Part shown: positions 1-64,000 of the stretch, piece after piece
How positions within the stretch are numbered: position 1 is the first letter of the stretch
Layout: every line of letters begins with the position of its first letter
Assembly: GCA_043800555.1 (NCBI GenBank)
Contig: JAZDMX010000008.1
Span: 5,340-69,339, forward strand
Source of the DNA: Candidatus Omnitrophota bacterium
GTDB lineage: Bacteria; Omnitrophota; Gorgyraeia; Gygaellales; Profunditerraquicolaceae
DNA length: 64,000 bases
Reading direction: 5' to 3'
Position numbers and translations under genes: made by a program
Notes under the pieces: model-generated
What the model was told of the DNA's origin: nothing
Databases searched by the model: none
What the model saw: only the letters and a program-made list of their open reading frames with translations

Positions 1-3000
1 TAGCCTCCCGGATAACACTCAGGCCGTCGTAGATGCTGGTGGTAGTAACTGAACCACTGGTTAAAGCCACCCTTTTCCCTTCTCCGTCATATTTATAGGT
101 TTGTTTAACGCTAGGAGATGTAAAGCTAGTCAACTGGTTCCGGGAATCAAAGGTGAACTTGGTGGTTTTGCCGGAGGCGAGCTGGGAGATGAGGTTACCG
201 TTAGCGTCATAAGTATAGGTGATTTGGCCCAAGATAGGATCGATTTCCTTGGTTAACTGATCTAAGGAATTATAGGCGTAAGTAGCCTTTTTTCCAGCCT
301 TAACCATGCTGGTGCGGTTACCTGCCGCATCATAGGCATAGCTTATCTGATAGCTTAGGCTGGTAGAAGACCTGTTTTCTTTGGTAAGCTCTCCTCTTTT
401 GCTATAACTATAGCTTATAGAGCCGCCCGGGAAGGTTGTTTTAGTGCGCCTGCCGGCCAGGTCATAGCTGTAGCTGAATTGATTAATAGTCGTGTAGGGG
501 GCCACAGACCGGGCATTGGAGAGTTTGGTTAGCCTATTCAAGGAATTATAAGTATAGCTGGCCTTAGTATTATTGGGATAGGTTAATGTAACGATGTTAC
601 CGCGCGAGTCATAGGCGTATTTAGTGATTTTACCTTGAGGGTCGGTAACGGCAAGGATGCGGTTATCGGCGTCATAGGCGTATTTGGTTACTTTTTTATC
701 CGGGTCAGTCATGCTTAAGCGGTTACCGGCTTTATCATAGGTATAGGTAATGGTGTCAACTGCCAGCGGGCCGTTAATTGATAAGAGCCTGCCGAGTTTA
801 TCGTAGGTATAGGATGTTTTGCCCCGGGAATCAGCCATGGCCAGGCGCCTGCCCATTGCATCGTAGGTATAAGTTACCGCGCCTTCTGGGTAAGCGGCTT
901 TAATCAGGCGGTTCAGGGAATCGTAAGTGTAGCTGGTAGCTTTGCCTAAAGCGTCGGTTTTAGCGGTAAGGTTACCGGCTGCGTCATAGGCGTATCGGGT
1001 TTTGTTGCCTAAAGCGTCGGTTTTAAGAACAAGGCGGTTCAAGGAATCATATCTAAAGGTAGTCGAATTATTGTTTTGGCCGGTTACGGTTATAAGGTTA
1101 CCTTCGGTGTCGTAGGCGTAAGTTATTGTCTTGCCCAGTTCGTCGGTAGATGAAATAACTTTTTGGTCCTGGTTGTAGGCATAACGGGTAATGTTTGAGT
1201 TCTGATCAGTGGCGCTTACGCAGTTTCCATCTGCGTCATACGCATATTTTACCTTAGAGCCATCAGGATAAGTAACCTGGATAAGCCGGTTAAGGGAGTC
1301 ATAGGCGAATTTGGTTATGTTTTTAGCGGGGTCCTGGGTTTGGATGAGGTTACCGATAGAATCATAGGTGAAATAAGTAATTGCCTTCAGGGGGTCGCGG
1401 GTAATCGTCAGATTCCCTTTGGTATCGTAGCCGAAATTTGTTACTTTACCGAGCTGGTTGGTTGAGGCAATCGGCAGGCCGTAGGCGTTATAAGCGTAAC
1501 TTAAGCTTGAGCCGTCCGGATAAACAACCTTGGTTAAGTTGCCTTTTGCGTCATAAGTATAGAGGGTGGACCTGCCAAGGAAATCAGTTGCTGACTTGAT
1601 CTGGTTAAAGGTTGTTTCGTAAGTAAAGAGCGTGGAATTCCCCAAACTATCGGTAACTTTGGTTAAGTTGCCGAATGAATCATATTCCATTTGGGTAACC
1701 CTGCCCAGTTCGTCGGTGCGGCTGGTCAGGTTAAAGTTAGAGTCCCAGGCGGAGAGTTTCGTTTTATTTAGAGGGTTAATGATTTTGGCAATTAAGAGGT
1801 CCTTGTTGTAGTAATAGACGTTTTGGTTGCCTTTGGAGTCAGAGACTACGGTTTTGGAGTTTGTTGGATCAAACTTAAGTTTCCGGTAGTAGAGATTATT
1901 ATCCAGGCTTGAGATGGTGCAGCGGCTGGAAGAATCATAAGTAAAATAGGCGGATTCTCCTTTGGGGCCGGTTTTCTTGGTCAGGTTGTGTTTTGAGTCG
2001 TATTTATAGGTAGTGGGGTTGCCGGGCGGGTCAGTAACGCTGATCAAGTTATTCGATGTATCGTAAGCATAATTAAAGTATCGTCCGCTAGGGTCAGTAA
2101 TGCGGGTAAGCAGGTTTTTAGAGTTATAGGCCAGGTTTATTAAGCGGCCTGCGGTATCAGTGATCTTAATAAGGTTTTTTTGAGCGTCGTAAGTGAATGT
2201 TATAGTGTTATTATTACGGTCTTTAACTTTAAGGAGCTTGCCGGTTAAGTCAAAAATATACTGCTTGCCGTCTTTTTTACGCCAGATAAAGTTGCTTGAG
2301 TTTTTGATTAGGGTGGAATAGTCGCCGTATTGGGATAGGTATGCGCCGTCTCCATTATAAACAAAAATATAGGCCCTCCCCTCTTCAGCAAGTATCTTTA
2401 CGGCGGAGTTAGGCGTATTCTGTGTCAGGTATATATTGTAATTGTGCGTCCAACCGCAGCCTAAAGGGCCGGCTGCTTTGGAGAGGCTGTTATAGCTGCG
2501 GGTAAATTCGAAGTTAAGGCTTCTTCCCGGCAGCTTGAAATCGGTGGTAATGATGTACATATTGCCGTTGACCAGGTTGACCGGATCTCCGGTTGTCTGA
2601 TCCGAGTCAGCCGGCTTGCCATAGTAGTATTCATCAAGGGGGTTTGATTTGGTTACCTGGGTAATTGTGAATTGGGCTTTAGCGGGAGTTAAATCGAGGT
2701 TACCGGCGTTATCTTTTGCAAAAACCATAAAGTTGTGTGGGCCTAATGAGAGATTCTTAAAAGTCATTGAGGTGGCAGTGGTATAATATGTGCTTGAGTC
2801 CATCACATAATAATATCCGGCAATGCCTTGCTCTCCTTCTATACCATGCCAGATAAAGGTAACGTTTTGTGTGCGGATGTCACCGGAAGGACCGGAATCG
2901 ATTATGGTATCAAGGGTTTGAGGCGGGCTGAATACCATAAGGCTTCCGCTAGTGTTACTAAAATTAGCGGTTTTAGTTATATAAGTGGTTTTAGCGCCAC

Positions 3001-3535
3001 TGTAAGATATTTCATCGTAAGTATATGTTCCGCTAAAATTAAAGCTGGCATTCTTAATTAAAACGCTGGCAGATGTTATATTGCCTGAACAGGAAATGTT
3101 AGTTTTTTCGGTGATAGTAGCGTTAGCGGTATTGCTTGTGCCTGTTTCGGTTTGAGTAAAGACAAGCGAATTCCCGGTAACCTTTCCATTTAGCGCCCCT
3201 AGGAGATTTACGTTCAGCAAACTACCTGTTTTTGATCCACTAATTGTTCCATTAGCGGACTGGGTTACGTTAAGCCCGGTTAAGACATAAAAGGAAGGCA
3301 GGCCTTTTTCATCGCGCTCAATGACGGTTTCATAAGGGGAAAAGGGCTGAACAGTCCTGATTTTTACATGTACAGGTATGTTTGAGTAGCTGTCGTTAAC
3401 ATACCAAATGCCTGATAAATCAGTATTGGCAGCTAAGGATAAACTGGGGGCGATAAGAGAGAAAATGAAAAGAAAAGTAATCAGCAACCAAGAGGCAAAA
3501 GAGAATTTTTTGAGATCGGGGAATGTTTTCCTCAA
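1..3535 (-). CDS. RHS/YD-repeat protein, N-terminal ~1178 aa only; the C-terminal toxin domain lies beyond the window edge. The ORF track does not list it because its stop is outside the window.
   Basis: Minus-strand translation is continuous from a TTG start at 3533-3535, which has an AAGGAGGG Shine-Dalgarno 5 nt upstream and an in-frame TAA further upstream. The predicted N-terminus MRKTFPDLKKFSFASWLLITFLFIFSLIAPSLSLAANTD is a signal peptide. A GDPVNLVNGNMY...RSYNS core-start motif follows, then dozens of YD repeats such as KYAYDADNRILAVTDPQGKITKYAYDSRGN, visible in the recurring tacgcctatgac pattern. Confidence 0.85.
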   Translation of the reverse strand, partial: MRKTFPDLKKFSFASWLLITFLFIFSLIAPSLSLAANTDLSGIWYVNDSYSNIPVHVKIRTVQPFSPYETVIERDEKGLPSFYVLTGLNVTQSANGTISGSKTGSLLNVNLLGALNGKVTGNSLVFTQTETGTSNTANATITEKTNISCSGNITSASVLIKNASFNFSGTYTYDEISYSGAKTTYITKTANFSNTSGSLMVFSPPQTLDTIIDSGPSGDIRTQNVTFIWHGIEGEQGIAGYYYVMDSSTYYTTATSMTFKNLSLGPHNFMVFAKDNAGNLDLTPAKAQFTITQVTKSNPLDEYYYGKPADSDQTTGDPVNLVNGNMYIITTDFKLPGRSLNFEFTRSYNSLSKAAGPLGCGWTHNYNIYLTQNTPNSAVKILAEEGRAYIFVYNGDGAYLSQYGDYSTLIKNSSNFIWRKKDGKQYIFDLTGKLLKVKDRNNNTITFTYDAQKNLIKITDTAGRLINLAYNSKNLLTRITDPSGRYFNYAYDTSNNLISVTDPPGNPTTYKYDSKHNLTKKTGPKGESAYFTYDSSSRCTISSLDNNLYYRKLKFDPTNSKTVVSDSKGNQNVYYYNKDLLIAKIINPLNKTKLSAWDSNFNLTSRTDELGRVTQMEYDSFGNLTKVTDSLGNSTLFTYETTFNQIKSATDFLGRSTLYTYDAKGNLTKVVYPDGSSLSYAYNAYGLPIASTNQLGKVTNFGYDTKGNLTITRDPLKAITYFTYDSIGNLIQTQDPAKNITKFAYDSLNRLIQVTYPDGSKVKYAYDADGNCVSATDQNSNITRYAYNQDQKVISSTDELGKTITYAYDTEGNLITVTGQNNNSTTFRYDSLNRLVLKTDALGNKTRYAYDAAGNLTAKTDALGKATSYTYDSLNRLIKAAYPEGAVTYTYDAMGRRLAMADSRGKTSYTYDKLGRLLSINGPLAVDTITYTYDKAGNRLSMTDPDKKVTKYAYDADNRILAVTDPQGKITKYAYDSRGNIVTLTYPNNTKASYTYNSLNRLTKLSNARSVAPYTTINQFSYSYDLAGRRTKTTFPGGSISYSYSKRGELTKENRSSTSLSYQISYAYDAAGNRTSMVKAGKKATYAYNSLDQLTKEIDPILGQITYTYDANGNLISQLASGKTTKFTFDSRNQLTSFTSPSVKQTYKYDGEGKRVALTSGSVTTTSIYDGLSVIREA

Positions 3536-3611
3536 AGACCCCCTCCTTTTTTAAAGATGGCTTTAGTTTAGCAGGTAAGGGTAAATTTTCAAGATATATT
3601 TTTAGGAAAAT

Positions 3612-3705
3612 AGGGGACGTTTCTACTTTTCTCACGCTCTGGCTGCCGGAAAAGTAGAAACGTCCCCTATTTTCTATCAGGCTCGAGAAAAGTAGAAACG
3701 TCCCC
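3612..3705. repeat. Palindromic intergenic repeat, locus 1. Left arm 3612-3631 (AGGGGACGTTTCTACTTTTC), 17-nt loop, right arm 3649-3667, and an extra isolated right arm at 3686-3705.
   Basis: The arms are exact reverse complements (GGGGACGTTTCTACTTTTC / GAAAAGTAGAAACGTCCCC). The same 20-mer pair recurs at four other loci in the window. Confidence 0.9.
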
Positions 3706-3712
3706 ATTTTCT

Positions 3713-6700
3713 TTATACCACCAGCGACAGGCGTTCTTCTCCCAGGAGGTCTTCGATTTCTTTAATTAATTTCTCTGAAGGCGATACGTAAAATCCTTCG
3801 CCAACTACCAACTGGACCCGGGATTTTGCCGGGGTGTCCAAATTCAGGTAAACCGGGATGTTCCCCCGCGAAGCGGCAAGCAGCCCTTTTAAGGTCTCAA
3901 AGACATTTTCCCTTAGCCCCGAGAGGTTAATGCTCATCGCGGTAATGAGCTTGTAAATTTCATCAAACGGGAAAAGGTCGTTAACCAGTATTTTAGGCGT
4001 GTCCTCTTTCAGGCTCAAGGTGCCTCTTACCAAAACTACGCTATTGGGCTGGATATAGCGGGAAACTTTCTGGAAGGAGCGCGGGAAAACCAGCAGTTCT
4101 ACCGAGCCATTTAAATCCTCCAGTTTTAATATCGCCATCTTCTCCTGTTTTGCGCGCGTGATAGTGTGTTTAACTTTGCAGATTAATCCGACGATTTTTA
4201 CTTCGTCTTCGTCCTTATGCTGGCGCAAATCACTGATTGAAGATGAAACAAAGCGTTTTAATTGCCGGGCGTAACGCGCCAAAGGATGGCCGCTTACATA
4301 AAACCCGAGCATTTCCTTTTCAAACGCCAATAGCTGCGGCTCCGGCCACTCGTGGATTTGGGGCGTTTCGTTTATAATCTCTTTAAAGCCGTTAGCGGAT
4401 AAGCCCTGGTCAAAGAAAGAAAGCTGCCCTTTGGCTTTCTCTTTTTGATTGCGGGAAGCCGCTTCCAGGATCAAGCTTAAGGAGGCAAACATCTTTGCCC
4501 GCGATATTTTAAAAGAATCCAGCGCCCCGCACTTTATCAGGCTTTCTAAAACCTTGCGGTTGGCTAAGCGTAAATCCACCCTCTGGCATAAATCTTCCAG
4601 GCTGGCGAATTTCCCGGATTTCCTGGCTTCGACAATCGATTCAACAGCCCCTACCCCGACATTTTTGATTGCCAGCAATCCGAAGCGGATGGTTTTTTCG
4701 TCTTCGACCTTGAACAAAGCGCCGCTTTCGTTTATCTCCGGGGGCGAAACCGTTATGCCCATGCGCCCGGCTTCCGCCACGTATTCAACGATTTTGTCCG
4801 TATTATCGCGCTCGGAAGTAAGCAGCGCGCTCATAAATTCCACCGGGTAATTGGCTTTCAGATAAGCGGTGCGGTAAGAAATAAGCGCGTAGGCGGTGCT
4901 ATGGCTCTTGTTGAAGCCGTACCCGGAAAAATATTCGATCAGGTCAAAAATCTTGGTGGCGGTGGATTCTTTGATGCTGTTTTTAAGGCAGCCGTGGATA
5001 AAATTGCTCCTTTGCTTCTCCATAACCTCGGGAATTTTTTTGCCCATAGCTTTACGCAAGATGTCCGCCTGGGCGAGGCTAAAGCCGCCTAAAAGGGAGG
5101 CAATTTGCATGATCTGTTCCTGATAAACCATAATGCCGTAGGTTTCCTTAAGCACCGGCTCGAGCTTGGGGTGTTCGTATCTAATGGGGATAAGGTTATG
5201 CTTGCGTTTCATAAAATCGTTAAGCATCCCCGAACCAATCGGCCCCGGCCGGTATAAAGCCAGCAAAGCGATCAAGTCCTCGAAACGTTCGGGCTCCAGT
5301 TTCTTAAGCAAATCGCGCATCCCGGAGCTTTCAACCTGAAAGACCCCCATAGTTTGCGCCGAGGCCAGGAGCTTGTAGGTGTTTTTGTCGTCGAGAGGAA
5401 GTTTCCGGACCTCGATATCTTTGCCCCGGGTTTCCTTGATTATTTTTACTGCCTGGTCTATGACGGTAAGCGTCCTTAAGCCCAGAAAGTCGACTTTCAA
5501 AAGGCCGATCTTTTCCAGTATCCCCATGCTAAAGCCGGTAGTTATCTGGCCGTCGCTGGTTTTAAAAAGCGGGCTGTAGTTGCTCAAGGGCTTATCGGCA
5601 ATCACAACCCCCGCCGCGTGCACCGAAGCGTGGCGGTTTAACCCCTCCAGGGCCAATCCCGTAGTAATCAGCTTAGTTACCTCGGGGTCGTTCTTGTAGA
5701 GGTTATTTAACTCCGGTTCGCTCTCAAGGGCTTTCTTGAGCGTCATATCGATTTCCGGCGGGATCATTTTGGCGATCCGGTCGACATCAGCGTAACTCAT
5801 TGCCATGACCCTGCCCACATCGCGCACAACCGCGCGCGCCTGCATCGTCCCGAAAGTAATGATCTGGGCAACGTTTTCCTGGCCGTATTTTGCGGTAACG
5901 TAATCAATGACCTCTTGCCTTCTTTCGTAACAAAAGTCTATATCGATATCCGGCAGGCCCATTCTTTCCGGGTTTAAGAACCTTTCGAAAAGCAGGCCGT
6001 ATTTTAAAGGGTCCAGGTCGGTAATCCCCAAAAGATAGCTCACCAGGCTGCCTGCGGCCGAGCCCCTTCCCGGGCCGACCGGGATTCCTTTGCTTTTGGC
6101 GTAATGGATGAAGTCCCAGACGATGAGAAAGTAACTGACAAACCCCATATCCTTGATGATCTTAAGCTCATGTTCCAGCCTGGCCGTAACCTCATCGCTT
6201 ACCTTGGCGTATTTTTCCTTGATCCCGGCATCGCAGAGTTCTTTTAAGTATTCTTCCTTTGTTTTGCCGACCGGGGGCTCATATTTAGGCAGGTGAACTT
6301 TCTTGAAATCCAGCTCCAGGTTGCAGCGGGAAGCTATTTCGCAGGTATTGGAAATGGCCTCGGGGGTTTCCTTAAAAAGCGTTTTCATCTCCTGCGGGGA
6401 TTTAAAATAAAATTCATCGGTTTGAAAACGCATCCGGTTGGGGTCTTCCAGCGTAGCCTGGGTTTGGATGCACAAAAGCGCTTCGTGGGAAACCGCTTTA
6501 TCGCGCGTCAGGTAATGCACGTCGTTTGTGGCGGCTAAAGGCAGGTTTAATTCTTTGGCTATCCGGATTAATCCGGCATTGACGCCTTTTTGCTCGGGGA
6601 TTGAATTCTCCTGGATTTCCAGGTAAAAATTATCCTTGCCGAAAATATTCCGGTAGGTGTCTGCCAATTTTAGCGCGTCATTAAAGCGTTTTTGCTGGAT

Positions 6701-7147
6701 TAATGAGGGGATCTCTCCCTTCAGGCAGGCGCTTAGGCCGATTAACCCCTGGGAATACTGGCTAAGTATTTCTTTATCGATCCTTGGCCGGTAATAGAAG
6801 CCTTCCAGGTAAGCGGCTGAAACCAGTTTCATTAAATTATGGTAGCCGGTTTCATCGCGGGCCAGGAGTATTAAATGGTAGGCGGCTTCGTCTATGCCGC
6901 GGGGCTCCTTGTTGAAACGGCTGTTGGGGGCGACATAAGTTTCGCACCCGATGATGGGCTTAATGCCGTTTTTTAAGGCTTCCAGGTAAAAGTCAACCGC
7001 CCCGAACATATTGCCATGGTCGGTAATGGCCAGGGAATCCATATTGTATTGTCTGGCGAGGCTTAATAATTCGGGAATGCGGCAGGCGCCGTCAAGAAGG
7101 CTGAATTGCGTGTGCAGGTGCAAATGGACGAAATCGCTATGCGGCAT
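3713..7147 (-). CDS. dnaE: DNA polymerase III alpha subunit
   Basis: 1144 aa. N-terminal PHP domain HSDFVHLHLHTQFSLLDGA, and the polIIIa core and OB-fold architecture of DnaE family proteins throughout. Confidence 0.95.
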   Translation of the reverse strand: MPHSDFVHLHLHTQFSLLDGACRIPELLSLARQYNMDSLAITDHGNMFGAVDFYLEALKNGIKPIIGCETYVAPNSRFNKEPRGIDEAAYHLILLARDETGYHNLMKLVSAAYLEGFYYRPRIDKEILSQYSQGLIGLSACLKGEIPSLIQQKRFNDALKLADTYRNIFGKDNFYLEIQENSIPEQKGVNAGLIRIAKELNLPLAATNDVHYLTRDKAVSHEALLCIQTQATLEDPNRMRFQTDEFYFKSPQEMKTLFKETPEAISNTCEIASRCNLELDFKKVHLPKYEPPVGKTKEEYLKELCDAGIKEKYAKVSDEVTARLEHELKIIKDMGFVSYFLIVWDFIHYAKSKGIPVGPGRGSAAGSLVSYLLGITDLDPLKYGLLFERFLNPERMGLPDIDIDFCYERRQEVIDYVTAKYGQENVAQIITFGTMQARAVVRDVGRVMAMSYADVDRIAKMIPPEIDMTLKKALESEPELNNLYKNDPEVTKLITTGLALEGLNRHASVHAAGVVIADKPLSNYSPLFKTSDGQITTGFSMGILEKIGLLKVDFLGLRTLTVIDQAVKIIKETRGKDIEVRKLPLDDKNTYKLLASAQTMGVFQVESSGMRDLLKKLEPERFEDLIALLALYRPGPIGSGMLNDFMKRKHNLIPIRYEHPKLEPVLKETYGIMVYQEQIMQIASLLGGFSLAQADILRKAMGKKIPEVMEKQRSNFIHGCLKNSIKESTATKIFDLIEYFSGYGFNKSHSTAYALISYRTAYLKANYPVEFMSALLTSERDNTDKIVEYVAEAGRMGITVSPPEINESGALFKVEDEKTIRFGLLAIKNVGVGAVESIVEARKSGKFASLEDLCQRVDLRLANRKVLESLIKCGALDSFKISRAKMFASLSLILEAASRNQKEKAKGQLSFFDQGLSANGFKEIINETPQIHEWPEPQLLAFEKEMLGFYVSGHPLARYARQLKRFVSSSISDLRQHKDEDEVKIVGLICKVKHTITRAKQEKMAILKLEDLNGSVELLVFPRSFQKVSRYIQPNSVVLVRGTLSLKEDTPKILVNDLFPFDEIYKLITAMSINLSGLRENVFETLKGLLAASRGNIPVYLNLDTPAKSRVQLVVGEGFYVSPSEKLIKEIEDLLGEERLSLVV

Positions 7148-7166
7148 GTCGTAGCTATGGGCTAAT

Positions 7167-8708
7167 TTATTCCCACTCGATAGTCGCGGGAGGCTTGGAA
7201 GAAATGTCGTAGACTACCCTATTTACGCCTTTTACTTCGTTAATTACGCGGTTTGAGATCTTTTCCATAATTTCATAGGGAAGCTTGACCCAGTCGGCAG
7301 TCATCCCGTCGAAACTGGAGACGCAGCGGATGGCTACGACATTCTCATAGGTGCGCTCATCCCCCATAATCCCTACGCTCTTTATCGGAAGCAATATGGC
7401 GAAAGATTGCCAGATTTGTTCGTATAAGCCGGCTCCCTGTATTTCATCAATAACCCGTTTATCGACCTCGCGCAGGATATTCAGGCGTTCTTCGGTGACC
7501 TCTCCGATAATCCTGATGGCTAAGCCCGGGCCCGGGAATGGCTGGCGCCGGATTATCGAGTCGGGCAGGCCCATTTCCCTGCCGATGGCGCGGACTTCAT
7601 CTTTGAATATTTCGCGTAGCGGCTCAATGAGCTTCAGCTTCATATGCGCCGGAAGGCCGCCTACATTGTGGTGGCTCTTTATTTTGCGGCTGGGCGCCCC
7701 GCTGGGCGAAATTGATTCGATTACATCCGGATAAAGCGTCCCCTGGGCAAGGAACTTCACCCCTTTTACCTTATCGGCTTCTTCCTCGAAAGTCTTGACG
7801 AATTCATCGCCGATTATTTTCCTTTTTTCTTCCGGGTCGGTAATTCCTTTAAGGCGGGCGAGGAATTTCTTGCTCCTGTCGACATAGCCCAAATTCAGGT
7901 GGTATACGTCGCGGAAGACTTTCTTTACTTGTTCGGGCTCGTCTTTCCTAAGCAAGCCGTTATTGATAAAGATGCAGCGGGAATTCTTGTTGATGGCCTT
8001 ATGCAGCAATAAAGCCGCTACCGAGGAATCAACCCCTCCGCTTAACCCTAAAACGACCTTATCATTTCCGATTTGTTTCTTTAAGTTGTCAATCGTTTCT
8101 TTGATGAAAGACTGCATTGTCCAGCGGCTTAAGCATCCGCATATCTTAAAGAGGAAATTTCCCAGGATCTGGTTGCCTTTTTCCGTATGCGTTACTTCCG
8201 GGTGGAACTGCACGGCGAAAATCTTCTTTTTGGCATTGGAGATCGCCGCCACCGGCGTGTTCATCGTGTGGGCGCTAACGCGGAACCCCGCGGGGACCTT
8301 GGTTACGAAATCCCCGTGGCTTGCCCAGCAGGTGAAATTCCCCGGGATATGGCTGAACAGGTCCCGGTTGTCGTCGATAAATAGCTCGGCCTTGCCGTAT
8401 TCCCGGCCTTTGGTGTGCTTGACTTTTCCCCCCAGCATCTCCGAGATGACCTGCATCCCGTAACAAATTCCCAGTATTGGCACCCCCAGCTTGAAAATTC
8501 CTTTGTCCGGGACAGGGCTCTTCTTATCTACCACCGAAGCCGGGCCTCCGGAGAAAATTAAGCCCTTGGGGAGCATCGCGGCTATTTCTTTTGCCGGGGT
8601 ATTATAGGGGATTATCCTGGAGAAAACCTTATTTTCCCTGACCCTGCGGGCAATAAGTTGTGTATATTGCGAACCAAAATCCAAAATAAGCACTGTTTGC
8701 CTGCCCAT
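7167..8708 (-). CDS. guaA: GMP synthase (glutamine-hydrolysing)
   Basis: 513 aa. Class I glutamine amidotransferase domain with catalytic Cys, then the ATP-pyrophosphatase SGGVDSSV P-loop and GMP synthase C-terminal domain. Confidence 0.95.
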   Translation of the reverse strand: MGRQTVLILDFGSQYTQLIARRVRENKVFSRIIPYNTPAKEIAAMLPKGLIFSGGPASVVDKKSPVPDKGIFKLGVPILGICYGMQVISEMLGGKVKHTKGREYGKAELFIDDNRDLFSHIPGNFTCWASHGDFVTKVPAGFRVSAHTMNTPVAAISNAKKKIFAVQFHPEVTHTEKGNQILGNFLFKICGCLSRWTMQSFIKETIDNLKKQIGNDKVVLGLSGGVDSSVAALLLHKAINKNSRCIFINNGLLRKDEPEQVKKVFRDVYHLNLGYVDRSKKFLARLKGITDPEEKRKIIGDEFVKTFEEEADKVKGVKFLAQGTLYPDVIESISPSGAPSRKIKSHHNVGGLPAHMKLKLIEPLREIFKDEVRAIGREMGLPDSIIRRQPFPGPGLAIRIIGEVTEERLNILREVDKRVIDEIQGAGLYEQIWQSFAILLPIKSVGIMGDERTYENVVAIRCVSSFDGMTADWVKLPYEIMEKISNRVINEVKGVNRVVYDISSKPPATIEWE

Positions 8709-8740
8709 TTACCCGATCTCCTTTTATTGTCCGCGTTGCT

Positions 8741-9901
8741 TTATTTGCCCATGCCGACTCTTTGGCCAACCTGGAACATCTTTCCTTCTGTTTGTATGGA
8801 AGGGGCGATAATGATTTCTACGTCGTGCATTTCTTTTAAGTTTGAGGCGCCTAATGAGCCCATGGAAGTTTTAAGCGCTCCCATTAAATTTTGCGAACCG
8901 TCGTCAACCCTTGCCGGGCCGAAGAGGATTTCCTTTAATGAACCGGTTGTGCCGACCTGGATGCGGGTGCCGCGGGGCAGGTTCACATGCGAAGTGGCCA
9001 TTCCCCAGTGATAACCGCCTCCCGGGGCTTCGTTTGCCCGGGCGAAACTGGAGCCTATCATTACGGCGTCCGCGCCGCAGGCAAAGGCCTTGCAGATATC
9101 CCCGCCGCGGTTCATTCCACCGTCGGTAATTATGGGGATGTATTTGCCCGTCCTTTTATAATAAAAATCGCGCGCGCCTGCCGCATCCACCGTTGCGGTT
9201 ACCTGGGGCACGCCTATGCCTAAGACTCCCCGGGTTGTACAGGCTGCTCCCGGGCCGACGCCGATAAGCAGGCCGGAGGCGCCGGTTTCCATAAGCTCTA
9301 CGGTAGTCTCGTAAGTTACGCAATTACCGAGTATGACCGGGATTTTGGCGGATTTGCAGAATTTATGGAGGTCCAGGGTTTTATATTCCTTGGCGATATG
9401 CTTGGTGGTTGTAACCGTTGACTGCACTACGAATATGTCCGCTCCGGAAGCAACCGCAAGCTTGGAAAATTTTTCGGCGTTTGCCGGGATGCAACTGACT
9501 ACGGCAATGGCCTTTTTCTTCTTTATTTCCGAAACTCTCTTGGAGATTAATTTTTCATTTATAGGCCTGGTGTATAAGGATTGGATTAACTGGGTAGCTT
9601 TTTGGGGGCTGGACTGCGCGATTTCCGCCAATACCGTCTCGGGGTTTTCGTAACGCGTCTGGACGCCGTCAAGGTTTAATACCGCTATGCCGCCCAGGCC
9701 CGACATTTCAATGGCAAACTTAACATCAACAACGCCATCCATTGCCGCGGCCAGGATCGGGACTTTGAATTTTTTACCGCCTATTTGAAGGGAAATATCA
9801 ACTTCATTGGGATTAACTGTCTGCGCCCCGGGCACAAGCGCTATCTCATCAAAGCCATAGCATCTGCGGGCCCGCCTGCCTATGCCTATCCACTCTGCCA
9901 T
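8741..9901 (-). CDS. IMP dehydrogenase / GMP reductase family protein lacking the CBS pair
   Basis: 386 aa. IMPDH TIM-barrel motifs are present (GVGPGAACTTRGVLGIGVPQ with the active-site Cys) but there is no CBS-domain insertion. It lies immediately upstream of guaA in the same orientation. Confidence 0.75.
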   Translation of the reverse strand: MAEWIGIGRRARRCYGFDEIALVPGAQTVNPNEVDISLQIGGKKFKVPILAAAMDGVVDVKFAIEMSGLGGIAVLNLDGVQTRYENPETVLAEIAQSSPQKATQLIQSLYTRPINEKLISKRVSEIKKKKAIAVVSCIPANAEKFSKLAVASGADIFVVQSTVTTTKHIAKEYKTLDLHKFCKSAKIPVILGNCVTYETTVELMETGASGLLIGVGPGAACTTRGVLGIGVPQVTATVDAAGARDFYYKRTGKYIPIITDGGMNRGGDICKAFACGADAVMIGSSFARANEAPGGGYHWGMATSHVNLPRGTRIQVGTTGSLKEILFGPARVDDGSQNLMGALKTSMGSLGASNLKEMHDVEIIIAPSIQTEGKMFQVGQRVGMGK

Positions 9902-9993
9902 TTTAAGACTCTCCTCTGATATATAAGTTGTTTGTTATCAATAAGTTGCGGATTATTGCCTTATTTTGATAAAAGGTTACGAAAGAATAGTAA

Positions 9994-10022
9994 ATTTTAC
10001 ACCCAAGCCGCTATTTTGTCAA
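9994..10022 (-). promoter_or_regulatory. Sigma70-like promoter: TTGACA, 17-nt spacer, TAAAAT
   Basis: On the minus strand the sequence reads cgcTTGACAaaatagcggcttgggtgTAAAATttac, about 90 nt upstream of the IMPDH-like start. It lies immediately downstream of the palindromic repeat at 10037-10111. Confidence 0.55.
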
Positions 10023-10036
10023 GCGAAATAAAAAAA

Positions 10037-10111
10037 GGGGGACGTTTCAAAAAAAAGGGGGACGTTTCTACTTTTCTGGCTTTAGGTGCGGGAAAAGTAG
10101 AAACGTCCCCC
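10037..10111. repeat. Palindromic intergenic repeat, locus 2. Partial left arm 10037-10048, full left arm 10057-10076, loop TGGCTTTAGGTGCGG, right arm 10092-10111.
   Basis: AAAAAAGGGGGACGTTTCTACTTTTC...GAAAAGTAGAAACGTCCCCCTTTTTT, a perfect 20-bp stem flanked by an A-run and a T-run. Confidence 0.9.
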
Positions 10112-10137
10112 TTTTTTCAAGTCGCCTCTCTTTTTCC

Positions 10138-10725
10138 CTATTCTTTCTCCAGATGGCTGTCCACATAAACCGCCAGCAGCTCGGCTACCTTGGGCGGAGG
10201 GGTAACATTAAAATAATGGTCTATAATCGCATGGCCCATTTCATGGGCAATTACCGAGTCTGTAATGTCCTGCATTGAGGAAAAGATCATCTCGAGGTTA
10301 TGGATGTAAAAAGACCGGTAATTTTGCCGGGAACCGAAAATACGGTAATATTCGTTATTCAGCTCTTCGCGGTTATTGAAAACCTTGATTTTCAGGTTCA
10401 TATACGGCGGGTTCATCGCCAGTATCCTTTTTGCCCTTAGGAGTATTGATTCCAGCCGGGCAGTGATCCGGTTTTCTATCCTATATGCCGGGTTAGCAAA
10501 CAGGTCTTTTTCCACCGTTGAAACCGAAAAGTAACGGCTGCGCAGCCGGCTCTCCAGCTTGCGGAGATTGGTATCGGCGGGGTATAACAAAGTCACCTCT
10601 CTGCCTTTAGCGGCCAGCCAATCCGGCGTTTCGCTGAACGCATAGCTCTGCCCGGCTAAAGCCTTCCCGGCTTGCCCTGTTAACATGACCCCGCAGAAAA
10701 TCAAGATTATTATACGCGTCTTCAT
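10138..10725 (-). CDS. Secreted hypothetical protein with an HExxH zinc-metallopeptidase motif
   Basis: 195 aa. N-terminal signal peptide MKTRIIILIFCGVMLTGQAGKALA, and a C-terminal VIAHEMGHAIIDHYF motif. Confidence 0.5.
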   Translation of the reverse strand: MKTRIIILIFCGVMLTGQAGKALAGQSYAFSETPDWLAAKGREVTLLYPADTNLRKLESRLRSRYFSVSTVEKDLFANPAYRIENRITARLESILLRAKRILAMNPPYMNLKIKVFNNREELNNEYYRIFGSRQNYRSFYIHNLEMIFSSMQDITDSVIAHEMGHAIIDHYFNVTPPPKVAELLAVYVDSHLEKE

Positions 10726-10756
10726 CTATATTAATAGACGGCTGGCCTCCGGTAAT

Positions 10757-11317
10757 CTAACAGTTAAATTTCTTCAACTGGCTTTTGATCATCTCTATTT
10801 TCTCCCGTTCTTTGGAATCCAGGGCAAAAACAGGTATGCTTTCGATTTCCCTGCGTATCTGGCCTATGTTATCGTGTATGGCCTTGGCCATTTGATTCAA
10901 AGAGTCCACAAGGTCCTGCAATTCGTCTTTTTGGCGTATATGGAAGCTTACCCCGAAGTTCCCGTTGGCAATTTCAGCGATATCCTTTTTTATCCGGACC
11001 AGCGGCCCGGCAATGCGGTGGGAAGTAAGCAAAGTGATTATGATTGTCGCGATGGCCGAGGCGATAACCGCTATCAGGCTGCTTAGCAATAAGAGCGGCA
11101 GCAGGAAATCCGCGGTGCTTTGGATTTGCAGGCGCGAATTCTGAAATACCGTGGTTGTGGCTGAGGCGCTTGACCAATAGACAATCGCCGAAAGCGCCAG
11201 CGACGAAAGGATGGTCACCGCGCAAAATTTGAGGATAAACCCCCGCTGGAACTGCATCCTGACGATGCGCAGCCTCCTGCGCTTTTGGAAATCATTCTTC
11301 ATTCGCCCCTCCTTCAT
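10757..11317 (-). CDS. HAMP domain-containing membrane protein
   Basis: 186 aa. Two transmembrane segments followed by a HAMP-like linker (IAGPLVRIKKDIAEIANGNFGV) and a short coiled coil. No recognisable output domain. Confidence 0.5.
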   Translation of the reverse strand: MKEGRMKNDFQKRRRLRIVRMQFQRGFILKFCAVTILSSLALSAIVYWSSASATTTVFQNSRLQIQSTADFLLPLLLLSSLIAVIASAIATIIITLLTSHRIAGPLVRIKKDIAEIANGNFGVSFHIRQKDELQDLVDSLNQMAKAIHDNIGQIRREIESIPVFALDSKEREKIEMIKSQLKKFNC

Positions 11318-11813
11318 TGACCCGCGCGGTATTTAAATTTATGCTGTTTAAGGTATCGTCATACTTATGTATTTTTGCCTCCTGCTTTAAGCCTTTAATC
11401 CAGAGGTCCAGCAGCGCCTGGGCGTTCTCTTTCTTTTGCGCGTCATTCTCCCCTTTTGCCGCGGCCAGGAATTCCGCGCCTTTTATGTTGATCAGCCTTT
11501 TGATAAGCGCCTGTTTCCAGTAATTCTCGACCTCTTTCATAAAATCCCTGTTTTTATCCAGGCCCATCCGCTCTGCCTGCTGTAAAATAAGCTCATTAGT
11601 GACAATGTCGTTATAAAGCTGTTCCTTGATTGCCCCGGAATTGTCATTCTGGAGCATATAGGGCAGGTTCAACTTTGCCTCCTGCATAAAATCATCCACG
11701 GTCAGCTGGTAGTTATTTATTTGCGCGACTACCTGCTTTTTGCCGGCCGGCGCCTTAGCGCATCCGGCGAAGAGCGCGGCAATTAGCAGAAGCAATATGA
11801 TTAGTCTGTTCAT
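11292..11813 (-). CDS. Lipoprotein with a SurA-N-like chaperone domain
   Basis: 173 aa. The lipobox LFAGC follows a signal peptide. The rest is predicted helical and resembles the SurA N-terminal domain. Confidence 0.4.
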   Translation of the reverse strand: MNRLIILLLLIAALFAGCAKAPAGKKQVVAQINNYQLTVDDFMQEAKLNLPYMLQNDNSGAIKEQLYNDIVTNELILQQAERMGLDKNRDFMKEVENYWKQALIKRLINIKGAEFLAAAKGENDAQKKENAQALLDLWIKGLKQEAKIHKYDDTLNSINLNTARVNEGGANEE

Positions 11814-11860
11814 TTTTATCTCCTTTTTAACTTTTATATTCTATCATAGCTTTCATTTCT

Positions 11861-11891
11861 TCCACAACACCTTTATCATCCATAAACCCTG
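11861..11891. repeat. 31-bp direct repeat, left copy, flanking toxin-antitoxin cassette 1 (tccacaacacctttatcatccataaaccctg)
   Basis: It matches 13631-13661 at 27 of 31 positions, with a 23-bp core tccacaacNcctttatcatccat. On the minus strand it encodes MDDKGVVE, the start of a tiny ORF. Confidence 0.75.
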
Positions 11892-12770
11892 TTATTTAAC
11901 ACCTTCCATTGCCATATTAATTCGTTCGAGTGCCTTATCCAAATCGAAATTTTCGCGCTCAGCTGGAGATAGGACGTCGAATAACTCGGTTTTGATGCGA
12001 AAGCGCATATCTTCAATCTCAGTATTTTTACGCCCCATATTGACGGAATATTTCGTTAAATCCAAATCCCCGCCATCTTCCCCTATTTTCTTCTTAAAAA
12101 GTTTAACTACCTCTTTATCCGCAATATTGAATTTGTTGCGGAGAAGAAAATCAAGATCGTAAAAATCGCGCGGGGCAATAGGTTCTCTTAGGGCCGCGGC
12201 GCGAAGTTTCTCGCTTACGATTTCATTAAGAGACAGGCAGGCGGCCTTGCCTCCGTCAAAAAGAGGCTCTCCCGTAAATGGATGCGTATACGTATGATGA
12301 ATCTGCTTTTTTTCTACCGGATCAATAGGGTTAAATCTTAAGCCGACTTCAAACTTAATTTGTCCTTTGTTCGGGCGCAGGGCTGATTGATAAGAAAAAT
12401 AATACACATATTGTTTTGACTCGTCCCTCCCGGGATTTCCAGCGTCAACAATCTTCATATCGAACTGTTCCACAAATTTTGAGATCTTATCCTTTACGGG
12501 TTGGATACATTTTCTCCGCTCTCCTCGGGTCGCCTCATACCGCGGAAGCTTCATGCTAAAATCAAGGTCTTCGCTCAAACGATAATATGCGTAATAAATC
12601 TTATTCAGGCAGGTCCCGCCCTTAAAAACGAGGTCTTCGGTAAGTTCGTGTACCCGGGAAAGGACCAAAGTCAAATAGTAATCTTTCTCCAACAAAGGCG
12701 GCAGAAATCCTTTTTTCTTTGCCGCCCTTTCCAATGTTTTTACAAATTCATCTTTATTTTTGTGAATCAT
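11892..12770 (-). CDS. AbiEii/AbiGii-family nucleotidyltransferase toxin (DUF1814), toxin-antitoxin pair 1
   Basis: The motif FKGGTCLNKIY...RLSEDLDFS is the nucleotidyltransferase signature of AbiEii toxins. I chose the ATG at 12768-12770 (MIHKNKDEF..., GGAGAG Shine-Dalgarno) rather than the ORF-track start at 12857, which would overlap the antitoxin by 104 nt. Confidence 0.8.
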   Translation of the reverse strand: MIHKNKDEFVKTLERAAKKKGFLPPLLEKDYYLTLVLSRVHELTEDLVFKGGTCLNKIYYAYYRLSEDLDFSMKLPRYEATRGERRKCIQPVKDKISKFVEQFDMKIVDAGNPGRDESKQYVYYFSYQSALRPNKGQIKFEVGLRFNPIDPVEKKQIHHTYTHPFTGEPLFDGGKAACLSLNEIVSEKLRAAALREPIAPRDFYDLDFLLRNKFNIADKEVVKLFKKKIGEDGGDLDLTKYSVNMGRKNTEIEDMRFRIKTELFDVLSPAERENFDLDKALERINMAMEGVK

Positions 12771-13554
12771 TGATGATAACTCTCCACTTCTTATTGAGCG
12801 TGCCTTTACGTGATCCGGTAAACGTAGTAACCGCGGTTTTTTTAACGCTATCAACAAGAGGTTTTAGCATGGCTTCCGTAAGGTTCGATTCATCAAGAAT
12901 CAGCCCAATACGTTTCCTCGTTTTTATATTAGGGAATAGCGCGGCATATTCCACCAGCTTTTTAATATCGCATTTCTTTTCTATGACAAATTGCTTTAAT
13001 ACTTCTCCGGCAGTTTTGATTCCGCCAACGGGCTTATTAAAATAAATCAAGTCGATCAATGTCCGTTCTTTGGAACTAATAATGACATCGGCGTCCTTAA
13101 CCTTAATTGTTTCCAGGCCATAAAAACGGCTTTCCGGAATCCTTATGAATTTGTAGGAAATACCACAGATAACCTTTTCTATCCGGATAGTAGTATTAAG
13201 AATGTAAACCGTCTGAAAGAGTTGCTCGGTAAAGCCGTAATAATTGAACAGGGTCGAATAGCCAACGTAATAATTCTTTTTAGGGAAAAAGAGCGGCGGG
13301 ATAAGCAATTCATCGATGCCGGTTCCTTCCGGGCCAGCCTCAAGCGGCGAGAACGCATAGGTGCCGCGTTTAATAGCAGTAAGTATTTTCTTCTTCTTGA
13401 GCCGGAAAACAATCTGTTTTCTATCTGCGGGGGAAAGCTTAAACAGGCGATCGAGATATTCGACTGTGACAATCGTCTTCTTTTCGTATGTTAAACGGGC
13501 GACGATATTGGTCTCAATCGGCCCTAAAGTTTTAGATGTATTATTCGGTATCAT
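12754..13554 (-). CDS. AbiEi-family antitoxin / transcriptional regulator, toxin-antitoxin pair 1
   Basis: 266 aa. The N-terminal winged-helix carries the AbiEi motif LKKKKILTAIKRGTYAF. It lies directly upstream of the AbiEii gene in antitoxin-then-toxin order. Confidence 0.75.
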   Translation of the reverse strand: MIPNNTSKTLGPIETNIVARLTYEKKTIVTVEYLDRLFKLSPADRKQIVFRLKKKKILTAIKRGTYAFSPLEAGPEGTGIDELLIPPLFFPKKNYYVGYSTLFNYYGFTEQLFQTVYILNTTIRIEKVICGISYKFIRIPESRFYGLETIKVKDADVIISSKERTLIDLIYFNKPVGGIKTAGEVLKQFVIEKKCDIKKLVEYAALFPNIKTRKRIGLILDESNLTEAMLKPLVDSVKKTAVTTFTGSRKGTLNKKWRVIINDSQK

Positions 13555-13630
13555 AGGTTATCTCCGGCATAACTTTCGTACCCTTTTTATACATATCAAG
13601 TTTACCACAACTTTTCCCCCTCTCAATCCC

Positions 13631-13661
13631 TCCACAACCCCTTTATCATCCATCAGCTCTG
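13631..13661. repeat. 31-bp direct repeat, right copy, flanking toxin-antitoxin cassette 1 (tccacaacccctttatcatccatcagctctg)
   Basis: See 11861-11891. The minus strand here continues an ORF fragment DKGDNWVVNTFEKISPGSLRKQIKHLERLTELMDDKGVVE... Confidence 0.75.
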
Positions 13662-13779
13662 TGAGGCGCTCTAGGTGTTTTATCTGTTTGCGCAAGCTTC
13701 CCGGGCTAATCTTTTCAAAGGTATTTACTACCCAATTATCCCCTTTATCTCATCTACAATTGTATTTTACCATAATTTT

Positions 13780-15153
13780 TTACCTTGAAAACTCCCGAAA
13801 AATAATGACACTAATTGTTTTAAGGATGATCTGGACATCTAAAAAGAAAGACATATTCTTTAGGTAAAACATATCATATTGGAATTTTTCAAGGGCCGAT
13901 TCCTTTGACGCGCTATAAGAATAACGCACCTGCGCCCATCCGGTAAGCCCCGGCTTAACGGTATGTCTTAACGAATAATAAGGGATGCTTTCCGCATAAT
14001 CCCTGGATAAGCTAACCGCTTCCGGCCTTGGCCCGACAAGGCTCATATCTCCTATAAAAATATTCCAAAGCTGCGGTAGTTCATCAAAGCGCACCTTACG
14101 GATAAACCTTCCAACCCGAGTAATTCTGGCGTCATTCGTTGAGGTATAGATTCCTCCGTCCTTCTTCTCGGCGCCAACTACCATGGAACGGAACTTATAC
14201 ATCAAGAACTCCTTGCCATTTTCGCCAATACGAGGCTGCTTGTAAATCACCGGGCCTCGCGATTCAATCTTTATGGCTAAGGCAACAATAAGCATAATAG
14301 GCAAAGAGATAACCAGTCCAATCATTGACAAAATAATGTCAAACCATCTTTTGCACTGTAAATATATATGGCTCGACATCGCTGAAAATGAAGAAAAAAT
14401 AAGCCATCCTTTGCGGATATGTGAAACAGGGATTTTTCCCGTTAACTCTTCGGAAAGATAAGCAACGTCTGTAACCTGAATATGCCTCATCTTAACGGCC
14501 AATAAGGTATCCCAAAGCGCAGGGGACTTTTCGTGCGTAATCGCCACAACTACAAGATCAACCAGCGCATCCTTGCTTAACGACAACAAAACATCTGTTC
14601 CACCCAATACCTTAACCCCATGGATCAGATCGCCTCGTTTACCGGCATCGTCATCAATAAATCCCACCATTTCATAATCGCGCTTACCTTTGAGGACATC
14701 ATAAATGTGCTTCCCGGAGTGACCTGCGCCGACAATAACCATCCTTTTCTTGGAAAAACCCGTCACAAGATAATCTTCAAAAATAAACCTCCAGAAAAGA
14801 ACAAATAATGAAGTATAAAATGCGCTTAAAAGTGCGATGCCGCGGCCGACCTTAAGAAGAGGAATTGAATAAGAAAGTACGGCGGTGAAAAGAAAGCTGA
14901 AGAATACTGCTACGATGAAACGGGAAACAAAATATGAGCTTCTGAACCGCTGGTGTCCTTCGTAAAGTTTAAAAATATAAAAATTCACCAAATAGGTCGC
15001 TACTAGTATTGCTACAGGGAGCTGATAAGAGATAAATGCGCGATGAAAGCTGCCATAACGAGTAAAGCTAGAAAGCGCGAAAGCCAGGAAGATAGCAGAG
15101 ATATCCCCGAGTACTAAAATTGGTAATTTTATACGGTTCCCGACTTTATGCAT
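13780..15153 (-). CDS. Polyprenyl-phosphate glycosylphosphotransferase, the initiating sugar transferase (WbaP/CpsE-like)
   Basis: 457 aa. N-terminal transmembrane segments and a CoA-binding-like domain, then a C-terminal Bac_transf domain with KRWFDIILS...YKFRSM...[22 protein letters not shown]. Confidence 0.9.
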
Positions 15154-15156
15154 AAT

Positions 15157-16200
15157 TTATCTCGTAACAGGCAGATCAGAAAGTTTGATTCTTAAATGTT
15201 TTCTCAATATCCAAAAATCAAGTATACCTCGTAAATAATTAAATCCAAAAGTGAAGTGTATTAAAATAAACGCCCAGACAAGTAACGGGAATAGCCTCCA
15301 ATCTTTTCCAAAAGAAAGTTTTACCGAAGCCACGATATTAGCCAAAAGATATGCTCCAATATCCAAACACAATAAAAAACCAAAGACCGTATAAAATATG
15401 CTTCCTAGACTTAGAAACAGCACTGAAGCAACAAATAACGCCGGAATAAATTGACGAACAGTAAACACCCCGCCAAGCTTAACCGCTGTAAATGCTTTAA
15501 AATAGCCATACTGAGAATACATCCTCACCATTTTTCTAAATGTCTCCCGAGCATAATAATAGGATACGATATCAGGCACTAATAATATTTTTCCACCATT
15601 TTTTATGATTCTATGATTCAATTCCGAATCTTGGGCGCGCACCATATCTTCATCAAAAAGGCCAACTTTATCAAAGGTTTTTTTAAAAAAACACCCAAAC
15701 GGCACAGTTTCTACATAGGTCGGCTCTTTTACTCCCAACTTATAAGAAACGTTTCCGACGCCGAACCCGCATGAGGTCGCCTTTGCAATAGCCTGAGCAA
15801 TCAAAGTATCTGCACCCGGTAAGGTTATCCATATTCCTCCAACATTATCTACTCTATATTCGTTAAGATATTTAACGCACTTTGAAATATAATCTTTAGG
15901 ATATTTATTATGCGCATCCATACGAATAATAATTTCTCCCTTCGCCTGACGAATAAGGATATTCAAACCCGAAGGAACGATCATCTTGGGATTATCAAGC
16001 CAACGCACTAGCGGAAATTTCAGTACATAATTATCAAGGATCTTTCGAGTGCCATCAATACTTCTTCCATCGGCAACAAGAATTTCCATCTGATTCTGAG
16101 GATAATCCTGCGTCAAAACAGAATTAAGGCATTTACCGATGAATTTTTCTTCGTTTCGGCAAGGGATTATTATTGAAACTAGTGGGATATTATTTTCCAT
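15157..16200 (-). CDS. Family 2 glycosyltransferase
   Basis: SIIIPCRNEEKFIGKCLNSV with a DxD-type GT-A fold, and a C-terminal transmembrane tail. Confidence 0.8.
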   Translation of the reverse strand: MENNIPLVSIIIPCRNEEKFIGKCLNSVLTQDYPQNQMEILVADGRSIDGTRKILDNYVLKFPLVRWLDNPKMIVPSGLNILIRQAKGEIIIRMDAHNKYPKDYISKCVKYLNEYRVDNVGGIWITLPGADTLIAQAIAKATSCGFGVGNVSYKLGVKEPTYVETVPFGCFFKKTFDKVGLFDEDMVRAQDSELNHRIIKNGGKILLVPDIVSYYYARETFRKMVRMYSQYGYFKAFTAVKLGGVFTVRQFIPALFVASVLFLSLGSIFYTVFGFLLCLDIGAYLLANIVASVKLSFGKDWRLFPLLVWAFILIHFTFGFNYLRGILDFWILRKHLRIKLSDLPVTR

Positions 16201-16330
16201 ATTTTCTAATTAGCTAGCACCTTTAGTAATATCTTAAAGGCAAATGTTCTATTTTCCAGCGATAACGTTTTTTCAGACATACGGTTATATTAATTTAGTA
16301 ATAAGCAATAGAGCTAGTATTTTTTCAATA

Positions 16331-16945
16331 CTAATTTTGGTAGACCTGCATTAATTCCGCACATATTTTTTCGCTATTAAAATCTCTTATTATCTTATCT
16401 CTGCCAGAGATACTCAGCTTATTATAGTATACAGTATCATTAATCAATGTTTCTATAGCATTCGCTAATTCTTCGGCAGAACTTGGATTGACTAATATTC
16501 CCTCATTGTATCCGACTAATTCCGAAATTGATCCTGTCTTAGTTGAAATAACCGGAATACCATTGGCCATTGCTTCCATTAATGCCACGGGAATCCCTTC
16601 ATGTTCACCAGCCCTTAATACTACACTAGGCAATACAACAGAATCTATATCTCCTTTTTGATACATATCAATTATTTGTTCATGCGGAAGACATCCCTTA
16701 AACTCTATACAGTCAAGCAATCCGTATTTAGTAACTATTGTTTTTAATTCTGATTCCAACGGTCCGGTACCAGCTATAAGATATCTTATTCTTAATGATT
16801 TATGCTTAAGTATACCGCACGCTTCAATCATATAACAATGACCTTTTATTGGCAATAGGTTAGCGGGTGTTATTATAGTAAATATTTTCTTACTTACTCC
16901 ACTTCCTCCTTTTTTATTTAGGCAGAAGGATTCTTGAATACGCAC
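16331..16945 (-). CDS. Family 4 glycosyltransferase, C-terminal domain only (possibly a truncated remnant)
   Basis: 204 aa. The motif EGIPVALMEAMANGIPVIST belongs to the Glycos_transf_1 domain. The N-terminal GT4 domain is missing, and the preceding gene ends 13 bp upstream. Confidence 0.6.
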   Translation of the reverse strand: MRIQESFCLNKKGGSGVSKKIFTIITPANLLPIKGHCYMIEACGILKHKSLRIRYLIAGTGPLESELKTIVTKYGLLDCIEFKGCLPHEQIIDMYQKGDIDSVVLPSVVLRAGEHEGIPVALMEAMANGIPVISTKTGSISELVGYNEGILVNPSSAEELANAIETLINDTVYYNKLSISGRDKIIRDFNSEKICAELMQVYQN

Positions 16946-16957
16946 CTCTACTAAATA

Positions 16958-18109
16958 TCAAGATATTAAGTTACTCACTTTCGATATATAATCGATTGCT
17001 ATTTTATCCCATGTCAAATTTTGTTTAGCATATTCCTGCGCATTTTTACCTTTAATAGGAATCTCAGCACGATGATCAAAAATAAATTTTAACGTCTCAA
17101 AAATAGAATTTACATTTGCATCACATAGCCAGCCACCATCGCCATTGCGTATAATTTCTTGCATGTTAGTTCCTGGGGTTACCACGCAAGGCTTCCCCAT
17201 CGCCATTGCTTCGATCACAGCGGTCGGCATACCCTCATAACGAGATGTATGAACAAAGACATCAAAACTTGACATAGCGCGCCATTTATCTTCACCGCCT
17301 AATGCCCCAGACAAAATAACACGATCAGAGAAATTTCCGAGTCGCATCAACAGTCGATTGAAGATTTGTTGATCTCTCGATGAGAAGAAGCTACCGACTA
17401 TTACCAGCTTCCATCTTAAATTAGGGAATTGAGCCCCGACAATAGAAAAAGAGTTTAATAAAAGATCAATGCCCTTGTGATCAATATCTATTCTTCCGAT
17501 AAAACCAAATATTAAACAATTATCACTGCTACTGCTTTTCATATAAATCTTGGAGAAGCTCTCAAAAGATATACCATTGGGAATGACCGTAGTCATCTTG
17601 CCCGGATAGCGTTTTTTCACTATTTTTTCTTCTGCTTCATTCAAAACATAAACTGCAGTCGCTTGGCGCATGAAAGTATCAAAAAACAATACATTACCGA
17701 AAAACTTCTTTAAAGGTTTCCTTCTTTGAGCTCCGTCAAATAAACCACCATGCGGCGATACTATATACTTCCATCCTTTTCGTACTATCAAACGAGCAAG
17801 AGCGCTATGAAAAGGCCTGTAAACTCCATGAAAATGAACAATATCCGGATGACCAAACTCGGTTAAAATCTTATCAATCCATACATTATCCAGAAAAAAT
17901 GGATTTTGATGCTCCTTTTTTAGCCCTTTGATTAAAATAATCTTCTTATGCAAGAAGAGTTTCTCTTTTAAAACTTCTTCAGCCAGTGAACACAATACGC
18001 AAACATGACAATCAGCAGTATCAACTAATGCTTTCGTCAATTCGACGACATAGTTTGAAACACCTGAAAACCTATCAAACCGAATTGGGGCAACGTGCAA
18101 TATATTCAT
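16958..18109 (-). CDS. Family 4 glycosyltransferase
   Basis: 383 aa. Both halves of the GT-B fold are present. The C-terminal motif is SRYEGMPTAVIEAMAMGKPCVVT. Confidence 0.85.
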   Translation of the reverse strand: MNILHVAPIRFDRFSGVSNYVVELTKALVDTADCHVCVLCSLAEEVLKEKLFLHKKIILIKGLKKEHQNPFFLDNVWIDKILTEFGHPDIVHFHGVYRPFHSALARLIVRKGWKYIVSPHGGLFDGAQRRKPLKKFFGNVLFFDTFMRQATAVYVLNEAEEKIVKKRYPGKMTTVIPNGISFESFSKIYMKSSSSDNCLIFGFIGRIDIDHKGIDLLLNSFSIVGAQFPNLRWKLVIVGSFFSSRDQQIFNRLLMRLGNFSDRVILSGALGGEDKWRAMSSFDVFVHTSRYEGMPTAVIEAMAMGKPCVVTPGTNMQEIIRNGDGGWLCDANVNSIFETLKFIFDHRAEIPIKGKNAQEYAKQNLTWDKIAIDYISKVSNLIS

Positions 18110-18303
18110 ATTTTATCTTGATAGAATGGAAACATAGTCTGGATAAAAATATTGTTGACTTGATAGATAAAAACATAGTATGCTTAAGACACAAACGCAA
18201 AGCCCCCAAATAAACCTCGTTTTTATATCATTTGATAATAACAAAAAACTCGTAATTAAAACAGGCTCTCATATGCTTAACAATTCCCCACCACGAGCAG
18301 AAA

Positions 18304-19191
18304 TTATTGCCATATCATTAAAGAGCAGTCTCCAAACAAGTCCACCGCAATACAATAAAAAAACAAATTGAAGTATTTAACTTTATTAGATAAAATTTCG
18401 CGAAGAAAAAGAGCAATACCAACAATAAGATATGATTGAATCATACTTGGACGTAAAATTCCTAAAGCATAACCATATCTTTCATTGCCATAATAATTTA
18501 TTCCTTTATCAATCAAATCATTCGACGAATTAAATATTGGTAACCAACCGCTGGTATCAGAATCATTTTTTTCTAAAATAGTGGATTTACGAAACGTTGG
18601 TAGCTATGTGATTAATTGACCAAAGTGTTTTTTAAATCCGCTGAGCCTTTGACTAAACAACGAATCATTTCTTGGCTGACTGCAAATAATTATTGCTTTT
18701 TCATCACAATTAAACGCCTTTTGCAGTATAACTTTGAACCCCTCAGATGTTGCCAATAGATATGTAAAATAATTATATTTCATGTTTTCGTAACCCTTTT
18801 CAAGATTACCGATAGTTTTTAAAGGCATGCCATGCCAAAGATTAACAACTATCTGGTTATCGCCAGGCTCTATAGGGTATTTACCGAAGCAATAAAAGAA
18901 ATATTTCGATGTAAAAAAATGAAATAATCCTAAAAACTCATTAGTTACAATTACATTATGAAGATTTTTAGACTGTATATCTTTTGATTCATTTGTACTA
19001 CACACTATTATATATCTATTATTAAATCCATTGTCAATTAAATAACCAAAAAGCGCCCTAACATTCTCTCTAAAACCGAAATTCGAATAAAGCATTATCT
19101 TATTAGGCTTCTTCGGAATTATTCGGTTAATAAAATTAAATATTATAAATAATTTTTTTATTAGAGTTCTATGCTTGTTTAGAGTAACCAT
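18304..19191 (-). pseudogene. CDP-glycerol glycerophosphotransferase (TagB/TagF)-like gene interrupted by an in-frame TAG at 18604-18606
   Basis: The N-terminal part ends ...LWHGMPLKTIG...KKHFGQLIT, then TAG. The same frame continues LPTFRKSTILEKND...LMIWQ, matching the TagF family WHGxPxK and PTFR motifs. TAG is a genuine stop codon here, because cdaA and a PilZ gene both end with TAG. Confidence 0.65.
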
Positions 19192-19269
19192 CGAGTCCTG
19201 TCCATCAATTACAAGCTTTCCGCAAATTAATTTCGTTGCTAGTCAAACTTAGTTACTGCCTATTTATTT

Positions 19270-20238
19270 TCAGATCTGGCGCAAAATTATTCTTTTAAAC
19301 AAACGAAACAATTTAACAATGGGTATAGGTAGAAAAGTTAATAAAAGTAACAACAACCTTTTGTTTTTGAAACTAGTTGTTCTGTTTTCAATTAGTAACT
19401 GTCTAGCGGTATTAATTTCTCCCTTTACTATACACCTGCCTGCTCGTTCGATTTCTTTCATACTGATATACTCAGCTAAATATACTTTATTCTCATCCGA
19501 TATCTCAGAATCTAAAATTGCTTCACGGGCGGTTTTTACAAATCTATACTGAGTTATTGAATAGTCTGTAGGAGATACCCTATTCAACGCGTTTCTATAA
19601 TATACAGCTCCTATAACATTACTAAAAGCTATTGAATATTTCAAACTTACTCGTAGCCACATGTCAAGATCTCCACCGAGCTTTTCCCCAACCGGAAACT
19701 TACCAGCTGTATCAAATACTGTTTTAGGAATAACGGTAGCAGAAGAACAGACGGGTGGATTACCCAACGCTGATTCAAAATAATTAGGTATTATGCCTTC
19801 CCATGGATATCTTGGAATAGCTTTGAATTTAACTCTTACTATCTGGCCGTTTGGCTCTTTTCTTTCATATGCTGTAGCATAAGCTCCTGCATTTGGGTAA
19901 TTGGTTTTTAGCCTCAAAATCGTTTCAAGAAATTGAGGTTTCCATTCATCGTCAGCATCTAGAAATGCAATTAAACTTGTCTTTACCTCATCTATCCCCC
20001 TGTTTCTTGCAGCACATTCTCCCTGATTTCTCTGTTGGATAATTCTAATCCTATCATCCCGTATCTTTTTAATAACTTTTGCGCTATTGTCGGTTGAGCC
20101 ATCGTCAATAACAATAATCTCAAAATCTTGTATAGTTTGACTTAGGACTGAATTAATGGCTCTAGATATGTACCGCTCCTTATTATAAAGCGGAATAACT
20201 ACACTGATTTTAGACATTGTAATTGTATTAATTATCAA
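19270..20238 (-). CDS. Family 2 glycosyltransferase
   Basis: ISVVIPLYNKERYISRAINSVLSQTIQDFEIIVIDDGSTDNS. Confidence 0.85.
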   Translation of the reverse strand: MIINTITMSKISVVIPLYNKERYISRAINSVLSQTIQDFEIIVIDDGSTDNSAKVIKKIRDDRIRIIQQRNQGECAARNRGIDEVKTSLIAFLDADDEWKPQFLETILRLKTNYPNAGAYATAYERKEPNGQIVRVKFKAIPRYPWEGIIPNYFESALGNPPVCSSATVIPKTVFDTAGKFPVGEKLGGDLDMWLRVSLKYSIAFSNVIGAVYYRNALNRVSPTDYSITQYRFVKTAREAILDSEISDENKVYLAEYISMKEIERAGRCIVKGEINTARQLLIENRTTSFKNKRLLLLLLTFLPIPIVKLFRLFKRIILRQI

Positions 20239-21398
20239 ATAATTTTGAGCATGTTGATCTTTGGATTATTATTTAAAGCGTTACGGTAAACATAAAGAAT
20301 AATTAGAATTGTCCAGAAAAATATTGAATAATTAGCTTCAAGAACAAACGATACTACTAGCCATCCTATATATATTCCTAAAACAGGGAAACTTCTTTTA
20401 GAAAATAGACTGACAAACAGCTTAATTATAATTATAAAAAAAGGCAAAGCGCCAATAATCCCAAACTGGATTAGGAATGTAAGGAAAGTGTTGTGGGCTG
20501 ACAAGCTAGCAGATAATAAATTTGTTGTATATGCTAAACCTTGTCCCCAAAGAGGTTTATTGGTAAAAGCGTTTAGTCCTTGCTCCCATTTATATATTCT
20601 ATATATGTTACTATTATCTAAAATATAATTTCTCTCAAAGAATCTTTGGAAAGTTTGAATGGGTAAAAAAGAATACAATACTACGAAAAGAACAATAGCT
20701 AGCAGTAAAATGCTATAAAAGTTTATCTTTTTAAATCCTATAGTAGCAAACCCGATACCAATAAATAATGCTAACATTGCTCCGCGAGAGCCTGTAAGAA
20801 GTACTCCGGAAGATATTAGGATAAAAAGAATTAGGAAAAATGTTCTTTCTCTTTTTTCTTCTCTAGCCAAGAATCTAATCCAACAGAGTACCGCTGGAAA
20901 ATACATAAAAGCTCCCAGAAAATTACAGTCTACAAAATCACCATTACTGAGCGAAATTGTATATCTAAATGTACCGGACCAGTCATACATTTCTCTCTTG
21001 TAAAGAATAATTAGCAAAGTTATTATTGTCGAAGAAATAATATAGCCATTGCACATAATTTTTAATTTTTCCAGATCGTAATCCCTAGGAATAGTCAGTA
21101 AAAAAAACAAAGCCAACCATAGACAGTATGAAAGAAATACGCCAGTAGTAACATAGGAAAACATTAGGTTGCCAGCAACCTTTAGACATAAAATAGAAAA
21201 AAATACCAGAGCACTATAATGCTCTATTCCCATCTTTCTAAAGTTTCCTTTTGATTCTATGATAGCAACAAAAAATATTAATACTGGAAGAAAATAATAA
21301 TTCGTTATTCCAAGATATTTATCATTTGCAAAAATTATCATGACAAGGAATAAGGAAAATAAATATGCGCTTGGTGTATTCCTTTTATTAAGTTTCAT
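20235..21398 (-). CDS. O-antigen polymerase/ligase family membrane protein (Wzy-like)
   Basis: 387 aa with about 10 transmembrane segments. The motif SAHNTFLTFLIQFGIIG belongs to the Wzy_C domain. Confidence 0.7.
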   Translation of the reverse strand: MKLNKRNTPSAYLFSLFLVMIIFANDKYLGITNYYFLPVLIFFVAIIESKGNFRKMGIEHYSALVFFSILCLKVAGNLMFSYVTTGVFLSYCLWLALFFLLTIPRDYDLEKLKIMCNGYIISSTIITLLIILYKREMYDWSGTFRYTISLSNGDFVDCNFLGAFMYFPAVLCWIRFLAREEKRERTFFLILFILISSGVLLTGSRGAMLALFIGIGFATIGFKKINFYSILLLAIVLFVVLYSFLPIQTFQRFFERNYILDNSNIYRIYKWEQGLNAFTNKPLWGQGLAYTTNLLSASLSAHNTFLTFLIQFGIIGALPFFIIIIKLFVSLFSKRSFPVLGIYIGWLVVSFVLEANYSIFFWTILIILYVYRNALNNNPKINMLKII

Positions 21399-21461
21399 AT
21401 GTTTATTATGTAAAAAATATTTCTAATTCAATAATTTCTAATAAAAGTCTTTGTGGAATTA

Positions 21462-22514
21462 TTAAATTACCATCTTTCCAAATCTTCCACGCACTCCGTC
21501 TTTAATTGCTTTTATTACGAGGGCAAGCTTTTTTAGGCTTCGGTCAAAAATAATAATAGAAGTTATATATTTAAGCGCTATAAAATAAAACAAAGCATAG
21601 GCTTTAAAAGGCTCAAAGCACGAATATTTCCTAATATACTGGAACACGAGAAATTTATTCCTAATGCCGTAATAAAATGGACTATCGGAAGTCCCCCTTT
21701 TTTTCTTAATCCACAAAAACCTTTTTTCGATGATTCTCGGTTTTATTTTCTTTATAAAATAAACATTATGAAGATATATAACGTTAGTATAGAGTGAGGC
21801 TAAGAAACCATAAATCGTGTCATCTTGACAAATAAAGAATCTTTTGTCCGGATAGCCAATATTTTTAATAAGGTTACTATTTATTAGCATCCCTTCAAAA
21901 CATCCTTGGTTAACACTTGTAAACAATTTTTCATTTTTTAACGATGAAGTTTCCAATTCATATGATCTGTATAAAGTAAATCCTGTAGTATAATCTATAA
22001 AATTCTCCCAATAAAAAGGTTCACTATCAAAGTACTTTTTCCTAGGATGAATACATTGAGAAAATGATTGAAAATTTAGCATTGATGACAATGTTGGAGG
22101 ATCTTCTGGGCTTACATCATCATCCATCAACCACAACCAACCATATCCAGCTTCATAGCCACGCTTAACACCTTCGTGAAAACCACCGGCACCACCGGTA
22201 TTTTCATGCATGCGCACATAATGGACCATTATATCTCTATTTATATGTTCTTCTGAAAGCATCTTAACGGTATTAGTCTCTTCTATCGGTTCTGTTTCAG
22301 TATGCAGAATTAGCTTAATGTATCCCTTTTCTAACAAGATCTCCGGAGTTCCATCTGTTGAATCATTATCTATAATGTATATAGCATCAACAGGATGTGT
22401 TTGTTTACGAAGCGCATCGAGACACTCTAATAGCAACACTTTTCTATTGTACGTTACCACGACTGCCGCTATTGTCTGTTTTGATTCTGTTTTATTTACG
22501 ATATCATTACTCAT
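21462..22514 (-). CDS. Family 2 glycosyltransferase, possibly a galactofuranosyltransferase
   Basis: AAVVVTYNRKVLLLECLDALRKQTHPVDAIYIIDNDSTDGT. It overlaps the downstream glf gene by 4 nt. Confidence 0.75.
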   Translation of the reverse strand: MSNDIVNKTESKQTIAAVVVTYNRKVLLLECLDALRKQTHPVDAIYIIDNDSTDGTPEILLEKGYIKLILHTETEPIEETNTVKMLSEEHINRDIMVHYVRMHENTGGAGGFHEGVKRGYEAGYGWLWLMDDDVSPEDPPTLSSMLNFQSFSQCIHPRKKYFDSEPFYWENFIDYTTGFTLYRSYELETSSLKNEKLFTSVNQGCFEGMLINSNLIKNIGYPDKRFFICQDDTIYGFLASLYTNVIYLHNVYFIKKIKPRIIEKRFLWIKKKRGTSDSPFYYGIRNKFLVFQYIRKYSCFEPFKAYALFYFIALKYITSIIIFDRSLKKLALVIKAIKDGVRGRFGKMVI

Positions 22515-23620
22515 AGCTTTTCATAATCCTCTAGTACTTTTTCAATAACATGGTTCATATCATAATATTTGTATTCCGCAAGGCGGCCGCCGAAAAAGAC
22601 ATTTTTCTCCTTGCGCGCTAATTCTTCGTATTGTCCTAGAATCTTCTTATCCTGAGGAGAGTTCACCGGGTAATATGGTTCATCGTTATGAACACAAGAG
22701 TATTCTTTTATAATCACCGTTGTGTTCGGTTTATACTGTTTTTCGCGATGCATATGCTTCGGTTCATGGATTCTGGTATACGAAACATCCGAGTCGGCAA
22801 AGTTCATGACACTCGTCCCTTGATAATCGTCAATTTCCAATCGTTCCATTTCAAAGCGCACCGATCGCCATTGCAAGCGTCCAAAGTTATAATCGAAGTA
22901 CCGGTCTATAGGCCCGGTGTAAATAATCTTTCCCGACAGTTCTAACCAATGCTGTTTCTGTGCGAAAAAGTCTGTATTTAATTCAACCGGAATATCTTTA
23001 AGCATACGTTCAAATATTCTCGTATACCCATCTTTCGGAAGTCCTGAATAGAGATCATTGTAATATGCATCAAAATAGGAATTACGTACCGGGAGCCGCG
23101 TAATAATCTCGGGGGGCAAATCTTTAGGATCGCAATTCCACTGTTTTATTGTGTAATTTTTAATAAAAGCTTCGTATAATTCAACGCCGATTAAACTGAT
23201 TGCCTTTTCTTCAAGATTCTTCGGATGCTCAATATGCGGCCGCTTTGATGCGATAAAAGCATCCACTTCGCCGGGTTTGAGATTTATTCCATAGAACGCG
23301 TTGATCGTCCCCAGATTGATCGGCATCGCATATACTTTATTTTTATGCGTCGTCAAAACCCGGTGCTGATACCGGTTGAACTCATTAAAGCTATTAACAT
23401 AATCCCATACTTCTTTATTGTTGGTATGGAATATATGCGTACCATACTTATGCACTGTAATGTTCGTATCTTCATATTCGTATGAATAACAATTACCGCC
23501 GATGTGGTTTCTTTTCTCAAGAATAAGAACGCTTTTACCGCTAGAATGCAAGCGTTCAGCTAAAACAGCACCATAAAAACCACAGCCAACAATGATATAA
23601 TTATATTTTTCCATGGACAT
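22511..23620 (-). CDS. glf: UDP-galactopyranose mutase
   Basis: 369 aa. The motif YNYIIVGCGFYGAVLAERL is the FAD-binding Rossmann motif, with GLF family similarity throughout. Confidence 0.9.
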   Translation of the reverse strand: MSMEKYNYIIVGCGFYGAVLAERLHSSGKSVLILEKRNHIGGNCYSYEYEDTNITVHKYGTHIFHTNNKEVWDYVNSFNEFNRYQHRVLTTHKNKVYAMPINLGTINAFYGINLKPGEVDAFIASKRPHIEHPKNLEEKAISLIGVELYEAFIKNYTIKQWNCDPKDLPPEIITRLPVRNSYFDAYYNDLYSGLPKDGYTRIFERMLKDIPVELNTDFFAQKQHWLELSGKIIYTGPIDRYFDYNFGRLQWRSVRFEMERLEIDDYQGTSVMNFADSDVSYTRIHEPKHMHREKQYKPNTTVIIKEYSCVHNDEPYYPVNSPQDKKILGQYEELARKEKNVFFGGRLAEYKYYDMNHVIEKVLEDYEKL

Positions 23621-24884
23621 AACCCGCTTTAAGTATGCCTTTTTTATGAAGATACAAGAACATCGTCAGCGTAACAAAAGATTCGGTAGTCAGAACTGCC
23701 ACCGCAAGCCCTATGTGTTTGAAAAACGGCACCAGTATCAAGGCAAGTGGTATATTAATAAATCCCGCCGCGATGAGTATTCTTGAAAATGCCTCTTTCA
23801 TATTAAATGTTATCATTGTCTGAATACCAAAGATATTGCTAAGAGCAATTATAAACGGCAGGAAAGCAAGTATTCTCAAAACAGTGATGGATTCTGTAAA
23901 TTGCGCGCCAAGAAGTAATCTCACTATTGGCCCAGAAAGGACGAATATACTCAACGATATCGCAAAGCTTCCTCCTCCAATAATAAAAAGAGCTTTTTTA
24001 ATAAAATGCACAGCCCTTTCTTTTGAATCTGCTACAAGTTTACTTATATGTGGGTAAATAGTCTGTGAAATAGGGTTAAGCAGCTTTTGCCCGCTCTTTA
24101 TTATTCTCTCGGCGGCGCTGTAATAACCGACGATCGTATTATTAGTGAAAAGCCCAAGAATAAAGGTATTACTGGTTGTATAAAGGCTTATGGCTGCAGT
24201 TGAGATAAAGATATGCCATCCATCTTTGAATTCATCCGCTATATCCACAACTGAAACCAGCTTTAGGCGTACATGAAATCTTTTTACGGCGATAGCTATA
24301 CTAAGAATACCTGTAGTTATACCGCCTATTGCGGCTAGAAGCGGAACATAAAAGTAGTCCCCCTGTTTCTTAACAAATACGAATACCGCTACCAAAAAGA
24401 TTGTTTTCGCAATAAGGTTAAGGAATGCTATAAGTTTCATCTTTTCCATTCCCTGAAACAGCCATATCGGGAATAAAATATTGCTTATTACAAAAGCGAA
24501 GCAACAATAATACAATCCCCAGTCGGCCCTGAATTTCGGGATTGAAAATACTAGCGCTGAAAGTATCATAAAACTTAATAACATAAGACAGAATTTGATA
24601 AGCATTACCGAGCTAAAAATACGCGATACCTTTTCGATATCATTACGATGAATTGATACGTTCCTATTCGCGGAGAGGTTAAACCCGTAATCGGTAAGAA
24701 GCACAAAATACTGGACAAATGCCTGCGCGAAGGCAATAAGGCCAAACTTCTCCACCCCGAGCACCCTTACCAGATACGGCAAGGTAATGAGAGGAAATAG
24801 ATAATTCGCCACTTCAACCGATGAGAGGCTGAAGAAATTAGTTATTAATTTCCTTTTATCTTTAGTAAAATTAGTTATGGTCAT
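23601..24884 (-). CDS. wzx: Oligosaccharide flippase (Wzx, MOP superfamily)
   Basis: 427 aa with about 12 transmembrane segments and the polysaccharide-biosynthesis-protein architecture. Confidence 0.75.
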   Translation of the reverse strand: MTITNFTKDKRKLITNFFSLSSVEVANYLFPLITLPYLVRVLGVEKFGLIAFAQAFVQYFVLLTDYGFNLSANRNVSIHRNDIEKVSRIFSSVMLIKFCLMLLSFMILSALVFSIPKFRADWGLYYCCFAFVISNILFPIWLFQGMEKMKLIAFLNLIAKTIFLVAVFVFVKKQGDYFYVPLLAAIGGITTGILSIAIAVKRFHVRLKLVSVVDIADEFKDGWHIFISTAAISLYTTSNTFILGLFTNNTIVGYYSAAERIIKSGQKLLNPISQTIYPHISKLVADSKERAVHFIKKALFIIGGGSFAISLSIFVLSGPIVRLLLGAQFTESITVLRILAFLPFIIALSNIFGIQTMITFNMKEAFSRILIAAGFINIPLALILVPFFKHIGLAVAVLTTESFVTLTMFLYLHKKGILKAGYVHGKI

Positions 24885-24920
24885 AATTTGCGCCAGCTAT
24901 TTGGGTTAGCCCTAGCAATC

Positions 24921-25889
24921 TTACACTATTCGTTCTAATTCGCTTTTCAGTATCGCCTCAAGATCGTATTCTGGCTGCCAGCCGAGAATTGTTTTTGCTT
25001 TTTCGGATGAAGCAACAACAGTTTCAACATCGCCCGGTCTGCGGGGCCCAACAGCATAAGGAACTTCACAATTAGCTGTTTTTGCCGCGGTTTCAATTAC
25101 TTCCAGCACGGAAAATCCAGCTCCATTCCCAAGATTGAATACTTCATTTTCTACGCCTCTTTCAAACGCTGATAGGGCTAAAAGATGCGCTTGGCATAAA
25201 TCCAGGACATGGATGAAATCACGGATGCCTGTGCCATCGGATGTTTTGTAATCTGTCCCGTAAACAGTAAGCTTGCCTTTCCCGCGCAAGGCGCGCATAG
25301 TATTGGAAATCAAATGCGTCGGTTCCGGCCTTCCCTTTACCGGCCACTTGTAACGGGTGTCCCATCCGGCAACGTTGAAATAGCGCAGCGCGATAAACTC
25401 GATACCGCCAGCCTGCGCTGCGTCGGCAAGTATTTTTTCTGACATCAGTTTTGAAGCGCCATACGGGCTTAGGGGGATAGTTGGTTCGTTTTCGGTTACC
25501 GGCATATGTTTTGGCGAGCCATATACCGCTGCCGTTGAGGAAAACACGATCTTACGCGCGTCATGGTCGCGCATAGCCTGCAAAAGGTTCAACGTGCCGC
25601 CGACGTTATTGCGGTAATACATAACCGGCTCTTTCATCGATTCAGGAACCACGATTTTTGCCGCAAAATGCATAGCCGCGTCAATATGGAATTTGTCAAA
25701 TACGCGCTGAATTGCCGGGAGAGAACAGAGGTCGCCTTTTACAAAGCGGGCCTTCTTTGCGATCCAGGGTTTGATGCCGGTTGAAAGGTTGTCAAATATC
25801 ACAACTTTATGCCCGGTTTCAAGGAGCATACGCGCCATATGCGCTCCGATGTATCCTGCTCCTCCGGTAACAAGGATTGTTTTTTTCAT
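24921..25889 (-). CDS. galE: NAD-dependent UDP-sugar 4-epimerase (GalE-like)
   Basis: TILVTGGAGYIGAHMARMLLETGHKVVIFDNLSTG with the YxxxK short-chain dehydrogenase fold. Confidence 0.85.
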   Translation of the reverse strand: MKKTILVTGGAGYIGAHMARMLLETGHKVVIFDNLSTGIKPWIAKKARFVKGDLCSLPAIQRVFDKFHIDAAMHFAAKIVVPESMKEPVMYYRNNVGGTLNLLQAMRDHDARKIVFSSTAAVYGSPKHMPVTENEPTIPLSPYGASKLMSEKILADAAQAGGIEFIALRYFNVAGWDTRYKWPVKGRPEPTHLISNTMRALRGKGKLTVYGTDYKTSDGTGIRDFIHVLDLCQAHLLALSAFERGVENEVFNLGNGAGFSVLEVIETAAKTANCEVPYAVGPRRPGDVETVVASSEKAKTILGWQPEYDLEAILKSELERIV

Positions 25890-25903
25890 AGGTTTACTTT
25901 AGA

Positions 25904-25968
25904 TAAGGCGTATATTTATCAACGGTTTTCCGGTAATTCCTGCTATAAGGCTTAAGCTCAAGCGCCTG
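25904..25968. repeat. Cassette-boundary direct repeat, copy 1 (65 bp; the most diverged)
   Basis: taaggcgtatatttatcaacggttttccggtaattcctgctataaggcttaagctcaagcgcctg. Homologous to 28087-28169 and 29682-29764. Confidence 0.85.
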
Positions 25969-26313
25969 AGCAAGTCGGGTAAAGATGCCCTCTATCTAAC
26001 AATTCAAATTTATCTGCAAGCATAGAAATAATCAGACTTAATCAATCCGCATAGCCAATGGCTGAGGATACCAATTTAATCGTCCATCCGTCGTTTTGGC
26101 GGTCATGAAGCGGACGAGTCGTTGTTTAACAAAAGGTAAAAAAGGAATCGGTCTGTACTGAACAACCACAGCTATGTCAGCAAAACTAACGGGACTAATA
26201 TTAAACTGCCTCAAAGGGAATCTGACAGTATATTTATCAGTGTTTTAGCTTCACTGCCATTATGCCTTTTGGCCTGTTATAAAACTACAGGCCATGGTTT
26301 TTCCCCTTCTGCG

Positions 26314-27345
26314 TCAAACTGCGCAGTTTATTCCATTAATTTGTTCTTCGATGACCCGCAGTTTTTCTATAATACGCTCAAATGACGGTGGCTCTTCAAA
26401 AAACATTTGCTGCATCTGGCGGTAATCATTTTTCAGTTGGTTCATTTGATCATCGCGGGGCACTAACCGTAAACTACCCGCGCTTGCTTTATCGTAGCGC
26501 GCCCGGTTATCTTTAAAAAACAAGGATTTATGCTCAGAAACATGTTTCAATAACGATATGTTTTCCAGAGCCCGTTTATATATAGGCGATCCTGCCATCG
26601 CGTATACATCATAATAATGCCGTGACATTCGCAATGGCACATTTTTTTCAGGCGGATAATGATATATCATATGCAAAATTGTCGCTTTCTCCCAAAAAGT
26701 CCGTTCCGCGGCTAAAACACGCACAGAAGCCCCTGTAATTGACTTTTCACCGAGAATACCTGCAATATATGGAATAGCTACGGCGGTTTCAACCGGCCAA
26801 TGGTCAGACCGGGCGCCAAATTCAATTTTGACTGAAGGCCTTACATAGTTTTCGCTAACGCCCGACATAGCCTGAGGAAAAGTAAACAAAACCGTTTGCC
26901 TATCCGCATCATCCTGAGCCAGCTCAGTCCCCCACTCTCCGTTATCAGAAAGGACTGCCGCGATCGCCTGCTTTAAATCAGGAAGAATAATTTTATCAAT
27001 TTTCATCTTGCAAGCCACTTGCAATTCTTTAAGCCTTTTTTGGTTTTCCTTATTGCTCTTTCCTCTATCCGGTTCGGTAACCGCCGTATTTGACAAAAAC
27101 AGCCGCTCTATCGAGATATCAATATCCTCCGAAAAACGCTTAATAACATTAAAACATTTCGAGAGAGATGTCCCTCCTTTAAAAGTCAAATGCGCGCTAA
27201 TCTCCGGCAATGAAAAAAGGATTTTTAGTATCCAGCATACCCAAAAATCTTTTTCAACCAATTGCGGCATTATGCCTAAATTAGCCGCGGCTGCTTCAAA
27301 GTACGCGCGTTTATCTTTATTCGATAGTAATGCAAATTTATTCAT
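26314..27345 (-). CDS. AbiEii/AbiGii-family nucleotidyltransferase toxin (DUF1814), toxin-antitoxin pair 2
   Basis: 343 aa. The motif FKGGTSLSKCFNVIKRFSEDIDIS is the AbiEii signature. Confidence 0.85.
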   Translation of the reverse strand: MNKFALLSNKDKRAYFEAAAANLGIMPQLVEKDFWVCWILKILFSLPEISAHLTFKGGTSLSKCFNVIKRFSEDIDISIERLFLSNTAVTEPDRGKSNKENQKRLKELQVACKMKIDKIILPDLKQAIAAVLSDNGEWGTELAQDDADRQTVLFTFPQAMSGVSENYVRPSVKIEFGARSDHWPVETAVAIPYIAGILGEKSITGASVRVLAAERTFWEKATILHMIYHYPPEKNVPLRMSRHYYDVYAMAGSPIYKRALENISLLKHVSEHKSLFFKDNRARYDKASAGSLRLVPRDDQMNQLKNDYRQMQQMFFEEPPSFERIIEKLRVIEEQINGINCAV

Positions 27346-27351
27346 AATTTT

Positions 27352-27951
27352 TTAGTCCTGCAGTTGCCTAAATACCGGCCCTATCCACGCAGGGGCATAG
27401 CGAAGATCGCGCATAAGACGGCGCTTATCGTTTCCGGTCAATCTTTTTTTAAGTATTCCTATTATTTTATCATCCGCATGGCCTTTTCCTAAATACCGCA
27501 AAGCCTGAATAACTAAACCGCTGATATTCCCGGCAGCCGCCATATTCTTGGGTGTTGTCCTTTTTAAAATAATCTGCTGTTTTTCAACCTGAACTATCCT
27601 GTTGGCGCCATCGGTTAAGAAAACAATTTTCGCCGGCACCTGCTCGGTTAAGCCCAGAAGATTGGCGGCGTATGCCCCGGAAGGCTGAATTTTCAAGTTA
27701 TCCCTTCCCGCTAATGCTTGAGCGATGCGTTCATAATTCGCGGGCAACTCTCCCAATACGGGATGCTTCTTCGGGTAATCATACAAACCGCGCGCGAGCC
27801 GCCGGATAGCGCCGGAGATTGCTAAACGCTCTAAAGCCTTAGCTACTGCCGCGCGGCTTCCAAGGTCAAAAAAGTGAGCTGGAGTAAATACCCAACCCCT
27901 CTTTTTACCATGAATTCTGCTAGCTACTCTATTATCGACATATTTTATCAT
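27352..27951 (-). CDS. DUF6088/AbiEi-like antitoxin, toxin-antitoxin pair 2
   Basis: The motif GWVFTPAHFFDLGSRAAVAKALERLAISGAIRRLARGLYDYP is the AbiEi-like winged-helix. I chose the ATG at 27949-27951 (MIKYVDN...). The ORF track extends to a TTG at 27999, which lies inside the operator palindrome. Confidence 0.7.
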   Translation of the reverse strand: MIKYVDNRVASRIHGKKRGWVFTPAHFFDLGSRAAVAKALERLAISGAIRRLARGLYDYPKKHPVLGELPANYERIAQALAGRDNLKIQPSGAYAANLLGLTEQVPAKIVFLTDGANRIVQVEKQQIILKRTTPKNMAAAGNISGLVIQALRYLGKGHADDKIIGILKKRLTGNDKRRLMRDLRYAPAWIGPVFRQLQD

Positions 27952-27968
27952 AATATCAACCTTTTTCC

Positions 27969-27998
27969 TGTCGCAAAAAGTATATACTTTTTGCGACA
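27969..27998. promoter_or_regulatory. Perfect 30-bp palindrome TGTCGCAAAAAGTATATACTTTTTGCGACA overlapping the -10 element of the pair-2 promoter; putative autoregulatory operator
   Basis: A TTGACA -35 element at 28002-28007 sits just upstream (minus strand), and the palindrome contains the TATATA/TATACT -10 candidates. Confidence 0.6.
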
Positions 27999-28086
27999 AA
28001 ATGTCAAGTATTCTTTCTTCTTGGCCGTTTCGCTGCTGCGGAGGCGGCTGGTGTTAGGAAAACCAGGGGACAGGCCCAGGGTTTTC

Positions 28087-28169
28087 CTATTTTAAGTAAG
28101 GCGCGTATTTATCAACGATTTTCCGGTAATTCTGGCTATAAGGCTTAAGCTCAAGCGCCTGGGTTAGCT
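28087..28169. repeat. Cassette-boundary direct repeat, copy 2 (83 bp)
   Basis: ctattttaagtaaggcgcgtatttatcaacgattttccggtaattctggctataaggcttaagctcaagcgcctgggttagct. The stop codon of toxin 3 (28164-28166) lies inside the repeat. Confidence 0.9.
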
Positions 28170-28967
28170 AAGTAAGTTAATGAAGGTTTCCGGGGCAAGA
28201 AGCTCAAGCTCATTTTGATCCTCAAGAAACCTCCTGACTTCATCCCTCACTTTTTCCCAGTCTAAAGTTTTAACAACTTTCTTAATTTCCTCTTTCCAGT
28301 TTTCTGGAGTAAACTTAAGCGGCTCTTTAAAAGTTTGAGCCATGGCATTGTTCAACATAATGTAATTAGGCTCTACATCTTTAAATTTAGACAAATACCA
28401 GATCAAATCATACCAGTCCCTTCCCTTGGTATATTTCCGGCACAATAAAGCGTGAATCTTTCCGGCGAATAATGATTTAAGGTCATAATGCAGGATATAG
28501 AACATAAACGGAGAATTAACCATAGTATGCGCTTCAACTCCTCCTGCGGGAGGGCGAGAGTCGATTTCTACTTTAATTAAGAACTTTTCATCTTTCAGCG
28601 GGCTTAAACCGTTTTCAAGCAGAATACCGGAAAATTTCAACAAAGCGCTACTTACCGCCAGATGCGTTTTTGTTTTAATCTCTAATGAGTAGCCGGCCTG
28701 TTTAAACTCCTGCGCGATATCGCGCATCATCGCGTTAAAATCAATCTGTTTAGCTCTGGAAGAAAGGCTAAAATCAATGTCTTCGGAAAACCGCTTAATC
28801 CGGTAAATAAAGCGCAAGGCCGTGCCTCCCGTAAAAACCATTTCTTGGTAATATTTTTTGCGATAAAGGACATACAAAAAATACGCCTGAATATATTCGC
28901 GGATACGGTTTAGGTTATCATCCGCGGACGCATTTTTATTTACGATTGATTTAATGTAGCCTCTCAT
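28164..28967 (-). CDS. AbiEii/AbiGii-family nucleotidyltransferase toxin (DUF1814), toxin-antitoxin pair 3
   Basis: 267 aa. The motif FTGGTALRFIYRIKRFSEDIDFS is the AbiEii signature. Confidence 0.85.
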   Translation of the reverse strand: MRGYIKSIVNKNASADDNLNRIREYIQAYFLYVLYRKKYYQEMVFTGGTALRFIYRIKRFSEDIDFSLSSRAKQIDFNAMMRDIAQEFKQAGYSLEIKTKTHLAVSSALLKFSGILLENGLSPLKDEKFLIKVEIDSRPPAGGVEAHTMVNSPFMFYILHYDLKSLFAGKIHALLCRKYTKGRDWYDLIWYLSKFKDVEPNYIMLNNAMAQTFKEPLKFTPENWKEEIKKVVKTLDWEKVRDEVRRFLEDQNELELLAPETFINLLS

Positions 28968-29605
28968 TAGATTTTTACGTACTCCCGCGCTTCAAGTTTA
29001 ACAAAATCAATAAATGACCGGCTGGCTTTTCTTACTCTGCCGGGGTATGCCTGGCTAAATTCGTGGAAACGTTTGAGTTTAAGGATCTCCAGGTTCTGGA
29101 AGCGGAATGCCTCAAACTCTCCGGGAGCGCCTTGAACATGTTCACGGAAATAGAAGAAATCCAAAATGGCTTTTTCCGGCAGAGCAATGAAAAAATCCTG
29201 ATTATTAGCTGAAACTTTGGTAAAACCGGAAAACAAGCTTTCCTTTACAGAACAATACTCAAATCTGCCCAAAGCATTAGTAAACGTCTGGGTTTTTTTG
29301 GGCGTGACTGAACTATACACAGTAACTTTTTCGGGAATAAGGTCATAGTAGCCAAGCGCGTATTCAAGGCTCAAATATGAAGGCATAACAAGGTAATTGG
29401 CAATGAATCGCGGTGAAGGCGCAATCTTGCAGTAAGTATCGCTAAAGACGTATACGCCTTTCTTGAGTTGAAGAAGGTAGCCTTTTTTTACCCATCCGCT
29501 TACCTGCCGCCTGATATCCGCGAGACTTTCATCTAGCATAGCAAAACTTGATGAGTCAATAATCGCGTTATCGCCGAAGTTTTGAAGGAATTCGTCAAAT
29601 TTCAT
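28967..29605 (-). CDS. AbiEi_4-type antitoxin, toxin-antitoxin pair 3
   Basis: 212 aa. The AbiEi motif is WVKKGYLLQLKKGVYVF. Its stop overlaps the toxin start by 1 nt. Confidence 0.75.
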   Translation of the reverse strand: MKFDEFLQNFGDNAIIDSSSFAMLDESLADIRRQVSGWVKKGYLLQLKKGVYVFSDTYCKIAPSPRFIANYLVMPSYLSLEYALGYYDLIPEKVTVYSSVTPKKTQTFTNALGRFEYCSVKESLFSGFTKVSANNQDFFIALPEKAILDFFYFREHVQGAPGEFEAFRFQNLEILKLKRFHEFSQAYPGRVRKASRSFIDFVKLEAREYVKI

Positions 29606-29681
29606 TTCTTTTCTCTTTATTGATATTTTTATCTATCTACAGAAACAAGTATACCACAAATCATCTCTTTTTCAAGCCCCC

Positions 29682-29764
29682 TTATTTTAAGTAAGGCGCG
29701 TATTTATCAAAGATTTTCCGGTAATTCCTGCTATAAGGCTTAAGCTCAAGCGCCTGGGTTAGCT
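29682..29764. repeat. Cassette-boundary direct repeat, copy 3: the native 3' end of CDS 29682-30026
   Basis: On the minus strand this sequence encodes the last 26 codons of that gene, LTQALELKPYSRNYRKIFDKYAPYLK*. Confidence 0.9.
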
Positions 29765-30026
29765 GGGTAAGGATGAGTTTGCGCGTCAGGGCGTTAGGCC
29801 TGGGGTTCTGCTGGATTAAATCCAGGGCATAGAGCATATGATACACGGCTTTTGCAGGCTCTGCCTCTATCGCCTTGGTTAACTGGCCTTTCCGGTAATA
29901 ATATTCAGAGTCTATCGGGTTTAAAACAGGAGTTAATAAGCAACTGGCGTAAATGACGCTTAAAATAAGTATGATAATCTTGGTTTTCATAAGCAGGTAA
30001 AATTTAAAAATCGGGCCGGACTTCAA
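29682..30026 (-). CDS. Hypothetical small secreted or membrane protein
   Basis: 114 aa. N-terminal hydrophobic segment, with helical-repeat character. Its 3' end is the template for the duplicated 83-bp repeat. Confidence 0.4.
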   Translation of the reverse strand: MKSGPIFKFYLLMKTKIIILILSVIYASCLLTPVLNPIDSEYYYRKGQLTKAIEAEPAKAVYHMLYALDLIQQNPRPNALTRKLILTQLTQALELKPYSRNYRKIFDKYAPYLK

Positions 30027-30441
30027 TTTTTGCTACCGGCTTGTGCGTTGATTTGCCATCTTTCATTAGAAAACCGAAATTGCCCTCGGTTAAGCCCTGC
30101 TGATTATTTTTCCGCCAGATCTCCCTCTTGACCTGTTTAATAGCTTCCTTTAATTCCGTTAAAGAATGCAGCCTTGCCTCCAGAACCGCTTTTTCTTGGA
30201 GCAGCTTTTGGTTGTCCCTGCGCGATTCCGTAAGCCTAATATTAACTTTATCCAGCTCTATCCTGGTTTTATCCAGCTCCTCCTGCGCGGCGAGAAGTTC
30301 CTGCGACAGATTAACATTAAGCAGGCGCTCTGAATCCAGCTTTGCCCGGGTATCCTTAAGTTTTATAGCCAGCCACACAGATACGCCGGCTAACAAGAGC
30401 ACAAGGAATATTATTACTATTCTGATTATTGTTTTCTTCAT
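30004..30441 (-). CDS. Membrane-anchored coiled-coil hypothetical protein
   Basis: 145 aa. N-terminal transmembrane segment, then a long coiled coil (LDKTRIELDKVNIRLTESRRDNQKLLQEKAVLEARL). Confidence 0.4.
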   Translation of the reverse strand: MKKTIIRIVIIFLVLLLAGVSVWLAIKLKDTRAKLDSERLLNVNLSQELLAAQEELDKTRIELDKVNIRLTESRRDNQKLLQEKAVLEARLHSLTELKEAIKQVKREIWRKNNQQGLTEGNFGFLMKDGKSTHKPVAKIEVRPDF

Positions 30442-30444
30442 CTC

Positions 30445-31881
30445 TTAATTTATTTTCCTTAGCGTAAATACATATAAGCGCGTAAAATAAACCAAAAACC
30501 CTATGATAAAAAGCAGGCCGATAACTCCGGTTTCCGAGGCAAGCTGCAGGTAATCGCAATGCGCGTAGCGTAAAAATTGCCCTCTCCATTCATGCGTGCG
30601 GTATTTGGGGAAAATTGAAGGGAACGTCCCGAACCCTGTGCCGGTAAGCGGAAAATCCCGGGCAATCTTTAAGGTGTCTGACCACATATCCGGCCGCATT
30701 TCGCTTAAAACCGCCGGTTCATGGATGACCGAGCGGATAATTTTGTTTAATTGCCTGAATTTCGCGTAAGTAGCGTCGGGCCCGATCCAGTATGAAATTA
30801 GCGCGCTTAAGCTGACGGCTAAGGCAAAAAAGAACGCCAGCCTCCCTCTCCTGTTTTTGCGCGCCCGTATGATTATAACGAAAAGGAATACCAGTTCCGC
30901 TATGATAAAGCTGATTATCCCGCCGCGCGATGAGGAATAAAAGATCGAGCCGGACATAATGATCGAATAAAACAGGTAGCTTATTGCCCGGCTTGCTTCG
31001 CTTGATGAAAGCCAGTTTAGCTTATTGCGGATGCCTTTAATCAGGAAAAACGATGAAAACCGCGCCTCTGCCATGAAAAATGCCACTGCCAGCCCCGCGC
31101 ACATCCCCATATAGCCGGCGTAGTGGTCGTAATTAATATAGGGCCCAAAATGGCTGCCATCTTTCTTGATCAACCAGTAAATTTTATGACTGCCGCTTAA
31201 TTTATGCGCAATCCCGAATACGGCAATAATAAATCCGGTCAAGATTATGGCGTTGATAACCTTATAGATAAATTTCCGGTCAATCCTCTGGTTTTTAGCG
31301 TTTAAGGCTGCGGCTAAAGCAAAAAGGACGCTGAAATAAAAGGCATTGGCGCAAATATGCAGGTTAAAGTCAACAAGGCTATGTATGAGTATTGCCAGCA
31401 TGCCGGTAAGGCAGCCGAGGCAAAGATACGCCATTTTTCTTTGCCCGGTTTCGTTATCTGCCGTAGAGTTACCCGCTGAAAACGCCCGGAAAAGTACCGT
31501 AACGAATATAAAACCGTAACTGATAAGCTTGATAAGCTCGGTAACCGATAGCCACGGGTAAATGCTAATAGGCCGCCAATTGCCGGTTTGTGAGTATGCC
31601 AGCGAATATTCGGCGTATAATTTGTAAGTGGCAGGGGAAACCAGCTTTAAAAGCGGCTGGGGAAGCGGGATAAGCTGGAATAAGAGATAAGCCAGAAAAA
31701 CAGCCGATAGGGCAATAACCGGAAACAAAAAAAGCTTTTTAAGGCTAAAACCCGGAGAGAAAACCGTAAGGTTGAACAAAATGAGCGCGGCCAGGGCAAA
31801 AAGAGTAATTGTCCAGGGTTGCGTCGCGCCCAAGGCAAGGGGCAGGAAGCATAACAATAATATTAGTAGGGTGTCTATCAA
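30445..31881 (-). CDS. O-antigen ligase family membrane protein (Wzy_C domain)
   Basis: 478 aa, polytopic. The motif HCDYLQLASETGVIGLLFIIGFLV belongs to the Wzy_C domain. Confidence 0.65.
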   Translation of the reverse strand: MIDTLLILLLCFLPLALGATQPWTITLFALAALILFNLTVFSPGFSLKKLFLFPVIALSAVFLAYLLFQLIPLPQPLLKLVSPATYKLYAEYSLAYSQTGNWRPISIYPWLSVTELIKLISYGFIFVTVLFRAFSAGNSTADNETGQRKMAYLCLGCLTGMLAILIHSLVDFNLHICANAFYFSVLFALAAALNAKNQRIDRKFIYKVINAIILTGFIIAVFGIAHKLSGSHKIYWLIKKDGSHFGPYINYDHYAGYMGMCAGLAVAFFMAEARFSSFFLIKGIRNKLNWLSSSEASRAISYLFYSIIMSGSIFYSSSRGGIISFIIAELVFLFVIIIRARKNRRGRLAFFFALAVSLSALISYWIGPDATYAKFRQLNKIIRSVIHEPAVLSEMRPDMWSDTLKIARDFPLTGTGFGTFPSIFPKYRTHEWRGQFLRYAHCDYLQLASETGVIGLLFIIGFLVYFTRLYVFTLRKIN

Positions 31882-33564
31882 CTATGCCTTCTTCTCCTTG
31901 TTTTTGCCGTCTTTAGCGTAGTGGTAATAATGGTAGTAGGCGTGATAGCCGAATTCTTCGGCTTTGAACATATTTAAAACGACGCCCAGGACATTTGAAT
32001 GCACGGAGCGGATGAGCTTCACTGACCTTAAAGCCGCCTGCCTGTGGGTAGCCCCTGCCTTAAACACCAGTATGCAGGCGTCAACTTTGGTGGAAAGTAT
32101 CACTGAATCGGTTGCTGCCAATACCGGCGGCGTATCAAAAATGATCCGGTCGTAGTTTTTGAGGAATTCCTGGATCAATCCTTCGATTTTCTTAGAACCC
32201 AGCAATTCCGCCGGATTAGGGGGGATAATCCCGCTGGGGAGGAAATCAAGGTTACTGATGCCGGTTTTCTTTATATGGGTTTTTATATCCAGGTTGTCGT
32301 AAGCCAGAAGCTCGGTGATGCCTCCGGCGTTAGAAACATTGAATACGTTATGCAGCGTGGGTTTACGCAGGTCCGCGTCAATCAGGATGACTTTTTCCCC
32401 GAACTGGGCAAAGACTGTCGCCAAATCCACCGCGGTGGTGGATTTACCTTCCCCGGGGGCGCAGCTGGTAACCATAATTACCTTTTTGCTTAAATCCGGG
32501 TTGCTGTAAATTATGTTGGTGCGTAAACCCCGGAAGCGCTCGGCAAACGCGGAATTATTTTCTTTGGAGCAAACAAGCGCAGGCGCGCCATTTTTTCCTT
32601 CTTCCGGAGCATAAACCGGAACGGTAGTCAGGCACGCCAGATGCAGGAAGCCTTCGATATCGGATTGCAATTTGATGCTCTGGTCCATATTCTCCAAAAG
32701 GAATACAACCCCTATCCCTATTCCTGCCCCCAGGAAAAAGGCCAGTAAGAGGTTCAAGAAGAGCCGCGGCCTTACCGGCTTTAAGGGAAATTCCCCGGCG
32801 TCCAGTATCTTGACGTTGGTGATCTTCTGGCCTTCTTTGATAAAACTAAAGGCGGATGTGGTGGAGGCGAATAATTTCTGTTTCTCTCCGCTTATCTTGG
32901 CGTTAATTGCGTCAATTTCCGATTGCAAACCCTGAATAATGGGGTGTTTATCCTTCAGGTATTTCAGGTTTTGCTCGATATCGGATTGAAGCTCTGCTTT
33001 GCGCTGGATGAATTGATCCAGCGAGGAATACACGATGTAGGCGTCTACCCAGGTATTGGCGATTTGCTCGGCAAGCTGCGGGTTAACGTCTTCGGCGCTT
33101 ATCTCGATGATCTGGGTCATCCGGACAGGCGTGATTTTTACCGTTTTTAAGAGGGCATTAACGCGCTCATCCCGGGTGATCTCTCTTGCTTTTCTCGGCC
33201 TGCCGCGCAGGTTGCCCCAGGGCTGGTAATCCCCCAGCTCGTTAAAAACCAAATTAGCGATGGAATGGCTTTTTAAGACTTCGATTTGCGAATTGTAGTA
33301 GTTGGCGCGGTCAGTGTAATCGGGGAGGACAGTCTCTTCTACTTTGACGATTTTAGGGGGCTTGCCTTCTATCATAATCCGCGCGGTGGATTTATACACC
33401 GGCCTATTGATACAAGAGTATAATAAGGCTAAAATTACGCAGATTAATATGGTATTTCCAATGAGACGGCGCTGCTTAAAGAGCTTTTCGTAAATCTGGC
33501 GCAGGTCAATCTCCAGGGTTTCTTCTTTTTGCAAGTATTCTTCTTTAACGGGTTCGCCGGTCAT
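31882..33564 (-). CDS. Polysaccharide co-polymerase / bacterial tyrosine autokinase (Wzc-like)
   Basis: 560 aa. N-terminal Wzz-type chain-length-determinant region with two transmembrane segments and a coiled coil, then a C-terminal P-loop ATPase with TSCAPGEGKSTTAVDLA, IDADLR, and a C-terminal tyrosine-rich tail YHAYYHYYHY. Confidence 0.85.
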   Translation of the reverse strand: MTGEPVKEEYLQKEETLEIDLRQIYEKLFKQRRLIGNTILICVILALLYSCINRPVYKSTARIMIEGKPPKIVKVEETVLPDYTDRANYYNSQIEVLKSHSIANLVFNELGDYQPWGNLRGRPRKAREITRDERVNALLKTVKITPVRMTQIIEISAEDVNPQLAEQIANTWVDAYIVYSSLDQFIQRKAELQSDIEQNLKYLKDKHPIIQGLQSEIDAINAKISGEKQKLFASTTSAFSFIKEGQKITNVKILDAGEFPLKPVRPRLFLNLLLAFFLGAGIGIGVVFLLENMDQSIKLQSDIEGFLHLACLTTVPVYAPEEGKNGAPALVCSKENNSAFAERFRGLRTNIIYSNPDLSKKVIMVTSCAPGEGKSTTAVDLATVFAQFGEKVILIDADLRKPTLHNVFNVSNAGGITELLAYDNLDIKTHIKKTGISNLDFLPSGIIPPNPAELLGSKKIEGLIQEFLKNYDRIIFDTPPVLAATDSVILSTKVDACILVFKAGATHRQAALRSVKLIRSVHSNVLGVVLNMFKAEEFGYHAYYHYYHYAKDGKNKEKKA

Positions 33565-33566
33565 TT

Positions 33567-34148
33567 TTAAAATAAGCTTTGCGGGACTACTACCACGTCT
33601 CCGGCCTGCAGCTCGATATTAGTCTTCTGCCTGCCTTTGTTTACGATGTCGGATACTCTTATCTTGAACTCGGTTTTAGAACCGTCGGGATTAGTGCGGA
33701 TGACTTTGGTGCCGTTAGGAGAGGCAATTTTGGTAAAGCCTTCAGCCAGGGAAATCAGCTCTACTACGGTAAGTTTTCCTTTGATAGGGTATGAGCCGGG
33801 CTTCTTTACCTCTCCCATAATGGAAACAGTGCTGTATTCTTCGATAACTACGGTTACCTGGGGGTTTACCAGGTAGTCTTTGTTTAGAAGCTCAAAAAGC
33901 TTTTGTTCCAAGTCGGAGGTGGTGAGCCCGCTGGCTTCCAATTCTCCGACCAGGGGGAAATTAATCATTCCCTGGGAAGAAACCCGCACCTTTTGGGAGA
34001 TAATCCCGTCTTTGCCGTAATGCACGTCAATCTGGAGCAGGTTTTCCGGGCCGATGCGGTAAGCGGTTTCTTCGGCAAAAAGGGGCTTTTGAGCAAGTAA
34101 ACCCGCTAAAGAAAAGGCCGCCACCGCTAATAGGAATATTCTTTTCAT
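33567..34148 (-). CDS. Polysaccharide export protein (Wza-like; Poly_export plus SLBB)
   Basis: 193 aa. Signal peptide present. The motif YRIGPENLLQIDV...GEVKKPGSYPI is typical of Wza periplasmic domains. Confidence 0.75.
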   Translation of the reverse strand: MKRIFLLAVAAFSLAGLLAQKPLFAEETAYRIGPENLLQIDVHYGKDGIISQKVRVSSQGMINFPLVGELEASGLTTSDLEQKLFELLNKDYLVNPQVTVVIEEYSTVSIMGEVKKPGSYPIKGKLTVVELISLAEGFTKIASPNGTKVIRTNPDGSKTEFKIRVSDIVNKGRQKTNIELQAGDVVVVPQSLF

Positions 34149-34168
34149 GAGAGTTGTTTGCGGCAGGC

Positions 34169-35377
34169 TTAAATCATAAAGGTGACCTTTGCCATTATCT
34201 GGCTGCGCTTATAATCCTGCGCGTCTATGCTGGAAAGGTCTTGCTTGTATTGATAATTAATGCCTAATTTTACCCAGTCTTTAGCTTGATATTCCAGGCC
34301 AAAGTCTCCCGTCCAGATGGTATCCCGGCGTTTTTTATCCAGGGTGGGGTCTTTTTCCGGGTAAAGGTTGCGGTCAACGCCTAAGGAACCCGTAAAATTG
34401 AATCTTTCCCACAACTTCTGGTTTAACTCGATGAGAAGGGAATTATTGTTATAGTAATTGTTGTTGGAATAAATTGATTCTATGGCCGTATCGATGAAGC
34501 TGATTTTTAACTGGGTGCGCTCGCTAAACTGGGTCAATAACCCGATTTCCGCGACGAAATTCTCAAACCCGTCCATCCCTTCCGTATCATACTGGCGGTT
34601 CTGGTAACCGACCTTGACAATACCTACGGTTTTGCCGGTGAGGTCGCCCTTTAACCCTACCCTTACCTGGTTATACGAGCCGTCCCGGGTCTTGTCGTGG
34701 ATATAGCCTATATCGGAATAATTATACTCGATTAAGGCCTTGGTTTTCGGGAAAAGCTGATAAAATACGGTATCGGTAAAGACGTCTTCGTTATAGTCGT
34801 AGCCTTCGTAGCTGTTATTGCTAAAAACCTTCAGGAAGTGCCGGTAGCCGAACTCATTGGCGAATTTATTGAATTCCGCCCCGAAAAGCACGTCGCTGGT
34901 ATTCTCAAAACGCTTTATCTGGGTGTTGTATTCTGTTGATGCCCTGTCGGAGGTATTGCGCAACAGGTCCCTAAAAGCAAGGTAGCCGAAAGGAAGCTTG
35001 AAATTGATCAGGCCGGTTGCGTCCTGGTTCTGGTAATTCTGGCTGGTGTAGTCAGAATAGCTGCCTATTTCCGCCGAATAGAGCAACTGCAGGTTATGGC
35101 GCTCATCCAGGCCAAAAGGCAGGTTCATAAAGAACCGGGGGTTGATTACGTTAATAGAGTCTGATTTTCTGTCGGTAGCGCTAAGGAAGATGTTGGTGTC
35201 AAACATTTCAGAAACGCCTACGGCGGCTTTAAAGTCAGCCTGGCCTATTTTTAAAGCGTTTTCCTTCTCCAGGTCTTTTCCTATAACAATGCCGTCCACC
35301 TTAAAATCATCTCCTGCCAGCGCGCGACCGCTTAACAATAACATTACCGCCAAAGCCAAAAATAAACCTTTTTTCAT
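34169..35377 (-). CDS. Outer-membrane beta-barrel protein of unknown function
   Basis: 402 aa. Signal peptide present. The sequence shows alternating-hydrophobic beta-strand character and is rich in Y, N and G. It is adjacent to the Wza/Wzc genes. Confidence 0.5.
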   Translation of the reverse strand: MKKGLFLALAVMLLLSGRALAGDDFKVDGIVIGKDLEKENALKIGQADFKAAVGVSEMFDTNIFLSATDRKSDSINVINPRFFMNLPFGLDERHNLQLLYSAEIGSYSDYTSQNYQNQDATGLINFKLPFGYLAFRDLLRNTSDRASTEYNTQIKRFENTSDVLFGAEFNKFANEFGYRHFLKVFSNNSYEGYDYNEDVFTDTVFYQLFPKTKALIEYNYSDIGYIHDKTRDGSYNQVRVGLKGDLTGKTVGIVKVGYQNRQYDTEGMDGFENFVAEIGLLTQFSERTQLKISFIDTAIESIYSNNNYYNNNSLLIELNQKLWERFNFTGSLGVDRNLYPEKDPTLDKKRRDTIWTGDFGLEYQAKDWVKLGINYQYKQDLSSIDAQDYKRSQIMAKVTFMI

Positions 35378-35399
35378 TTTTTTTCCTTTTCTTAAAAGA

Positions 35400-36014
35400 T
35401 TATTTCGATGGGCTGATATCTTTTCCGGCCTCTTCGTTGGTTACTTCATTCCTTACGTTTGGCACGTCAGGAAGCGGCGGAGGCGAGTAAGGTTCGGCCG
35501 TGAATTCAACCGTAGGGTTAGAAGGATCGCGGGTTACCGATGTTCCATCGGGAAGCTGGAAAACAACTGAACCTGAAACTACCTGAAAACTTCCGGTGTT
35601 AGTAGCTGTGTTTAAGGTTACATTAATGCTGCTGTTGGCCCCGACTGTAGCGCTTGTCCCGCCGCAAGAAACTACTGCTTGGCCGGCGGTAACGGCAATA
35701 TTGGCTGTTCCGGCCTCATTTAAGCCTAAATTAACCGTAGTGCCTGCGCTTACCTGGAGAGTAGAGCCTCCTATGGAAACTGAAACCGTAGAGGTGCCGC
35801 TGGTGGTAATGTTAGCTGAACCCGAAGTGACCGTGATTACCGCTCCATCAGGAATTTCCGGTAACGGCTGGTCTGCGGTTATCGTTACCGCGGTCCCGTC
35901 AGGCATAGTGATTTCTATTGTGCCGGTGCGGTTAGTAATATCTACCGCGGCAAAGGCCTGAAAAGCAAACAACGAACAAAAAACACCCGTCAGCAAAATT
36001 GCTCTTAGCTTCAT
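35400..36014 (-). CDS. Secreted low-complexity Thr/Ser/Gly/Val-rich repeat protein
   Basis: 204 aa. Signal peptide present. It carries repetitive VTxxSGxxNxT segments and a Pro-rich C-terminus. Confidence 0.45.
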   Translation of the reverse strand: MKLRAILLTGVFCSLFAFQAFAAVDITNRTGTIEITMPDGTAVTITADQPLPEIPDGAVITVTSGSANITTSGTSTVSVSIGGSTLQVSAGTTVNLGLNEAGTANIAVTAGQAVVSCGGTSATVGANSSINVTLNTATNTGSFQVVSGSVVFQLPDGTSVTRDPSNPTVEFTAEPYSPPPLPDVPNVRNEVTNEEAGKDISPSK

Positions 36015-36049
36015 TTCTCTCTCCTTTTTAGAATTTATATTTAGTTATA

Positions 36050-36078
36050 ATTCTATTGCGTAATGCCAATAATGTCAA
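36050..36078 (-). promoter_or_regulatory. Sigma70-like promoter: TTGACA, 17-nt spacer, TAGAAT
   Basis: On the minus strand: gcTTGACAttattggcattacgcaaTAGAATtat. It lies upstream of 35400-36014 and immediately downstream of palindromic repeat locus 3. Confidence 0.55.
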
Positions 36079-36108
36079 GCACTTTTATTCTTTTAAAAAA
36101 AGGGTGAA

Positions 36109-36181
36109 AAAAGGGGACGCGAAAAAAAGGGGACGTTTCTACTTTTCTGGCTTTAGCTACGGGAAAAGTAGAAACGTCCCC
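36109..36181. repeat. Palindromic intergenic repeat, locus 3. Partial left arm 36109-36123, full left arm about 36128-36147, loop TGGCTTTAGCTACGG, right arm 36163-36181.
   Basis: The same 20-mer arms as at the other loci. It lies directly after the groEL stop codon. Confidence 0.9.
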
Positions 36182-36194
36182 TTTTTTTTTAGGC

Positions 36195-37862
<1,668 letters not shown>

Positions 37863-37870
37863 TTATATGT

Positions 37871-38161
37871 TTATTTAATGACAGCGAGAATGTCTTCTTC
37901 GCGCATAATCAATAATTCTTCGCCTTCCTTGGTGGTGATCTCGTTGCCGGAATATTTTCCGTATAAAACCTTGTCCCCTACTTTGACTTCCGGAACCTGG
38001 GTGTTTCCGTTATCCAGGATTTTCCCTTTTCCTACGGCAATGACTTTACCCTCTTGAGGTTTTTCTTTTGCTGTGTCGGGCAGGACTATCCCACCTTTTG
38101 TTTTTGCTTCAGCCTCTAAAGGCTTGACTACGATGCGGTCTCCCAACGGCTTAATATCCAT
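37871..38161 (-). CDS. groES: Co-chaperonin GroES
   Basis: 96 aa. [29 protein letters not shown]. Confidence 0.97.
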
Positions 38162-38187
38162 ACGCCCCTCCTTTAAAATTGGTTAAT

Positions 38188-38214
38188 TTAGCACTTAATT
38201 CCCAAGAGTGCTAA
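38188..38214. promoter_or_regulatory. CIRCE element (HrcA operator): TTAGCACTT-N9-GAGTGCTAA
   Basis: It matches the CIRCE consensus TTAGCACTC-N9-GAGTGCTAA almost exactly. It lies between the promoter and the groES ribosome-binding site. Confidence 0.9.
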
Positions 38215-38241
38215 TTATAAACAAAAAAAAATATTTGTCAA
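38214..38241 (-). promoter_or_regulatory. groESL sigma70 promoter: TTGACA, 16-nt spacer, TATAAT
   Basis: On the minus strand: aaacTTGACAaatatttttttttgttTATAATtagcactc. The -10 element abuts CIRCE. Confidence 0.75.
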
Positions 38242-38969
38242 GTTTTTTTAATAATTTTTTTATAGGTTAAGAAAATGCCTTTTAAAGTAAGGTTTTTATC
38301 TGCCTTAATTTTATGCTTAGAGAATCTTTTTATAAGCTCTATATCGCCGCCGGTCCCGATAACTTTGGTGTTTTTCCCGGTTTTAAGGCGTATTTTTTCG
38401 ATTAAGGCGTCTATTGCCCCTGCGCCCCCCAGTATTACCCCTTTCAAAATACAGCCCCGGGTATTTCTGCCGATGCCGGAATCCGGAGCGGTTAATTTAA
38501 CCTTAGGCAAGAGCGCCGTATTCAGGCTTAAGGCAAGAAACAAAGAATGTATCCCCGGGAGGATGTAACCGCCAAGGTATTCTTTGTTTTTCGATACGGC
38601 ATCTACCGTTATTGCCGTGCCGCAGCTTACCACAACCACCGGGGTAGAATAAATCCGGCTGGCAGCGTAAGCATTTACCAGGCGGTCAGGCCCAAGCTGC
38701 TTTGGCTCCTGATAAAGGTTTTTCAGCGGGACCCCGGCATTCTTGCCTATTATTAAAGGTTTTATGCCCAGCGATTTTTTTATGTCGATAATAAGCCTTC
38801 TGGTTATTTGCGGAGCTACGCTGCAAATAAGCGCGCCTTTTATGGGCAGGCCCAAGGAGCGCAAAGGCCGGTATTTCTTTACGGGGATAATCCAGCTTTT
38901 GACGATCCGGCTGCCCTTAAACACGGCCAAGGATATGTTGGTATTGCCTATATCAACGGCTAGTAGCAT
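38238..38969 (-). CDS. coaX: Type III pantothenate kinase
   Basis: 243 aa. MLLAVDIGNTNISLAVF, with the ASKHA fold. Confidence 0.9.
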   Translation of the reverse strand: MLLAVDIGNTNISLAVFKGSRIVKSWIIPVKKYRPLRSLGLPIKGALICSVAPQITRRLIIDIKKSLGIKPLIIGKNAGVPLKNLYQEPKQLGPDRLVNAYAASRIYSTPVVVVSCGTAITVDAVSKNKEYLGGYILPGIHSLFLALSLNTALLPKVKLTAPDSGIGRNTRGCILKGVILGGAGAIDALIEKIRLKTGKNTKVIGTGGDIELIKRFSKHKIKADKNLTLKGIFLTYKKIIKKT

Positions 38970-40926
38970 TTTCTAATTCCTTTATTTTGTCCCGGATTAA
39001 GGCGGCTTTCTCAAACTGCAGGTTCCTGGAGGCAAGCTCCATCTCATATTCTAACTCGGAAATATATTTACGCAACTCAAATTCATCTTTCGCCTGTCCG
39101 GTAAGCTCGATCACAAGCTCGCCTGCTTCGGCGAGGCCCTCGATCCCTTCCTTAATGGCTTTTTCGATTGAACGGGGGTTGATCTTGTGCCTTTTGTTAA
39201 ATTCCAGTTGCATTTTTCTTCGGTGCCGGCTCTCCTCTATGGCTTTTTTCATCGAGCCGGTAACCGTATCCGCATACATTATTACTTTTCCGTTGATATT
39301 GCGCGCCGCTCTTCCGGAAACCTGGATTAAGCTGGTTGCCGAACGCAAAAAACCCTCTTTGTCGGCGTCTAAGATCGCAACCAGGGATACTTCCGGCAGG
39401 TCTAAGCCTTCCCTTAGCAGGTTTATTCCCACCAGGCAGTCAAACTTTTTCTTTCTTAAGTCCTTCAGGATGCCGGAGCGTTCGATGGTTTGGATTTCCG
39501 AATGCAGGTATTTTACTTTCAGCCCTTTCTCTTGCAGGTAAGCGGTTAGGTCTTCGGCAGTGCGCTTGGTGAGCGTCGTAACCAATACGCGCTCGTTAAG
39601 CTTGGAGCGGGACTTGACCTCTTTGATCAAATCCTCGATTTGGTTTTCAGACGGCCGGACGCATATTTTGGGGTCGGCTATCCCGGTGGGGCGGATAAGC
39701 TGCCGGATTATCTTCCCGCCGCTTTTTTTAGTTTCGTATTCGTTGGGCGTGGCCGAAACAAAAACCGTTCGCTTTATCAGCTTGTTGAATTCCTCGAACT
39801 TTAAGGGCCGGTTATCCAGGCAGGAGGGCAGGCGGAACCCGTATTTTACCAAAACCTCTTTCCGGGATTTGTCGCCTTCATACATCCCCCGGATTTGGGG
39901 TATGGTTACGTGCGATTCGTCGATAATGGTCAGGAAATCTCCCTGGAAATAGTCGATTAAAGAATACGGCCGCCAGCCTTTGGGCCGGCCGGATAAATGA
40001 CGGGAGTAATTTTCGATGCCGTGGCAATAGCCGATTTCCTTTAACATTTCCATATCGTATTTGGTGCGGGATTCGAGGCGCTGGGCCTCGAGGAGTTTAT
40101 TCTGCGATCTTAAAGATTCAAGCTGCGCCTCTAATTCCTGTTTTATGGAATTAAGGCTGGCGTTAATCTTATCCTGCGAGGAGACAAAATGCTTCGCGGG
40201 ATAAATCGCGGCCCTTTCCAGGTTTCCGATAATCTTGCCGGAAACAGGGTTGAATTCGGATATTTTCTCGATTTTATCCCCGTATAGCTCCAGGCGGAGC
40301 GCCTTTTCCTGGTAAGACGGGAAAACTTCGATCGTGTCCCCTCTGACCCTTAACCTTCCGCGGATAAATTCATAATCATTTCTTTCGTATTGGATGCGGA
40401 TAAGCTTGGCGAGCAATTCGTCGCGGGAGTATTGCCGGCCTGTTTCCAGTAACACCAGCATTTCTTTGTAACTCTGGGGGTCGCCCAGATTATAGATGCA
40501 GGAAACCGAGGCCACGATAATGACGTCGTTGCGGCTGATTAAGGAAGTAGTCGCGGAAAGGCGCAGGCGGTCAAGCCTTTCGTTAATGGAAGAGTCTTTT
40601 TCTATGTAGGTGTCCGTCGAGGGTATGTAAGCTTCGGGCTGGTAATAATCGTAGTAGCTTACGAAGTATTCCACCGCGTTATGGGGGAAGAATTCCTTGA
40701 ATTCGGAATATAGCTGGGCGGCCAGGGTTTTATTGTGCGAGATGACAAGGGTGGGAAGGTTGATTTTGGCTATTACGTTAGCCAGCGTAAAAGTCTTGCC
40801 GGAACCGGTTACGCCAAGCAGGGTATTAAACTGTTTGGCGGAAAGGATGCTTTTGGCCAGGCTGTTTATGGCTCCGGGCTGGTCGCCGCAAGGCTTAAAT
40901 TTTGAAACAAGCTTGAAATTATGCAC
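38953..40926 (-). CDS. uvrB: Excinuclease ABC subunit B
   Basis: 657 aa. FKLVSKFKPCGDQPGAI, and the helicase motifs GVTGSGKT and DESH. Confidence 0.95.
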   Translation of the reverse strand: MHNFKLVSKFKPCGDQPGAINSLAKSILSAKQFNTLLGVTGSGKTFTLANVIAKINLPTLVISHNKTLAAQLYSEFKEFFPHNAVEYFVSYYDYYQPEAYIPSTDTYIEKDSSINERLDRLRLSATTSLISRNDVIIVASVSCIYNLGDPQSYKEMLVLLETGRQYSRDELLAKLIRIQYERNDYEFIRGRLRVRGDTIEVFPSYQEKALRLELYGDKIEKISEFNPVSGKIIGNLERAAIYPAKHFVSSQDKINASLNSIKQELEAQLESLRSQNKLLEAQRLESRTKYDMEMLKEIGYCHGIENYSRHLSGRPKGWRPYSLIDYFQGDFLTIIDESHVTIPQIRGMYEGDKSRKEVLVKYGFRLPSCLDNRPLKFEEFNKLIKRTVFVSATPNEYETKKSGGKIIRQLIRPTGIADPKICVRPSENQIEDLIKEVKSRSKLNERVLVTTLTKRTAEDLTAYLQEKGLKVKYLHSEIQTIERSGILKDLRKKKFDCLVGINLLREGLDLPEVSLVAILDADKEGFLRSATSLIQVSGRAARNINGKVIMYADTVTGSMKKAIEESRHRRKMQLEFNKRHKINPRSIEKAIKEGIEGLAEAGELVIELTGQAKDEFELRKYISELEYEMELASRNLQFEKAALIRDKIKELENATSR

Positions 40927-40953
40927 TGATCCAATAAATAGCCATAAGCTTGG

Positions 40954-41835
40954 TTAGACTACCTCTAAACTCATATCTACCGCTTTAACCGAATGCGTCA
41001 GTTCACCGATTGAGATAATGTCTATGCCCAGGGCAGCGATTTTTCTTACCGAATCAAAACCCACCCCGCCGCTAGCCTCAAGCAGCGTGGGAGGATGATG
41101 GCTTTTGAATTCGGTATTATCGCGGATCTTTATGGCCTCTTTCATATCCGCAAGGCTCATATTATCCAGCATGATCACATCCGGCTTGAAATACAAGGCA
41201 TGCTTGAACTCATCGAGGTTTTGCGCCTCGATTTCGATTTTAAAGCCTTTGGGGACGCTGGGCAGTTTTTCATAGCCTTCGGTAACTTTAAGATGGTTAT
41301 CTTTTATCAAAATCATTTCATCCAGGCCCATGCGGTGGTTATGGCCTCCTCCGATGCGCACGGCATATTTCTGCAATTCCCTTAATCCCGGGAGGGTTTT
41401 GCGGGTATCGGTAATCTTGGCTTTATAAGGCTCGATATGCTCGACGTATTCCCTTGTCCGGCTGGCTATTCCGGAAAGCATGCTTAAGAGGTTTAAGGCA
41501 ACCCTCTCTGCGCTTAAGATGCTCGAGGCTTTCCCTGAAATTTCCACGATGGCGTTACCCGCCTTGGCTTGCCTGCCTTCCTTGGCCAAAGCTTTAAATT
41601 TAACCGAAGGGTCCACCGACTTGAAAGCCTTTTCCGCTACGTTTATGCCGCAGATAACGGCCTTTTGCTTGGCTATGATTTTTGCTTCGATTGTTTTATC
41701 CTTGGGAATAGTCAACTGCGTAGTAATGTCCCCTCTGCCGATATCTTCGATTAACGCCTGGCGCACGATATGATTGAGCTTTTCCATGTCCAGCTTCGGT
41801 TCTGCTTCAGAAAGAAAATATTTACCTAAGGCCAT
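40954..41835 (-). CDS. nadC: Nicotinate-nucleotide pyrophosphorylase (carboxylating)
   Basis: 293 aa with quinolinate phosphoribosyltransferase family motifs (LDNMSLADMKEAIKI, GGV). Confidence 0.9.
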   Translation of the reverse strand: MALGKYFLSEAEPKLDMEKLNHIVRQALIEDIGRGDITTQLTIPKDKTIEAKIIAKQKAVICGINVAEKAFKSVDPSVKFKALAKEGRQAKAGNAIVEISGKASSILSAERVALNLLSMLSGIASRTREYVEHIEPYKAKITDTRKTLPGLRELQKYAVRIGGGHNHRMGLDEMILIKDNHLKVTEGYEKLPSVPKGFKIEIEAQNLDEFKHALYFKPDVIMLDNMSLADMKEAIKIRDNTEFKSHHPPTLLEASGGVGFDSVRKIAALGIDIISIGELTHSVKAVDMSLEVV

Positions 41836-44511
41836 CTTTTACTCCTCTTAGTTTTTGCGCCTCATCCTTTAGGTTTTTTAATTTCTCCCGTTCTTTCTCC
41901 ACGACTTCCGCCGGCGCCCGCTTCAAAAAGTTCTTATCGGAAAGCATCTTCTCTTTCGAGCTTGCGCCTGTTTCGGCCCTCTTGATTTTCTCCTCGATTT
42001 TTTCTTTATGTTTTTCTATGTCGATTACCCCGGCCAAAGGGATAATTATATGCATATCTTTCAGGACACCGGCAAACTCCCCCGGCGCCTTCTTGTATTC
42101 ATCCAGGATCTCCAGGCTGCTTAAAGCGGCCAAGCTTTGGATTTGGGCGGAAAGCGATTCTAAAAACGCCTTCTTCGCCTTGCCGGAAACAGCGATCTTG
42201 GCCCCCAGGTTGGCTTGCGCAACAGGAATATCGAGCTCAAGGCGCATATTCCTTATGTGCGTGATTACGCCCAGGGCTTCTTCCATTGCCTTTTCGCTCT
42301 TAGGGTCGATAATATCCTCCTGGATGTGCGGCCAGCTGGAGACCATTATTGAGCCGGAGTCATCCGAAAGCTTATGCCATATCTCTTCGGTGATAAAGGG
42401 CATAAACGGATGCAAGGCCCTTAAGAATTTCTCGAGTATTTTATACATTACGATTTGGTTATGCGGGTTGCGGATGTCCGGTTTAATGATTTCCAGGTAC
42501 CAATCGCAGAATTCATGCCAGAAGAAGGAGTAAAGCGAATTGGCTGCCTCGTTGAATTTGTAATTATCCAGGTTTTTCCCCAGGCCCTTTAAAGTGGAAT
42601 AAAACCGGCTTAATATCCAGCGGTTTGCCGGGCTTAGGTCCTCTTTTTTAAAGAACACGCAAAGGTCTGTTTTTACCGCCGCCTTATCCAGGTTCATCAG
42701 GATAAACCGGGAGGCATTCCAGATTTTATTGGCAAAATTTCTGCCCTGCTCAAACCTCTCTTTGGATAAATACACATCCTGGCCCTGCGCCGTGATGGAG
42801 ATAAGGCTGAAACGCAAGGCGTCGGCCCCGTATTCGTTGATGATCTCCAGAGGGTCGATGATATTGCCGAGGGATTTGGACATCTTTTTGCCTTCGATGT
42901 CGCGCACTGTCCCGTGGATATAAACGTCCTTAAAAGGGGCTTCCTTCATAAATGCAAACCCCGCCATAATCATGCGGGCGACCCAGAAAAAGATGATTTC
43001 CGGGGCGGTAACTAAGGTTGATGTGGGGTAAAAATACTTGAGGTCATCTTTGCTGCGGGATTCATCCGGCCAGTAAAACGCGGCAAAAGGCCATAGCCAC
43101 GACGAAAACCAGGTGTCCAGCACATCTTCGTCCTGGTGAATGCCCGTAGAGCCGCATTCAGGGCATTTATCAGGCTTGCAGCGGGAGACGATAACGCCTT
43201 TGGCCCCTTTTTTTCCTTTTGTTGAACTGCCTGCCTGTTTGGCGCAATCGTCGCAATAATAAACCGGCAAACGATGCCCCCACCATATCTGCCGCGATAT
43301 GCACCAATCCTGTATATTCTCCATCCAGTTCAGGTAAACCTTGCTCCATCGCCCCGGATGAAACCTGACCTTCCCCTTCTTTACCGATTCCAATGCGTAA
43401 GTGGAAAGCGGTTGCATTTTTACGAACCATTGTTTGGATAGGTATGGCTCGATTATGGTGTGGCAGCGGTAGCAATGGCCGGCGGATAAAGGGTGAGGCT
43501 CGGTTTTCTCCAGCAATTTTCTTTCTTTCAGGTCTTCTAAAATCACCTCCCTGGCCTCAAACCTGTCCATTCCGCTATATTCACCGGCATTCTGGTTTAA
43601 AACCCCGTCCGGCCGCATTATATTAATGAATTCCAGGTTATGTTTTTTGCCCATCGCGTAGTCGTTAGGGTCGTGCGCGGGGGTGACCTTTACTGCTCCG
43701 GTCCCGAATTCCATATCCACCGCGCTATCGGCGATAATCTTTATTTGACGGTTAACTAAAGGCAGGATTAAAATTTTACCGGCCAATTTCTTATAACGCT
43801 TATCTTTGGGGTTGACCGCGACCGCCGTATCTCCCAGCATGGTTTCCGGACGGGTAGTGGCTACCGTTACGAATTCATCCGGGCAATCTTTAAGCGGGTA
43901 TTTTAAATAATAGAGTTGCCCTGCAGGCTTTTATGCGGGGCTTCTTCGTCGGATAAGGCGGTCTGGCAGCGCGGGCACCAGTTTATTATGTAGCTGCCCC
44001 GGTAAATCAGCCCTTTTTCGTATAACCTGACGAAAACTTCCACAACCGCCTTGGAGTATTCTTCGTCCATGGTAAAACGCTCGCGGCTCCAGTCACATGA
44101 GGCGCCTAATTTCTTGAGCTGGCGGATGATGGTTGAGCCGTATTCCTCTTTCCATAACCAGACCCGCCGGATAAATTCTTCGCGGCCTAAATCCTGGCGT
44201 TTTAGCCCTTCTTTGGCAATCGATTTTTCCACGACATTCTGGGTCGCAATCCCGGCATGGTCGGTCCCGGGCATCCAGAGCGATTCTTTGCCTTTCATCC
44301 TCTGGTAGCGGATAAGGATATCCTGGATAGTGTTATTTAAGGCGTGGCCCATATGCAGGATGCCGGTCACATTGGGCGGCGGAATGACTATTACGAACGG
44401 TTTTTTGGCGGAGTTGCTTTTTGCGGCGAATAGATTATTATCTTCCCAGCTCTTATACCATTTGTCTTCGGTTTCTTTAGGGTTGTATTGCCGGGGGATC
44501 TCATCAATCAT
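41822..44511 (-). CDS. valS: Valine--tRNA ligase, disrupted by a -1 frameshift at a C-run (43919-43921) and read as two ORFs: 43903-44511 (N-terminus) and 41822-43840
   Basis: The N-terminal ORF carries the HIGH motif ([14 protein letters not shown]) and ends ...KSLQGNSII*. The +2 frame continues [37 protein letters not shown], colinear with E. coli ValS WHIRYPL...[19 protein letters not shown]. The KMSKS motif is present in the second ORF. Confidence 0.9.
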
Positions 44512-46075
44512 TTAACGTTATCTTTTAAAAGTTTATACTCGATACTGTCAACCAGGGCCTGCCAACTGGCTTCGATGATGTTCTCCGATACGCCGATGGT
44601 ATTCCAGCTCTCTGATTCATCGTGCGATTGGATCAAAACCCTTACTTTCGCGGCCGTTCCCGCTTTCTCATCCAGCACGCGCACCTTGAAATCAGAGAGG
44701 CGCATTTTGGAAAGCGTAGGATAGAAATCTTTTAACGCTTTGCGCAAGGCGTTATCCAGGGCATTAACCGGGCCGTCGCCGTCGACGGCAGTATGTTCTT
44801 TTACGCCTTTTACCTTAATCTTGATGATCGCTTCGGTAGTAATCTGCTTATCGGATTTCTTTTCGATTACCATGCGGAATCCTTCCAACTCGAAGAATTT
44901 CTTGTATTTCTTAAGCGCGCGCTTCATCAGGAGCTCAAAAGAAGCTTCGGCGGCTTCAAAATGATAGCCTTCATGTTCCAGTTTCTGCACGAGCTTGAGG
45001 ATCTTTTGGGTTTTCGGGTCATCTTTCTTTAAATCCAGGTCCATATCTTTGGCGCGGACTAATACCCCGGTTTTGCCGGCAAGTTCGGAAACCAGGACCT
45101 TGCGGCGGTTCCCGACTAACGCCGGATCGATATGTTCATAGGTCCGGGGGTTCTTCATGATCGCGTTGATATGCATCCCGCCTTTATGCGCAAAACTTGA
45201 TTCGCCGGTATAGGGTTGGTCTGCGCGCGGCTTCATATTGCTGATTTCGCTCACAAAATGCGAAACATGGGTTAGTTCTTTTAGCTTGTCGCCGGAAATG
45301 CAGTCAATCGACATTTTCAGCTTGAGGTTGGCGATTATGGGTATTAAATCCGCGTTTCCGCAGCGCTCGCCAATGCCGTTAATCGTCCCCTGGACGATAT
45401 CAGCGCCCGCTTCCACCGCAGCCAGGGAATTGGCGACAGCCAGCCCGGCGTCGTTATGGCAGTGGATCCCAAGGCTAACCTTGATCCTGGATTTGGCAAG
45501 AGCGGTTATATCAAGGACTTCGGATGTCAATGCCCCTCCGTTAGTATCGCACAGGCAGATTGCTTTTGCCCCCGCCTCTTCGGCGGCGATAATAGTTTTT
45601 AAGGCGTATTCGCTGTTTTTCTTATAGGCGTCAAAGAAATGTTCCGCATCGTAAAAAACAGTTTGCCCCTTGGAAACCAAAAATCCCACCGTATCCTTAA
45701 TCATCTCCAGGTTCTCGTTAAGGGTGGCCTTTAACACATCGGTTACATGCAAATCCCAGGTTTTGCCACGATAGTGATAATCCCGGCCTGCGATTTAAGC
45801 AGGGCCTTTATATTGGGGTCCTGGGAAGCTTTTGAGTTGAGCCTGCGGGTCATGCTGAAGGCGCAAAGCCGGCTGTTTTTTAGCCTGATGCCGGGCATCT
45901 TCAGGAAGAATTCCATATCTTTAGGGTTAGAACCGGGCCAGCCGCCTTCGATATACTGGATCCCCAATAGGTCCAATTCTTTGGCAATATTGACCTTATC
46001 CATTACCGAATAAGAAATTCCTTCTCCCTGCGCGCCGTCGCGCAGCGTCGTATCGTATATTTTTACCTTTGCCAT
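44508..46075 (-). CDS. 2-isopropylmalate synthase family / (R)-citramalate synthase-like protein, disrupted by a 1-nt frameshift at an A-run (45762-45765) and read as two ORFs: 45743-46075 and 44508-45752
   Basis: The N-terminal ORF is [19 protein letters not shown]...[11 protein letters not shown]. Its frame ends ...[12 protein letters not shown], while the other frame reads [23 protein letters not shown]. Adding one A restores [14 protein letters not shown]-terminal LeuA_dimer-type region is present. Confidence 0.8.
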
Positions 46076-46094
46076 GCAAACCTCGTTTCTTTTC

Positions 46095-47315
46095 CTATTT
46101 TGCCAGACCGAATTTATTATGCAATGATTTTACCGCTATCTCCGCGGATTTATTCTTGATGATGCAGGATATGCTTATGTCCGAGGTAGAGATCATTTCG
46201 ATGTTAATTTTACTTTTGGCCAGCGTATCGAACATTGCCGCGGCCACGCCCGAGTGGGATTTCATGCCCACCCCGACGATAGAAACGCGCGCGATATCCC
46301 CGTCCTCCAGGACTTCCTCTATCCCCAAGGCAAACGCCAATTTGCGGGTGATTTTTATGGCCTTAGCGGCTTGCGCCTTAGAAACCGTAAAAGATATGTC
46401 CGTCTGGCGAAGGCGGCTCACGTTTTGAACGATCATATCCACGTTGACTTGGGCTTCGGCGAGCGCCTTAAATATCCTGGCGGCAGCCCCGGGCTTATCC
46501 GGCACATTGCAAATAGTAATTTTGGCTTCGTTCCTGTTCAAAGTGACCGCGCTTACGACAACTTCCTCCATCTTACTGACCTCCTTGATAATCATGGTCC
46601 CGCTTTTTGCGGAAAACGATGAGCGCACATGTATGGGGACATTGAATTTCTTGGCTACTTCGATGGAGCGGGCCTGCATTACCTGGGCCCCCAAAGAAGC
46701 CATCTCCAGCATTTCATCATAAGTAATGGAATCGATTTTTCTTGCCTTTGGCTCAATCCTGGGGTCGGCGGTATAAATCCCGTCGACATCGGTATATATT
46801 TCGCATTCGTCGGCTTTGAGCTCTTTCGCCAGGGCAACCGCGGTCAAGTCCGAGCCTCCCCGGCCCAGGGTGGTAATGTCCTGATTGACGGACATCCCTT
46901 GAAATCCGGCGACTATGACAATCTTTCCTTTTTGCAGCGCCTCTTTGGTCTTATCGGCGTTGATTTTAATTATCCGGGCGCGGGTATGGCTGGAATCCGT
47001 AATGATCCCGACCTGGGAACCGGTAAAGGATATGGCCTCAAAACCCAGCTTATGGATAGCCATCGCCAAAAGCGCCACAGAGATCTGCTCGCCGGTTGAC
47101 AAAAGCATATCCATTTCGCGCTCGCTTGGCTCGCTATTGATCTTTCCGGCCAATGCGATCAACTCATCCGTAGTGTCCCCCAGGGCCGAAACAACGACAA
47201 CCAGGTCATGGCCTCTTTTGCGGTAACCGGCCACTCTTTCGGCAACCTTCTGGATCCTTTTGACGTTTGCCACGGAAGAACCGCCGAATTTCTGGACAAT
47301 CAATTTTTTACCCAT
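46095..47315 (-). CDS. lysC: Aspartate kinase
   Basis: 406 aa. MGKKLIVQKFGGSSVANVKRI, and two C-terminal ACT domains. Confidence 0.95.
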   Translation of the reverse strand: MGKKLIVQKFGGSSVANVKRIQKVAERVAGYRKRGHDLVVVVSALGDTTDELIALAGKINSEPSEREMDMLLSTGEQISVALLAMAIHKLGFEAISFTGSQVGIITDSSHTRARIIKINADKTKEALQKGKIVIVAGFQGMSVNQDITTLGRGGSDLTAVALAKELKADECEIYTDVDGIYTADPRIEPKARKIDSITYDEMLEMASLGAQVMQARSIEVAKKFNVPIHVRSSFSAKSGTMIIKEVSKMEEVVVSAVTLNRNEAKITICNVPDKPGAAARIFKALAEAQVNVDMIVQNVSRLRQTDISFTVSKAQAAKAIKITRKLAFALGIEEVLEDGDIARVSIVGVGMKSHSGVAAAMFDTLAKSKINIEMISTSDISISCIIKNKSAEIAVKSLHNKFGLAK

Positions 47316-47339
47316 TTAAGATCGCATCCCCCTGGCGGG

Positions 47340-48542
47340 TTAGACGGCTCCTTTTATAAAATAATCCATCAATTCGTGGCCTTGGCCGAAATAAAGATCG
47401 GACTTAGCCGCTTCTTTTTCGCTGTATTCCAGGAAACCCCTGGCAATTACATCCTGGCCGAATACGCCAAAAGGCACGACGTCCCGGGTGTGGGTTTTCC
47501 GGGAAACCGGCGTGGCGTGGTCCGGCAAAACCATGATCCTGAAATTATGCTTATTTCTTAGCTTCTTTAGGATACTGCCTAAGACCAGATTATCAAACCT
47601 CTCGATCGCGGTGATTTTTTCCCTTAAGTCCCCGTTATGCCCGGCCTCATCAGCCGCCTCCAGGTGCACGAACACAAAATCGTTATCCCGCAATGAATTC
47701 AGGGCAGCCGCAGCCTTGCCTTCATAGTTAGTATCGTAAAAACCGGTTGCCCCGGGGACATTGATGGCCTCCAGGCCCAGCAGCCTGCCTAAGCCTTTGA
47801 TCAGGTCCACCGCGGAAATCACGCTTCCGGTTAAATTATATTTATCCGTAAAACGCGGAAGGTTCGGTTGTTTCCCCTGGCCCCAGAGCCAGATCATATT
47901 CGCCGGGTTTTCTTTTAAATCAACGCGCACCAGGTTGATTTCATGCTTGCTCAAGATTTGGCGCGAATCCTCCATCAATTTAATGATTGTTTCGGCGGAA
48001 TCCCCTTTGGGCAGGTTCGGCGGTATTTTTTCTCCGCTAATATCATGCGGGGCCCGGCAGCGCAGTTTTTCAAGATGGGTATCGGCGCCGCGCTTAACTA
48101 CCAACAGATGGCGGTAACTTACCCCGGTATAAAACTTAATCCTGTTCGTCCCTAAATGTTCGTCTATATACTTAATGAGGATAGCCGCTTCTTTGGAGCT
48201 GATATGCCCTGCGCTGTAATCCGTCAGCCTGCCATCGGAAACCATTACGAGGTTGCAGCGGAAGGCCACGTCGTCATCTTCCAACCTGACGCCCAGATTC
48301 GCCGCTTCAAGCGGAGCCCTTCCCGTATAGTATTTCTTTGGGTCATAGCCAAAAATACTGATCTGCGCCACATCCGAGCCCGGGATAAAACCGTCAGGGA
48401 TGGTTTTTACCCTTCCCAGCCTTCCGTGCTTGGCGATAAAATCCATATTCGGGGTTTTGGCGGCTTCCAAGGGCGTCCGGCCCCCCAATTCCGGGATCGG
48501 GTAGTCGGCCATGCCGTCACAGACTAAAACAATGTATTTCAT
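47340..48542 (-). CDS. Cofactor-independent phosphoglycerate mutase (ApgM) family protein, a candidate non-orthologous homoserine kinase
   Basis: MKYIVLVCDGMADYPIPELGGRTPLE is the metalloenzyme N-terminus typical of ApgM. I chose the start at the ATG overlapping the coaB stop (ATGA overlap) rather than the upstream extension in the ORF track. It sits in the hom-thrC-...-lysC operon, which has no thrB. Confidence 0.75.
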   Translation of the reverse strand: MKYIVLVCDGMADYPIPELGGRTPLEAAKTPNMDFIAKHGRLGRVKTIPDGFIPGSDVAQISIFGYDPKKYYTGRAPLEAANLGVRLEDDDVAFRCNLVMVSDGRLTDYSAGHISSKEAAILIKYIDEHLGTNRIKFYTGVSYRHLLVVKRGADTHLEKLRCRAPHDISGEKIPPNLPKGDSAETIIKLMEDSRQILSKHEINLVRVDLKENPANMIWLWGQGKQPNLPRFTDKYNLTGSVISAVDLIKGLGRLLGLEAINVPGATGFYDTNYEGKAAAALNSLRDNDFVFVHLEAADEAGHNGDLREKITAIERFDNLVLGSILKKLRNKHNFRIMVLPDHATPVSRKTHTRDVVPFGVFGQDVIARGFLEYSEKEAAKSDLYFGQGHELMDYFIKGAV

Positions 48543-49174
48543 ATTTTCTTTCCGATTAAGCCAGTTAATGCCTTTGCCATTTTTTCTTTTGAGGAAAAAC
48601 AACCGCTCGTTTTGTCCCGGCTGACCAGGTATGCCGCGTATCTCCTGTTTTTTGCGGTATTCGCCACCACTAAATCAAGGCCGGCTTTTTTAAGCAAAGA
48701 GCGGGCCTTCTTTATAAGCTTATCATCCGATAAGCCGGGCTCAAATTTAAACCCGGCTAAAAACGAACCGCTCAAGGCCCCGCGTAAACCGCAGATGATC
48801 TTAGGCGCCTGTTTCAGGGTTAACCTTAATATTTTACGGGAGGAGCTAAGTTTTGCCTTATTTGCCGGAACCGGGGCGTAATCCGAAACAGCGGCAGCAT
48901 GGATTACGGCAGCATACCTTTTTTTAAGCTCCTTTTTCACTAACAGGCTTAGCTCGTCAAAAAACTTGAAATCTATAACTTTTATCTTCTTATTTAAACG
49001 GTAAGCCCCGATAGGCCCGAGTAATAACGTAACTTTTGAGCCCTGCGCCGCTAAATTTTCAGCCAATAAAACGCCTGTTTTGCCGGTAGAGATATTGCTG
49101 ATCACCCTTACGCTATCTATCGGCGCCCAAGTCGGGCCTGCCGTAATCAGGATTCTTTTATTCCTTAAAGTCAT
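48539..49174 (-). CDS. coaB: Phosphopantothenate--cysteine ligase (stand-alone CoaB)
   Basis: 211 aa. KRILITAGPTWAPIDSVRVISNISTGKTG matches the CoaB/DFP domain. Confidence 0.75.
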   Translation of the reverse strand: MTLRNKRILITAGPTWAPIDSVRVISNISTGKTGVLLAENLAAQGSKVTLLLGPIGAYRLNKKIKVIDFKFFDELSLLVKKELKKRYAAVIHAAAVSDYAPVPANKAKLSSSRKILRLTLKQAPKIICGLRGALSGSFLAGFKFEPGLSDDKLIKKARSLLKKAGLDLVVANTAKNRRYAAYLVSRDKTSGCFSSKEKMAKALTGLIGKKI

Positions 49175-49206
49175 TTATTCAGATGCCGCAAGCCCGCGGG
49201 CTTGCC

Positions 49207-50286
49207 TTAATAGCCAATTTCTTTTAAAATCGCCTGCAGGCGCGGCTTGATTACCTTTGGTTTCTTTACGCTTTTTATCGCCCGGTCAGGGTCTTTTAAC
49301 CCGTGGCCGGTCAGGATGCAGGCAATACGGGCTTTTTGCTTTCCCGATTTCGGTTTGCAGCCGCGAAAATAGCCTTTTTTAGCCAATTTCAAAAGCCCGG
49401 CAACTGACGCCGCGCTGGCAGGCTCAACAAATACCCCGTCATTAAGCGCAAGCATTTTATAAGCTTCCAAAATCCGGCTATCCGAAACCATATCGATCAG
49501 CCCGCCGGATTCGTCCCGGGCGTTTTCTGCCTGTTTCCAACTGGCGGGGTTTCCGATGCGGATGGCGGTTGCAATTGTTTCAGGATGCTTTATCGGATGC
49601 CCTCTTACTATCGGGGCTGCGCCTTCAGCTTGAAAACCCAGCATCTTCGGCAGGCCCCGGGAGGCTTTCGCAGCCCGGTATTCTTTATACCCCTTCCAAT
49701 AGGCGGTAATGTTGCCGGCATTACCGACCGGGATTACCTGAAAATCCGGGGCATCCCCCAGAAAATCGCAAATCTCAAAACTCGCTGTTTTTTGCCCTTC
49801 AATGCGGTAGGGGTTAAGCGAATTTACAAGCGTAACCGGGTATTTAGCGGTGATCTCGCGCGCTAAGCCCAGAGCCTCGTCGAAATTTCCATCTATTGCC
49901 AATACCTGCGCGCCATGGATAAGGGCCTGGCTCAACTTTCCTAACGCAATCGCCCCGCTGGGGATAAGGACAATGCATTTTATTCCGGCGCATGCGGCGT
50001 AAGCGGCAGCGGAAGCGGATGTATTCCCCGTTGAGGCGCACATTACGGCTTTTGAGCCTTGCTCGCAAGCCTTTGAAATAGCCAGGGTCATTCCCCTGTC
50101 TTTAAAAGAGCCCGTAGGATTTGAGCCTTCATATTTCAGGTAAACTTCAAAGCCTTTTCCCAAGAGCTTGCTTAAATACCCGGAGTAAATCAAAGGGGTG
50201 TTGCCTTCATTAAGGGTAATTACCGGGGTTTTATCCGTCACCGGAAGGTATTTCTTGTATTTATCTATTAACCCCAGGTATTTCAC
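49207..50286 (-). CDS. thrC: Threonine synthase
   Basis: 359 aa. The PLP-binding motif [13 protein letters not shown] is present. Confidence 0.93.
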
Positions 50287-51578
50287 GCTTCCTCCATCCT
50301 TATCGCCACGGTTTTTTCTTTAATCCCTTCCATCTTGTCGATTATGCTTAAGGCCTGGCGTATATTTTTTTCTTTTGCCTGGTGTATAAGCATTATAATC
50401 GGGACAAGCTGCGCCTTGTTAGGCTCTTTTTGAGTTACCGAGGCGATACTTATCCCCAATTTCGCCAGCACGCCCGATACCCTGGCTAGCACCCCCGGCT
50501 TATCGACGGCCGTAAAACGGATATAATACCTGCTTTCGAAATCGTCAATTTTGCGCAACCTCTCGACGCTTTTATCCGTAACGGTTTTTAGCGTCGGCCT
50601 GAAAAGCCCCGCCTCGATATCCTGGGTCAGGTCCACCAGGTCCGAAACTACTGCCGAAGCAGCCGATAACTGGCCGGCGCCCGGGCCGTAAAATAAGAGG
50701 TTTCCCGCCAAATCGCTGGAAACGTATATCGCGTTAAAAACCCCCTCAACCGAAGACAATAAATGGGCCTTAGGGATAAGGGTTGGATGCACTCTTACCT
50801 CTAAATCCGCGCCTTCTTTTTTGGCGATTGCCAGCAATTTAATTTCAAGGCCGAGTTCCTTGGCGTAATTTACATCCGCCAAGGAAACCCGGGAGATGCC
50901 CTCGACAAACACGTCTTTTAACGCCACGAACCTGCCGAAGGATAAATAAGTAAGCAGGATTAATTTATGGGCTGAATCCATCCCTTCGATATCCAAAGTA
51001 GGGTCTTTTTCCGCAAACCCCTTCAGGCGGGCTTCTTTAAGCGCCTCCGGAAAATCGCAGTTATTTTTTGACATAGACGACAAAATGTAATTGGAAGTCC
51101 CGTTTACGATGCCGAATATACTGTTGAATCTGTTAGCAACCAGCCCCTCCCGGAGGGACTTGATAATCGGTATCCCCGCTCCGACAGAAGCCTCGAAATA
51201 AATGCTTTTTCCGCGGTCGGCGGCAGCGGTAAACAATTCCTGCCCCTGTTGCGCGAGAAGGGCTTTATTGGCGGTAACCACATTCTTGCCTTTCTTTAAG
51301 GCTTCCAAAATGAATTCTTTTGCCGGATGTATCCCCCCGATTAATTCCACCAGGATATCGATTTGCGGATCATTAATCAATTCTTTTGCCTCGCAAGTGA
51401 GCATTTCCCTGTTTACGGAGACGTTGCGCCGGGCGGATATATCCTGGTCGCAAATCTTCTTTATATTTATCTCTAATCCGGTTTTCTCGCTTAGCAGGGC
51501 TTTCCTTTCGCGTAAGATCTTGACAACCCCGGAGCCGATATTGCCGAAACCAATCAAGCCGACATTAATCCTTTTCAT
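50283..51578 (-). CDS. hom: Homoserine dehydrogenase
   Basis: 431 aa. NAD-binding motif [15 protein letters not shown], the Homoserine_dh domain, and a C-terminal ACT domain. Confidence 0.93.
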
Positions 51579-51972
51579 TTTCTTCCTTTTTTTTCTTGAT
51601 GTAGTAACCTACCGTTTCATCAATGACCTTCTTGCGCCTTTCATCTACCGCTAAAAATTCAATCCGGGTATCGTAAATCATATCCTTCATTATTTCCCTG
51701 GATTCAAGCACTCTCCCGATGATCATAATGGGATGCGGGTCAAACGGCAGCCTTATTTCCAAAGCCAGGTTTACGCCGCTATTAAATTCTTTATTGGTGG
51801 TTAAAAGCATGCCGCCCATGCAAATGTTTTTAGTCTGGCTTATATCGATACTATCGTCTTCGTTCATTATGCGATAGGAAACAATAAAACGCCCGACCGC
51901 CCTCGGATGTTTTCTTTTCTCCGGCCCGCCATAGCTCATTTGGCACCTCCGCGCAGTATCGATAAACACCAC
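51565..51972 (-). CDS. PilZ domain protein
   Basis: 135 aa. The RKHPR (RxxxR) and DISQTKNICMGGM (D/NxSxxG) motifs are present. Confidence 0.7.
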   Translation of the reverse strand: MVFIDTARRCQMSYGGPEKRKHPRAVGRFIVSYRIMNEDDSIDISQTKNICMGGMLLTTNKEFNSGVNLALEIRLPFDPHPIMIIGRVLESREIMKDMIYDTRIEFLAVDERRKKVIDETVGYYIKKKKEENEKD

Positions 51973-52337
51973 AGGATATATTTATGTATCAGGACCTTTT
52001 GTTCTTTTTCCAAATCCAGGAACGAAACCCTTAAAAGAGAGGTCTCCAGATCCGGGTCAAAATTCTTGTTCCGCGGCTTTTCGACAGCCACAAGCTTTCC
52101 GGCTACTTCAAACCACTCAAACGGCCTAAGCGGTATCCGGATCAACATATGCACCGTAGACCCCAGGGAAAACTTCCCGTTTGCCAAAAAGCTTACCCCG
52201 TTTTCGCCTATATCCTGTATCGAGGTAATGTCCCATTTTCTCGCGGAAGCATCGGTATCGACTGAAAACTGGATAATCAGGTGCTTCTCTACGCGCTTAC
52301 TTTTCCGCTTCTCTTCAGGATTTTCCTTGTTTCCCAT
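51936..52337 (-). CDS. PilZ domain protein
   Basis: 133 aa. RKSKRVEKHLI and DITSIQDIGENGVSF motifs. Confidence 0.65.
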   Translation of the reverse strand: MGNKENPEEKRKSKRVEKHLIIQFSVDTDASARKWDITSIQDIGENGVSFLANGKFSLGSTVHMLIRIPLRPFEWFEVAGKLVAVEKPRNKNFDPDLETSLLRVSFLDLEKEQKVLIHKYILWCLSILRGGAK

Positions 52338-52360
52338 TTACTTTTCCCGCCCTAATTTAG

Positions 52361-52435
52361 TCGGGGAGGTGGGACTTGAACCCACGGCCTTTTGAACCCC
52401 ATTCAAACGCGCTAGCCAAACTGCGCTACTCCCCG
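52361..52435 (-). tRNA. tRNA-Pro (anticodon GGG)
   Basis: Manual fold: acceptor CGGGGAG/CTCCCCG; D-stem GCGC; anticodon stem TTTGA/TCAAA; loop ATGGGGT; T-stem GTGGG/CCCAC; T-loop TTCAAGT. CCA is not encoded. Confidence 0.85.
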
Positions 52436-52451
52436 ATATTTCACAATAATC

Positions 52452-53447
52452 CTATTCTTCCTTTTTTTTCCGGTCCATCAAATCCTTAAAAGCCTTGATA
52501 ACGGGCTTATTCCTGTAAATGATATTATAAACCTCTTTGGTAATAGGCAGGTCCACTTTATACTTTAAGCTTAAGGCCCGCGCGGATTTTGCGGTAGGGA
52601 CCCCCTCGGCAACCCCTGCCTGATGGATCCGTCGCAATGCCTTGCCCCTGCCGACTTCTTCCCCCACAAACCTGTTCCGGCTATGCGGGCTGATGCAAGT
52701 GGTAACCAAATCCCCTAACCCGCTTATTCCGCTAAATGTGCTTGCCTTTGCCCCCATAGCAACTCCAAGCCTGGAAATTTCAGCCAAGCCCCGCGCCAGG
52801 ATGGCCGCTTTAGTATTTGCCCCAAAGCCCAAGCCATCAGAGATGCCGCAAGCTATGGCGATAACGTTTTTAAGGCTGCCCCCCAGCTCGACTCCGGTCA
52901 CGTCATTATTGGTGTATACCCTGAACCTATCCGTCATAAAAACGCCTTGCAGGAATTTCCTTGCCTTTTTATCCGCCGAAGCGATTACCGCTACCGCGGG
53001 CAACCCCTGGGCGATTTCATAAGCGATTGTGGGCCCGGAAAGAACGGCCAGCTTCACTTTTCCCAGCTCGCTATAAATTATTTCCGAAACCCGCATCAAG
53101 CTGCCGATTTCAATCCCTTTGGTGACGCTGAGGTATACCGCTTTAGAAGGATAACCCGCTTGGCAGGCCTTTTTTAAAACCCGGCGCATATATTGCGAGG
53201 GCACCGCCAAAACAATTATATCCTTATCCTTTAAGGCGCATCTCAAGTCGCTGGTAAAAATTACGCCTTTGGGGATTTTAATCCCCGGCAGGAATTTTTC
53301 GTTTACCCTTTTTTTATTGGTATTGTTTATATTCCCGGCAAACGCCCCCCAGACAACAACGCTAAATCCTTTTTTCGATAAAAGGATTGCCAGCGTAGTC
53401 CCCCAGCCGCCGTCGCCTAAAATTGCTATTTCAGGTTTATGTCCCAT
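52452..53447 (-). CDS. gpsA: NAD(P)H-dependent glycerol-3-phosphate dehydrogenase
   Basis: 331 aa. IAILGDGGWGTTLAILL, and the GpsA C-terminal domain. Confidence 0.93.
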   Translation of the reverse strand: MGHKPEIAILGDGGWGTTLAILLSKKGFSVVVWGAFAGNINNTNKKRVNEKFLPGIKIPKGVIFTSDLRCALKDKDIIVLAVPSQYMRRVLKKACQAGYPSKAVYLSVTKGIEIGSLMRVSEIIYSELGKVKLAVLSGPTIAYEIAQGLPAVAVIASADKKARKFLQGVFMTDRFRVYTNNDVTGVELGGSLKNVIAIACGISDGLGFGANTKAAILARGLAEISRLGVAMGAKASTFSGISGLGDLVTTCISPHSRNRFVGEEVGRGKALRRIHQAGVAEGVPTAKSARALSLKYKVDLPITKEVYNIIYRNKPVIKAFKDLMDRKKKEE

Positions 53448-53803
53448 GTTTTAGCCGTAATCCCCTGTTCTTCACGCGTAATAAATCTTACCCCCACGTC
53501 AAAATTATCCAGCCCCTTGGATTCAACCCTTACCACCTTGCCGATAATGCCGTTTTGATAGATAAAAACCCTTTTCTCTAGCTCCGCGCATACGGATAAA
53601 ACCCCCCGGTCAAAAGAAAGCCAGACTATGTCCTCGGGGCTGACTCCTTCCTTTACGTTACACAAGAGGCCGGCGGAACTTACGTTAGAGGTATAGCCTT
53701 CCAGCAATTTAGAAATAGTTTCTTTCTTGCAAACCTTGTAGGCTAAAGGAGTGGAGTAATCCAGCCTGGTAAATTCCCTGCGCTCCGTAGAGTTATTTTC
53801 CAT
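53426..53803 (-). CDS. PilZ domain protein
   Basis: 125 aa. RREFTRLDYS and NVSSAGLL motifs. Confidence 0.65.
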   Translation of the reverse strand: MENNSTERREFTRLDYSTPLAYKVCKKETISKLLEGYTSNVSSAGLLCNVKEGVSPEDIVWLSFDRGVLSVCAELEKRVFIYQNGIIGKVVRVESKGLDNFDVGVRFITREEQGITAKTWDINLK

Positions 53804-54552
53804 TATTTTATGGTCAAATTTTGCTTATTTGTCCTAAGTTTAGCCAGGTCCCAGGCGTAATCATAAAGATGCAAGCCCTTGCTTGCCGCAATGATCTCGC
53901 CGTCTTCCACTCCTATTTCCTCCGCCATATACTGTTTTACTAATTGCAGGCCGCCGAGGTTTGAGGGAAATCCGCCCCAGAGGTCCCAGGAGCGAAAATA
54001 GAGCATAAAATGCAGCTTGCCGTAGCGGATCCTGGTATCAATTATCCTTAAGCACGGCGGGTCGATTAATTTTATGTCCGAGGGCATCCCAATCTCCATC
54101 ACCGCTTGGTTGGTGCCGGGGCCTTTATCTTTATAAAGCTTGATTACTTCTTCGATCTGATTGACCCCTAAAGGCATCTCTTTGGACATCTCTTGCCCGC
54201 CTACCTTTTCTTTCACTTTAACCGCGGGGTTAACCAGCCTTTCTCCGTAAGTATAGTCTTCGGTTTCGGTTTTTGTGCCCGTCATAAGGTAGCTTAAATA
54301 ACCCTGGATATAATCCATATCCGTAGGCGCCGGTATAGTCATTCCTTCGGGAATTATGGGGATAATCTGGTGCGCCGGCTTTTTTACGCGCACTACGCAA
54401 TAATCGAATTCAAGCCGTTTTTGGCCTTCATAGCTTCCTTTGGTTATGGTATAAACATGGCCGTGATCAAGTATTTCGGATAAACACTGGAACCAGGCGT
54501 CATCCAGATCAAAAGCATCGATATAAACCGGTTTCAATAGCCCTTCGCTCAT
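53803..54552 (-). CDS. Divergent thymidylate synthase-fold protein (ThyA / dCMP-hydroxymethylase superfamily)
   Basis: 249 aa. PCLRIIDTRI...FMLYFRSWDLWGGFPSNLGGLQLVKQYMAEEIG parallels the ThyA signature PCH...[22 protein letters not shown], including the catalytic Cys. The N-terminus resembles short archaeal-type ThyA. Confidence 0.5.
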   Translation of the reverse strand: MSEGLLKPVYIDAFDLDDAWFQCLSEILDHGHVYTITKGSYEGQKRLEFDYCVVRVKKPAHQIIPIIPEGMTIPAPTDMDYIQGYLSYLMTGTKTETEDYTYGERLVNPAVKVKEKVGGQEMSKEMPLGVNQIEEVIKLYKDKGPGTNQAVMEIGMPSDIKLIDPPCLRIIDTRIRYGKLHFMLYFRSWDLWGGFPSNLGGLQLVKQYMAEEIGVEDGEIIAASKGLHLYDYAWDLAKLRTNKQNLTIK

Positions 54553-54572
54553 CTAATCCTTTTGGTTAAATG

Positions 54573-54959
54573 CTACTTGCCAAGTTTTTCCTTAGCGTCC
54601 TTAATAAACGCCTTAAAACAACCGATGATCTGCGGAATCGAAGCGTTTTTTCCTATATACCCGGCGCAGCCGTATTCGTTGGATTTGGTGACCAATTGCT
54701 CGTCATAGCCAAAGCCGGTAATCATAATGACAATCGCGGCTGGCTTTTTCTCTTTGATTTTCTTGAGGGTTTCCATCCCGCTTGCGCCGCCGAGCTTTAC
54801 ATCCAGCAGGACAGCTTCAAAATCAACCTTATCTATTAATTCAAGCGCCTCTTCTCCGGTGGCAGACGCCTGGACAGAGTAACCCTCTTTCCGCAGTAAG
54901 TCTTTGAGCATATCCCTTACCGGCGATTCATCGTCAACTACCAGGATTTTACCGGGCAT
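54573..54959 (-). CDS. Response regulator, receiver domain only
   Basis: 128 aa. KILVVDDESPVRDMLKDLL...LLDVKLGGASG, a CheY-like receiver with the phospho-acceptor Asp. Confidence 0.85.
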   Translation of the reverse strand: MPGKILVVDDESPVRDMLKDLLRKEGYSVQASATGEEALELIDKVDFEAVLLDVKLGGASGMETLKKIKEKKPAAIVIMITGFGYDEQLVTKSNEYGCAGYIGKNASIPQIIGCFKAFIKDAKEKLGK

Positions 54960-54960
54960 A

Positions 54961-56436
54961 TCATTCTCCTTTTCCTGTAACGGGAAGTTTTATGGTAAAG
55001 GTCGTGCCTTTGCCGGTTTGACTGTCAACTTCTATGGAACCATGATGGTTCTTGATAATATTATAACAGATAGAAAGCCCCAAGCCAGTCCCTTCATTTT
55101 TGGTCGAGAAAAAAGGCATAAACAGGTTCTTTAAATTATCCGGGCTTATGCCGTAACCGGTGTCAGAGATCCTGATCCTGACAAATTCCTGGCCAGAGGG
55201 TTTATCCGTGGCTATTGTGAGGTCCCCGCCATTTGGCATCGCCTGGCAGGCGTTGATGCATATATTTATAAGGACTTCCTGTAATTGATGGGCATCGGCC
55301 CGGACCAAAGGAAGCTCTTTGGCAAAAGATTTGATTATCTTTATTTTATGAGACGGCATCTTATGGTAAGCGATAAAAGGCAGGACATTCTTAATTACCT
55401 TATTGATGTCCAGGTTTTCCCGGTTCGGCGAAGCCTTGCGCGCAAAGGCGAGGAAGCGGTCCACGAGGCTGCGGATCCTGCCCGCCTGGGAATCGATTAT
55501 TTTTAAATCACTCCTTAGCCTGGAGGGCATTTTCTTATTGCCTAAAAGCATTTGCAACCTTCCGGAAATTACAAAAAGCGGGTTATTTATTTCATGGGCC
55601 ATGCCGGCGGCAAGCTTGCCCACGGCAGCCATCTTCTCGGATTGAAAGATTTGGTATTCGAGCTTTTTTTCTTCCGTTACGTCTTTGGCGATAAAAATAT
55701 AACCGACGTGCTTAAGGTCTGCGTCAAGAAACCGGCTTACCCCCAACATCACCGGAAAAGAGGCGCCGTCCTTTTTAACGAGGCAGGCCTCCAGTTCGCA
55801 TTGGCCGTGTTCTTTTACCTGCTCGAATATAAAAGGGAGCTTATGCATTGCATCGTCAAGGCTGTGCAAAAGCCCGGCGTGCTTAAAGGCAATCTCGCTT
55901 TTTTGCCAGCCGAACATCGTTTCAAAACCCATGCCGCAATAAGTGATATTGCCTTCTAAGTTAACCGAATAGAGGGCGTATTCCTTGATGTTAGAGAGTA
56001 TATTCCTAAGGGTATCGTCGATTTTCTTGAGGGAAGCCTCTCTTTCTTTCAGCAAGGTTACGTCGCTGCCTAAAAGCAGTATCCCTTCCAGGGCCTTTGG
56101 CCCGGCGAGCATCGGGGTTATGTTCCAGGATATAACGCGCTCCCTTTTTGAGCTATCCACCACCGAGGCCTCGAAAATATTCGGCCTTTTATAAGTAATC
56201 GTATCCAGCAAAACGGCTTTAATCATCTGTTCTTTTATGGCGGCGTTAGAATCATTGTATAAAATTTCGGCCCAGCGCTTGCCGATAAGCTCCTGCCTCG
56301 GTTTTCCGGAAATCTCTTCCGCTTTTTTATTGCACATGGAAATATCCCCGCAAGGGTCCAGGTATAAAACGATCGCATTGGACTCTTCCAGGAGCCCGTT
56401 AACCGGTTTATCTATGCTTTTATAGCCAGAGTTCAT
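54961..56436 (-). CDS. PAS-domain sensor histidine kinase
   Basis: 491 aa. PAS repeats, the H-box AHEINNPL, and HATPase_c N/G boxes (DTGYGISPD, GTGLGLSI). It is cytoplasmic, with no transmembrane segment. Confidence 0.85.
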   Translation of the reverse strand: MNSGYKSIDKPVNGLLEESNAIVLYLDPCGDISMCNKKAEEISGKPRQELIGKRWAEILYNDSNAAIKEQMIKAVLLDTITYKRPNIFEASVVDSSKRERVISWNITPMLAGPKALEGILLLGSDVTLLKEREASLKKIDDTLRNILSNIKEYALYSVNLEGNITYCGMGFETMFGWQKSEIAFKHAGLLHSLDDAMHKLPFIFEQVKEHGQCELEACLVKKDGASFPVMLGVSRFLDADLKHVGYIFIAKDVTEEKKLEYQIFQSEKMAAVGKLAAGMAHEINNPLFVISGRLQMLLGNKKMPSRLRSDLKIIDSQAGRIRSLVDRFLAFARKASPNRENLDINKVIKNVLPFIAYHKMPSHKIKIIKSFAKELPLVRADAHQLQEVLINICINACQAMPNGGDLTIATDKPSGQEFVRIRISDTGYGISPDNLKNLFMPFFSTKNEGTGLGLSICYNIIKNHHGSIEVDSQTGKGTTFTIKLPVTGKGE

Positions 56437-56441
56437 TTTCT

Positions 56442-56515
56442 TGGAGCGGGTGATCGGAATCGAACCGACATATATAGCTTGGAAGGCTATTGTTCTACCA
56501 TTGAACTACACCCGC
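56442..56515 (-). tRNA. tRNA-Gly (anticodon TCC)
   Basis: Manual fold: acceptor GCGGGTG/CACCCGC; D-stem GTTC/GAAC; anticodon loop CTTCCAA; T-loop TTCGATT. The 3' CCA is encoded. Confidence 0.85.
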
Positions 56516-56547
56516 AATATAACACATTATTCAAACAGAAGATTTAT

Positions 56548-56630
56548 TGGGCAGGAGAGGATTCGAACCTCTGAAGCACAAGTGCAGCAGATTTACAGTC
56601 TGCCCCCTTTGGCCACTTGGGTACCTACCC
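56548..56630 (-). tRNA. tRNA-Tyr (anticodon GTA), class II with a long variable arm
   Basis: Manual fold: acceptor GGGTAGG/CCTGCCC (one G-U pair); 3-bp D-stem; anticodon stem GCAGA/TCTGC; loop CTGTAAA; 14-nt variable arm; T-loop TTCGAAT. Confidence 0.8.
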
Positions 56631-56658
56631 TTATTTGAATAACTGTTTATCCTAATAA

Positions 56659-56731
56659 AGCCGGCGAGAGGAATTGAACCCCCGACCATCTGTTTACAAA
56701 ACAGACGCTCTGCCAACTGAGCTACGCCGGC
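56659..56731 (-). tRNA. tRNA-Thr (anticodon TGT)
   Basis: Manual fold: acceptor GCCGGCG/CGCCGGC; D-stem GCTC/GAGC; anticodon stem TCTGT/ACAGA; loop TTTGTAA; T-loop TTCAATT. Confidence 0.8.
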
Positions 56732-56732
56732 G

Positions 56733-57596
56733 TTAACCGCTCATCTTAATCGCTTCAGGGATTTTAGCAATAATATCCGAAGCAATCAAGGAAATTTGCG
56801 TTTTTTCTTTTGCCGCCAGGTCTCCGGCTAACCCGTGCAGATAAACCCCGTATTTTGCGGCGGAAAAACCTTCCAGCCCTTGGCCTAAAAACGCGGCAAT
56901 AATCCCGGTCAAGACATCGCCGCTTCCGGCGGAACTCATCCCGGGGTTCCCCGTTTTATTAATATATAAACGGCCTTTTTCGCTGCTGACTACCGTATTA
57001 TGCCCTTTTAGCGCTAACGTCAATTTAAAGCTTTGGGAAAATTCACGGGCTATTTCCCCTCTGTTTCTTTGGATTTCATCCACCGTAGCCCCCAATAAAC
57101 GCGCCATCTCCTTAGGATGCGGAGTTAAAACAACCGGCTGCCGGCATCCTTTAGCCGGGAGCAAGGCGCTCAAATGGCCGGCTAAGGCGTTGAGCCCGTC
57201 GGCATCGATAACCATAGGCTTATCGATATGCCGCGCTATTTTACGCGTTAGGGACTGAGTGGATTTGTCCCGGCTTAACCCCGGGCCGATAACCAATATG
57301 TCAATTTTTTTGGCAAAACTTTTTATTTGAGCGTACGCGCTTTTGGCTAGCGCGCCGCCGGCAGTTTGCGGCAGGGGCAAAGTCATTACTTCTTTAAGCT
57401 TGGCCTTGATTATCGCGTTATTTATCCCCCGGGGTATCCCTAAGGTGACCAGTCCCGCCCCCGAACGCATAGCGGCTTCCGCGCAAAGAAGGGCTGCCCC
57501 GGAATAAGCCCGGGAACCAGCCAGGACAAAAATATGCCCGTAATCCCCTTTATTACTTTCGGATCTTCTTAGTAATAATCGCGTTGGCAACCGCAT
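56733..57596 (-). CDS. nnrD: ADP-dependent NAD(P)H-hydrate dehydratase (YjeF C-terminal / carbohydrate-kinase family)
   Basis: 287 aa. YGHIFVLAGSRAYSGAALLCAEAA...GPGL matches the YjeF_C motifs. Confidence 0.8.
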   Translation of the reverse strand: MRLPTRLLLRRSESNKGDYGHIFVLAGSRAYSGAALLCAEAAMRSGAGLVTLGIPRGINNAIIKAKLKEVMTLPLPQTAGGALAKSAYAQIKSFAKKIDILVIGPGLSRDKSTQSLTRKIARHIDKPMVIDADGLNALAGHLSALLPAKGCRQPVVLTPHPKEMARLLGATVDEIQRNRGEIAREFSQSFKLTLALKGHNTVVSSEKGRLYINKTGNPGMSSAGSGDVLTGIIAAFLGQGLEGFSAAKYGVYLHGLAGDLAAKEKTQISLIASDIIAKIPEAIKMSG

Positions 57597-57915
57597 AATT
57601 CTTTACGTGAGATATGGAGATAGCTACATCCGCGTCCTTGCCCTTGGCGTTCAGGAACTTACAGGAGGGCTTGCCTGTTTTATCATTTAATATTTCAATA
57701 TCTTTCCAATTCAATTCCGCTTCCCCCAGGGCTTTGAATACCGCTTCTTTGGCGGCGAATCTTCCCGCCAAATGCTGGTATAGGCTGCCCCGGGTTTTGG
57801 CGTTTACCAGCTCCCGGCCGGTAAATACGCGGTTTAAAAACGCCTCTCCCCATTTCTCTGCCGCCTTTTTTATGCGGCTTACTTCAGTTATATCCACTCC
57901 GGTCCCTAAAATCAT
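57553..57915 (-). CDS. acpS: Holo-[acyl-carrier-protein] synthase
   Basis: 120 aa. MILGTGVDITEVSRI...AGRFAAKEAVFKALG. Confidence 0.9.
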   Translation of the reverse strand: MILGTGVDITEVSRIKKAAEKWGEAFLNRVFTGRELVNAKTRGSLYQHLAGRFAAKEAVFKALGEAELNWKDIEILNDKTGKPSCKFLNAKGKDADVAISISHVKNYAVANAIITKKIRK

Positions 57916-57916
57916 A

Positions 57917-58627
57917 TTAATTTATCAGTTCTTTCATTTCTTTAACGGCCTTGGCTAAACCCGCCAATACCGCCCGGGAAATTATCGAATGGCCTATGTT
58001 CAGTTCTTCGATACCCTTGATCCGGGCGACCGAAGAAACATTATCATAATTCAGGCCGTGCCCGGCAAAAACCCGCAGGTTAAATTCTTTCGCCAATTCA
58101 ACCGCCGATTGCAGCTGCTTGAGAAACCTCTCCTTTTCCTTCCTGCTCTTGGCGTTTGCGTAAGAACCGGTATGGAATTCGACCATTGCGGCTTGGCTTG
58201 ATTTGGCGGCCGCAACCTGTTTTCTGACCGGGTCAATAAATAAGCTCACCCCGATACCGGCGGCTTCCAGCCTCTTAACGGCGTTATTTATCTTATTCTG
58301 GTTGGAAGCTACATCTAAACCGCCTTCCGTAGTCAGCTCCCGGCGCCTTTCCGGGACCAAAGTTGCTTGATCGGGTTTTATCCTGGAGGCGATATCGATA
58401 ATTTCAGCAGTTGCCGACATCTCGAGGTTAAACCTTACCTTGACCGCCTTTTTCAATAAAAGCACGTCTTTATCGTTAATGTGCCTGCGGTCTTCCCTTA
58501 GATGGGCGACAATCGCGTCTGCTCCGCTTGCCTGGGCTATCAAAGCAGCCGCTACAGGCACGGGCTCTAATCCGCCCCTTGCCTCTCTTAGCGTCGCGAC
58601 ATGGTCGATATTTACGCCTAAACGCAT
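57917..58627 (-). CDS. pdxJ: Pyridoxine 5'-phosphate synthase
   Basis: MRLGVNIDHVATLREARGG. I chose the start at the ATG at 58625-58627; the ORF track extends it to 58684 via an alternative start. Confidence 0.85.
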   Translation of the reverse strand: MRLGVNIDHVATLREARGGLEPVPVAAALIAQASGADAIVAHLREDRRHINDKDVLLLKKAVKVRFNLEMSATAEIIDIASRIKPDQATLVPERRRELTTEGGLDVASNQNKINNAVKRLEAAGIGVSLFIDPVRKQVAAAKSSQAAMVEFHTGSYANAKSRKEKERFLKQLQSAVELAKEFNLRVFAGHGLNYDNVSSVARIKGIEELNIGHSIISRAVLAGLAKAVKEMKELIN

Positions 58628-58631
58628 AATA

Positions 58632-58769
58632 TTATTGCCCCAAGAACATCTCTTCCTTGATATACAGCCAAACAATGACCGCAAAAATCAAAGAGATGAG
58701 CTTTAACCAGGGATGATACGTAAAAATATGGATTATCCTGTAGATTATATTAATACTCTTTTTTGCCAT
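58632..58769 (-). CDS. Candidate 45-aa small membrane protein (not in the ORF track, which has a length cutoff)
   Basis: The ATG lies 1 nt after the cdaA TAG stop (caaTAGcATGgca), suggesting translational coupling. The sequence is MAKKSINIIYRIIHIFTYHPWLKLISLIFAVIVWLYIKEEMFLGQ, with one predicted transmembrane helix. It ends 5 nt before the pdxJ ATG. Confidence 0.3.
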   Translation of the reverse strand: MAKKSINIIYRIIHIFTYHPWLKLISLIFAVIVWLYIKEEMFLGQ

Positions 58770-58770
58770 G

Positions 58771-59532
58771 CTATTGCCTTGCCTTAATTATCTCTTTTAG
58801 TTTTAGAAACAGGTATTCGTGTGCCAGGTTATTGTATAAATTCCCCTTGTAAACCAGCGAGATATCCTGCCTCTCCTCGGAAACTACGATTATAACCGCG
58901 TCAGTTTCTTCGCTTAAGCCGATTGCCGCCCTATGGCGTGTCCCAAAGATACGGTTTATGTCAAGCCTCTGGGCAAGCGGGAAAAGCGCTCCGGCGCTTA
59001 CGATCCTGCCCCGTTGAATAATCAGGGCCCCGTCATGCAGCGGGTTATTGGGAGTAAATATCGCCTGGATCAATTCCGAAGAAATCCTGGACTCAACCCT
59101 GACCCCGCTTTCTATGTATCCGGATAGCGAATCGTTTTTCTCAATGGCGATAAGGGCGCCGATTTTATAGCCGGCAAGCTCCTCTGCCGCTTTGATGACT
59201 TCTTTAAGCATATGGTCAATTTCTTCTTCGTCCATGGAATTGGTGAAAATATTGCGTTGCCCTAGCCGCGCCAGCGCCTGCCTTATTTCAGGATGGAAAA
59301 TTACCAAAAGCGCGATTACGGAAGTCGAGAAAAAATTCTTAAATAACCAATCCAGCCTTTCCAGGCCTAATTTCTGGAAGATAAAGAATGCCACCAGGAC
59401 AATGGCGATCCCCCGCATGACCTGTATAGCGCGGGAGCCTTCGAAAAAAAGCATCGCCCGGTAAATTACAATCCAGAGGATTGTAATTTCAAGGATCGAT
59501 ACCCAATGCGTCAAAATATTCTCAAGGCTCAT
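58771..59532 (-). CDS. cdaA: Diadenylate cyclase CdaA (synthesises c-di-AMP)
   Basis: 253 aa. Three N-terminal transmembrane helices and a DisA_N DAC domain (TRHRAAIGLSEETDAVIIVVSEE). Confidence 0.9.
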   Translation of the reverse strand: MSLENILTHWVSILEITILWIVIYRAMLFFEGSRAIQVMRGIAIVLVAFFIFQKLGLERLDWLFKNFFSTSVIALLVIFHPEIRQALARLGQRNIFTNSMDEEEIDHMLKEVIKAAEELAGYKIGALIAIEKNDSLSGYIESGVRVESRISSELIQAIFTPNNPLHDGALIIQRGRIVSAGALFPLAQRLDINRIFGTRHRAAIGLSEETDAVIIVVSEERQDISLVYKGNLYNNLAHEYLFLKLKEIIKARQ

Positions 59533-60717
59533 TTATGCTATTTTATCCTTAACCAGCAATGCCTGCTTTAACGCTTTTACGTCATGGGCGCGTAAGATAT
59601 TGGCTCCGTTTTCAGCGGCGATAACGCAGGAGGCAATTGTCCCAAAAAGCCTCTCTCCTGCGGGGGCATTTAGAATTCCGCCAATAAAAGATTTTCGCGA
59701 AGGCCCGGCCAAAATCGGCCTGCCCAGAGTTTTAAACTCTTTTAACCGGCGGACAATCTCCAGGTTATTTTCTAAAGTTTTCCCGAAGCCTATCCCCGGG
59801 TCAATGATGATTTTTTCTCTGGCTATACCGAAAGCCACCCCTTTATTTACGGCTGCTGACAGATACGCGGTTATCTCGTCGATTAAAGATATGTATCCCG
59901 GGTTCTTTTGCATTGAACGCGGCCAGCCGCGCATATGCATTATAACTACCCCGGCTTTGTAACGGCTGATGATTTTGGCCATTTCAACGTTCCTTAAGGC
60001 GGTAATATCGTTGACCAGGCTTGCGCCGTTATCCAAAGCCTGCTTAGCCACTTCCGGTTTATAGGTATCCACGGATAGCGGGGCTTTAATTCTTTTGGAT
60101 AAAGCTTTTACCACCGGGATTACCCGGGAGAGTTCTTCTTTCAGGGAAACCGGCCTTGCCCCGGGGCGGGTTGATTCTCCTCCGAGATCAAGGATATCCG
60201 CTCCGTCTTTCTCCATCTCTTGGGCCAAACCGGCAATCTCATCAACCGAACGCAAAGACAGCCCGTCGCCGCTAAAGGAATCCGGGGTAACATTTATAAT
60301 CCCCATAATATAGGAACGCGAACCAAAGTTGAATTTGTGTTTTCCGATAGCCAAAACGGGATTGTCATTCCGGAAGTTTTTCAAGGCAGATTTTAACTCT
60401 TGGGCCATTCTATCCAACCCAAACGGCTGCTTATGCAATTTATTAGCCAGCCTTGCGAATTGGGAAAGGTTTCCCATGATAAGGCAGCCGGTTTTTTTAG
60501 CTTTACCGGTCAGGCAGTCACGGCTAAGCGCCGCATCTGCCCCCAAAGAGAGCATCTCCTGCTTTAAAATATTAGCCGAAACGTTACTTAAAGAATCGAC
60601 TTTAAGAAGATAGCTTTGGGCTTTAGGCAACATGATCTTTATGCCGCAGGAATCGACATTAATTTCCCGCATCAGTTGCTTCAGGCTTTTTTCTTTAGAT
60701 ATGCTTAAAATACGCAT
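59533..60717 (-). CDS. folP: Dihydropteroate synthase with a ~115-aa N-terminal extension of unknown function
   Basis: The DHPS core starts near IMGIINVTPDSFSGDG (cf. E. coli VMGILNVTPDSFSDGG). Upstream in the same frame is an additional MRILSISKEKSLKQLMREINVDSCGIKIM... region. Confidence 0.85.
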   Translation of the reverse strand: MRILSISKEKSLKQLMREINVDSCGIKIMLPKAQSYLLKVDSLSNVSANILKQEMLSLGADAALSRDCLTGKAKKTGCLIMGNLSQFARLANKLHKQPFGLDRMAQELKSALKNFRNDNPVLAIGKHKFNFGSRSYIMGIINVTPDSFSGDGLSLRSVDEIAGLAQEMEKDGADILDLGGESTRPGARPVSLKEELSRVIPVVKALSKRIKAPLSVDTYKPEVAKQALDNGASLVNDITALRNVEMAKIISRYKAGVVIMHMRGWPRSMQKNPGYISLIDEITAYLSAAVNKGVAFGIAREKIIIDPGIGFGKTLENNLEIVRRLKEFKTLGRPILAGPSRKSFIGGILNAPAGERLFGTIASCVIAAENGANILRAHDVKALKQALLVKDKIA

Positions 60718-60724
60718 AATAAGA

Positions 60725-62578
60725 TTATGAGGCGGGGTCTGATTTCTGTATGCCTAACAGAAGCTTGACCTCTTCTGCGCTCATTACTTCCTTATCGATA
60801 AGGGCTTCGGACAATGTTTTTAATTTATCCAGGTTTTTCCCCAGCAGGCTTTTCGCCATTACGTAGGCGTCTTCGACTATCCTCCTTACCTCTTCGTCGA
60901 TTAATCGCGCGGTCTCTTCGCTGTAATTTCTTTCTTCCATAATGTCTTTACCCAAAAAGACCAGGCCTTCCCTGCGGCCCAGGGTGATATTGCCTAATTT
61001 ATCCGACATCCCGAATTGAGTAACCATGCGCCTGGCCATGCCGGTAGCCATCTCAAGGTCGTTTTGCGCGCCGGTAGTTACTTCGGAAAGGTTAAGCTCT
61101 TCGGAAGCGCGCCCTCCCAGCATCATGGCTATCTCGGCGCTTAATTCCCTTTTTGTCCAATAGTGCCTGTCTTCCAACGGAGGAGTAAATGTATAACCTC
61201 CGGCAAGCCCTCGGGGGATAATCGAAACCTTCTTTAGGGGGTTAACTTCAGGCAATAATAAAGATAACAGGGCGTGCCCTGATTCATGCAAGGCGGTGAT
61301 CTGTTTTTCTTTCTTCGATATAATATGGCTCTTTTTTTCCGGCCCCATAAGCACTCTCTCGACGGATTTATCCAGGTCGGTTTCCTCGACCACTTCTTTT
61401 CCGTTCCTGGCAGCAAGGAGCGCGGCTTCATTACAAAGGTTTGCCAGGTCCGCTCCCGAGAAACCCGGGGTCTGCGAAGCGATTGACTTCAAATCGACGG
61501 AGGCGGCAAGCTTGATTTTACGCGTATGGACCTTAAGGATTTCTTCCCTGCCTTTAATATCCGGCAGGTTGACGATAATGTTGCGGTCAAACCTTCCGGG
61601 GCGCAAAAGCGCGGGGTCTAATGTATCCGGCCGGTTAGTCGCGGCGATAAGGATTAACCCTTTCAGGGAATCGAAACCGTCCATTTCAACCAAAAGCGCG
61701 TTTAAGGTCTGTTCGCGCTCGTCATGGCCACCGCCGATGCCTGAAAAACGCAGGCGGCCGACGGCATCTATTTCATCAATGAAAATAATCGCGCCTTTTC
61801 CGGATACCTTCGCGGCGCGCCTTCCTTGCTCAAAGAGGTCTCTTACGCGGCTGGCTCCCACGCCGACGAACATCTCGACAAAATCCGATCCGCTGATAGA
61901 GAAAAAAGGCACGCCCGCTTCCCCGGCAACCGCCTTGGCAATCAATGTCTTTCCGCAGCCCGGAGGGCCGACCAGTAAAACCCCTTTGGGTATTTTGCCG
62001 CCGAGCTTCTGAAACCTTTTCGGGTCCTTCAAGAATTCGATTACCTCTTTAAGCTCTTCCTTGGCTTCCTCTACCCCGGCCACGTCGTTAAAGGTTACTT
62101 TCTCGATCCCGCTATGCACTTTGGGGACGGCTTTTCCAAAAGTCATGATTTTATTCCCTAACTGCTCTCCCCGGGCGGCCATCATCCACCAGAAAAATAT
62201 CAAAAGCAGTATCGGGCCCAGGTTAAAAAGCAACGAAGACCAGAACGTGCGCGGCGGTTTTACGTCGAACGCCCGGACATTCTGGCGTAAAAGATTAAGC
62301 AACTCCGGGTCGTTATCAGGTATGTTTACCAGGAATTTAGAGTTATCCGTAAATTCCCCCTGCAAAAGGGTTTCCATCTTGACTACCGATTTTATCCTAT
62401 CCGGGTTATTCTTCAGGGTAGAGTAAAAACTGCCGTAGGTGATCTCTTTAGGCAACCCATTCATCGGGATGTTGATGGAATTCAAAATTATAAAAACCAG
62501 GATAATCCCGATTATCCAGCCAAACGGTGAACGCTTAAGCACATTTTTCTTTGCCATTATTTTACCTTTCTGCTGCAA
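60725..62578 (-). CDS. ftsH: ATP-dependent zinc metalloprotease FtsH
   Basis: 617 aa. Two transmembrane segments, an AAA domain with GPPGCGKTL, the SRH motif, and the HEAGHA zinc site (HESGHA). Confidence 0.97.
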
Positions 62579-62596
62579 GAGTTTTTAAGAACTATA

Positions 62597-62625
62597 ATTA
62601 TAACTTTAACTAGCCGCAAAAGCAA
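62597..62625 (-). promoter_or_regulatory. Sigma70-like promoter: TTGCTT, 17-nt spacer, TATAAT, upstream of ftsH
   Basis: On the minus strand: acTTGCTTttgcggctagttaaagtTATAATtatag. It lies downstream of palindromic repeat locus 4. Confidence 0.55.
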
Positions 62626-62659
62626 GTATTTTATGGAGTTACGACATGTAAGACGAAAA

Positions 62660-62714
62660 GGGGGACGTTTCTACTTTTCTTAAACCTGATTACGGAAAAG
62701 TAGAAACGTCCCCC
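62660..62714. repeat. Palindromic intergenic repeat, locus 4. Left arm 62660-62680, loop TTAAACCTGATTACG, right arm 62695-62714.
   Basis: The same 20-mer arms as at the other loci. It lies between the tilS stop and the ftsH promoter. Confidence 0.9.
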
Positions 62715-62735
62715 TTTTCGGAAACGCCACTCTTT

Positions 62736-63704
62736 TCATTGCCTGCGGTAGAAGATAACGGCCTTTTTATTTTTGACAACGGATATGCCTTTAGGCAAAT
62801 CAACTATGGAATTGTCCGGGCGGTTGGCTATTAAATCCTCAATTTCGTTTATGTGAGTAAAGCTTATGCGCCGGGCCGAACCCTGCAGCTTAAAGATATT
62901 TAAGCGCAACACCATCCGCTGCATTGCCGGGTGGAGTTTCGCGTAATCCGCCAGCTTGACCCTTCCTCTTTTGCCCTTGATTTCACGCAAGGCCGATTGG
63001 GCCAAGTAATCGTAATCCAAAGCGGCGCCTTCAGACATATTGCTTAAAATATCTTTGATCTTCGGATTGTATTCTTTTTCAAGCAAGGGGATCAAACGGT
63101 TACGCAGCCTGTTTCGCAGGAAAATATCTTCTTGATTGGTTTTATCGATGCGGAATTTTATCTTTTTTTGTTTCAGGAAGGATTCGATTTCCCGGCGGCG
63201 GGTCCGGATTAACGGCCGGATAACCTTATAACCGCGGAATTCCCTCTTGGGGAGAATAGCGGATAAGCCATATAGGCCGGAGCCCCTTAAAATGCGCATA
63301 AGGACCGTCTCGGCCTGGTCATCGAGGTTGTGGGCCAGGGCTATTTTTCCGGCCTTTATTTTTTTAGCGGCCTTAAACAGGAATTCCAAACGCGCGTTCC
63401 TGGCAATTTCTTCCAGGCTGCCTTTGGGGCGGCTCCTTTTTAAATCCGCCTTGCCGATAGTAACCGGTATGCCTAATTTTAAACCCAATGACCTTACGAA
63501 TTCCGCATCTTTGAAAGAGTCCTTACGCAACATATGGTCGAAGTGGGCAATCTGCAACCTGAACCCCAAAATACCGCTTAATGAGTTAAGCAAATAAAGC
63601 AAGCTAACGGAATCCGGCCCGCCGGATACCCCGATCAGCACCAGGTCCCCTCTACTAATTAATTTATATTTCTTAATCGCCTCTTTTACCTTCTCCAGTA
63701 TCAT
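62736..63704 (-). CDS. tilS: tRNA(Ile)-lysidine synthetase
   Basis: 322 aa. The PP-loop LIGVSGGPDSVSLL is present. Confidence 0.9.
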   Translation of the reverse strand: MILEKVKEAIKKYKLISRGDLVLIGVSGGPDSVSLLYLLNSLSGILGFRLQIAHFDHMLRKDSFKDAEFVRSLGLKLGIPVTIGKADLKRSRPKGSLEEIARNARLEFLFKAAKKIKAGKIALAHNLDDQAETVLMRILRGSGLYGLSAILPKREFRGYKVIRPLIRTRRREIESFLKQKKIKFRIDKTNQEDIFLRNRLRNRLIPLLEKEYNPKIKDILSNMSEGAALDYDYLAQSALREIKGKRGRVKLADYAKLHPAMQRMVLRLNIFKLQGSARRISFTHINEIEDLIANRPDNSIVDLPKGISVVKNKKAVIFYRRQ

Positions 63705-63743
63705 CTTAGCTATTATATTACCATAATTAATCCATAAAAAAAA

Positions 63744-63832
63744 GGGGGACGTTTCTACTTTTCTAGCTTTAGGCGCGGGAAAAGTAGAAACGTCCCCCTT
63801 TTTCAGGCGCGGGAAAAGTAGAAACGTCCCCC
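63744..63832. repeat. Palindromic intergenic repeat, locus 5. Left arm 63744-63763, loop TAGCTTTAGGCGCGG, right arm 63779-63798, and a second right arm at 63813-63832 preceded by a duplicated loop end CAGGCGCGG.
   Basis: The same 20-mer arms as at the other loci. It lies upstream of tilS. Confidence 0.9.
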
Positions 63833-63860
63833 TTTTTCTTTCGTCCTTTTTTTCGGGAGC

Positions 63861-64000
63861 TTATCTGCCGATGAAGATCTCTTTTAGTTGCTGGGGGGAC
63901 TCTTTTGATTCAAGGACTATGAGGATGTCTTTCAGGGCTGGCTCGGTCAGCAGGCTGCGCTCTTCTTCCAGCTTTAGGATATCGGCAATGCAGGAGACAA
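63861..64000 (-). CDS. 3' end of an unidentified gene (partial; the start is beyond the window)
   Basis: A minus-strand open frame ...VSCIADILKLEEERSLLTEPALKDILIVLESKESPQQLKEIFIGR* with a TAA at 63861-63863. Confidence 0.35.
   Translation of the reverse strand, partial: VSCIADILKLEEERSLLTEPALKDILIVLESKESPQQLKEIFIGR

Follow-up and report, generated by a model that had tools for sequence, protein, structure and literature searches.

The palindromes that recur at five intergenic junctions of a Candidatus Omnitrophota MAG (locus tags V1869_) are probably copies of one small mobile element, neither coding nor autonomous, that has a terminator-like architecture and is dispersed by insertion; we give this reading a probability of roughly 0.7. 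Each element comprises, in order, an A-tract, an arm of 19-20 nt, a loop of 15-17 nt, the complementary arm and a T-tract, with a tail on one side, for a length of about 70 bp or, with the tail, up to about 110 bp. It would spread by insertion without obvious target-site duplication, using an enzyme acting in trans. All five sites lie in a single 64-kb stretch of DNA, hereafter called the window, and relatives of the element were found in other contigs.

A search of the window with the query GGGGGACGTTTCTACTTTTC, allowing at most 3 mismatches, returned 12 arm matches on both strands where none is expected, and no match of any kind occurred in 100 dinucleotide-preserving shuffles (0/100). The arms assemble into five full palindromes (3612-3668, 10057-10111, 36128-36182, 62660-62714 and 63744-63798), which bears out the first-pass annotation of identical-arm palindromes at five intergenic junctions; most of its coordinates also stand, a few being off by one. 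That annotation had described a 20-bp perfect stem at every copy. Pairing is indeed perfect in all five (100% complementarity), but it runs on into the A/T tracts to give stems of 25-26 bp. The exact 20-mer is present in 7/12 arms and the outermost base is A or T rather than G in the remaining 5, so the strictly common core is the 19-mer GGGGACGTTTCTACTTTTC. The base of the stem has the form GGGG(G)ACG...CGTC(C)CCC and is followed directly by 4-9 T residues. Loops range from 15 to 17 nt, and those of copies 2, 3 and 5 do share a consensus (TRGCTTTAGSYRCGG) as had been claimed, to which loops 1 and 4 are unrelated.

RNA folding of the five copies gives energies of -39.5 to -55.6 kcal/mol with z scores of -6.8 to -10.4, and the whole 69-nt element is the folding unit, reaching -29 to -31 kcal/mol as DNA. 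With a size of 69-110 bp and inverted arms of 25-26 bp, the element is crossed by spurious ORFs only. No further long hairpins of this type occur within the 64 kb, and no arm sub-word of at least 9 nt was found in the window outside the five sites, except for a T-rich word at 28565 and 33337. Two unrelated perfect stems of at least 12 bp are located elsewhere, at 27969 and 59463. In a search against Rfam 15, the gathering score was reached by four tRNAs only, and the element matches no known RNA family. The interval 62550-63900, which carries two copies, yielded sub-threshold matches only, to long-hairpin miRNA precursor models.

Every gene in the neighbourhood of a copy is encoded on the minus strand, and each copy begins 0-20 nt past a stop codon. 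The genes upstream of the copies are dnaE, a gene for a 195-aa secreted protein, groEL, tilS and a gene ending at about 63865. Copy 1 (3606-3674; arms 3612-3631 and 3649-3668, 17-nt loop 3632-3648) has a 26-bp stem reaching GAAAATAGGGG.../...CCCCTATTTTC, and its region including the tail folds with -53.3 kcal/mol (z = -7.6). Copy 2 (10049-10117; arms 10057-10076 and 10092-10111, loop TGGCTTTAGGTGCGG; -48.9 kcal/mol, z = -10.4) begins 20 nt past the stop codon of the secreted-protein gene (10138-10725, minus strand) and is followed by a promoter-like site, TTGACA-17-TAAAAT, at 10022-9994. Copy 3 (36122-36190; arms 36128-36147 and 36163-36182, loop TGGCTTTAGCTACGG; -39.5 kcal/mol) begins 4 nt past the groEL stop codon (36195-36197), with TTGACA-17-TAGAAT following at 36078-36050. 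Copy 4 (62654-62720; arms 62660-62679 and 62695-62714, loop TTAAACCTGATTACG; -45 kcal/mol) has stem ends CGAAAA.../...TTTTCG and is situated between tilS and the ftsH promoter region. Copy 5 (63736-63804; arms 63744-63763 and 63779-63798, loop TAGCTTTAGGCGCGG; -55.6 kcal/mol including its tail) lies between tilS (start codon 63704) and the gene ending at about 63865.

A partial repeat of the element adjoins the palindrome on exactly one side in all six Omnitrophota copies considered, counting one outside the window that is described below (p <= 0.002 in each case), and the opposite side is not significant. These tails consist of one or two 5'-truncated tandem repeats of the arm end and T-run; all six keep the 3' end (CCCC plus T-run) with differing 5' truncation, and three of the six begin at the identical base (GAAACG). 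They account for the single extra arms seen at first pass. The tail of copy 1 (3675-3711, plus strand) comprises a loop-like stretch of 12 nt, then a complete right arm (3687-3706) and finally TTTTC, and stops 1 nt short of the dnaE stop codon (3713-3715); it has a local alignment score of 43, which 0/500 shuffled flanks reach, and its variant ...CTCGAG-arm-CCCCATTTTC matches a copy in the Omnitrophota contig L002. The copy 2 tail (10030-10048, minus strand) reads GAAACGTCCCCCTTTTTTT, a 5'-truncated arm end with T-run that adjoins the full copy (score 36, reached by 0/500 shuffled flanks). Copy 3 carries two tails in succession (36095-36121, minus strand), reading CGCGTCCCCTTTTTT and then CACCCTTTTTTT; its partial left arms are at 36107-36121 and, shorter still, at 36095-36106 (score 21, p about 0.002). 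The degenerate tail of copy 4 (62721-62737, plus strand), GAAACGCCACTCTTTTC, overlaps the tilS stop codon, agrees by eye with GAAACGTCCCCCTTTTC at 14/17 positions and scores 17 over 16 aligned nt (p about 0.002). The tails of copy 5 (63805-63854, plus strand) comprise a 34-nt unit, AGGCGCGG, with a right arm (63813-63832) and TTTTTC, followed by TTTCGTCCTTTTTTTC, a short and degenerate second tail read by eye. The extra right arm here belongs to a 34-bp tandem duplication, and the score of 50 is reached by 0/500 shuffled flanks. Relative to the tail, the orientation of the shared loop in copy 5 is opposite to that in copies 2 and 3.

Each copy displays the layout of a two-way intrinsic terminator, with an A-tract, a G/C-rich stem base and a T-tract, and this G/C-rich stem followed by a U-tract is located after a stop codon or operon end. 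RNA from either strand would fold into a hairpin of 25-26 bp, perfectly paired, G/C-rich at its base and running straight into a U-tract, which would make the element a ready-made two-way intrinsic terminator. Promoter-like sites follow copies 2 and 3 (scores of 11/12) and copy 1 (9/12), and the reuse at operon boundaries suggested by the first-pass annotation agrees with this arrangement. Lying past stop codons and before the next promoter, the copies most likely act as operon-end terminators and insulators, to judge from their placement. The 26-bp RNA duplex could also serve as an RNase III substrate. A conventional terminator scan of the 64 kb did not exceed the number of sites obtained from shuffled sequence, so ordinary terminators are not conspicuous anywhere in it. 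On the 3' side of groEL in four other Omnitrophota contigs (L008, L009, L011 and L012), short A-tract/stem/T-tract terminators occupy the place where the window has copy 3; a hairpin was also looked for in the tilS-ftsH spacer of relatives with 76-78% TilS identity, and none was present. Against a terminator role stand the dimensions of the element, since usual terminators have a stem of about 5-14 bp and a loop of 3-8 nt. A consensus terminator scan of the window, limited to loops of 3-8 nt, for that reason missed the full hairpins.

The possibility that these are ordinary intrinsic terminators, made alike by gene conversion or convergence, or else paired uptake sequences of the Neisseria DUS type, draws on the same position and anatomy, and pairs of DUS do form terminators in Neisseria. 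However, a 19-mer that is identical in 12 arms and common to another phylum is not the product of convergence, the filled and empty alleles described below represent insertion, and in the window the motif never occurs singly or within genes, unlike uptake sequences. This explanation is largely refuted, and the earlier view that the palindromes form a dispersed family exceeding the needs of an ordinary terminator is supported.

The family indeed extends beyond the window. A sixth copy resides on another contig (115 kb) of the same MAG, within protein V1869_04700 (P0121), which reads KKGDVSTFPESSARKVETSPFF, a translated copy with a different loop. The condition under which the first-pass annotation would have given up a dispersed family, absence of the motif from the rest of the genome, therefore does not hold. 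The L002 contig (38% GC) carries two related hairpins, one of them long and with a tail, and the other a short one, GGGGACGGTTCTC, between lexA and orf102; the corresponding spacer in L093 and L094 measures 3-11 nt and is without a hairpin. In Candidatus Aminicenantes (64% GC), the element is present at a DDAH/aminotransferase junction in six contigs (L004, L095 and L098-L101), where it is AT-rich relative to its host and has a loop of 7-9 nt, and the site is empty in two others (L096 and L097). The filled and empty alleles differ by about 79 nt, and the inserted element supplies the DDAH stop codon, with products of 292 aa versus 298-299 aa. Presence/absence polymorphism at orthologous sites is therefore seen at the Aminicenantes junction and between L002 and L093/L094, in keeping with the MITE-like mobile behaviour that had been proposed; the sole clean pair of filled and empty alleles comes from Aminicenantes rather than from the window's own lineage, in which the best TilS match is 78% identical. 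Exact-match scans placed the element in three lineages only, and those of GTDB species representatives and viral contigs gave 0 matches. The family is present in two phyla, Omnitrophota and Aminicenantes, and has probably moved between them.

A classical MITE, that is, a deletion derivative of an IS whose 25-26-bp arms are terminal inverted repeats recognized by the IS transposase, would have a parent ending in GAAAA(T)GGGGACGTTTCTAC. The hallmarks of MITEs are terminal inverted repeats, a length of <500 bp, lack of coding capacity, AT-richness and presence/absence alleles (PMC10969869), and the element exhibits all of these, its AT-richness relative to the host being observed in Aminicenantes. 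Against this origin, no clear target-site duplication appears in the Aminicenantes filled/empty alignment, and neither a common flank motif nor a target duplication was found around the window copies. Between the arms there is no more than 7-17 nt, truncated tails on one side are foreign to MITEs, no IS with matching ends occurs within the 64 kb, and no widely spaced arm pairs (about 1 kb) were found in the loci retrieved. We consider descent from such an IS, and with it the predicted parent ends, to be improbable.

One label offered at first pass was REP/BIME. On that view the hairpin would be a head-to-head REP doublet (REPIN), moved by a Y1 HUH transposase, a RAYT, whose gene lies elsewhere in the genome. 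The elements are extragenic, dispersed and downstream of genes, their insertion without clear target duplication resembles HUH transposition, and each arm holds both GTAG and CGTC (GAAAAGTAGAAACGTCCCC); moreover, REP clusters with tandemly reiterated units and flanking segments are known (PMC3733652). A REP unit, however, is an imperfect palindrome of 20-40 bp that folds alone, with a stem of 6-13 bp, a short loop and an unpaired GTAG or CGTC tag at one end, and the RAYT gene is typically flanked by REPs (PMC3733652). A single arm of the present element reaches only -0.8 to -1.7 kcal/mol (z = -0.5 and +0.5), no better than shuffles, and GTAG and CGTC are paired within the stem rather than left as tags. 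About 60 window proteins include no RAYT, no other Y1 transposase and no transposase of any other kind. The REP/BIME label is not supported, and we regard this origin as unlikely.

Conservation within the stem is of pairing more than of sequence. Changes on both sides occur at 7/28 stem pairs, wobble intermediates occur among the pairs that change, and the covariation score of 0.21 compares with 0.11 in shuffles (0/500 reach 0.21) and 0.06-0.09 in slid controls; the 7-17-nt spacer is free to vary in both sequence and length. What keeps the arms complementary could be selection for pairing, template switching inside the palindrome, or a combination of the two. These data also bear on the suggestion, made at first pass, of a conserved double-stranded site for a host protein (a global regulator, or a nucleoid or segregation protein) that would bind two inverted half-sites and be preserved by selection rather than spread by mobility. 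Such a site might explain why all copies share an identical 19-nt core despite their varying loops, why extra half-sites adjoin full sites, and why all copies lie at operon boundaries. Yet a spacer of 7-17 nt alters the phasing of the half-sites, the two-sided changes keep pairing and not sequence, the same element is inserted in a different phylum with 64% GC, and orthologous sites of the nearest relatives are without it. The suggestion is weakened accordingly, and we judge it very unlikely.

The truncation pattern of the tails, the loop orientation in copy 5, the lack of target duplication and the occurrence of the arms in two phyla also prompt a bolder interpretation, in which the family would be a self-contained mobile terminator using a mechanism undescribed for small bacterial repeats. 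New copies might be made from the end of a terminated hairpin, for example by reverse transcription of the 3' end of terminated RNA, or by hairpin-primed or rolling-hairpin DNA synthesis; both routes differ from cut-and-paste movement of an IS derivative. We hold this to be improbable.

If the reading of a mobile, terminator-like element holds, terminators in this uncultured, small-celled phylum also arrive as mobile modules rather than only evolving in place, and such a module may replace a native terminator (groEL) or provide a stop codon (Aminicenantes DDAH). That Omnitrophota and Aminicenantes carry near-identical arms is a mark of DNA exchange between them; metagenome assemblies are the main source of knowledge on both of these candidate phyla. 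The 19-mer is a handy marker for binning and strain typing, and the element also gives rise to spurious ORFs, for instance the N-terminus of V1869_04700, annotation errors that deserve correction.

Several known systems share parts of this architecture. Canonical bidirectional terminators, such as those downstream of groEL in the four Omnitrophota contigs, have the A-tract, G/C-rich base, T-tract and post-stop position of the family, but they are unique sequences with loops of 4-6 nt and stems that measure about 9-11 bp up to the A/T tracts (read by eye), whereas family copies have a common 19-20-nt arm, 25-26-bp stems, 15-17-nt loops and tails. Correia elements measure 100-155 bp, duplicate a TA target and contain an IHF site as well as outward promoters; Correia/NEMIS transcripts form long hairpins at which transcription can stop or RNase III can cut. 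The Omnitrophota family resembles the Correia/NEMIS elements of Neisseria and other MITEs in its terminal inverted repeats of about 26 bp and its presence/absence polymorphism (PMC10969869). It differs from Correia elements in having a core of 7-17 nt, no duplication found, and nearby promoters that lie in unique flanking DNA.

With REP, BIME and REPIN sequences, the family shares extragenic palindromes downstream of genes, proposed roles as terminators or mRNA stabilizers, tandem reiteration, lack of target duplication and the occurrence of some families in distant taxa (PMC3733652). Its unit is nevertheless one long hairpin whose arms do not self-fold and which has no unpaired GTAG/CGTC tags, unlike REP. 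The nearest analogue is the pneumococcal SPRITE, by functional analogy only and not as a homologue. SPRITE is a dispersed short repeat that forms an 18-bp duplex followed by a U-rich tract, with AAAA/TTTT termini; its stem and T-tract are longer than those of ordinary terminators, it is enriched near the 3' ends of coding sequences, no target duplication has been established and no cognate IS has been found (2011, PMC3049150). The Omnitrophota family is likewise dispersed near the 3' ends of coding sequences, with a long duplex, a U-rich tract and AAAA/TTTT ends, although a sequence relationship is not expected because the phyla differ. Its stems, unlike those of SPRITE, are perfect, symmetric and 25-26 bp long with A- and T-tracts on both sides, and the element could therefore work in either direction; it is set apart further by a variable loop of 15-17 nt, by truncated tails on one side and by its presence in two phyla. 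Because dispersed terminator-like palindromes are already known from SPRITE, REP and Correia, the general principle is not new, and the Omnitrophota repeat is a further example of this known class of terminator-like dispersed repeats.

Five hairpins of a single family reside in the window (copies 1 to 5, at 3606-3674, 10049-10117, 36122-36190, 62654-62720 and 63736-63804), as determined both by site-by-site reading and by an exhaustive search for perfect stems. Their common arm, GGGGGACGTTTCTACTTTTC, yields 12 matches across the two strands of the window when up to three mismatches are allowed, and none in any of 100 dinucleotide-preserving shuffles. The stems are 100% complementary over 25-26 bp, a length that is reached because the A and T tracts on either side also pair, and the loops measure 17 nt in copy 1 and 15 nt in each of the other four. 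The palindromes described in the first-pass annotation are therefore confirmed, as is the loop it considered to be shared by three copies, given that the consensus TRGCTTTAGSYRCGG fits three of the five. Its sites were also correct, although two positions were off by one. However, the arms are not identical over 20 bp as claimed: the outermost base deviates from the 20-mer in 5 of the 12 arms, and thus only the 19-mer core GGGGACGTTTCTACTTTTC is invariant.

Apart from one T-rich word, no arm sub-word of 9 nt or longer occurs in the window outside the five sites, and the motif is therefore strictly intergenic. This confinement rules out uptake sequences. A CRISPR array was dropped because the spacing and structure are wrong, and integron attC sites were dropped because the stems are perfect and the neighbouring genes have housekeeping functions.

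Nearly all genes of the window are carried on the minus strand, and every copy is located just past a stop codon. Each copy is accompanied by a tail, a one-sided and truncated tandem repeat of the arm end and its T-run, which begins 1 nt past the dnaE stop codon in copy 1 and overlaps the tilS stop codon in copy 4. Copy 2 is found 20 nt after the stop codon of a gene for a 195-aa secreted protein, copy 3 is found 4 nt after that of groEL (36195-37850, minus strand), and copy 5 follows at ~10 nt a gene ending near 63865. On the transcribed strand, copies 2 and 3 precede strong matches to -35/-10 promoter elements (11 of 12 positions) and copy 1 precedes a weaker one (9 of 12), such that the arrangement runs from gene to hairpin to promoter-like site to next gene. 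The genes beside copies 2 and 3 that lack Pfam matches were considered as sources of partner proteins, and were rejected as encoding unrelated secreted proteins.

Other features of the neighbourhood were recorded. A large secreted RHS-repeat/YD-shell protein of at least 1178 aa is encoded on the minus strand at 2-3535 and continues past the left end of the window; its internal repeats are the source of several direct-repeat families. Two housekeeping genes, for a class I (Val-type) tRNA synthetase and an HMGL-like/LeuA-type synthase, are apparently split into adjacent ORFs (41822-43840 with 43903-44511, and 44508-45752 with 45743-46075), which could reflect frameshifts, pseudogenes or assembly errors.

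An A-tract and a T-tract adjoin the base of each stem, GGGG(G)ACG/CGTC(C)CCC, and both strands therefore read as a hairpin followed by a U-run. This layout is that of a bidirectional intrinsic terminator, with a stem and loop about twice the usual dimensions. Folded as RNA, the copies reach energies between -39.5 and -55.6 kcal/mol (z-scores between -6.8 and -10.4), and copy 2 folded as DNA reaches about -30 kcal/mol. A conventional terminator scan of the window returned no more candidates than shuffled sequence, and the family copies are the sole strong structures of the hairpin and U-run type within the 64 kb. No Rfam family matches the hairpin.

No copy is present in the low-GC region at ~12-30 kb, which includes a polysaccharide-biosynthesis island (~13780-25889; 30-40% GC versus ~47-50% elsewhere) encoding glycosyltransferases, Wzy, a flippase and UDP-galactopyranose mutase. 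The island is flanked by modules for the nucleotidyltransferase toxin AbiEii, three of which are present (11892-13554, 26314-27999 and 28164-29605); their upstream neighbours, in the antitoxin position, are an AbiEi domain protein, a DUF6088 protein and a 212-aa protein without a Pfam match. An 89-nt direct repeat in three copies of 82-100% identity (25895-25983, 28088-28176 and 29683-29771), at or slightly past the 3ʹ ends of genes in this toxin-antitoxin region, probably represents duplicated gene ends or remnants.

Among genome assemblies, the three best matches to the GroEL protein of the window share 83-85% identity with it; one of these is labelled Omnitrophica, and the next-best matches (74-80%) are mostly labelled Candidatus Omnitrophota. 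Four Omnitrophota relatives (L008, L009, L011 and L012) carry short, ordinary A-tract/stem/T-tract terminators directly after groEL, each unique in sequence. Copy 3 occupies the same place, and a family member thus fills the terminator slot. A distinct hairpin family, ATGAGCAC..ACTTACG-loop-CGTAAGT..GTGCGAAT, was encountered in three other Omnitrophota MAGs (L010 11658-11683, L015 11758-11786 and L021 7305-7331), with two copies just after groEL, which suggests that lineage-specific hairpin repeats may be common in the phylum. At copy 4, the nearest relatives by TilS (76-78% identity) have no hairpin between tilS and ftsH, and their spacer aligns with the window only in the ftsH promoter region. 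The collections searched hold no closer relatives by TilS identity, and those at 76-78% define no empty site in the window's own lineage.

When the arms of ten copies were aligned, 7 of the 28 stem pairs exhibited changes on both sides, including four versus five G-C pairs and T-A versus G-C at the stem base. A C-G to T-A change passes through a T.G intermediate in the Omnitrophota contig L002, and a T-A to C-G change does so in the Aminicenantes contig L098. The covariation score is 0.21, compared with 0.11 in shuffles (none of 500 reaches the observed value) and 0.06-0.09 in slid controls, and the conserved property is therefore pairing. It could be maintained by selection acting on the hairpin, either as RNA or as single-stranded DNA, or by template switching within the palindrome, by which one arm is copied from the other.

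All six Omnitrophota copies carry an abutting partial arm repeat on one side only (p <= 0.002 for each of the six tails), and the opposite flank never scores. These tails always retain the CCCC and T-run end and are truncated at the other, covering reference positions 1-24, 9-26, 13-25, 9-24, 1-25 and 9-24; three begin at a common base (GAAACG). A second, shorter tail is present in copy 3 and apparently, on inspection by eye, in copy 5. Relative to the tail, the shared loop of copy 5 has the opposite orientation from that in copies 2 and 3. Tandem reiteration of units has been described for REP clusters (PMC3733652). Simple slipped-strand duplication was rejected for the GAAACG-type tails, whose junctions offer no microhomology that would permit realignment.

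Further representatives are found beyond the window. The N-terminal part of V1869_04700, encoded on a 115-kb contig of the same MAG, reads ...KKGDVSTFPESSARKVETSPFF..., which is a further copy, with a different loop, in translation. This protein was the only match in a word-indexed search for the translated element. A full HMMER profile search added one likely copy, P0269, and four matches dismissed as unrelated repeat proteins. P0269 is a 77-aa ORF on a 15.7-kb NCBI contig that reads VKKGTAKKGTVSIFLALDSRKIETVPFFGPFF, with the element itself reading KKGTVSIFLALDSRKIETVPFF and a partial arm, KKGTA, ahead of it; this spurious ORF is consistent with a diverged copy whose arms are close to GGGACGGTTTCTATTTT, whose loop is of the same type and which has a partial arm. 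Several reading frames stay open across the palindromes (GDVSTF...KVETSPFF), both at 3420-3707 on the minus strand of the window and in V1869_04700, and the resulting ORFs may be mis-annotated as proteins or N-terminal extensions.

The exact 19-mer is absent from GTDB species representatives, and the MAG itself is therefore not among them. Viral contigs match neither the 19-mer nor a degenerate palindrome pattern, and no phage vector was found. A metagenome scan with the 19-mer returned seven loci, with palindromes in L002 and L004 only. Four others (L001, L003, L005 and L007) are one sequence from four samples with a single exact arm (L001 1998-2016), and L006 likewise carries a lone arm without a partner; a few chance matches are estimated for a collection of this size, and the single-arm loci were therefore set aside. 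The L001 contig, which has only small ORFs, also contains an unrelated perfect hairpin at 3693-3761 (24-bp stem, 21-nt loop; CAGCTGGCTACAATCAAGCTCAGG).

L002 (38% GC), which represents a second Omnitrophota lineage, encodes a LexA protein 94-97% identical to its closest collection proteins, several of which are named as from Omnitrophica/Omnitrophota MAGs. Its long copy has one mismatch, a 15-nt loop and a tail. A short hairpin related to the family, at 1264-1295, AGGGGACGGTTCTC-taaa-GAGAACCGTCCCCT (14-bp stem, 4-nt loop), sits within the lexA-orf102-dinB operon in the lexA-orf102 spacer, which in contigs L093 and L094 spans 3-11 nt and lacks the hairpin.

L004 (64% GC) encodes a DDAH-like protein that clusters with one named Candidatus Aminicenantes. 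The element is present at this DDAH/aminotransferase junction in six contigs from different samples (L004, L095 and L098-L101), and is missing from the same junction in L096 and L097. In L101 its arms are perfect over 25 bp and its loop is CCCAGGC. Filled and empty alleles differ in length by ~79 nt, and no target duplication is clearly present. The inserted element supplies the TGA stop codon of the DDAH-like gene, whose product has 292 aa (...TRSA) at filled sites versus 298-299 aa (...PPEID or ...QPEID) at empty ones. We take these paired alleles, together with an AT-rich element in a GC-rich host, as direct evidence that the element has inserted and has passed between phyla.

The copy on another contig, the filled and empty alleles and the positions past stop codons uphold the earlier proposal that the family is dispersed, looks mobile and is placed at operon boundaries. 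The accompanying REP/BIME label is not retained: single arms do not fold, GTAG and CGTC are paired inside the stem rather than forming unpaired tags, and no RAYT is encoded in the window. The outer end of the arm, A-tract included, reads GAAAA(T)GGGGACGTTTCTAC, a terminus that a parent IS would share. A textbook MITE was rejected, as neither target duplication nor a parent IS was found in the data reached. The best explanation, to which we assign a probability of roughly 70%, is a non-autonomous mobile hairpin that acts as a terminator module, for which we infer both termination and the transposition enzyme. The family would be of greater interest if its tails and cross-phylum spread reflect a new copying mechanism.

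By analogy, the closest known element is the pneumococcal SPRITE, whose dispersed copies combine an 18-bp duplex with a U-rich tract and AAAA/TTTT ends (PMC3049150). SPRITE is enriched by the 3ʹ ends of coding sequences, has no established target duplication and no cognate IS, and was proposed by its authors to be co-opted as a terminator (PMC3049150). The hairpin family may work in a SPRITE-like manner in unrelated hosts. Unlike SPRITE, however, it is a perfect, symmetric and potentially two-way module with a freely varying loop and one-sided tails, and it is found in two phyla.

Follow-up and report, generated by a model that had tools for sequence, protein, structure and literature searches.

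An AbiE-type cassette flanked by duplicated host sequence at a CapD-like gene remnant in an Omnitrophota genome

In the 64,000-nt stretch of Omnitrophota DNA analysed here (the window), the first of three AbiE-type gene pairs was found to be an inserted cassette of 1736 bp lying between two imperfect direct copies of a short piece of host sequence. The best overall explanation, to which we assign a probability of about 0.55, is that an AbiE cassette entered the tail of a CapD-like gene through host recombination, by a Campbell-type insertion-duplication. Horizontal insertion of the cassette into a CapD-like remnant, without a recombinase of its own, is very probable; the specific Campbell-type route is somewhat short of even odds.

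The AbiE cassette and the interrupted gene tail

On the minus strand the cassette begins at the -35 box of a promoter of its own and ends with the stop codon of AbiEii (11892-13627). Gapless blastn matches over 1736 nt, with 82-90% identity, were obtained at more than 20 loci, and their end points relative to the window are identical, with unrelated flanks. The promoter (13599-13626, minus strand) reads TTGAGA, a 16-nt spacer and TG-n-TAAACT, the first hexamer being TTGACA in other genomes. It is followed by an AbiEi antitoxin gene of 266 aa (12754-13554, minus strand; PF09407 AbiEi_1, E=4.8e-8, 33.8 bits, cut-off 22.2) and an AbiEii nucleotidyltransferase toxin gene of 292 aa (11892-12770, minus strand, ATG at 12770; PF08843, E=1.2e-28, 101 bits, cut-off 22.5), which overlap by 17 nt. 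Thus, the AbiEi/AbiEii pair that a first-pass annotation had placed between the repeats was confirmed. In every related locus the neighbour at the AbiEi position likewise has 266 aa. AbiEii homologues, among the best 120 matches listed, are nearly all 292 aa long and 71-91% identical, with dozens at 86-91%; the adjacent host lipoprotein, by contrast, has a best relative at 71% identity once the NCBI record of this metagenome-assembled genome (MAG) itself is set aside. The GC content is 38-43% in the cassette versus 48-51% on the lipoprotein side. No copy of the cassette was found in viral contigs.

With an AbiEii/DUF1814 toxin and an upstream AbiEi-type antitoxin in one operon, the region from 13627 to 11892 on the minus strand is a predicted self-contained AbiE (type IV toxin-antitoxin/abortive-infection) operon consisting of promoter, abiEi and abiEii, and it appears to circulate horizontally among Omnitrophota. 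Judging from the family, AbiEi would bind and repress the operon and neutralise AbiEii, a Pol-beta-type nucleotidyltransferase that would halt growth once released, for example during phage infection. AbiE systems have been characterised in Lactococcus and Streptococcus agalactiae. The present operon resembles these in having both Pfam families above cut-off, a bicistronic overlapping arrangement and its own promoter directly upstream; it differs in that its host is an uncultured Omnitrophota MAG and in that its AbiEi match to PF09407 covers the C-terminal domain only.

A repeat finder returned two direct copies of 43 nt around this pair (11850-11892 and 13620-13662), 81% identical and spaced by 1770 nt. 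The last ~11 nt of the right copy, GGGATTGAGAG, form the -35 region of the abiE promoter and were for this reason assigned to the inserted module; the duplicated target is therefore ~23-31 nt rather than 43. The 31-nt copies on the minus strand, left or downstream (11861-11891) and right or upstream (13631-13661), are identical at 27 of 31 positions. Their mismatches are unevenly placed, with three in the 8 nt that adjoin the AbiEii stop and one in the 23-nt core (11861-11883 versus 13631-13653; 22/23 matching), which is made up of perfect blocks of 14 and 8 nt. This core occurs only twice in the whole window, even when up to three mismatches are allowed, and two core matches were obtained in none of 100 shuffles, so the first-pass description of imperfect 31-bp repeats with a nearly identical 23-bp core was borne out.

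Both copies were verified by translation to encode MDDKGVVE on the minus strand, as had been proposed. The right copy carries the frame ...ISPGSLRKQIKHLERLTELMDDKGVVE-GLRGG..., and its upstream flank is native CapD-tail sequence, CTCACAGAGCTG, matching two related contigs, L098 and L096. The left copy runs on as ...MDDKGVVEEMKAMIEYKS*, with the native tail GAAGAAATGAAAGCT as its downstream flank, again matching L096 and L098, and ends in a TAA at 11829-11827, after which come AAAGGAG and the ATG (11813) of a SurA_N-like lipoprotein gene. The frame thus does resume past the left copy and reach the lipoprotein ribosome-binding site. Patchy microhomology is present at both junctions, reading A[T/A]TGA[G/A]AG on the promoter side. 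The core was absent from all 140 other loci that were fetched, and the back-translated MDDKGVVE pattern retrieved 95 stretches from a metagenome collection, all of them in unrelated proteins and without flank similarity. Rfam and tRNA scans found no RNA genes near the repeats.

What gene was interrupted? The split frame had been taken for a small gene, a view that the comparison did not uphold: it is the decaying C-terminal tail of a CapD-like (Polysacc_synt_2) gene, of which ~50 codons are left in this genome. The same gene is intact in L099 (PF02719, E=8e-96), and the reconstructed peptide matched the L099 C-terminus in BLASTP with E=9e-8. A protein search with the reconstructed 50-aa ORF found no homologues, in agreement with a gene remnant rather than a gene. 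The upstream part of the remnant, DKGDNWVVNTFEKISPGSLRKQIKHLERLTELMDDKGVVE, was recognised by translation and BLASTP at 13631-13749 (minus strand) and has no ATG or GTG start; the displaced last codons, EMKAMIEYKS*, lie at 11827-11860 (minus strand) and match the tail of the relatives. The insertion site is the border between a polysaccharide-synthesis locus, which has taken the place of the CapD-like gene body and has a Bac_transf sugar transferase (13780-15153, minus strand) as its last gene, and a conserved operon containing the SurA_N-like lipoprotein gene (11292-11813, minus strand), the conserved downstream neighbour that served as the synteny anchor. An exact-sequence look-up of the lipoprotein and the sugar transferase matched no record, and a peptide-pattern scan of genome and metagenome collections found no relatives of the lipoprotein.

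In three related Omnitrophota contigs, L096, L098 and L099, the tail is present in a single copy and unbroken, reading ...KRLERLAELMDDQAVTEEMKLIIGEGTREIAYKKP* in L096, ...KQIKSLERLTELMDDQAVEDEMKLIIQ* in L098 and ...LKHLADMMDNVGVVRKMKEIIG* in L099 and L100. Because these relatives carry the tail once and uninterrupted, the AbiE pair was identified as an insertion, and the uninterrupted single-repeat ORF predicted for relatives lacking the pair does exist. Of the original picture, a ~1.77-kb module in a small gene with duplication of 24-31 bp, the insertion (1736 bp) and the duplication (~23-31 nt) stand, and the small gene does not. The KGVVE codons are in both copies of the window and are missing from L096 and L098, which indicates that the duplication arose in this lineage. 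In L096, a stretch behind the AAA_14 gene ("TKEIRVVIF*") that might have been a further copy of the tail received no support from the repeat search and was discarded.

Flanking repeats in other contexts

All three AbiE-type pairs in the window have duplicated host sequence on either side. Around the other two, pairs 2 and 3, it is a ~91-nt end of the 114-aa gene at 29682-30026, present three times with identical copy boundaries. Beyond the window, the cassette family of pair 1 was found in five other contexts flanked by local, mutually unrelated direct repeats. These repeats measure 21 nt (near-perfect) in L133, 24 nt (perfect, in the six assemblies L135-140), 40 nt at the 3' end of a 117-aa gene in L125, 123 nt in L131 and 246 nt at the 5' end of a DUF2779 gene in L126. 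Across loci the repeats are all derived from the host. In about two thirds of the other contexts, a search that covered 400-930 nt on the downstream side and at most 1.5 kb on the upstream side gave no flanking repeat. When 410 pseudo-insert positions in the window were scored, one reached at least 16, namely the repeat of pair 2; near-flank repeats of such strength are rare.

The boundaries of the cassette vary. Its 5' boundary lies upstream of the -35 box by 0-3 nt in the window and by 16 nt in both L133 and L126, and 12 nt downstream of it in L135; its 3' boundary lies past the stop codon by 0 nt in the window, 3 nt in L133, 19 nt in L126 and 140 nt in L135. At many independent loci only 0-20 nt separate the cassette from each of the two repeats. 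Where the repeats are coding, their copies differ preferentially by synonymous changes, with a pooled pN/pS of ~0.25. Binomial estimates from the counts gave p ~3e-4 against neutral decay of both copies and a borderline p ~0.05 against one functional and one decaying copy.

Routes of insertion

In the preferred reading, host recombination would have inserted the cassette and duplicated the target in the same step. Incoming DNA from a relative, composed of the cassette and a short flanking stretch, would circularise, and a single crossover with the homologous chromosomal stretch would leave that stretch in two copies that are not identical. Rare integrants may then persist with the help of the toxin-antitoxin pair, which is addictive. 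Recombination between the repeat copies could in principle excise the cassette as a circle, with ...CTCACAGAGCTGATGGATGATAAAGGGGTTGTGGAAGAAATGAAAGC... as the predicted empty site and ...GGTGTTAAATAACAGGGTTTATGGATGATAAAGG[G/T]GTTGTGGAGGGATTGAGAG... as the predicted circle junction. Copies that are alleles of a functional gene would be expected to show the synonymous bias, in contrast to a pair in which one copy decays in situ.

Campbell-type insertion-duplication and homology-facilitated illegitimate recombination are known from transformation. The locus would resemble such events in that the duplication has the length of the homology carried, the copies may represent different alleles, a dedicated enzyme is dispensable, and one junction may be illegitimate with microhomology. 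It differs in the extreme shortness of the homology (23-31 nt) and in that no circle, donor locus or empty/filled polymorphism within one population was seen. Several findings count against the Campbell-type route. The near-identical stretch is only 23 nt here, at or below the homology usually needed for RecA-type recombination; the perfect or near-perfect 21-24-nt repeats of L133 and L135 look like in-place duplications; and there are the many contexts without a flanking repeat. In addition, the cluster of mismatches by the AbiEii stop, together with the microhomology at the junctions, fits an illegitimate microhomology-guided join equally well.

Such a join is at the centre of the strongest alternative, which is nevertheless rather unlikely: an illegitimate insertion in which the target was duplicated in place, either by template switching during replication or by filling in a staggered break at which a DNA fragment had been captured, so that the copies were identical at first and diverged later. 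The range of repeat lengths (21-246 nt), the variable end points of the cassette, the patchy junction microhomology and the quality of the L135 and L133 repeats are all consistent with this, as is the lineage-specific KGVVE shared by both copies in the window. However, two successive insertions left the ~91-nt repeat with identical boundaries, an outcome that random breaks would not give twice, and the synonymous bias between coding copies and the uneven distribution of mismatches in the 31-nt repeat also count against this alternative.

A further proposal is that a recombinase acting in trans carried out site-specific integration and that the locus is a recombinase-less remnant flanked by attL and attR (CIME-like) at the 3' end of a gene. 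CIMEs are decayed integrative elements with att repeats at a gene 3' end, as in the ICESt1/ICESt3 family at fda in Streptococcus thermophilus. The order of gene end, cassette and displaced gene end is indeed the architecture of integrative elements that target 3' ends. Like a CIME, the insert lacks a recombinase and lies between ~30-nt direct repeats of a gene end; its repeat copies are imperfect, a frequent trait of attL and attR; and pairs 2 and 3, in tandem between three ~91-nt repeats of equal length, look like elements accreted at a single att site. Unlike in CIMEs, the insert is a toxin-antitoxin operon only, and its repeats differ from locus to locus. No recombinase gene is present within the cassette, and none of the scanned complete window ORFs of at least 100 aa matched a recombinase, integrase or transposase family whose att sites the repeats could be. 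Nor is an att core shared wherever the element occurs, the core being found at 0 of 140 loci and not in the metagenome collection, with other repeats or none in its place. Eight loci with unrelated repeats would each need a recombinase of their own, and the decay of larger elements would not repeatedly leave a cassette so close to both repeats. This proposal is therefore improbable, and the first-pass suggestion of recombinase-mediated integration at an attachment core found no support.

The remaining classes of mobile element fit no better. Target-site duplications of transposons are usually 2-14 bp. The direct duplication of the target on both sides of the insert is transposon-like, whereas the duplications here are far longer and not of fixed length, no transposase was found among the scanned ORFs, and no inverted repeat pairs the ends of the cassette. 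Chromosomal integrons contain gene cassettes that often carry toxin-antitoxin pairs, and these resemble the present units in being small promoter-plus-gene modules in arrays separated by repeats. In contrast to integron cassettes, the repeats here are pieces of host genes in which direct reading of the sequence found no RYYYAAC/GTTRRRY core sites (the R''/R' sites of attC), and the integron integrase IntI was not found among the scanned complete window ORFs of at least 100 aa. Attachment-site, integron, dif-like and transposon readings were rejected on these grounds, together with the lack of a shared att core.

It is very improbable that the AbiE proteins promote integration themselves as a minimal self-mobilising element, with AbiEi binding DNA and AbiEii filling in a staggered target. 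Duplicated targets at the three AbiE-type pairs of the window and at five other contexts of the pair-1 family, against a background rate of 1 in 410 positions, would suit such an activity. However, neither a nuclease nor a recombinase domain was detected, terminal inverted repeats were not found, repeat length is variable, most contexts have no repeats, and the loci sampled were AbiE loci only, so that the pattern may not be specific to AbiE. Finally, chance similarity or an assembly artefact around a pair that was never inserted is scarcely credible: the genome is metagenome-assembled and a 23-31-nt repeat is near common k-mer sizes, yet the shuffles gave no match, the copies are imperfect, unlike products of k-mer joining, relatives carry a single-copy site, and six samples independently yielded an assembly of the analogous L135 structure.

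Occurrence beyond this locus

Taken by itself the locus is ordinary: a known type of defence/toxin-antitoxin operon was gained by horizontal transfer where a polysaccharide locus has its variable edge. More can be drawn from the wider pattern, in that three pairs of the window and five other contexts have duplicated host sequence with no recombinase detected. A tentative and rather doubtful generalisation is that AbiE-type operons of Omnitrophota, and perhaps others, are recombinase-free mobile cassettes, which would carry a piece of host gene, enter by homology, be held by their toxin and be excisable through the repeat copies. If true, cassette arrays separated by gene-end repeats could be built without an integron, a transposase or an integrase. 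Should the pattern hold in a survey, small defence cassettes might spread and stack through host recombination and their own addictiveness, which would help to explain defence genes at sites without recognisable mobile-element hallmarks. None of the titles listed by literature searches dealt with toxin-antitoxin cassettes between duplicated target sequences.

Two minor observations concern the contexts of the cassette family. A possible 15-nt outer repeat in L135 was too weak to be counted. In L107, a real 76-nt repeat of a radC fragment lies ~570 nt off the cassette, and its status is ambiguous.

A direct repeat around the first AbiE pair and its single-copy counterpart

Reading of both strands around the AbiEi/AbiEii operon at 11892–13554 (minus strand; pair 1) recovered every element of the locus as described in the first-pass annotation: the two repeat copies (left, 11861–11891; right, 13631–13661), the MDDKGVVE frame that each encodes on the minus strand, and, between them on the same strand, genes for an AbiEi antitoxin (PF09407, E=5e-8) and for a nucleotidyltransferase of the AbiEii type (PF08843, E=1e-28), the latter 292 aa long when read from the ATG at 12770. 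A repeat finder returned one outstanding family in 10500–15000, comprising two 43-nt copies (11850–11892 and 13620–13662) that are 81% identical and 1770 nt apart. The 23-nt core TCCACAAC[A/C]CCTTTATCATCCAT (11861–11883 and 13631–13653) has just two matches in the 64-kb window even with three mismatches permitted, and none of 100 dinucleotide-preserving shuffles gave two core matches. The frame of the right copy, DKGDNWVVNTFEKISPGSLRKQIKHLERLTELMDDKGVVE, continues as GLRGGKVVVNLICIKRVRKLCRR to a stop codon. The continuation after the left copy, EEMKAMIEYKS, stops 14 nt ahead of the start codon (ATG) of a lipoprotein gene of the SurA_N-like type, and AAAGGAG lies in this gap. RNA gene scans found no tRNA or other RNA gene near the repeats.

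The two halves had been taken for a small gene split by the pair. The interruption was borne out, but not the small gene: what was split is the 3' end, now in decay, of a gene resembling CapD. The reconstructed 50-aa ORF has neither an ATG nor a GTG start, and its peptide gave no homologue in a protein search; contigs of lipoprotein relatives (50–71% identity) were used for comparison. In L099/L100 (a 56% relative), a long Polysacc_synt_2 (CapD-like) gene (PF02719, E=8e-96) ending in ...HEKIYISQPQELDQAALRKRLKELKHLADMMDNVGVVRKMKEIIG and a stop codon lies directly upstream of the lipoprotein gene, and BLASTP aligned the reconstructed peptide with 35 residues at the extreme C-terminus of its product (40% identical, 74% similar, E=9e-8). 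In L098 (70%), the last ~26 codons alone survive, (N)KQIKSLERLTELMDDQAVEDEMKLIIQ and a stop, and they begin where an unrelated gene, weakly matching the Bro-N domain (L098:31–666), has its stop codon. In L096 (71%), an ATPase gene of the AAA_14/DUF4143 type (L096:169–1332) stands between the tail, ...KRLERLAELMDDQAVTEEMKLIIGEGTREIAYKKP and a stop, and the lipoprotein gene. In all three relatives the MDD... segment was aligned as a single copy running straight into ...EMK..., the uninterrupted site that had been predicted; pair 1 is therefore an insertion, real and well explained as horizontal. Codons for KGVVE are common to both window copies, whereas L096 and L098 have QAVTE and QAVED; the duplication thus took place within the lineage of the window itself, or within one very close to it.

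The body of the CapD-like gene was found to be replaced in the window genome by a different polysaccharide locus (~13.8 to 35.4 kb) with glycosyltransferases, Wzy, a flippase, Wzz/kinase and export genes. The occupant of the site differs among relatives: where the window has AbiE, L096 has the ATPase gene and L098 the Bro-N-like gene. Because these two relatives carry other accessory genes there, beside the CapD-tail remnant, the junction of polysaccharide locus and lipoprotein operon has the appearance of a hotspot for insertion.

Limits and content of the AbiE cassette

Very many close homologues of AbiEii were found, dozens of them 86–91% identical and nearly all from Omnitrophota, always with a 266-aa AbiEi partner upstream. 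This conservation is far above that of the neighbouring host lipoprotein (best relative 71%, this MAG's own NCBI record aside). With both defining domains and the operon structure present, the pair-1 genes are ordinary members of the AbiE family, with predicted activity.

Comparison by blastn of the window with other cassette loci gave gapless 1736-nt alignments (82–90% identity), each covering 13627 to 11892, an interval that opens with the −35 hexamer of a promoter and closes with the final base of the stop codon of AbiEii. This hexamer is TTGAGA in the window versus TTGACA in the other loci, and is followed by a 16-nt spacer and TG-n-TAAACT. Since the alignments reach the −35 hexamer, the distal part of the right copy (GGGATTGAGAG) belongs to the cassette and not to the target, and its likeness to the native AGAAATGAAAG is microhomology at the junction. 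About 31 nt of target (27/31 identical) were duplicated, or the 23-nt core alone if the cluster of three mismatches beside the AbiEii stop codon is taken as non-homologous sequence. The alignments share end points because the window's own insert stops there; other loci have extra upstream sequence in common, including a conserved hairpin. This hairpin, with a perfect 10-bp stem (GTCGCAAAAAGCATATAGTTTTTGCGAC then AACAGAAATGCGTCTT), precedes the long cassette form in several contexts, lying ~50–100 nt upstream of the −35 box in L101–L116 (e.g. L106:~2190–2220) inside a 550–900-nt stretch ahead of abiEi that seems to be non-coding, and is absent from the window copy. The stretch separating abiEii from the lipoprotein gene (11827–11892) showed no intrinsic terminator, so the abiE promoter may also drive read-through transcription of the downstream host operon.

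Repeat-flanked AbiE pairs elsewhere

The two other AbiE-type pairs of the window, pair 2 (DUF6088 and AbiEii, 26314–27999) and pair 3 (a 212-aa protein and AbiEii, 28164–29605), are set between copies, three in all, of a ~91-nt direct repeat (25895–25983, 28088–28176 and 29683–29771; 82–94% identical), which is the 3' end of a 114-aa ORF at 29682–30026. All three copies finish at the stop codon and start within about 3 nt of one another, and the last adjoins the ATG of the next gene (epimerase, 24921–25889), as the left copy of pair 1 adjoins the lipoprotein gene. The architecture is the same as that of pair 1. As a background control, a 1736-nt pseudo-insert slid along the window gave a near-flank repeat score of at least 16 at 1 of 410 positions, namely the pair-2 repeat itself.

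Flanks of cassette copies in other genomes were tested for direct repeats with shuffled controls. Repeats were found in five further contexts, each local in sequence and unrelated to the others, and were not found in about a dozen. The repeat in L133 (1305–1325 and 3081–3101) is 21 nt long and matches at 19/21 positions, its copies lying 16 nt ahead of the −35 box and 3 nt past the stop codon. That of L135–L140 (L135:2139–2162 and 4020–4043), assembled in six samples, is a perfect 24 nt at the promoter and 140 nt past the stop codon. In L125 (1081–1120 and 2896–2935), 40 nt (83% identical) comprise the 3' end and stop codon of an upstream 117-aa gene, and in L131 (1992–2114 and 4029–4151), a 123-nt repeat (98% identical) sits ~27 nt ahead of where the cassette starts and ~150 nt past the AbiEii stop. 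In L126 (1724–2127 and 3902–4147), the repeat is the start of a downstream DUF2779 gene (246 nt, 90–97% identical); one copy is interrupted by a ~170-nt insertion (L126:1881–2050) with two internal hairpins, which may be a miniature repeat element. The pair-1 insertion itself is of low novelty; the interest lies in the recurring repeat-flanked architecture of AbiE cassettes. As a separate observation, radC is often the downstream neighbour of the cassette (L101–103, L107, L112). In L107, a 76-nt piece from the N-terminal part of radC, ~75% identical to the downstream radC gene, also occurs on the upstream side, ~570 nt away from the cassette (L107:2497–2571 and 5060–5135).

Possible routes of insertion

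In all cases the repeats are pieces of the local target; their sequences differ, their lengths span 21–246 nt, and from locus to locus the ends of the cassette shift by tens of bases. These local, variable repeats and shifting end points exclude a transposase that recognises defined ends, one att site common to all loci, and attC sites of the integron type; two recombinase-free routes remain. Insertion-duplication is ranked first, tentatively, with a probability of roughly 0.4–0.45. DNA from a relative would bring the cassette with a stretch of flanking host sequence, and the incoming circle would recombine once with the chromosomal homologue of that stretch, leaving two non-identical alleles of it. 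The known addictive behaviour of toxin-antitoxin modules suggests that the pair would aid persistence of rare integrants. Insertion-duplication is favoured by the three ~91-nt copies, which kept the same boundaries over two successive insertions, and by a bias to synonymous differences between coding copies (pooled pN/pS ~0.25; pS 0.35 and pN 0.086 for window ~91-nt copies 1 vs 3; pS 0.23 and pN 0.07 for L126). By our own binomial estimates from these counts, a model in which both copies decay neutrally is rejected (p ~3e-4), and for a model with a single decaying copy the rejection is borderline (p ~0.05). An illegitimate, microhomology-guided insertion, its in-place duplication diverging later, ranks second and is rather unlikely; the perfect or near-perfect short repeats of L135 and L133, the microhomology at junctions and the near-identical stretch of only 23 nt at pair 1 speak for it.

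A site-specific recombinase acting in trans is improbable. Recombinase-mediated integration had been favoured in the first-pass annotation; the cassette encodes AbiEi and AbiEii only, the repeat finder gave no inverted repeat pairing its ends, and Pfam detected no integrase, transposase or recombinase family among the scanned complete window ORFs of at least 100 aa. The ORFs at 3713–7147 (DNA polymerase III alpha) and 8741–9901 (IMPDH-like) were identified by synteny with L097 only, and the scan left out an ORF of >1139 aa running off the window start. The core was found in 0 of 140 fetched loci, and a back-translated search of a metagenome collection returned unrelated proteins only; the pair-1 repeat is thus not a common sequence, nor is it an attachment site that the loci share. 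The closest architecture is that of CIME-like recombinase-less islets with att repeats at gene 3' ends, from which pair 1 departs in that neither a cognate recombinase nor a shared core was found; it behaves like laboratory insertion-duplication. Self-mobilisation by AbiE proteins, artefact and mechanisms not considered jointly take the remaining probability.

Among minor observations, the single open frame of >1139 codons (1–3420, minus strand) explains the apparent lack of listed ORFs at the window start. At 41822–44511 and 44508–46075, two genes are each broken into a pair of ORFs, one for valyl-tRNA synthetase (672 aa and 202 aa) and one LeuA-like (414 aa and 110 aa); frameshifts, assembly errors or pseudogenes could be the cause. 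The public contig of L097 starts with an Illumina adapter (TTCCCTACACGACGCTCTTCCGATCT, L097:1–26), and its first bases are therefore not genomic.

Follow-up and report, generated by a model that had tools for sequence, protein, structure and literature searches.

Tandem AbiE-type toxin-antitoxin cassettes between copies of a gene 3' end in a Candidatus Omnitrophota polysaccharide locus

The window analyzed here is a 64-kb stretch (64,000 nt) of contig JAZDMX010000008.1 from a Candidatus Omnitrophota bacterium. Within it, two cassettes sit between a small gene, which we call gene X, and a galE-like gene, with all genes of the array on the minus strand (Table 1). The array is flanked by Wza/Wzc/Wzy_C genes upstream and by galE, Wzx, glycosyltransferase and Wzy genes downstream, and thus splits a polysaccharide locus, as an earlier note made from the sequence alone had stated. 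The product of gene X is identical to NCBI protein P0001 (102 aa) from a Candidatus Omnitrophota MAG and has only 6 homologues among 5.8 billion proteins; in relatives, the gene keeps its position downstream of the Wzy_C gene. Gene X anchors the array, whose repeated unit corresponds to the final ~28 codons of this gene.

Table 1. Features of the cassette array and its surroundings (window coordinates).
Feature	Position	Strand	Description
galE-like epimerase	24921..25889	(-)	Pfam Epimerase, E = 3e-64; opens the variable half of the polysaccharide locus
Repeat copy 1 (T1)	25894..25983	(-)	displaced gene X end, 77/90 identical to T3, frame still open
Spacer, cassette 2 to T1, 330 nt	25984..26313	(-)	without recognizable gene
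Cassette 2 AbiEii toxin, 343 aa	26314..27345	(-)	Pfam PF08843, E = 1e-37; PADLOC PDLC02289, E = 1e-103
Cassette 2 AbiEi antitoxin, DUF6088 type, 199 aa from ATG at 27951	27352..27951	(-)	Pfam PF19570, E = 3e-47; PADLOC PDLC02226
Cassette 2 promoter-like site	27969..28007	(-)	TTGACA-17-TATACT, overlapping 30-nt perfect palindrome TGTCGCAAAAAGTATATACTTTTTGCGACA
Terminator-like GC hairpin and T-run	28063..28079	(-)	directly after T2
Repeat copy 2 (T2)	28088..28176	(-)	displaced gene X end, 84/90 identical to T3
Cassette 1 AbiEii toxin, 267 aa	28164..28967	(-)	Pfam PF08843, E = 7e-31; PADLOC PDLC02293, E = 9e-73
Cassette 1 AbiEi antitoxin, 212 aa	28967..29605	(-)	PADLOC AbiEi PDLC02241, E = 2.4e-49; no Pfam match
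Cassette 1 promoter-like site	29648..29675	(-)	TTGAAA-16-TATACT with TG
Repeat copy 3 (T3)	29682..29771	(-)	working gene X 3' end, TAA included
Gene X	29682..29990	(-)	102 aa from ATG; N-terminal hydrophobic segment; no Pfam family
Third AbiEi/AbiEii cassette	11850..13662	(-)	genes 12754-13554 and 11892-12857; Pfam and PADLOC matches

A repeat search of the window returned three direct copies of ~89 nt, at 25895-25983, 28088-28176 and 29683-29771 (T1, T2 and T3). That the copies are real, as first noticed in the earlier note, is confirmed by their 27-nt core CAGGCGCTTGAGCTTAAGCCTTATAGC, which occurs exactly three times in 64 kb where zero occurrences are expected; the 36-nt right half of the repeat likewise occurs three times. 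Open reading frames and translations identify T3 as the authentic end of gene X and the other two copies as displaced. Copies 2 and 3 are 94% identical and copies 1 and 2 are 82% identical, and the position counts against T3 (Table 1) bear out the claim that copy 1 is the most diverged. Judged by this divergence, T1 appears to be the oldest displaced gene X end. Every copy terminates exactly on a stop codon (TAA, TAG and TAA), and the pseudo-stop of T1 lies 4 nt ahead of the galE ATG. All three contain the palindrome GCTTAAGC that the earlier note had mentioned. When folded, the repeats performed no better than shuffled sequences on either strand (z of +1.2 to +1.7 for copies 2 and 3 and ~0 for copy 1), in agreement with the view that they are not attC-like. 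Nor was the repeat sequence found in the public collections scanned, which speaks against an ordinary dispersed element. The repeat is a local gene end, and neither a dispersed element nor an attC site.

Each cassette carries one complete AbiEi/AbiEii pair, and Pfam and PADLOC assign the two pairs to different subfamilies, as proposed from the sequence. The two best sigma-70-like sites of the region lie one ahead of each cassette. In cassette 1, the -35 box starts 7 nt past the gene X stop codon, and the stretch from this box to the ATG is conserved in the homologous cassettes of the loci L008, L009, L012 and L013. Its toxin has 2238 homologues, many of them labeled Omnitrophota. The toxin stop codon abuts repeat copy 2 and had been thought to be built from the repeat. 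This does not hold, because the L008 homologue has the same ...FINLLS-TAA ending beside an unrelated repeat. The stop codon is thus the toxin's own, and the true left edge of T2 lies at ~28160, with 28161-28176 being the native toxin end. In cassette 2, the length chosen for the antitoxin matches that of its homologues (198-199 aa), and the palindrome at the promoter is a likely AbiEi operator, since AbiEi is reported to autoregulate via inverted repeats (PMC7319586). A toxin homologue with 80% identity adjoins TraU/TraH conjugation genes. A Pfam search with a 58-aa ORF inside the spacer that follows this cassette gave no match.

The third AbiE cassette of the window is separate, at the far end of the same polysaccharide locus. 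A 43-nt direct repeat of its own flanks it (13620-13662 and 11850-11892, 81% identical), and the downstream copy of this repeat begins at the toxin stop codon. The cassette was the sole match of a window-wide control scan for flanking repeats. As the earlier note had observed for its own view, no integrase is present: integrase and transposase domains were absent from every scanned ORF of at least 120 aa in the 64-kb window, and no fragments of such genes were found.

We compared occupancy of the gene X site among relatives, where the earlier note had predicted variation, and this prediction was borne out. In L001, whose gene X is 80% identical, the site is empty, with wzx directly after gene X and a single gene end. 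L002 and L003 carry other TA cassettes at the site, including a PrlF-like/YhaV pair, in units bounded by 95-nt and 40-nt copies of local intergenic sequence; the cassette boundary repeat of L002 consists of intergenic promoter copies. Another AbiE-type pair was placed at the site on the contig carrying P0005, an assignment made without the contig DNA. Lastly, in L014 the same AbiE family (78.5% DNA identity) follows a gene X with only 59% DNA identity, and the end of this host's gene X is also present there as a 98-nt duplicate. The end of gene X is therefore a genuine insertion hotspot with variable occupancy. This part of the suggestion of a possibly novel defence-cassette hotspot stands; a new element type defined by the repeat does not, because in other Omnitrophota the same cassette family is bounded by copies of other local sequences.

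The architecture recurs at other anchors. In L008, an epimerase gene and two AbiE pairs are set apart by copies of an HTH_17 gene end, of which there are four to five. The unit boundaries in L013, where the units contain AbiE, Pol-beta NTase, Fic, AbiE and Gp49/HTH genes, are formed by the end of an Omp85-type gene, a displaced remnant of that end and a discrete, sharp-edged 25-nt site present in five copies; the same AbiE family is also found there between HTH_17 gene end copies. Flanking repeats of 127 nt and of 215 nt, the latter spanning the end of an MFS gene, were found in L103 and L083, whereas same-family cassettes in L009 and L012 have none. None of the ~20 repeat-bounded units examined contains an integrase or transposase gene. 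Overall, long flanking repeats accompany 8 of 47 AbiE cassettes as compared to 1 of 452 control positions (Fisher p = 3e-8), and 5 of 47 with REP-like cases removed (p = 3e-5). In the window, pN/pS of the older repeat copies is 0.34 and 0.20; the corresponding values are 0.21 for L014 and 0.12-0.21 for L008 (where pS is 0.6-0.97). Since their differences are mostly synonymous, these copies would have diverged as working gene ends, and they resemble imported alleles more than duplicates made in place.

With moderate confidence, we favor a model in which units accreted in tandem at the gene X 3' end through att-type recombination, with the recombinase supplied in trans. Ancestrally, galE would have followed gene X directly, as it still follows T1. 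Along with the DUF6088-type AbiE operon, the first incoming DNA would have brought a diverged version of the ~28 terminal gene X codons. A Campbell-type single crossover, resembling attP x attB, between this version and the chromosomal gene end would have inserted the DNA. The imported copy would thereby have become the working end of gene X, while the resident end, now T1, would have been shifted downstream to a position before galE. A second insertion, of the 212/267-aa AbiE operon, would have taken the same route, displacing T2 and creating the present end T3, so that the newest unit adjoins gene X. Every unit contains a full addiction/abortive-infection operon and its own promoter, and selection against losing one would keep the array stable. 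Because the units have no recombinase gene, the enzyme would have to act in trans, possibly as an integrase encoded by another part of the genome or by a helper element. On this view the units would be cis-mobilizable elements that either were minimal from the start or are what remains, as addiction modules, of larger integrative or conjugative elements.

Several features fit this scheme. The gene-end copies are all stop-terminated, T1 runs into galE, and divergence grows with distance from gene X, an order consistent with the serial integration first suggested for this site. The identical runs between repeat copies in L014 and L008, only 12-17 nt, are short for RecA-dependent recombination and typical of a site-specific core. 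The cassette 2 homologue beside TraU/TraH points the same way, as does the description of AbiE as cargo that stabilizes integrative elements, with AbiE reported on an ICE (PMC11062541). Variable occupancy, recurrence at other anchors, the excess of flanking repeats and the mainly synonymous differences of older copies are also in line with it. Other observations sit less easily with accretion. Described accretion arrays usually retain integrases or their fragments, and neither the window nor the ~20 units have any. The extreme compactness (7 nt from stop codon to -35 box, a toxin stop abutting the repeat) is odd for randomly decayed elements, and one cassette family with several unrelated repeats would require integrases of many different specificities or a mechanism indifferent to sequence. 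The repeat-less cassettes of L009 and L012 also count against it, as do the few differences between T2 and T3 (6/90 positions), which show no synonymous bias.

Homologous recombination alone, with the repeated gene end as portable homology and no dedicated recombinase, is possible but rather unlikely. DNA from a related strain (gene X-T-cassette-T') could recombine through two crossovers, on the left within gene X and on the right between donor T' and recipient T, or a circle excised by T x T recombination could re-enter via a single crossover; ordinary RecA-dependent exchange where conserved export genes meet variable sugar genes would then enlarge and reshuffle the arrays. The site does lie at the junction of the conserved and variable halves of the locus, no recombinase is found in the 64-kb window, the repeat is always local sequence that differs between genomes, and T copies are more alike within one genome than between genomes. 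The longest identical runs in the window, 27-43 nt, would also suffice for RecA. However, the origin of the first flanking duplicate at a new site is left unexplained, and the divergence in L014 and L008, under purifying selection, probably predates the insertion, so that identity would have been too low for RecA. The L013 site with its sharp edges also looks like a recombinase site and not a stretch of homology. We consider it improbable that illegitimate insertion made a long target duplication in place, through staggered breaks, microhomology-mediated template switching or homology-facilitated illegitimate recombination. Both copies would then stem from the recipient's own sequence, which would suit the unrelated sequences and widely varying lengths of the repeats (30-215 nt), the near identity of T2 and T3 with no synonymous bias, and a microhomology exactly at the left edge of T2, where the native cassette 1 toxin end resembles gene X at 11/13 positions. 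Yet microhomologies at other junctions are only 1-4 nt, the older pairs have pN/pS of 0.12-0.34 where ~0.55 or more is expected under neutral decay of one copy, and none of the ~15 repeat pairs examined is identical. In-place duplication also needs two independent insertions at the same nucleotide, right past the gene X stop codon.

An integron-type array or CALIN (an attC cluster lacking integrase), with the repeats as attC sites, would account for compact, tandem, same-strand cassettes each followed by a repeat, and TA cassettes are described as typical of large chromosomal integrons (PMC11023631). The fold test on both strands contradicts it, as does a repeat that has no inverted-repeat architecture and is the coding 3' end of a host gene; with no IntI-like protein within 64 kb and a promoter-like site ahead of every cassette, we find this very improbable. 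Least credible of all is an assembly artefact in which strain variants with different cassettes were chained over a shared repeat, although the window does derive from a metagenome-assembled genome. Mis-assembly is an unlikely source of the three copies because the copies differ from one another and share identical runs no longer than 27-43 nt, below typical final k-mer sizes, and because comparable arrays occur in two independent assemblies, L002 (JGI) and L003 (ENA), with equivalent ones in L008, L013 and L014. Alternative cassettes at one site would give a graph bubble and not a chain, and the junction of toxin end and T2 is unique sequence.

Taken together, the earlier observation is confirmed and its interpretation partly supported. 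Serial integration at a gene end is a known signature, unusual here only in the single-operon units and in that no recombinase is in sight, and its logic matches described accretion of integrase-less elements at gene ends. The closest parallels are CIMEs and tandem accretion at a gene 3' end, such as the ICESt1-related elements at fda of Streptococcus thermophilus (PMC5704250). There, too, the gene is left intact, internal repeats delimit units without integration genes, and a newer element enters at an att site containing the gene end. In contrast, the units here are single 1.5-2.1 kb TA operons with no integrase or fragment in any unit or in the 64 kb and no known helper element, and the architecture recurs at several different anchor genes within one phylum. 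Islands at Dehalococcoides ssrA (PMC3146451) are similarly lined up in tandem after a single-copy gene whose 3' end recurs as a direct repeat between them, with a strain-dependent number of units, some proposed to be cis-mobilizable. They differ in their 20-bp repeats, their size of several kb and the serine recombinase module in sixteen of them, as against ~90-nt protein-coding repeats and no integration module in our array. Tycheposon arrays at Prochlorococcus tRNA genes (bioRxiv 10.1101/2020.12.28.424599) share successive same-site integrations that push older elements deeper into the island, partial target-gene copies between elements, and a streamlined host genome; they carry tyrosine recombinases, leave remnants including fragmented integrases, and target a tRNA gene instead of a protein-coding gene end. 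Sedentary chromosomal integrons and CALINs resemble the array in their compact tandem cassettes, often TA modules, with a repeated site after each and the newest adjoining the anchor, whereas our array has no IntI and, by the fold test, no attC hairpin, its repeats are host coding sequence, and each cassette has its own promoter. In a limited literature search, which is no proof of novelty, AbiE operons were not described as stand-alone units between repeats, nor as enriched for long flanking repeats. The cassettes themselves have the bicistronic organization of AbiE type IV TA/abortive infection systems (PMC3985639), with AbiEi as a wHTH antitoxin and AbiEii as a DUF1814 nucleotidyltransferase toxin, and the palindrome in the cassette 2 promoter is a further likeness to these systems.

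A repeat search across 24000-32000 returned a single strong family of three direct 89-nt copies, spaced 2193 and 1595 nt apart, each of which ends exactly on a stop codon. One copy, T3, is the genuine 3′ end of gene X, a 102-aa anchor gene of a polysaccharide locus, as the earlier note had claimed; we refer to the displaced copies as T2 and T1. The three direct copies reported there are real, since the 64 kb contain exactly three occurrences each of a 27-nt core and of a 36-nt right half, against a chance expectation of none. Over 90 nt, identity is 84/90 between T3 and T2, 77/90 between T3 and T1 and 73/90 between T2 and T1. Every gene in the array region lies on the minus strand.

Features of the array, the third AbiE pair and the 25-nt site (window coordinates unless a comparison locus is named)
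Feature	Coordinates	Strand	Remarks
T1	25895-25983	(-)	repeat search, 89 nt
T2	28088-28176	(-)	repeat search, 89 nt
T3	29683-29771	(-)	repeat search, 89 nt; last codons of gene X
Gene X	29682-29990	(-)	102 aa from its ATG; first in minus-strand order
AbiEi of cassette 1	28967-29605	(-)	downstream of gene X, preceded by a promoter
AbiEii of cassette 1	28164-28967	(-)	267-aa toxin; then T2
DUF6088-type AbiEi of cassette 2	27352-27951	(-)	after T2, preceded by a GC hairpin and promoter
AbiEii of cassette 2	26314-27345	(-)	then 330 nt without a gene, then T1
galE	24921-25889	(-)	ATG four bases past T1
Third AbiEi/AbiEii pair	11892-13554; with repeats 11850-13662		Bac_transf gene and SurA-like gene on either side
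AATTAAGTAWTGTGTCCCCGGAATT site, locus L013	582-606, 2195-2219, 3326-3350, 4541-4565, 6843-6867		25 nt
AATTAAGTAWTGTGTCCCCGGAATT site, locus L002	4373-4397		25 nt

Pfam and PADLOC confirmed that the array holds two AbiE pairs of different subfamilies, one antitoxin-toxin operon per unit. The gap between AbiEi and AbiEii is at most 7 nt in both cassettes (position 28967 is common to both genes of cassette 1; those of cassette 2 meet at 27352 and 27345), and the two best sigma-70-like matches of the region are the sites before each antitoxin. The proposal that the stop codon of the 267-aa toxin is built from the repeat did not hold. An 85%-identical toxin in comparison locus L008 ends with the same ...FINLLS-TAA beside a quite different repeat, so the stop codon is native and T2 proper therefore starts right after that TAA; in the 13 nt before it, the toxin end resembles gene X at 11/13 positions. 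By Pfam and PADLOC matches, all three pairs in the window consist of adjacent, same-strand AbiEi and AbiEii (DUF1814/PF08843) genes. The third, whose listed ORFs overlap, sits at the other end of the polysaccharide locus and has its own 43-nt direct repeat (81% identical) at its borders, the downstream copy of which begins at the toxin stop codon.

The array does split a surface-polysaccharide locus, with a beta-barrel porin gene followed by Wza, Wzc and a Wzy_C protein upstream, and galE, Wzx, UDP-galactopyranose mutase, glycosyltransferases and a second Wzy downstream. We used Pfam to scan the minus-strand ORFs of at least 120 aa, which cover the likely genes of the window. These ORFs are housekeeping or polysaccharide genes, and no integrase, resolvase or transposase was found among them, in keeping with the earlier observation that no integrase is in view. 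The sole ORF in the 330-nt spacer after cassette 2, where a decayed integrase was sought, has no family match. An Rfam scan of the window found only four tRNAs, none near the array; these minus-strand genes (52361-52435 and 56445-56731, three of them clustered) have no associated repeat or cassette. Elsewhere, no complete ORF is listed in 1-3400, where a long minus-strand ORF running off the window was judged by eye to carry repeated YD/RHS-like motifs (e.g., ...YTYDKLGRL...). Valyl-tRNA synthetase is split between two ORFs, the N-terminal part is missing from a LeuA-like gene, and two glycosyltransferase ORFs have the size of fragments (41822-44511; 44508-45752; 16331-16945; 18604-19191), all of which reflect frameshifts, pseudogenes or consensus errors in the MAG.

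A Candidatus Omnitrophota MAG encodes a hypothetical protein identical to that of gene X, for which a search of 5.8 billion proteins gave only five further relatives; in species-representative genomes, 169 pattern matches gave zero confirmed relatives. An identical galE protein, sought for sister contigs with other occupancy, was not on record. The prediction that occupancy would vary between relatives, down to an empty site, was borne out by loci on other contigs. In L001, where gene X is 80% identical, wzx follows gene X after 168 nt and the gene end is single. In L002 and L003, two independent assemblies with gene X at 64% identity, a 66-aa gene comes next, then an HTH protein plus its partner of 276 aa, a YhaV toxin plus the partner upstream of it, and finally sugar genes; on the contig of protein P0005, gene X is followed by a 276-aa gene and AbiEii. 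L014 carries a gene X homologue (53% amino-acid identity), then an AbiE operon of the cassette 1 family and, after the operon, a 98-nt second copy of its own host's gene X end. Its DNA is 78.5% identical to the window across the operon and 59% across gene X. An 18-nt motif, G(A/G)CCGCGGGGT(T/A)(C/T)CAG(G/C)C, also flanks the L014 operon (~530-560 and ~2095-2115); its copies fall inside the larger gene X end duplication, and another similar copy, the third, is found close to the start of the antitoxin. Presence or absence of units is thus polymorphic at the same site in related genomes, as in an accretion array.

The bounding repeat is drawn from local sequence and is no portable signature. An exact search with a 25-nt repeat core gave no matches in species-representative genomes, and a search of viral contigs for the repeat core and AbiEii found nothing. 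With only three copies in the window and no exact core match in the species-representative genomes or viral contigs, the possibility that the repeat is an ordinary dispersed element of the REP or MITE kind was rejected. The L002 units are bordered by copies (95 and 40 nt long) of the promoter-like intergenic sequence downstream of gene X. In L008, which is syntenic with the window (porin, Wza, Wzc), what bounds an epimerase gene and two AbiE pairs (3689-8709) is the 3′ end of a 61-aa HTH_17 gene with an excisionase-like fold, present in four to five diverged copies; the first pair is 85% identical to cassette 1. Two of these copies (4985-5110 and 8599-8709) have a GGAGGA motif and TTG before them and might still be translated as ~35-aa peptides. 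L013, with an AbiE 87% identical, runs from an Omp85-type gene end through AbiE, a Pol-beta nucleotidyltransferase pair, a Fic gene and AbiE to a Gp49/HTH pair, beyond which lie an Omp85-end remnant, a homologue of the 145-aa protein found in the window, and an HTH_17 gene accompanied by partial self-copies. Five of its cassette borders carry a discrete, sharp-edged 25-nt site, AATTAAGTAWTGTGTCCCCGGAATT, identical at 24-25/25 positions, whose arms AATTAAG/CGGAATT form an imperfect inverted repeat. We regard this site, absent from the window and L008, as a candidate recombinase core site. A GATAA-like word noted by eye as a motif common to the repeat families was dropped, as it did not exceed AT-rich expectation.

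The cassette 2 family follows this pattern too. One in L103 is flanked by a 127-nt repeat of a restriction-modification gene's promoter region; it is the second of two tandem AbiE pairs beside an MmeI-like type IIG restriction-modification gene and a DndB gene (2855-9169). On about ten contigs from several samples (L093-L099, e.g., L093 429-6029), the TraU and TraH genes are followed directly by a DUF6088/AbiEii pair with 80% identity to cassette 2, and this pair is therefore part of a conjugative element.

To place these repeats in a wider context, we took 47 AbiE operons from metagenomes and compared the 450 nt before the antitoxin with the 450 nt after the toxin, scoring as positive a local alignment score >20 with z >8. 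Eight of the 47 were positive: three have palindromic REP-like elements and five have copies of neighbouring sequence 30-215 nt long, including an MFS transporter gene end in L083. Only 1/452 same-size mock inserts in the same loci scored as high, giving an ~80-fold enrichment of long flanking repeats at AbiE operons over control positions (Fisher p = 3e-8; 3e-5 with the REP-like cases removed). As a testable general observation, about 1 in 6 AbiE operons has long repeats of local sequence vs about 1 in 450 controls. Since the cassette 1 family in L009 and L012 has no such flanking repeat, these repeats are frequent, not universal. Several flanking repeats (L015, L016, L020 and L026) are palindromic REP-like intergenic elements and do not represent target copies; they were counted separately. 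Two exact tandem copies of AAAAAAAGGGGGACGTTTC in the window (10030-10068, 20 nt start to start) resemble GGGGAC-type palindromic intergenic elements near cassettes in L015, L016, L020 and L021. The sole control match is a DUF4143 ATPase gene between what look like partial tRNA copies: in L056, 95-nt, part-of-tRNA-like direct repeats (2920-3014 and 4827-4921) surround a single DUF4143/AAA_14 ATPase gene (3095-4342, minus strand), a single-gene unit with att-like repeats and without an integrase. In the literature searched, we found no earlier account of repeat-bounded AbiE cassettes or Omnitrophota toxin-antitoxin (TA) arrays.

How the copies arose can be addressed from their substitutions. 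Had a gene end been duplicated in place with subsequent decay of one copy, roughly half of the divergence should be neutral, and pN/pS would be expected near 0.55 or higher. Such in-place target duplication matches the variable repeat lengths and the 11/13 microhomology at T2, but it is at odds with the substitution pattern, as pN/pS is 0.34 for T3 vs T1, 0.20 for T2 vs T1, 0.21 for the L014 pair and 0.12-0.21 for the L008 copies (synonymous divergence 0.6-0.97), from counts over 15 to 32 codons that are indicative only. Values this low suggest that most of the divergence built up while each copy served as a functional gene end, and thus that one copy of each pair was imported from another lineage along with its cassette. 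Homologous recombination alone, using the repeat as portable homology, would account for growth of the array among close strains and leaves the first duplicate and the short identities unexplained. Identical runs between copies span 12-17 nt in L014 and L008 and, together with the sharp L013 site, favour a site-specific enzyme over RecA; the 27-43-nt runs in the window would allow either. Mis-assembly of the array is unlikely, as the copies differ from one another and similar arrays occur in independent assemblies.

An integron or CALIN reading fails because the repeats do not fold and lack attC architecture. Folding energies are no better than those of shuffles (z +1.2 to +1.7 for T2 and T3, ~0 for T1) and the only palindrome in the repeat, itself coding sequence, is 8 bp long, which bears out the earlier judgement that the repeat is not attC-like; nor did the scanned window ORFs contain a recombinase domain that could represent IntI beside the array. 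We favor tandem accretion at the gene X 3′ end with a recombinase that would act in trans, whereby an incoming element would bring a replacement gene end and displace the resident one, and repeated integration would stack units with the newest adjoining the gene. Integrative elements that use gene ends as targets behave in this way. Each unit lies between direct repeats of the 3′ end of a target gene that itself remains intact, likewise in L014, L008 and L013. Taken together, the variable occupancy and the stacked gene-end copies support the hotspot and serial-insertion reading, and the displaced gene ends record arrival order. Three features fit accretion poorly: neither the 64-kb window nor the ~20 units of other loci contain an integrase or integrase fragment, each unit is a single operon with almost no spare DNA, and a single cassette family goes with several anchors that are unrelated to each other. 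The units may be addiction modules that outlived larger elements, aided by genome streamlining and the cost of TA loss; alternatively, within the same explanation, they may be natively minimal and moved in trans, which would be a novel case.

A broader reading, which we consider improbable, is that single TA or defence operons are the mobile units of an integron-like cassette system on gene-end sites. The anchor would be the 3′ end of a host gene (gene X, the HTH_17 gene or the Omp85-type gene), and the punctuation would be copies of that end or a short adjoining core such as the 25-nt L013 site. New cassettes would enter at the anchor via a recombinase never carried in a cassette or by a recombinase-free route, and AbiE operons would often be among the passengers in different phyla, as the ~80-fold enrichment suggests. 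Should the units prove natively minimal and be mobilised in trans, small-genome bacteria would have a cheap, integron-like route to gather and exchange TA and anti-phage operons without an integrase in each element. Such a route would also account for the fact that these operons gather at fixed borders of the surface-polysaccharide loci, on which phages select. On the more ordinary reading, the locus is still a clean natural example of addiction modules outlasting their carrier elements.

The earlier suggestion of a possibly new type of element is not established, as the array follows the known logic of accretion at gene ends that it has in common with CIMEs (PMC5704250), the Dehalococcoides ssrA islands (PMC3146451) and tycheposons (bioRxiv 10.1101/2020.12.28.424599). 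Compared with these known cases of accretion, what is unusual is the lack of any recombinase in the window and the units examined, the single-operon units and the use of several anchors in Omnitrophota polysaccharide loci.
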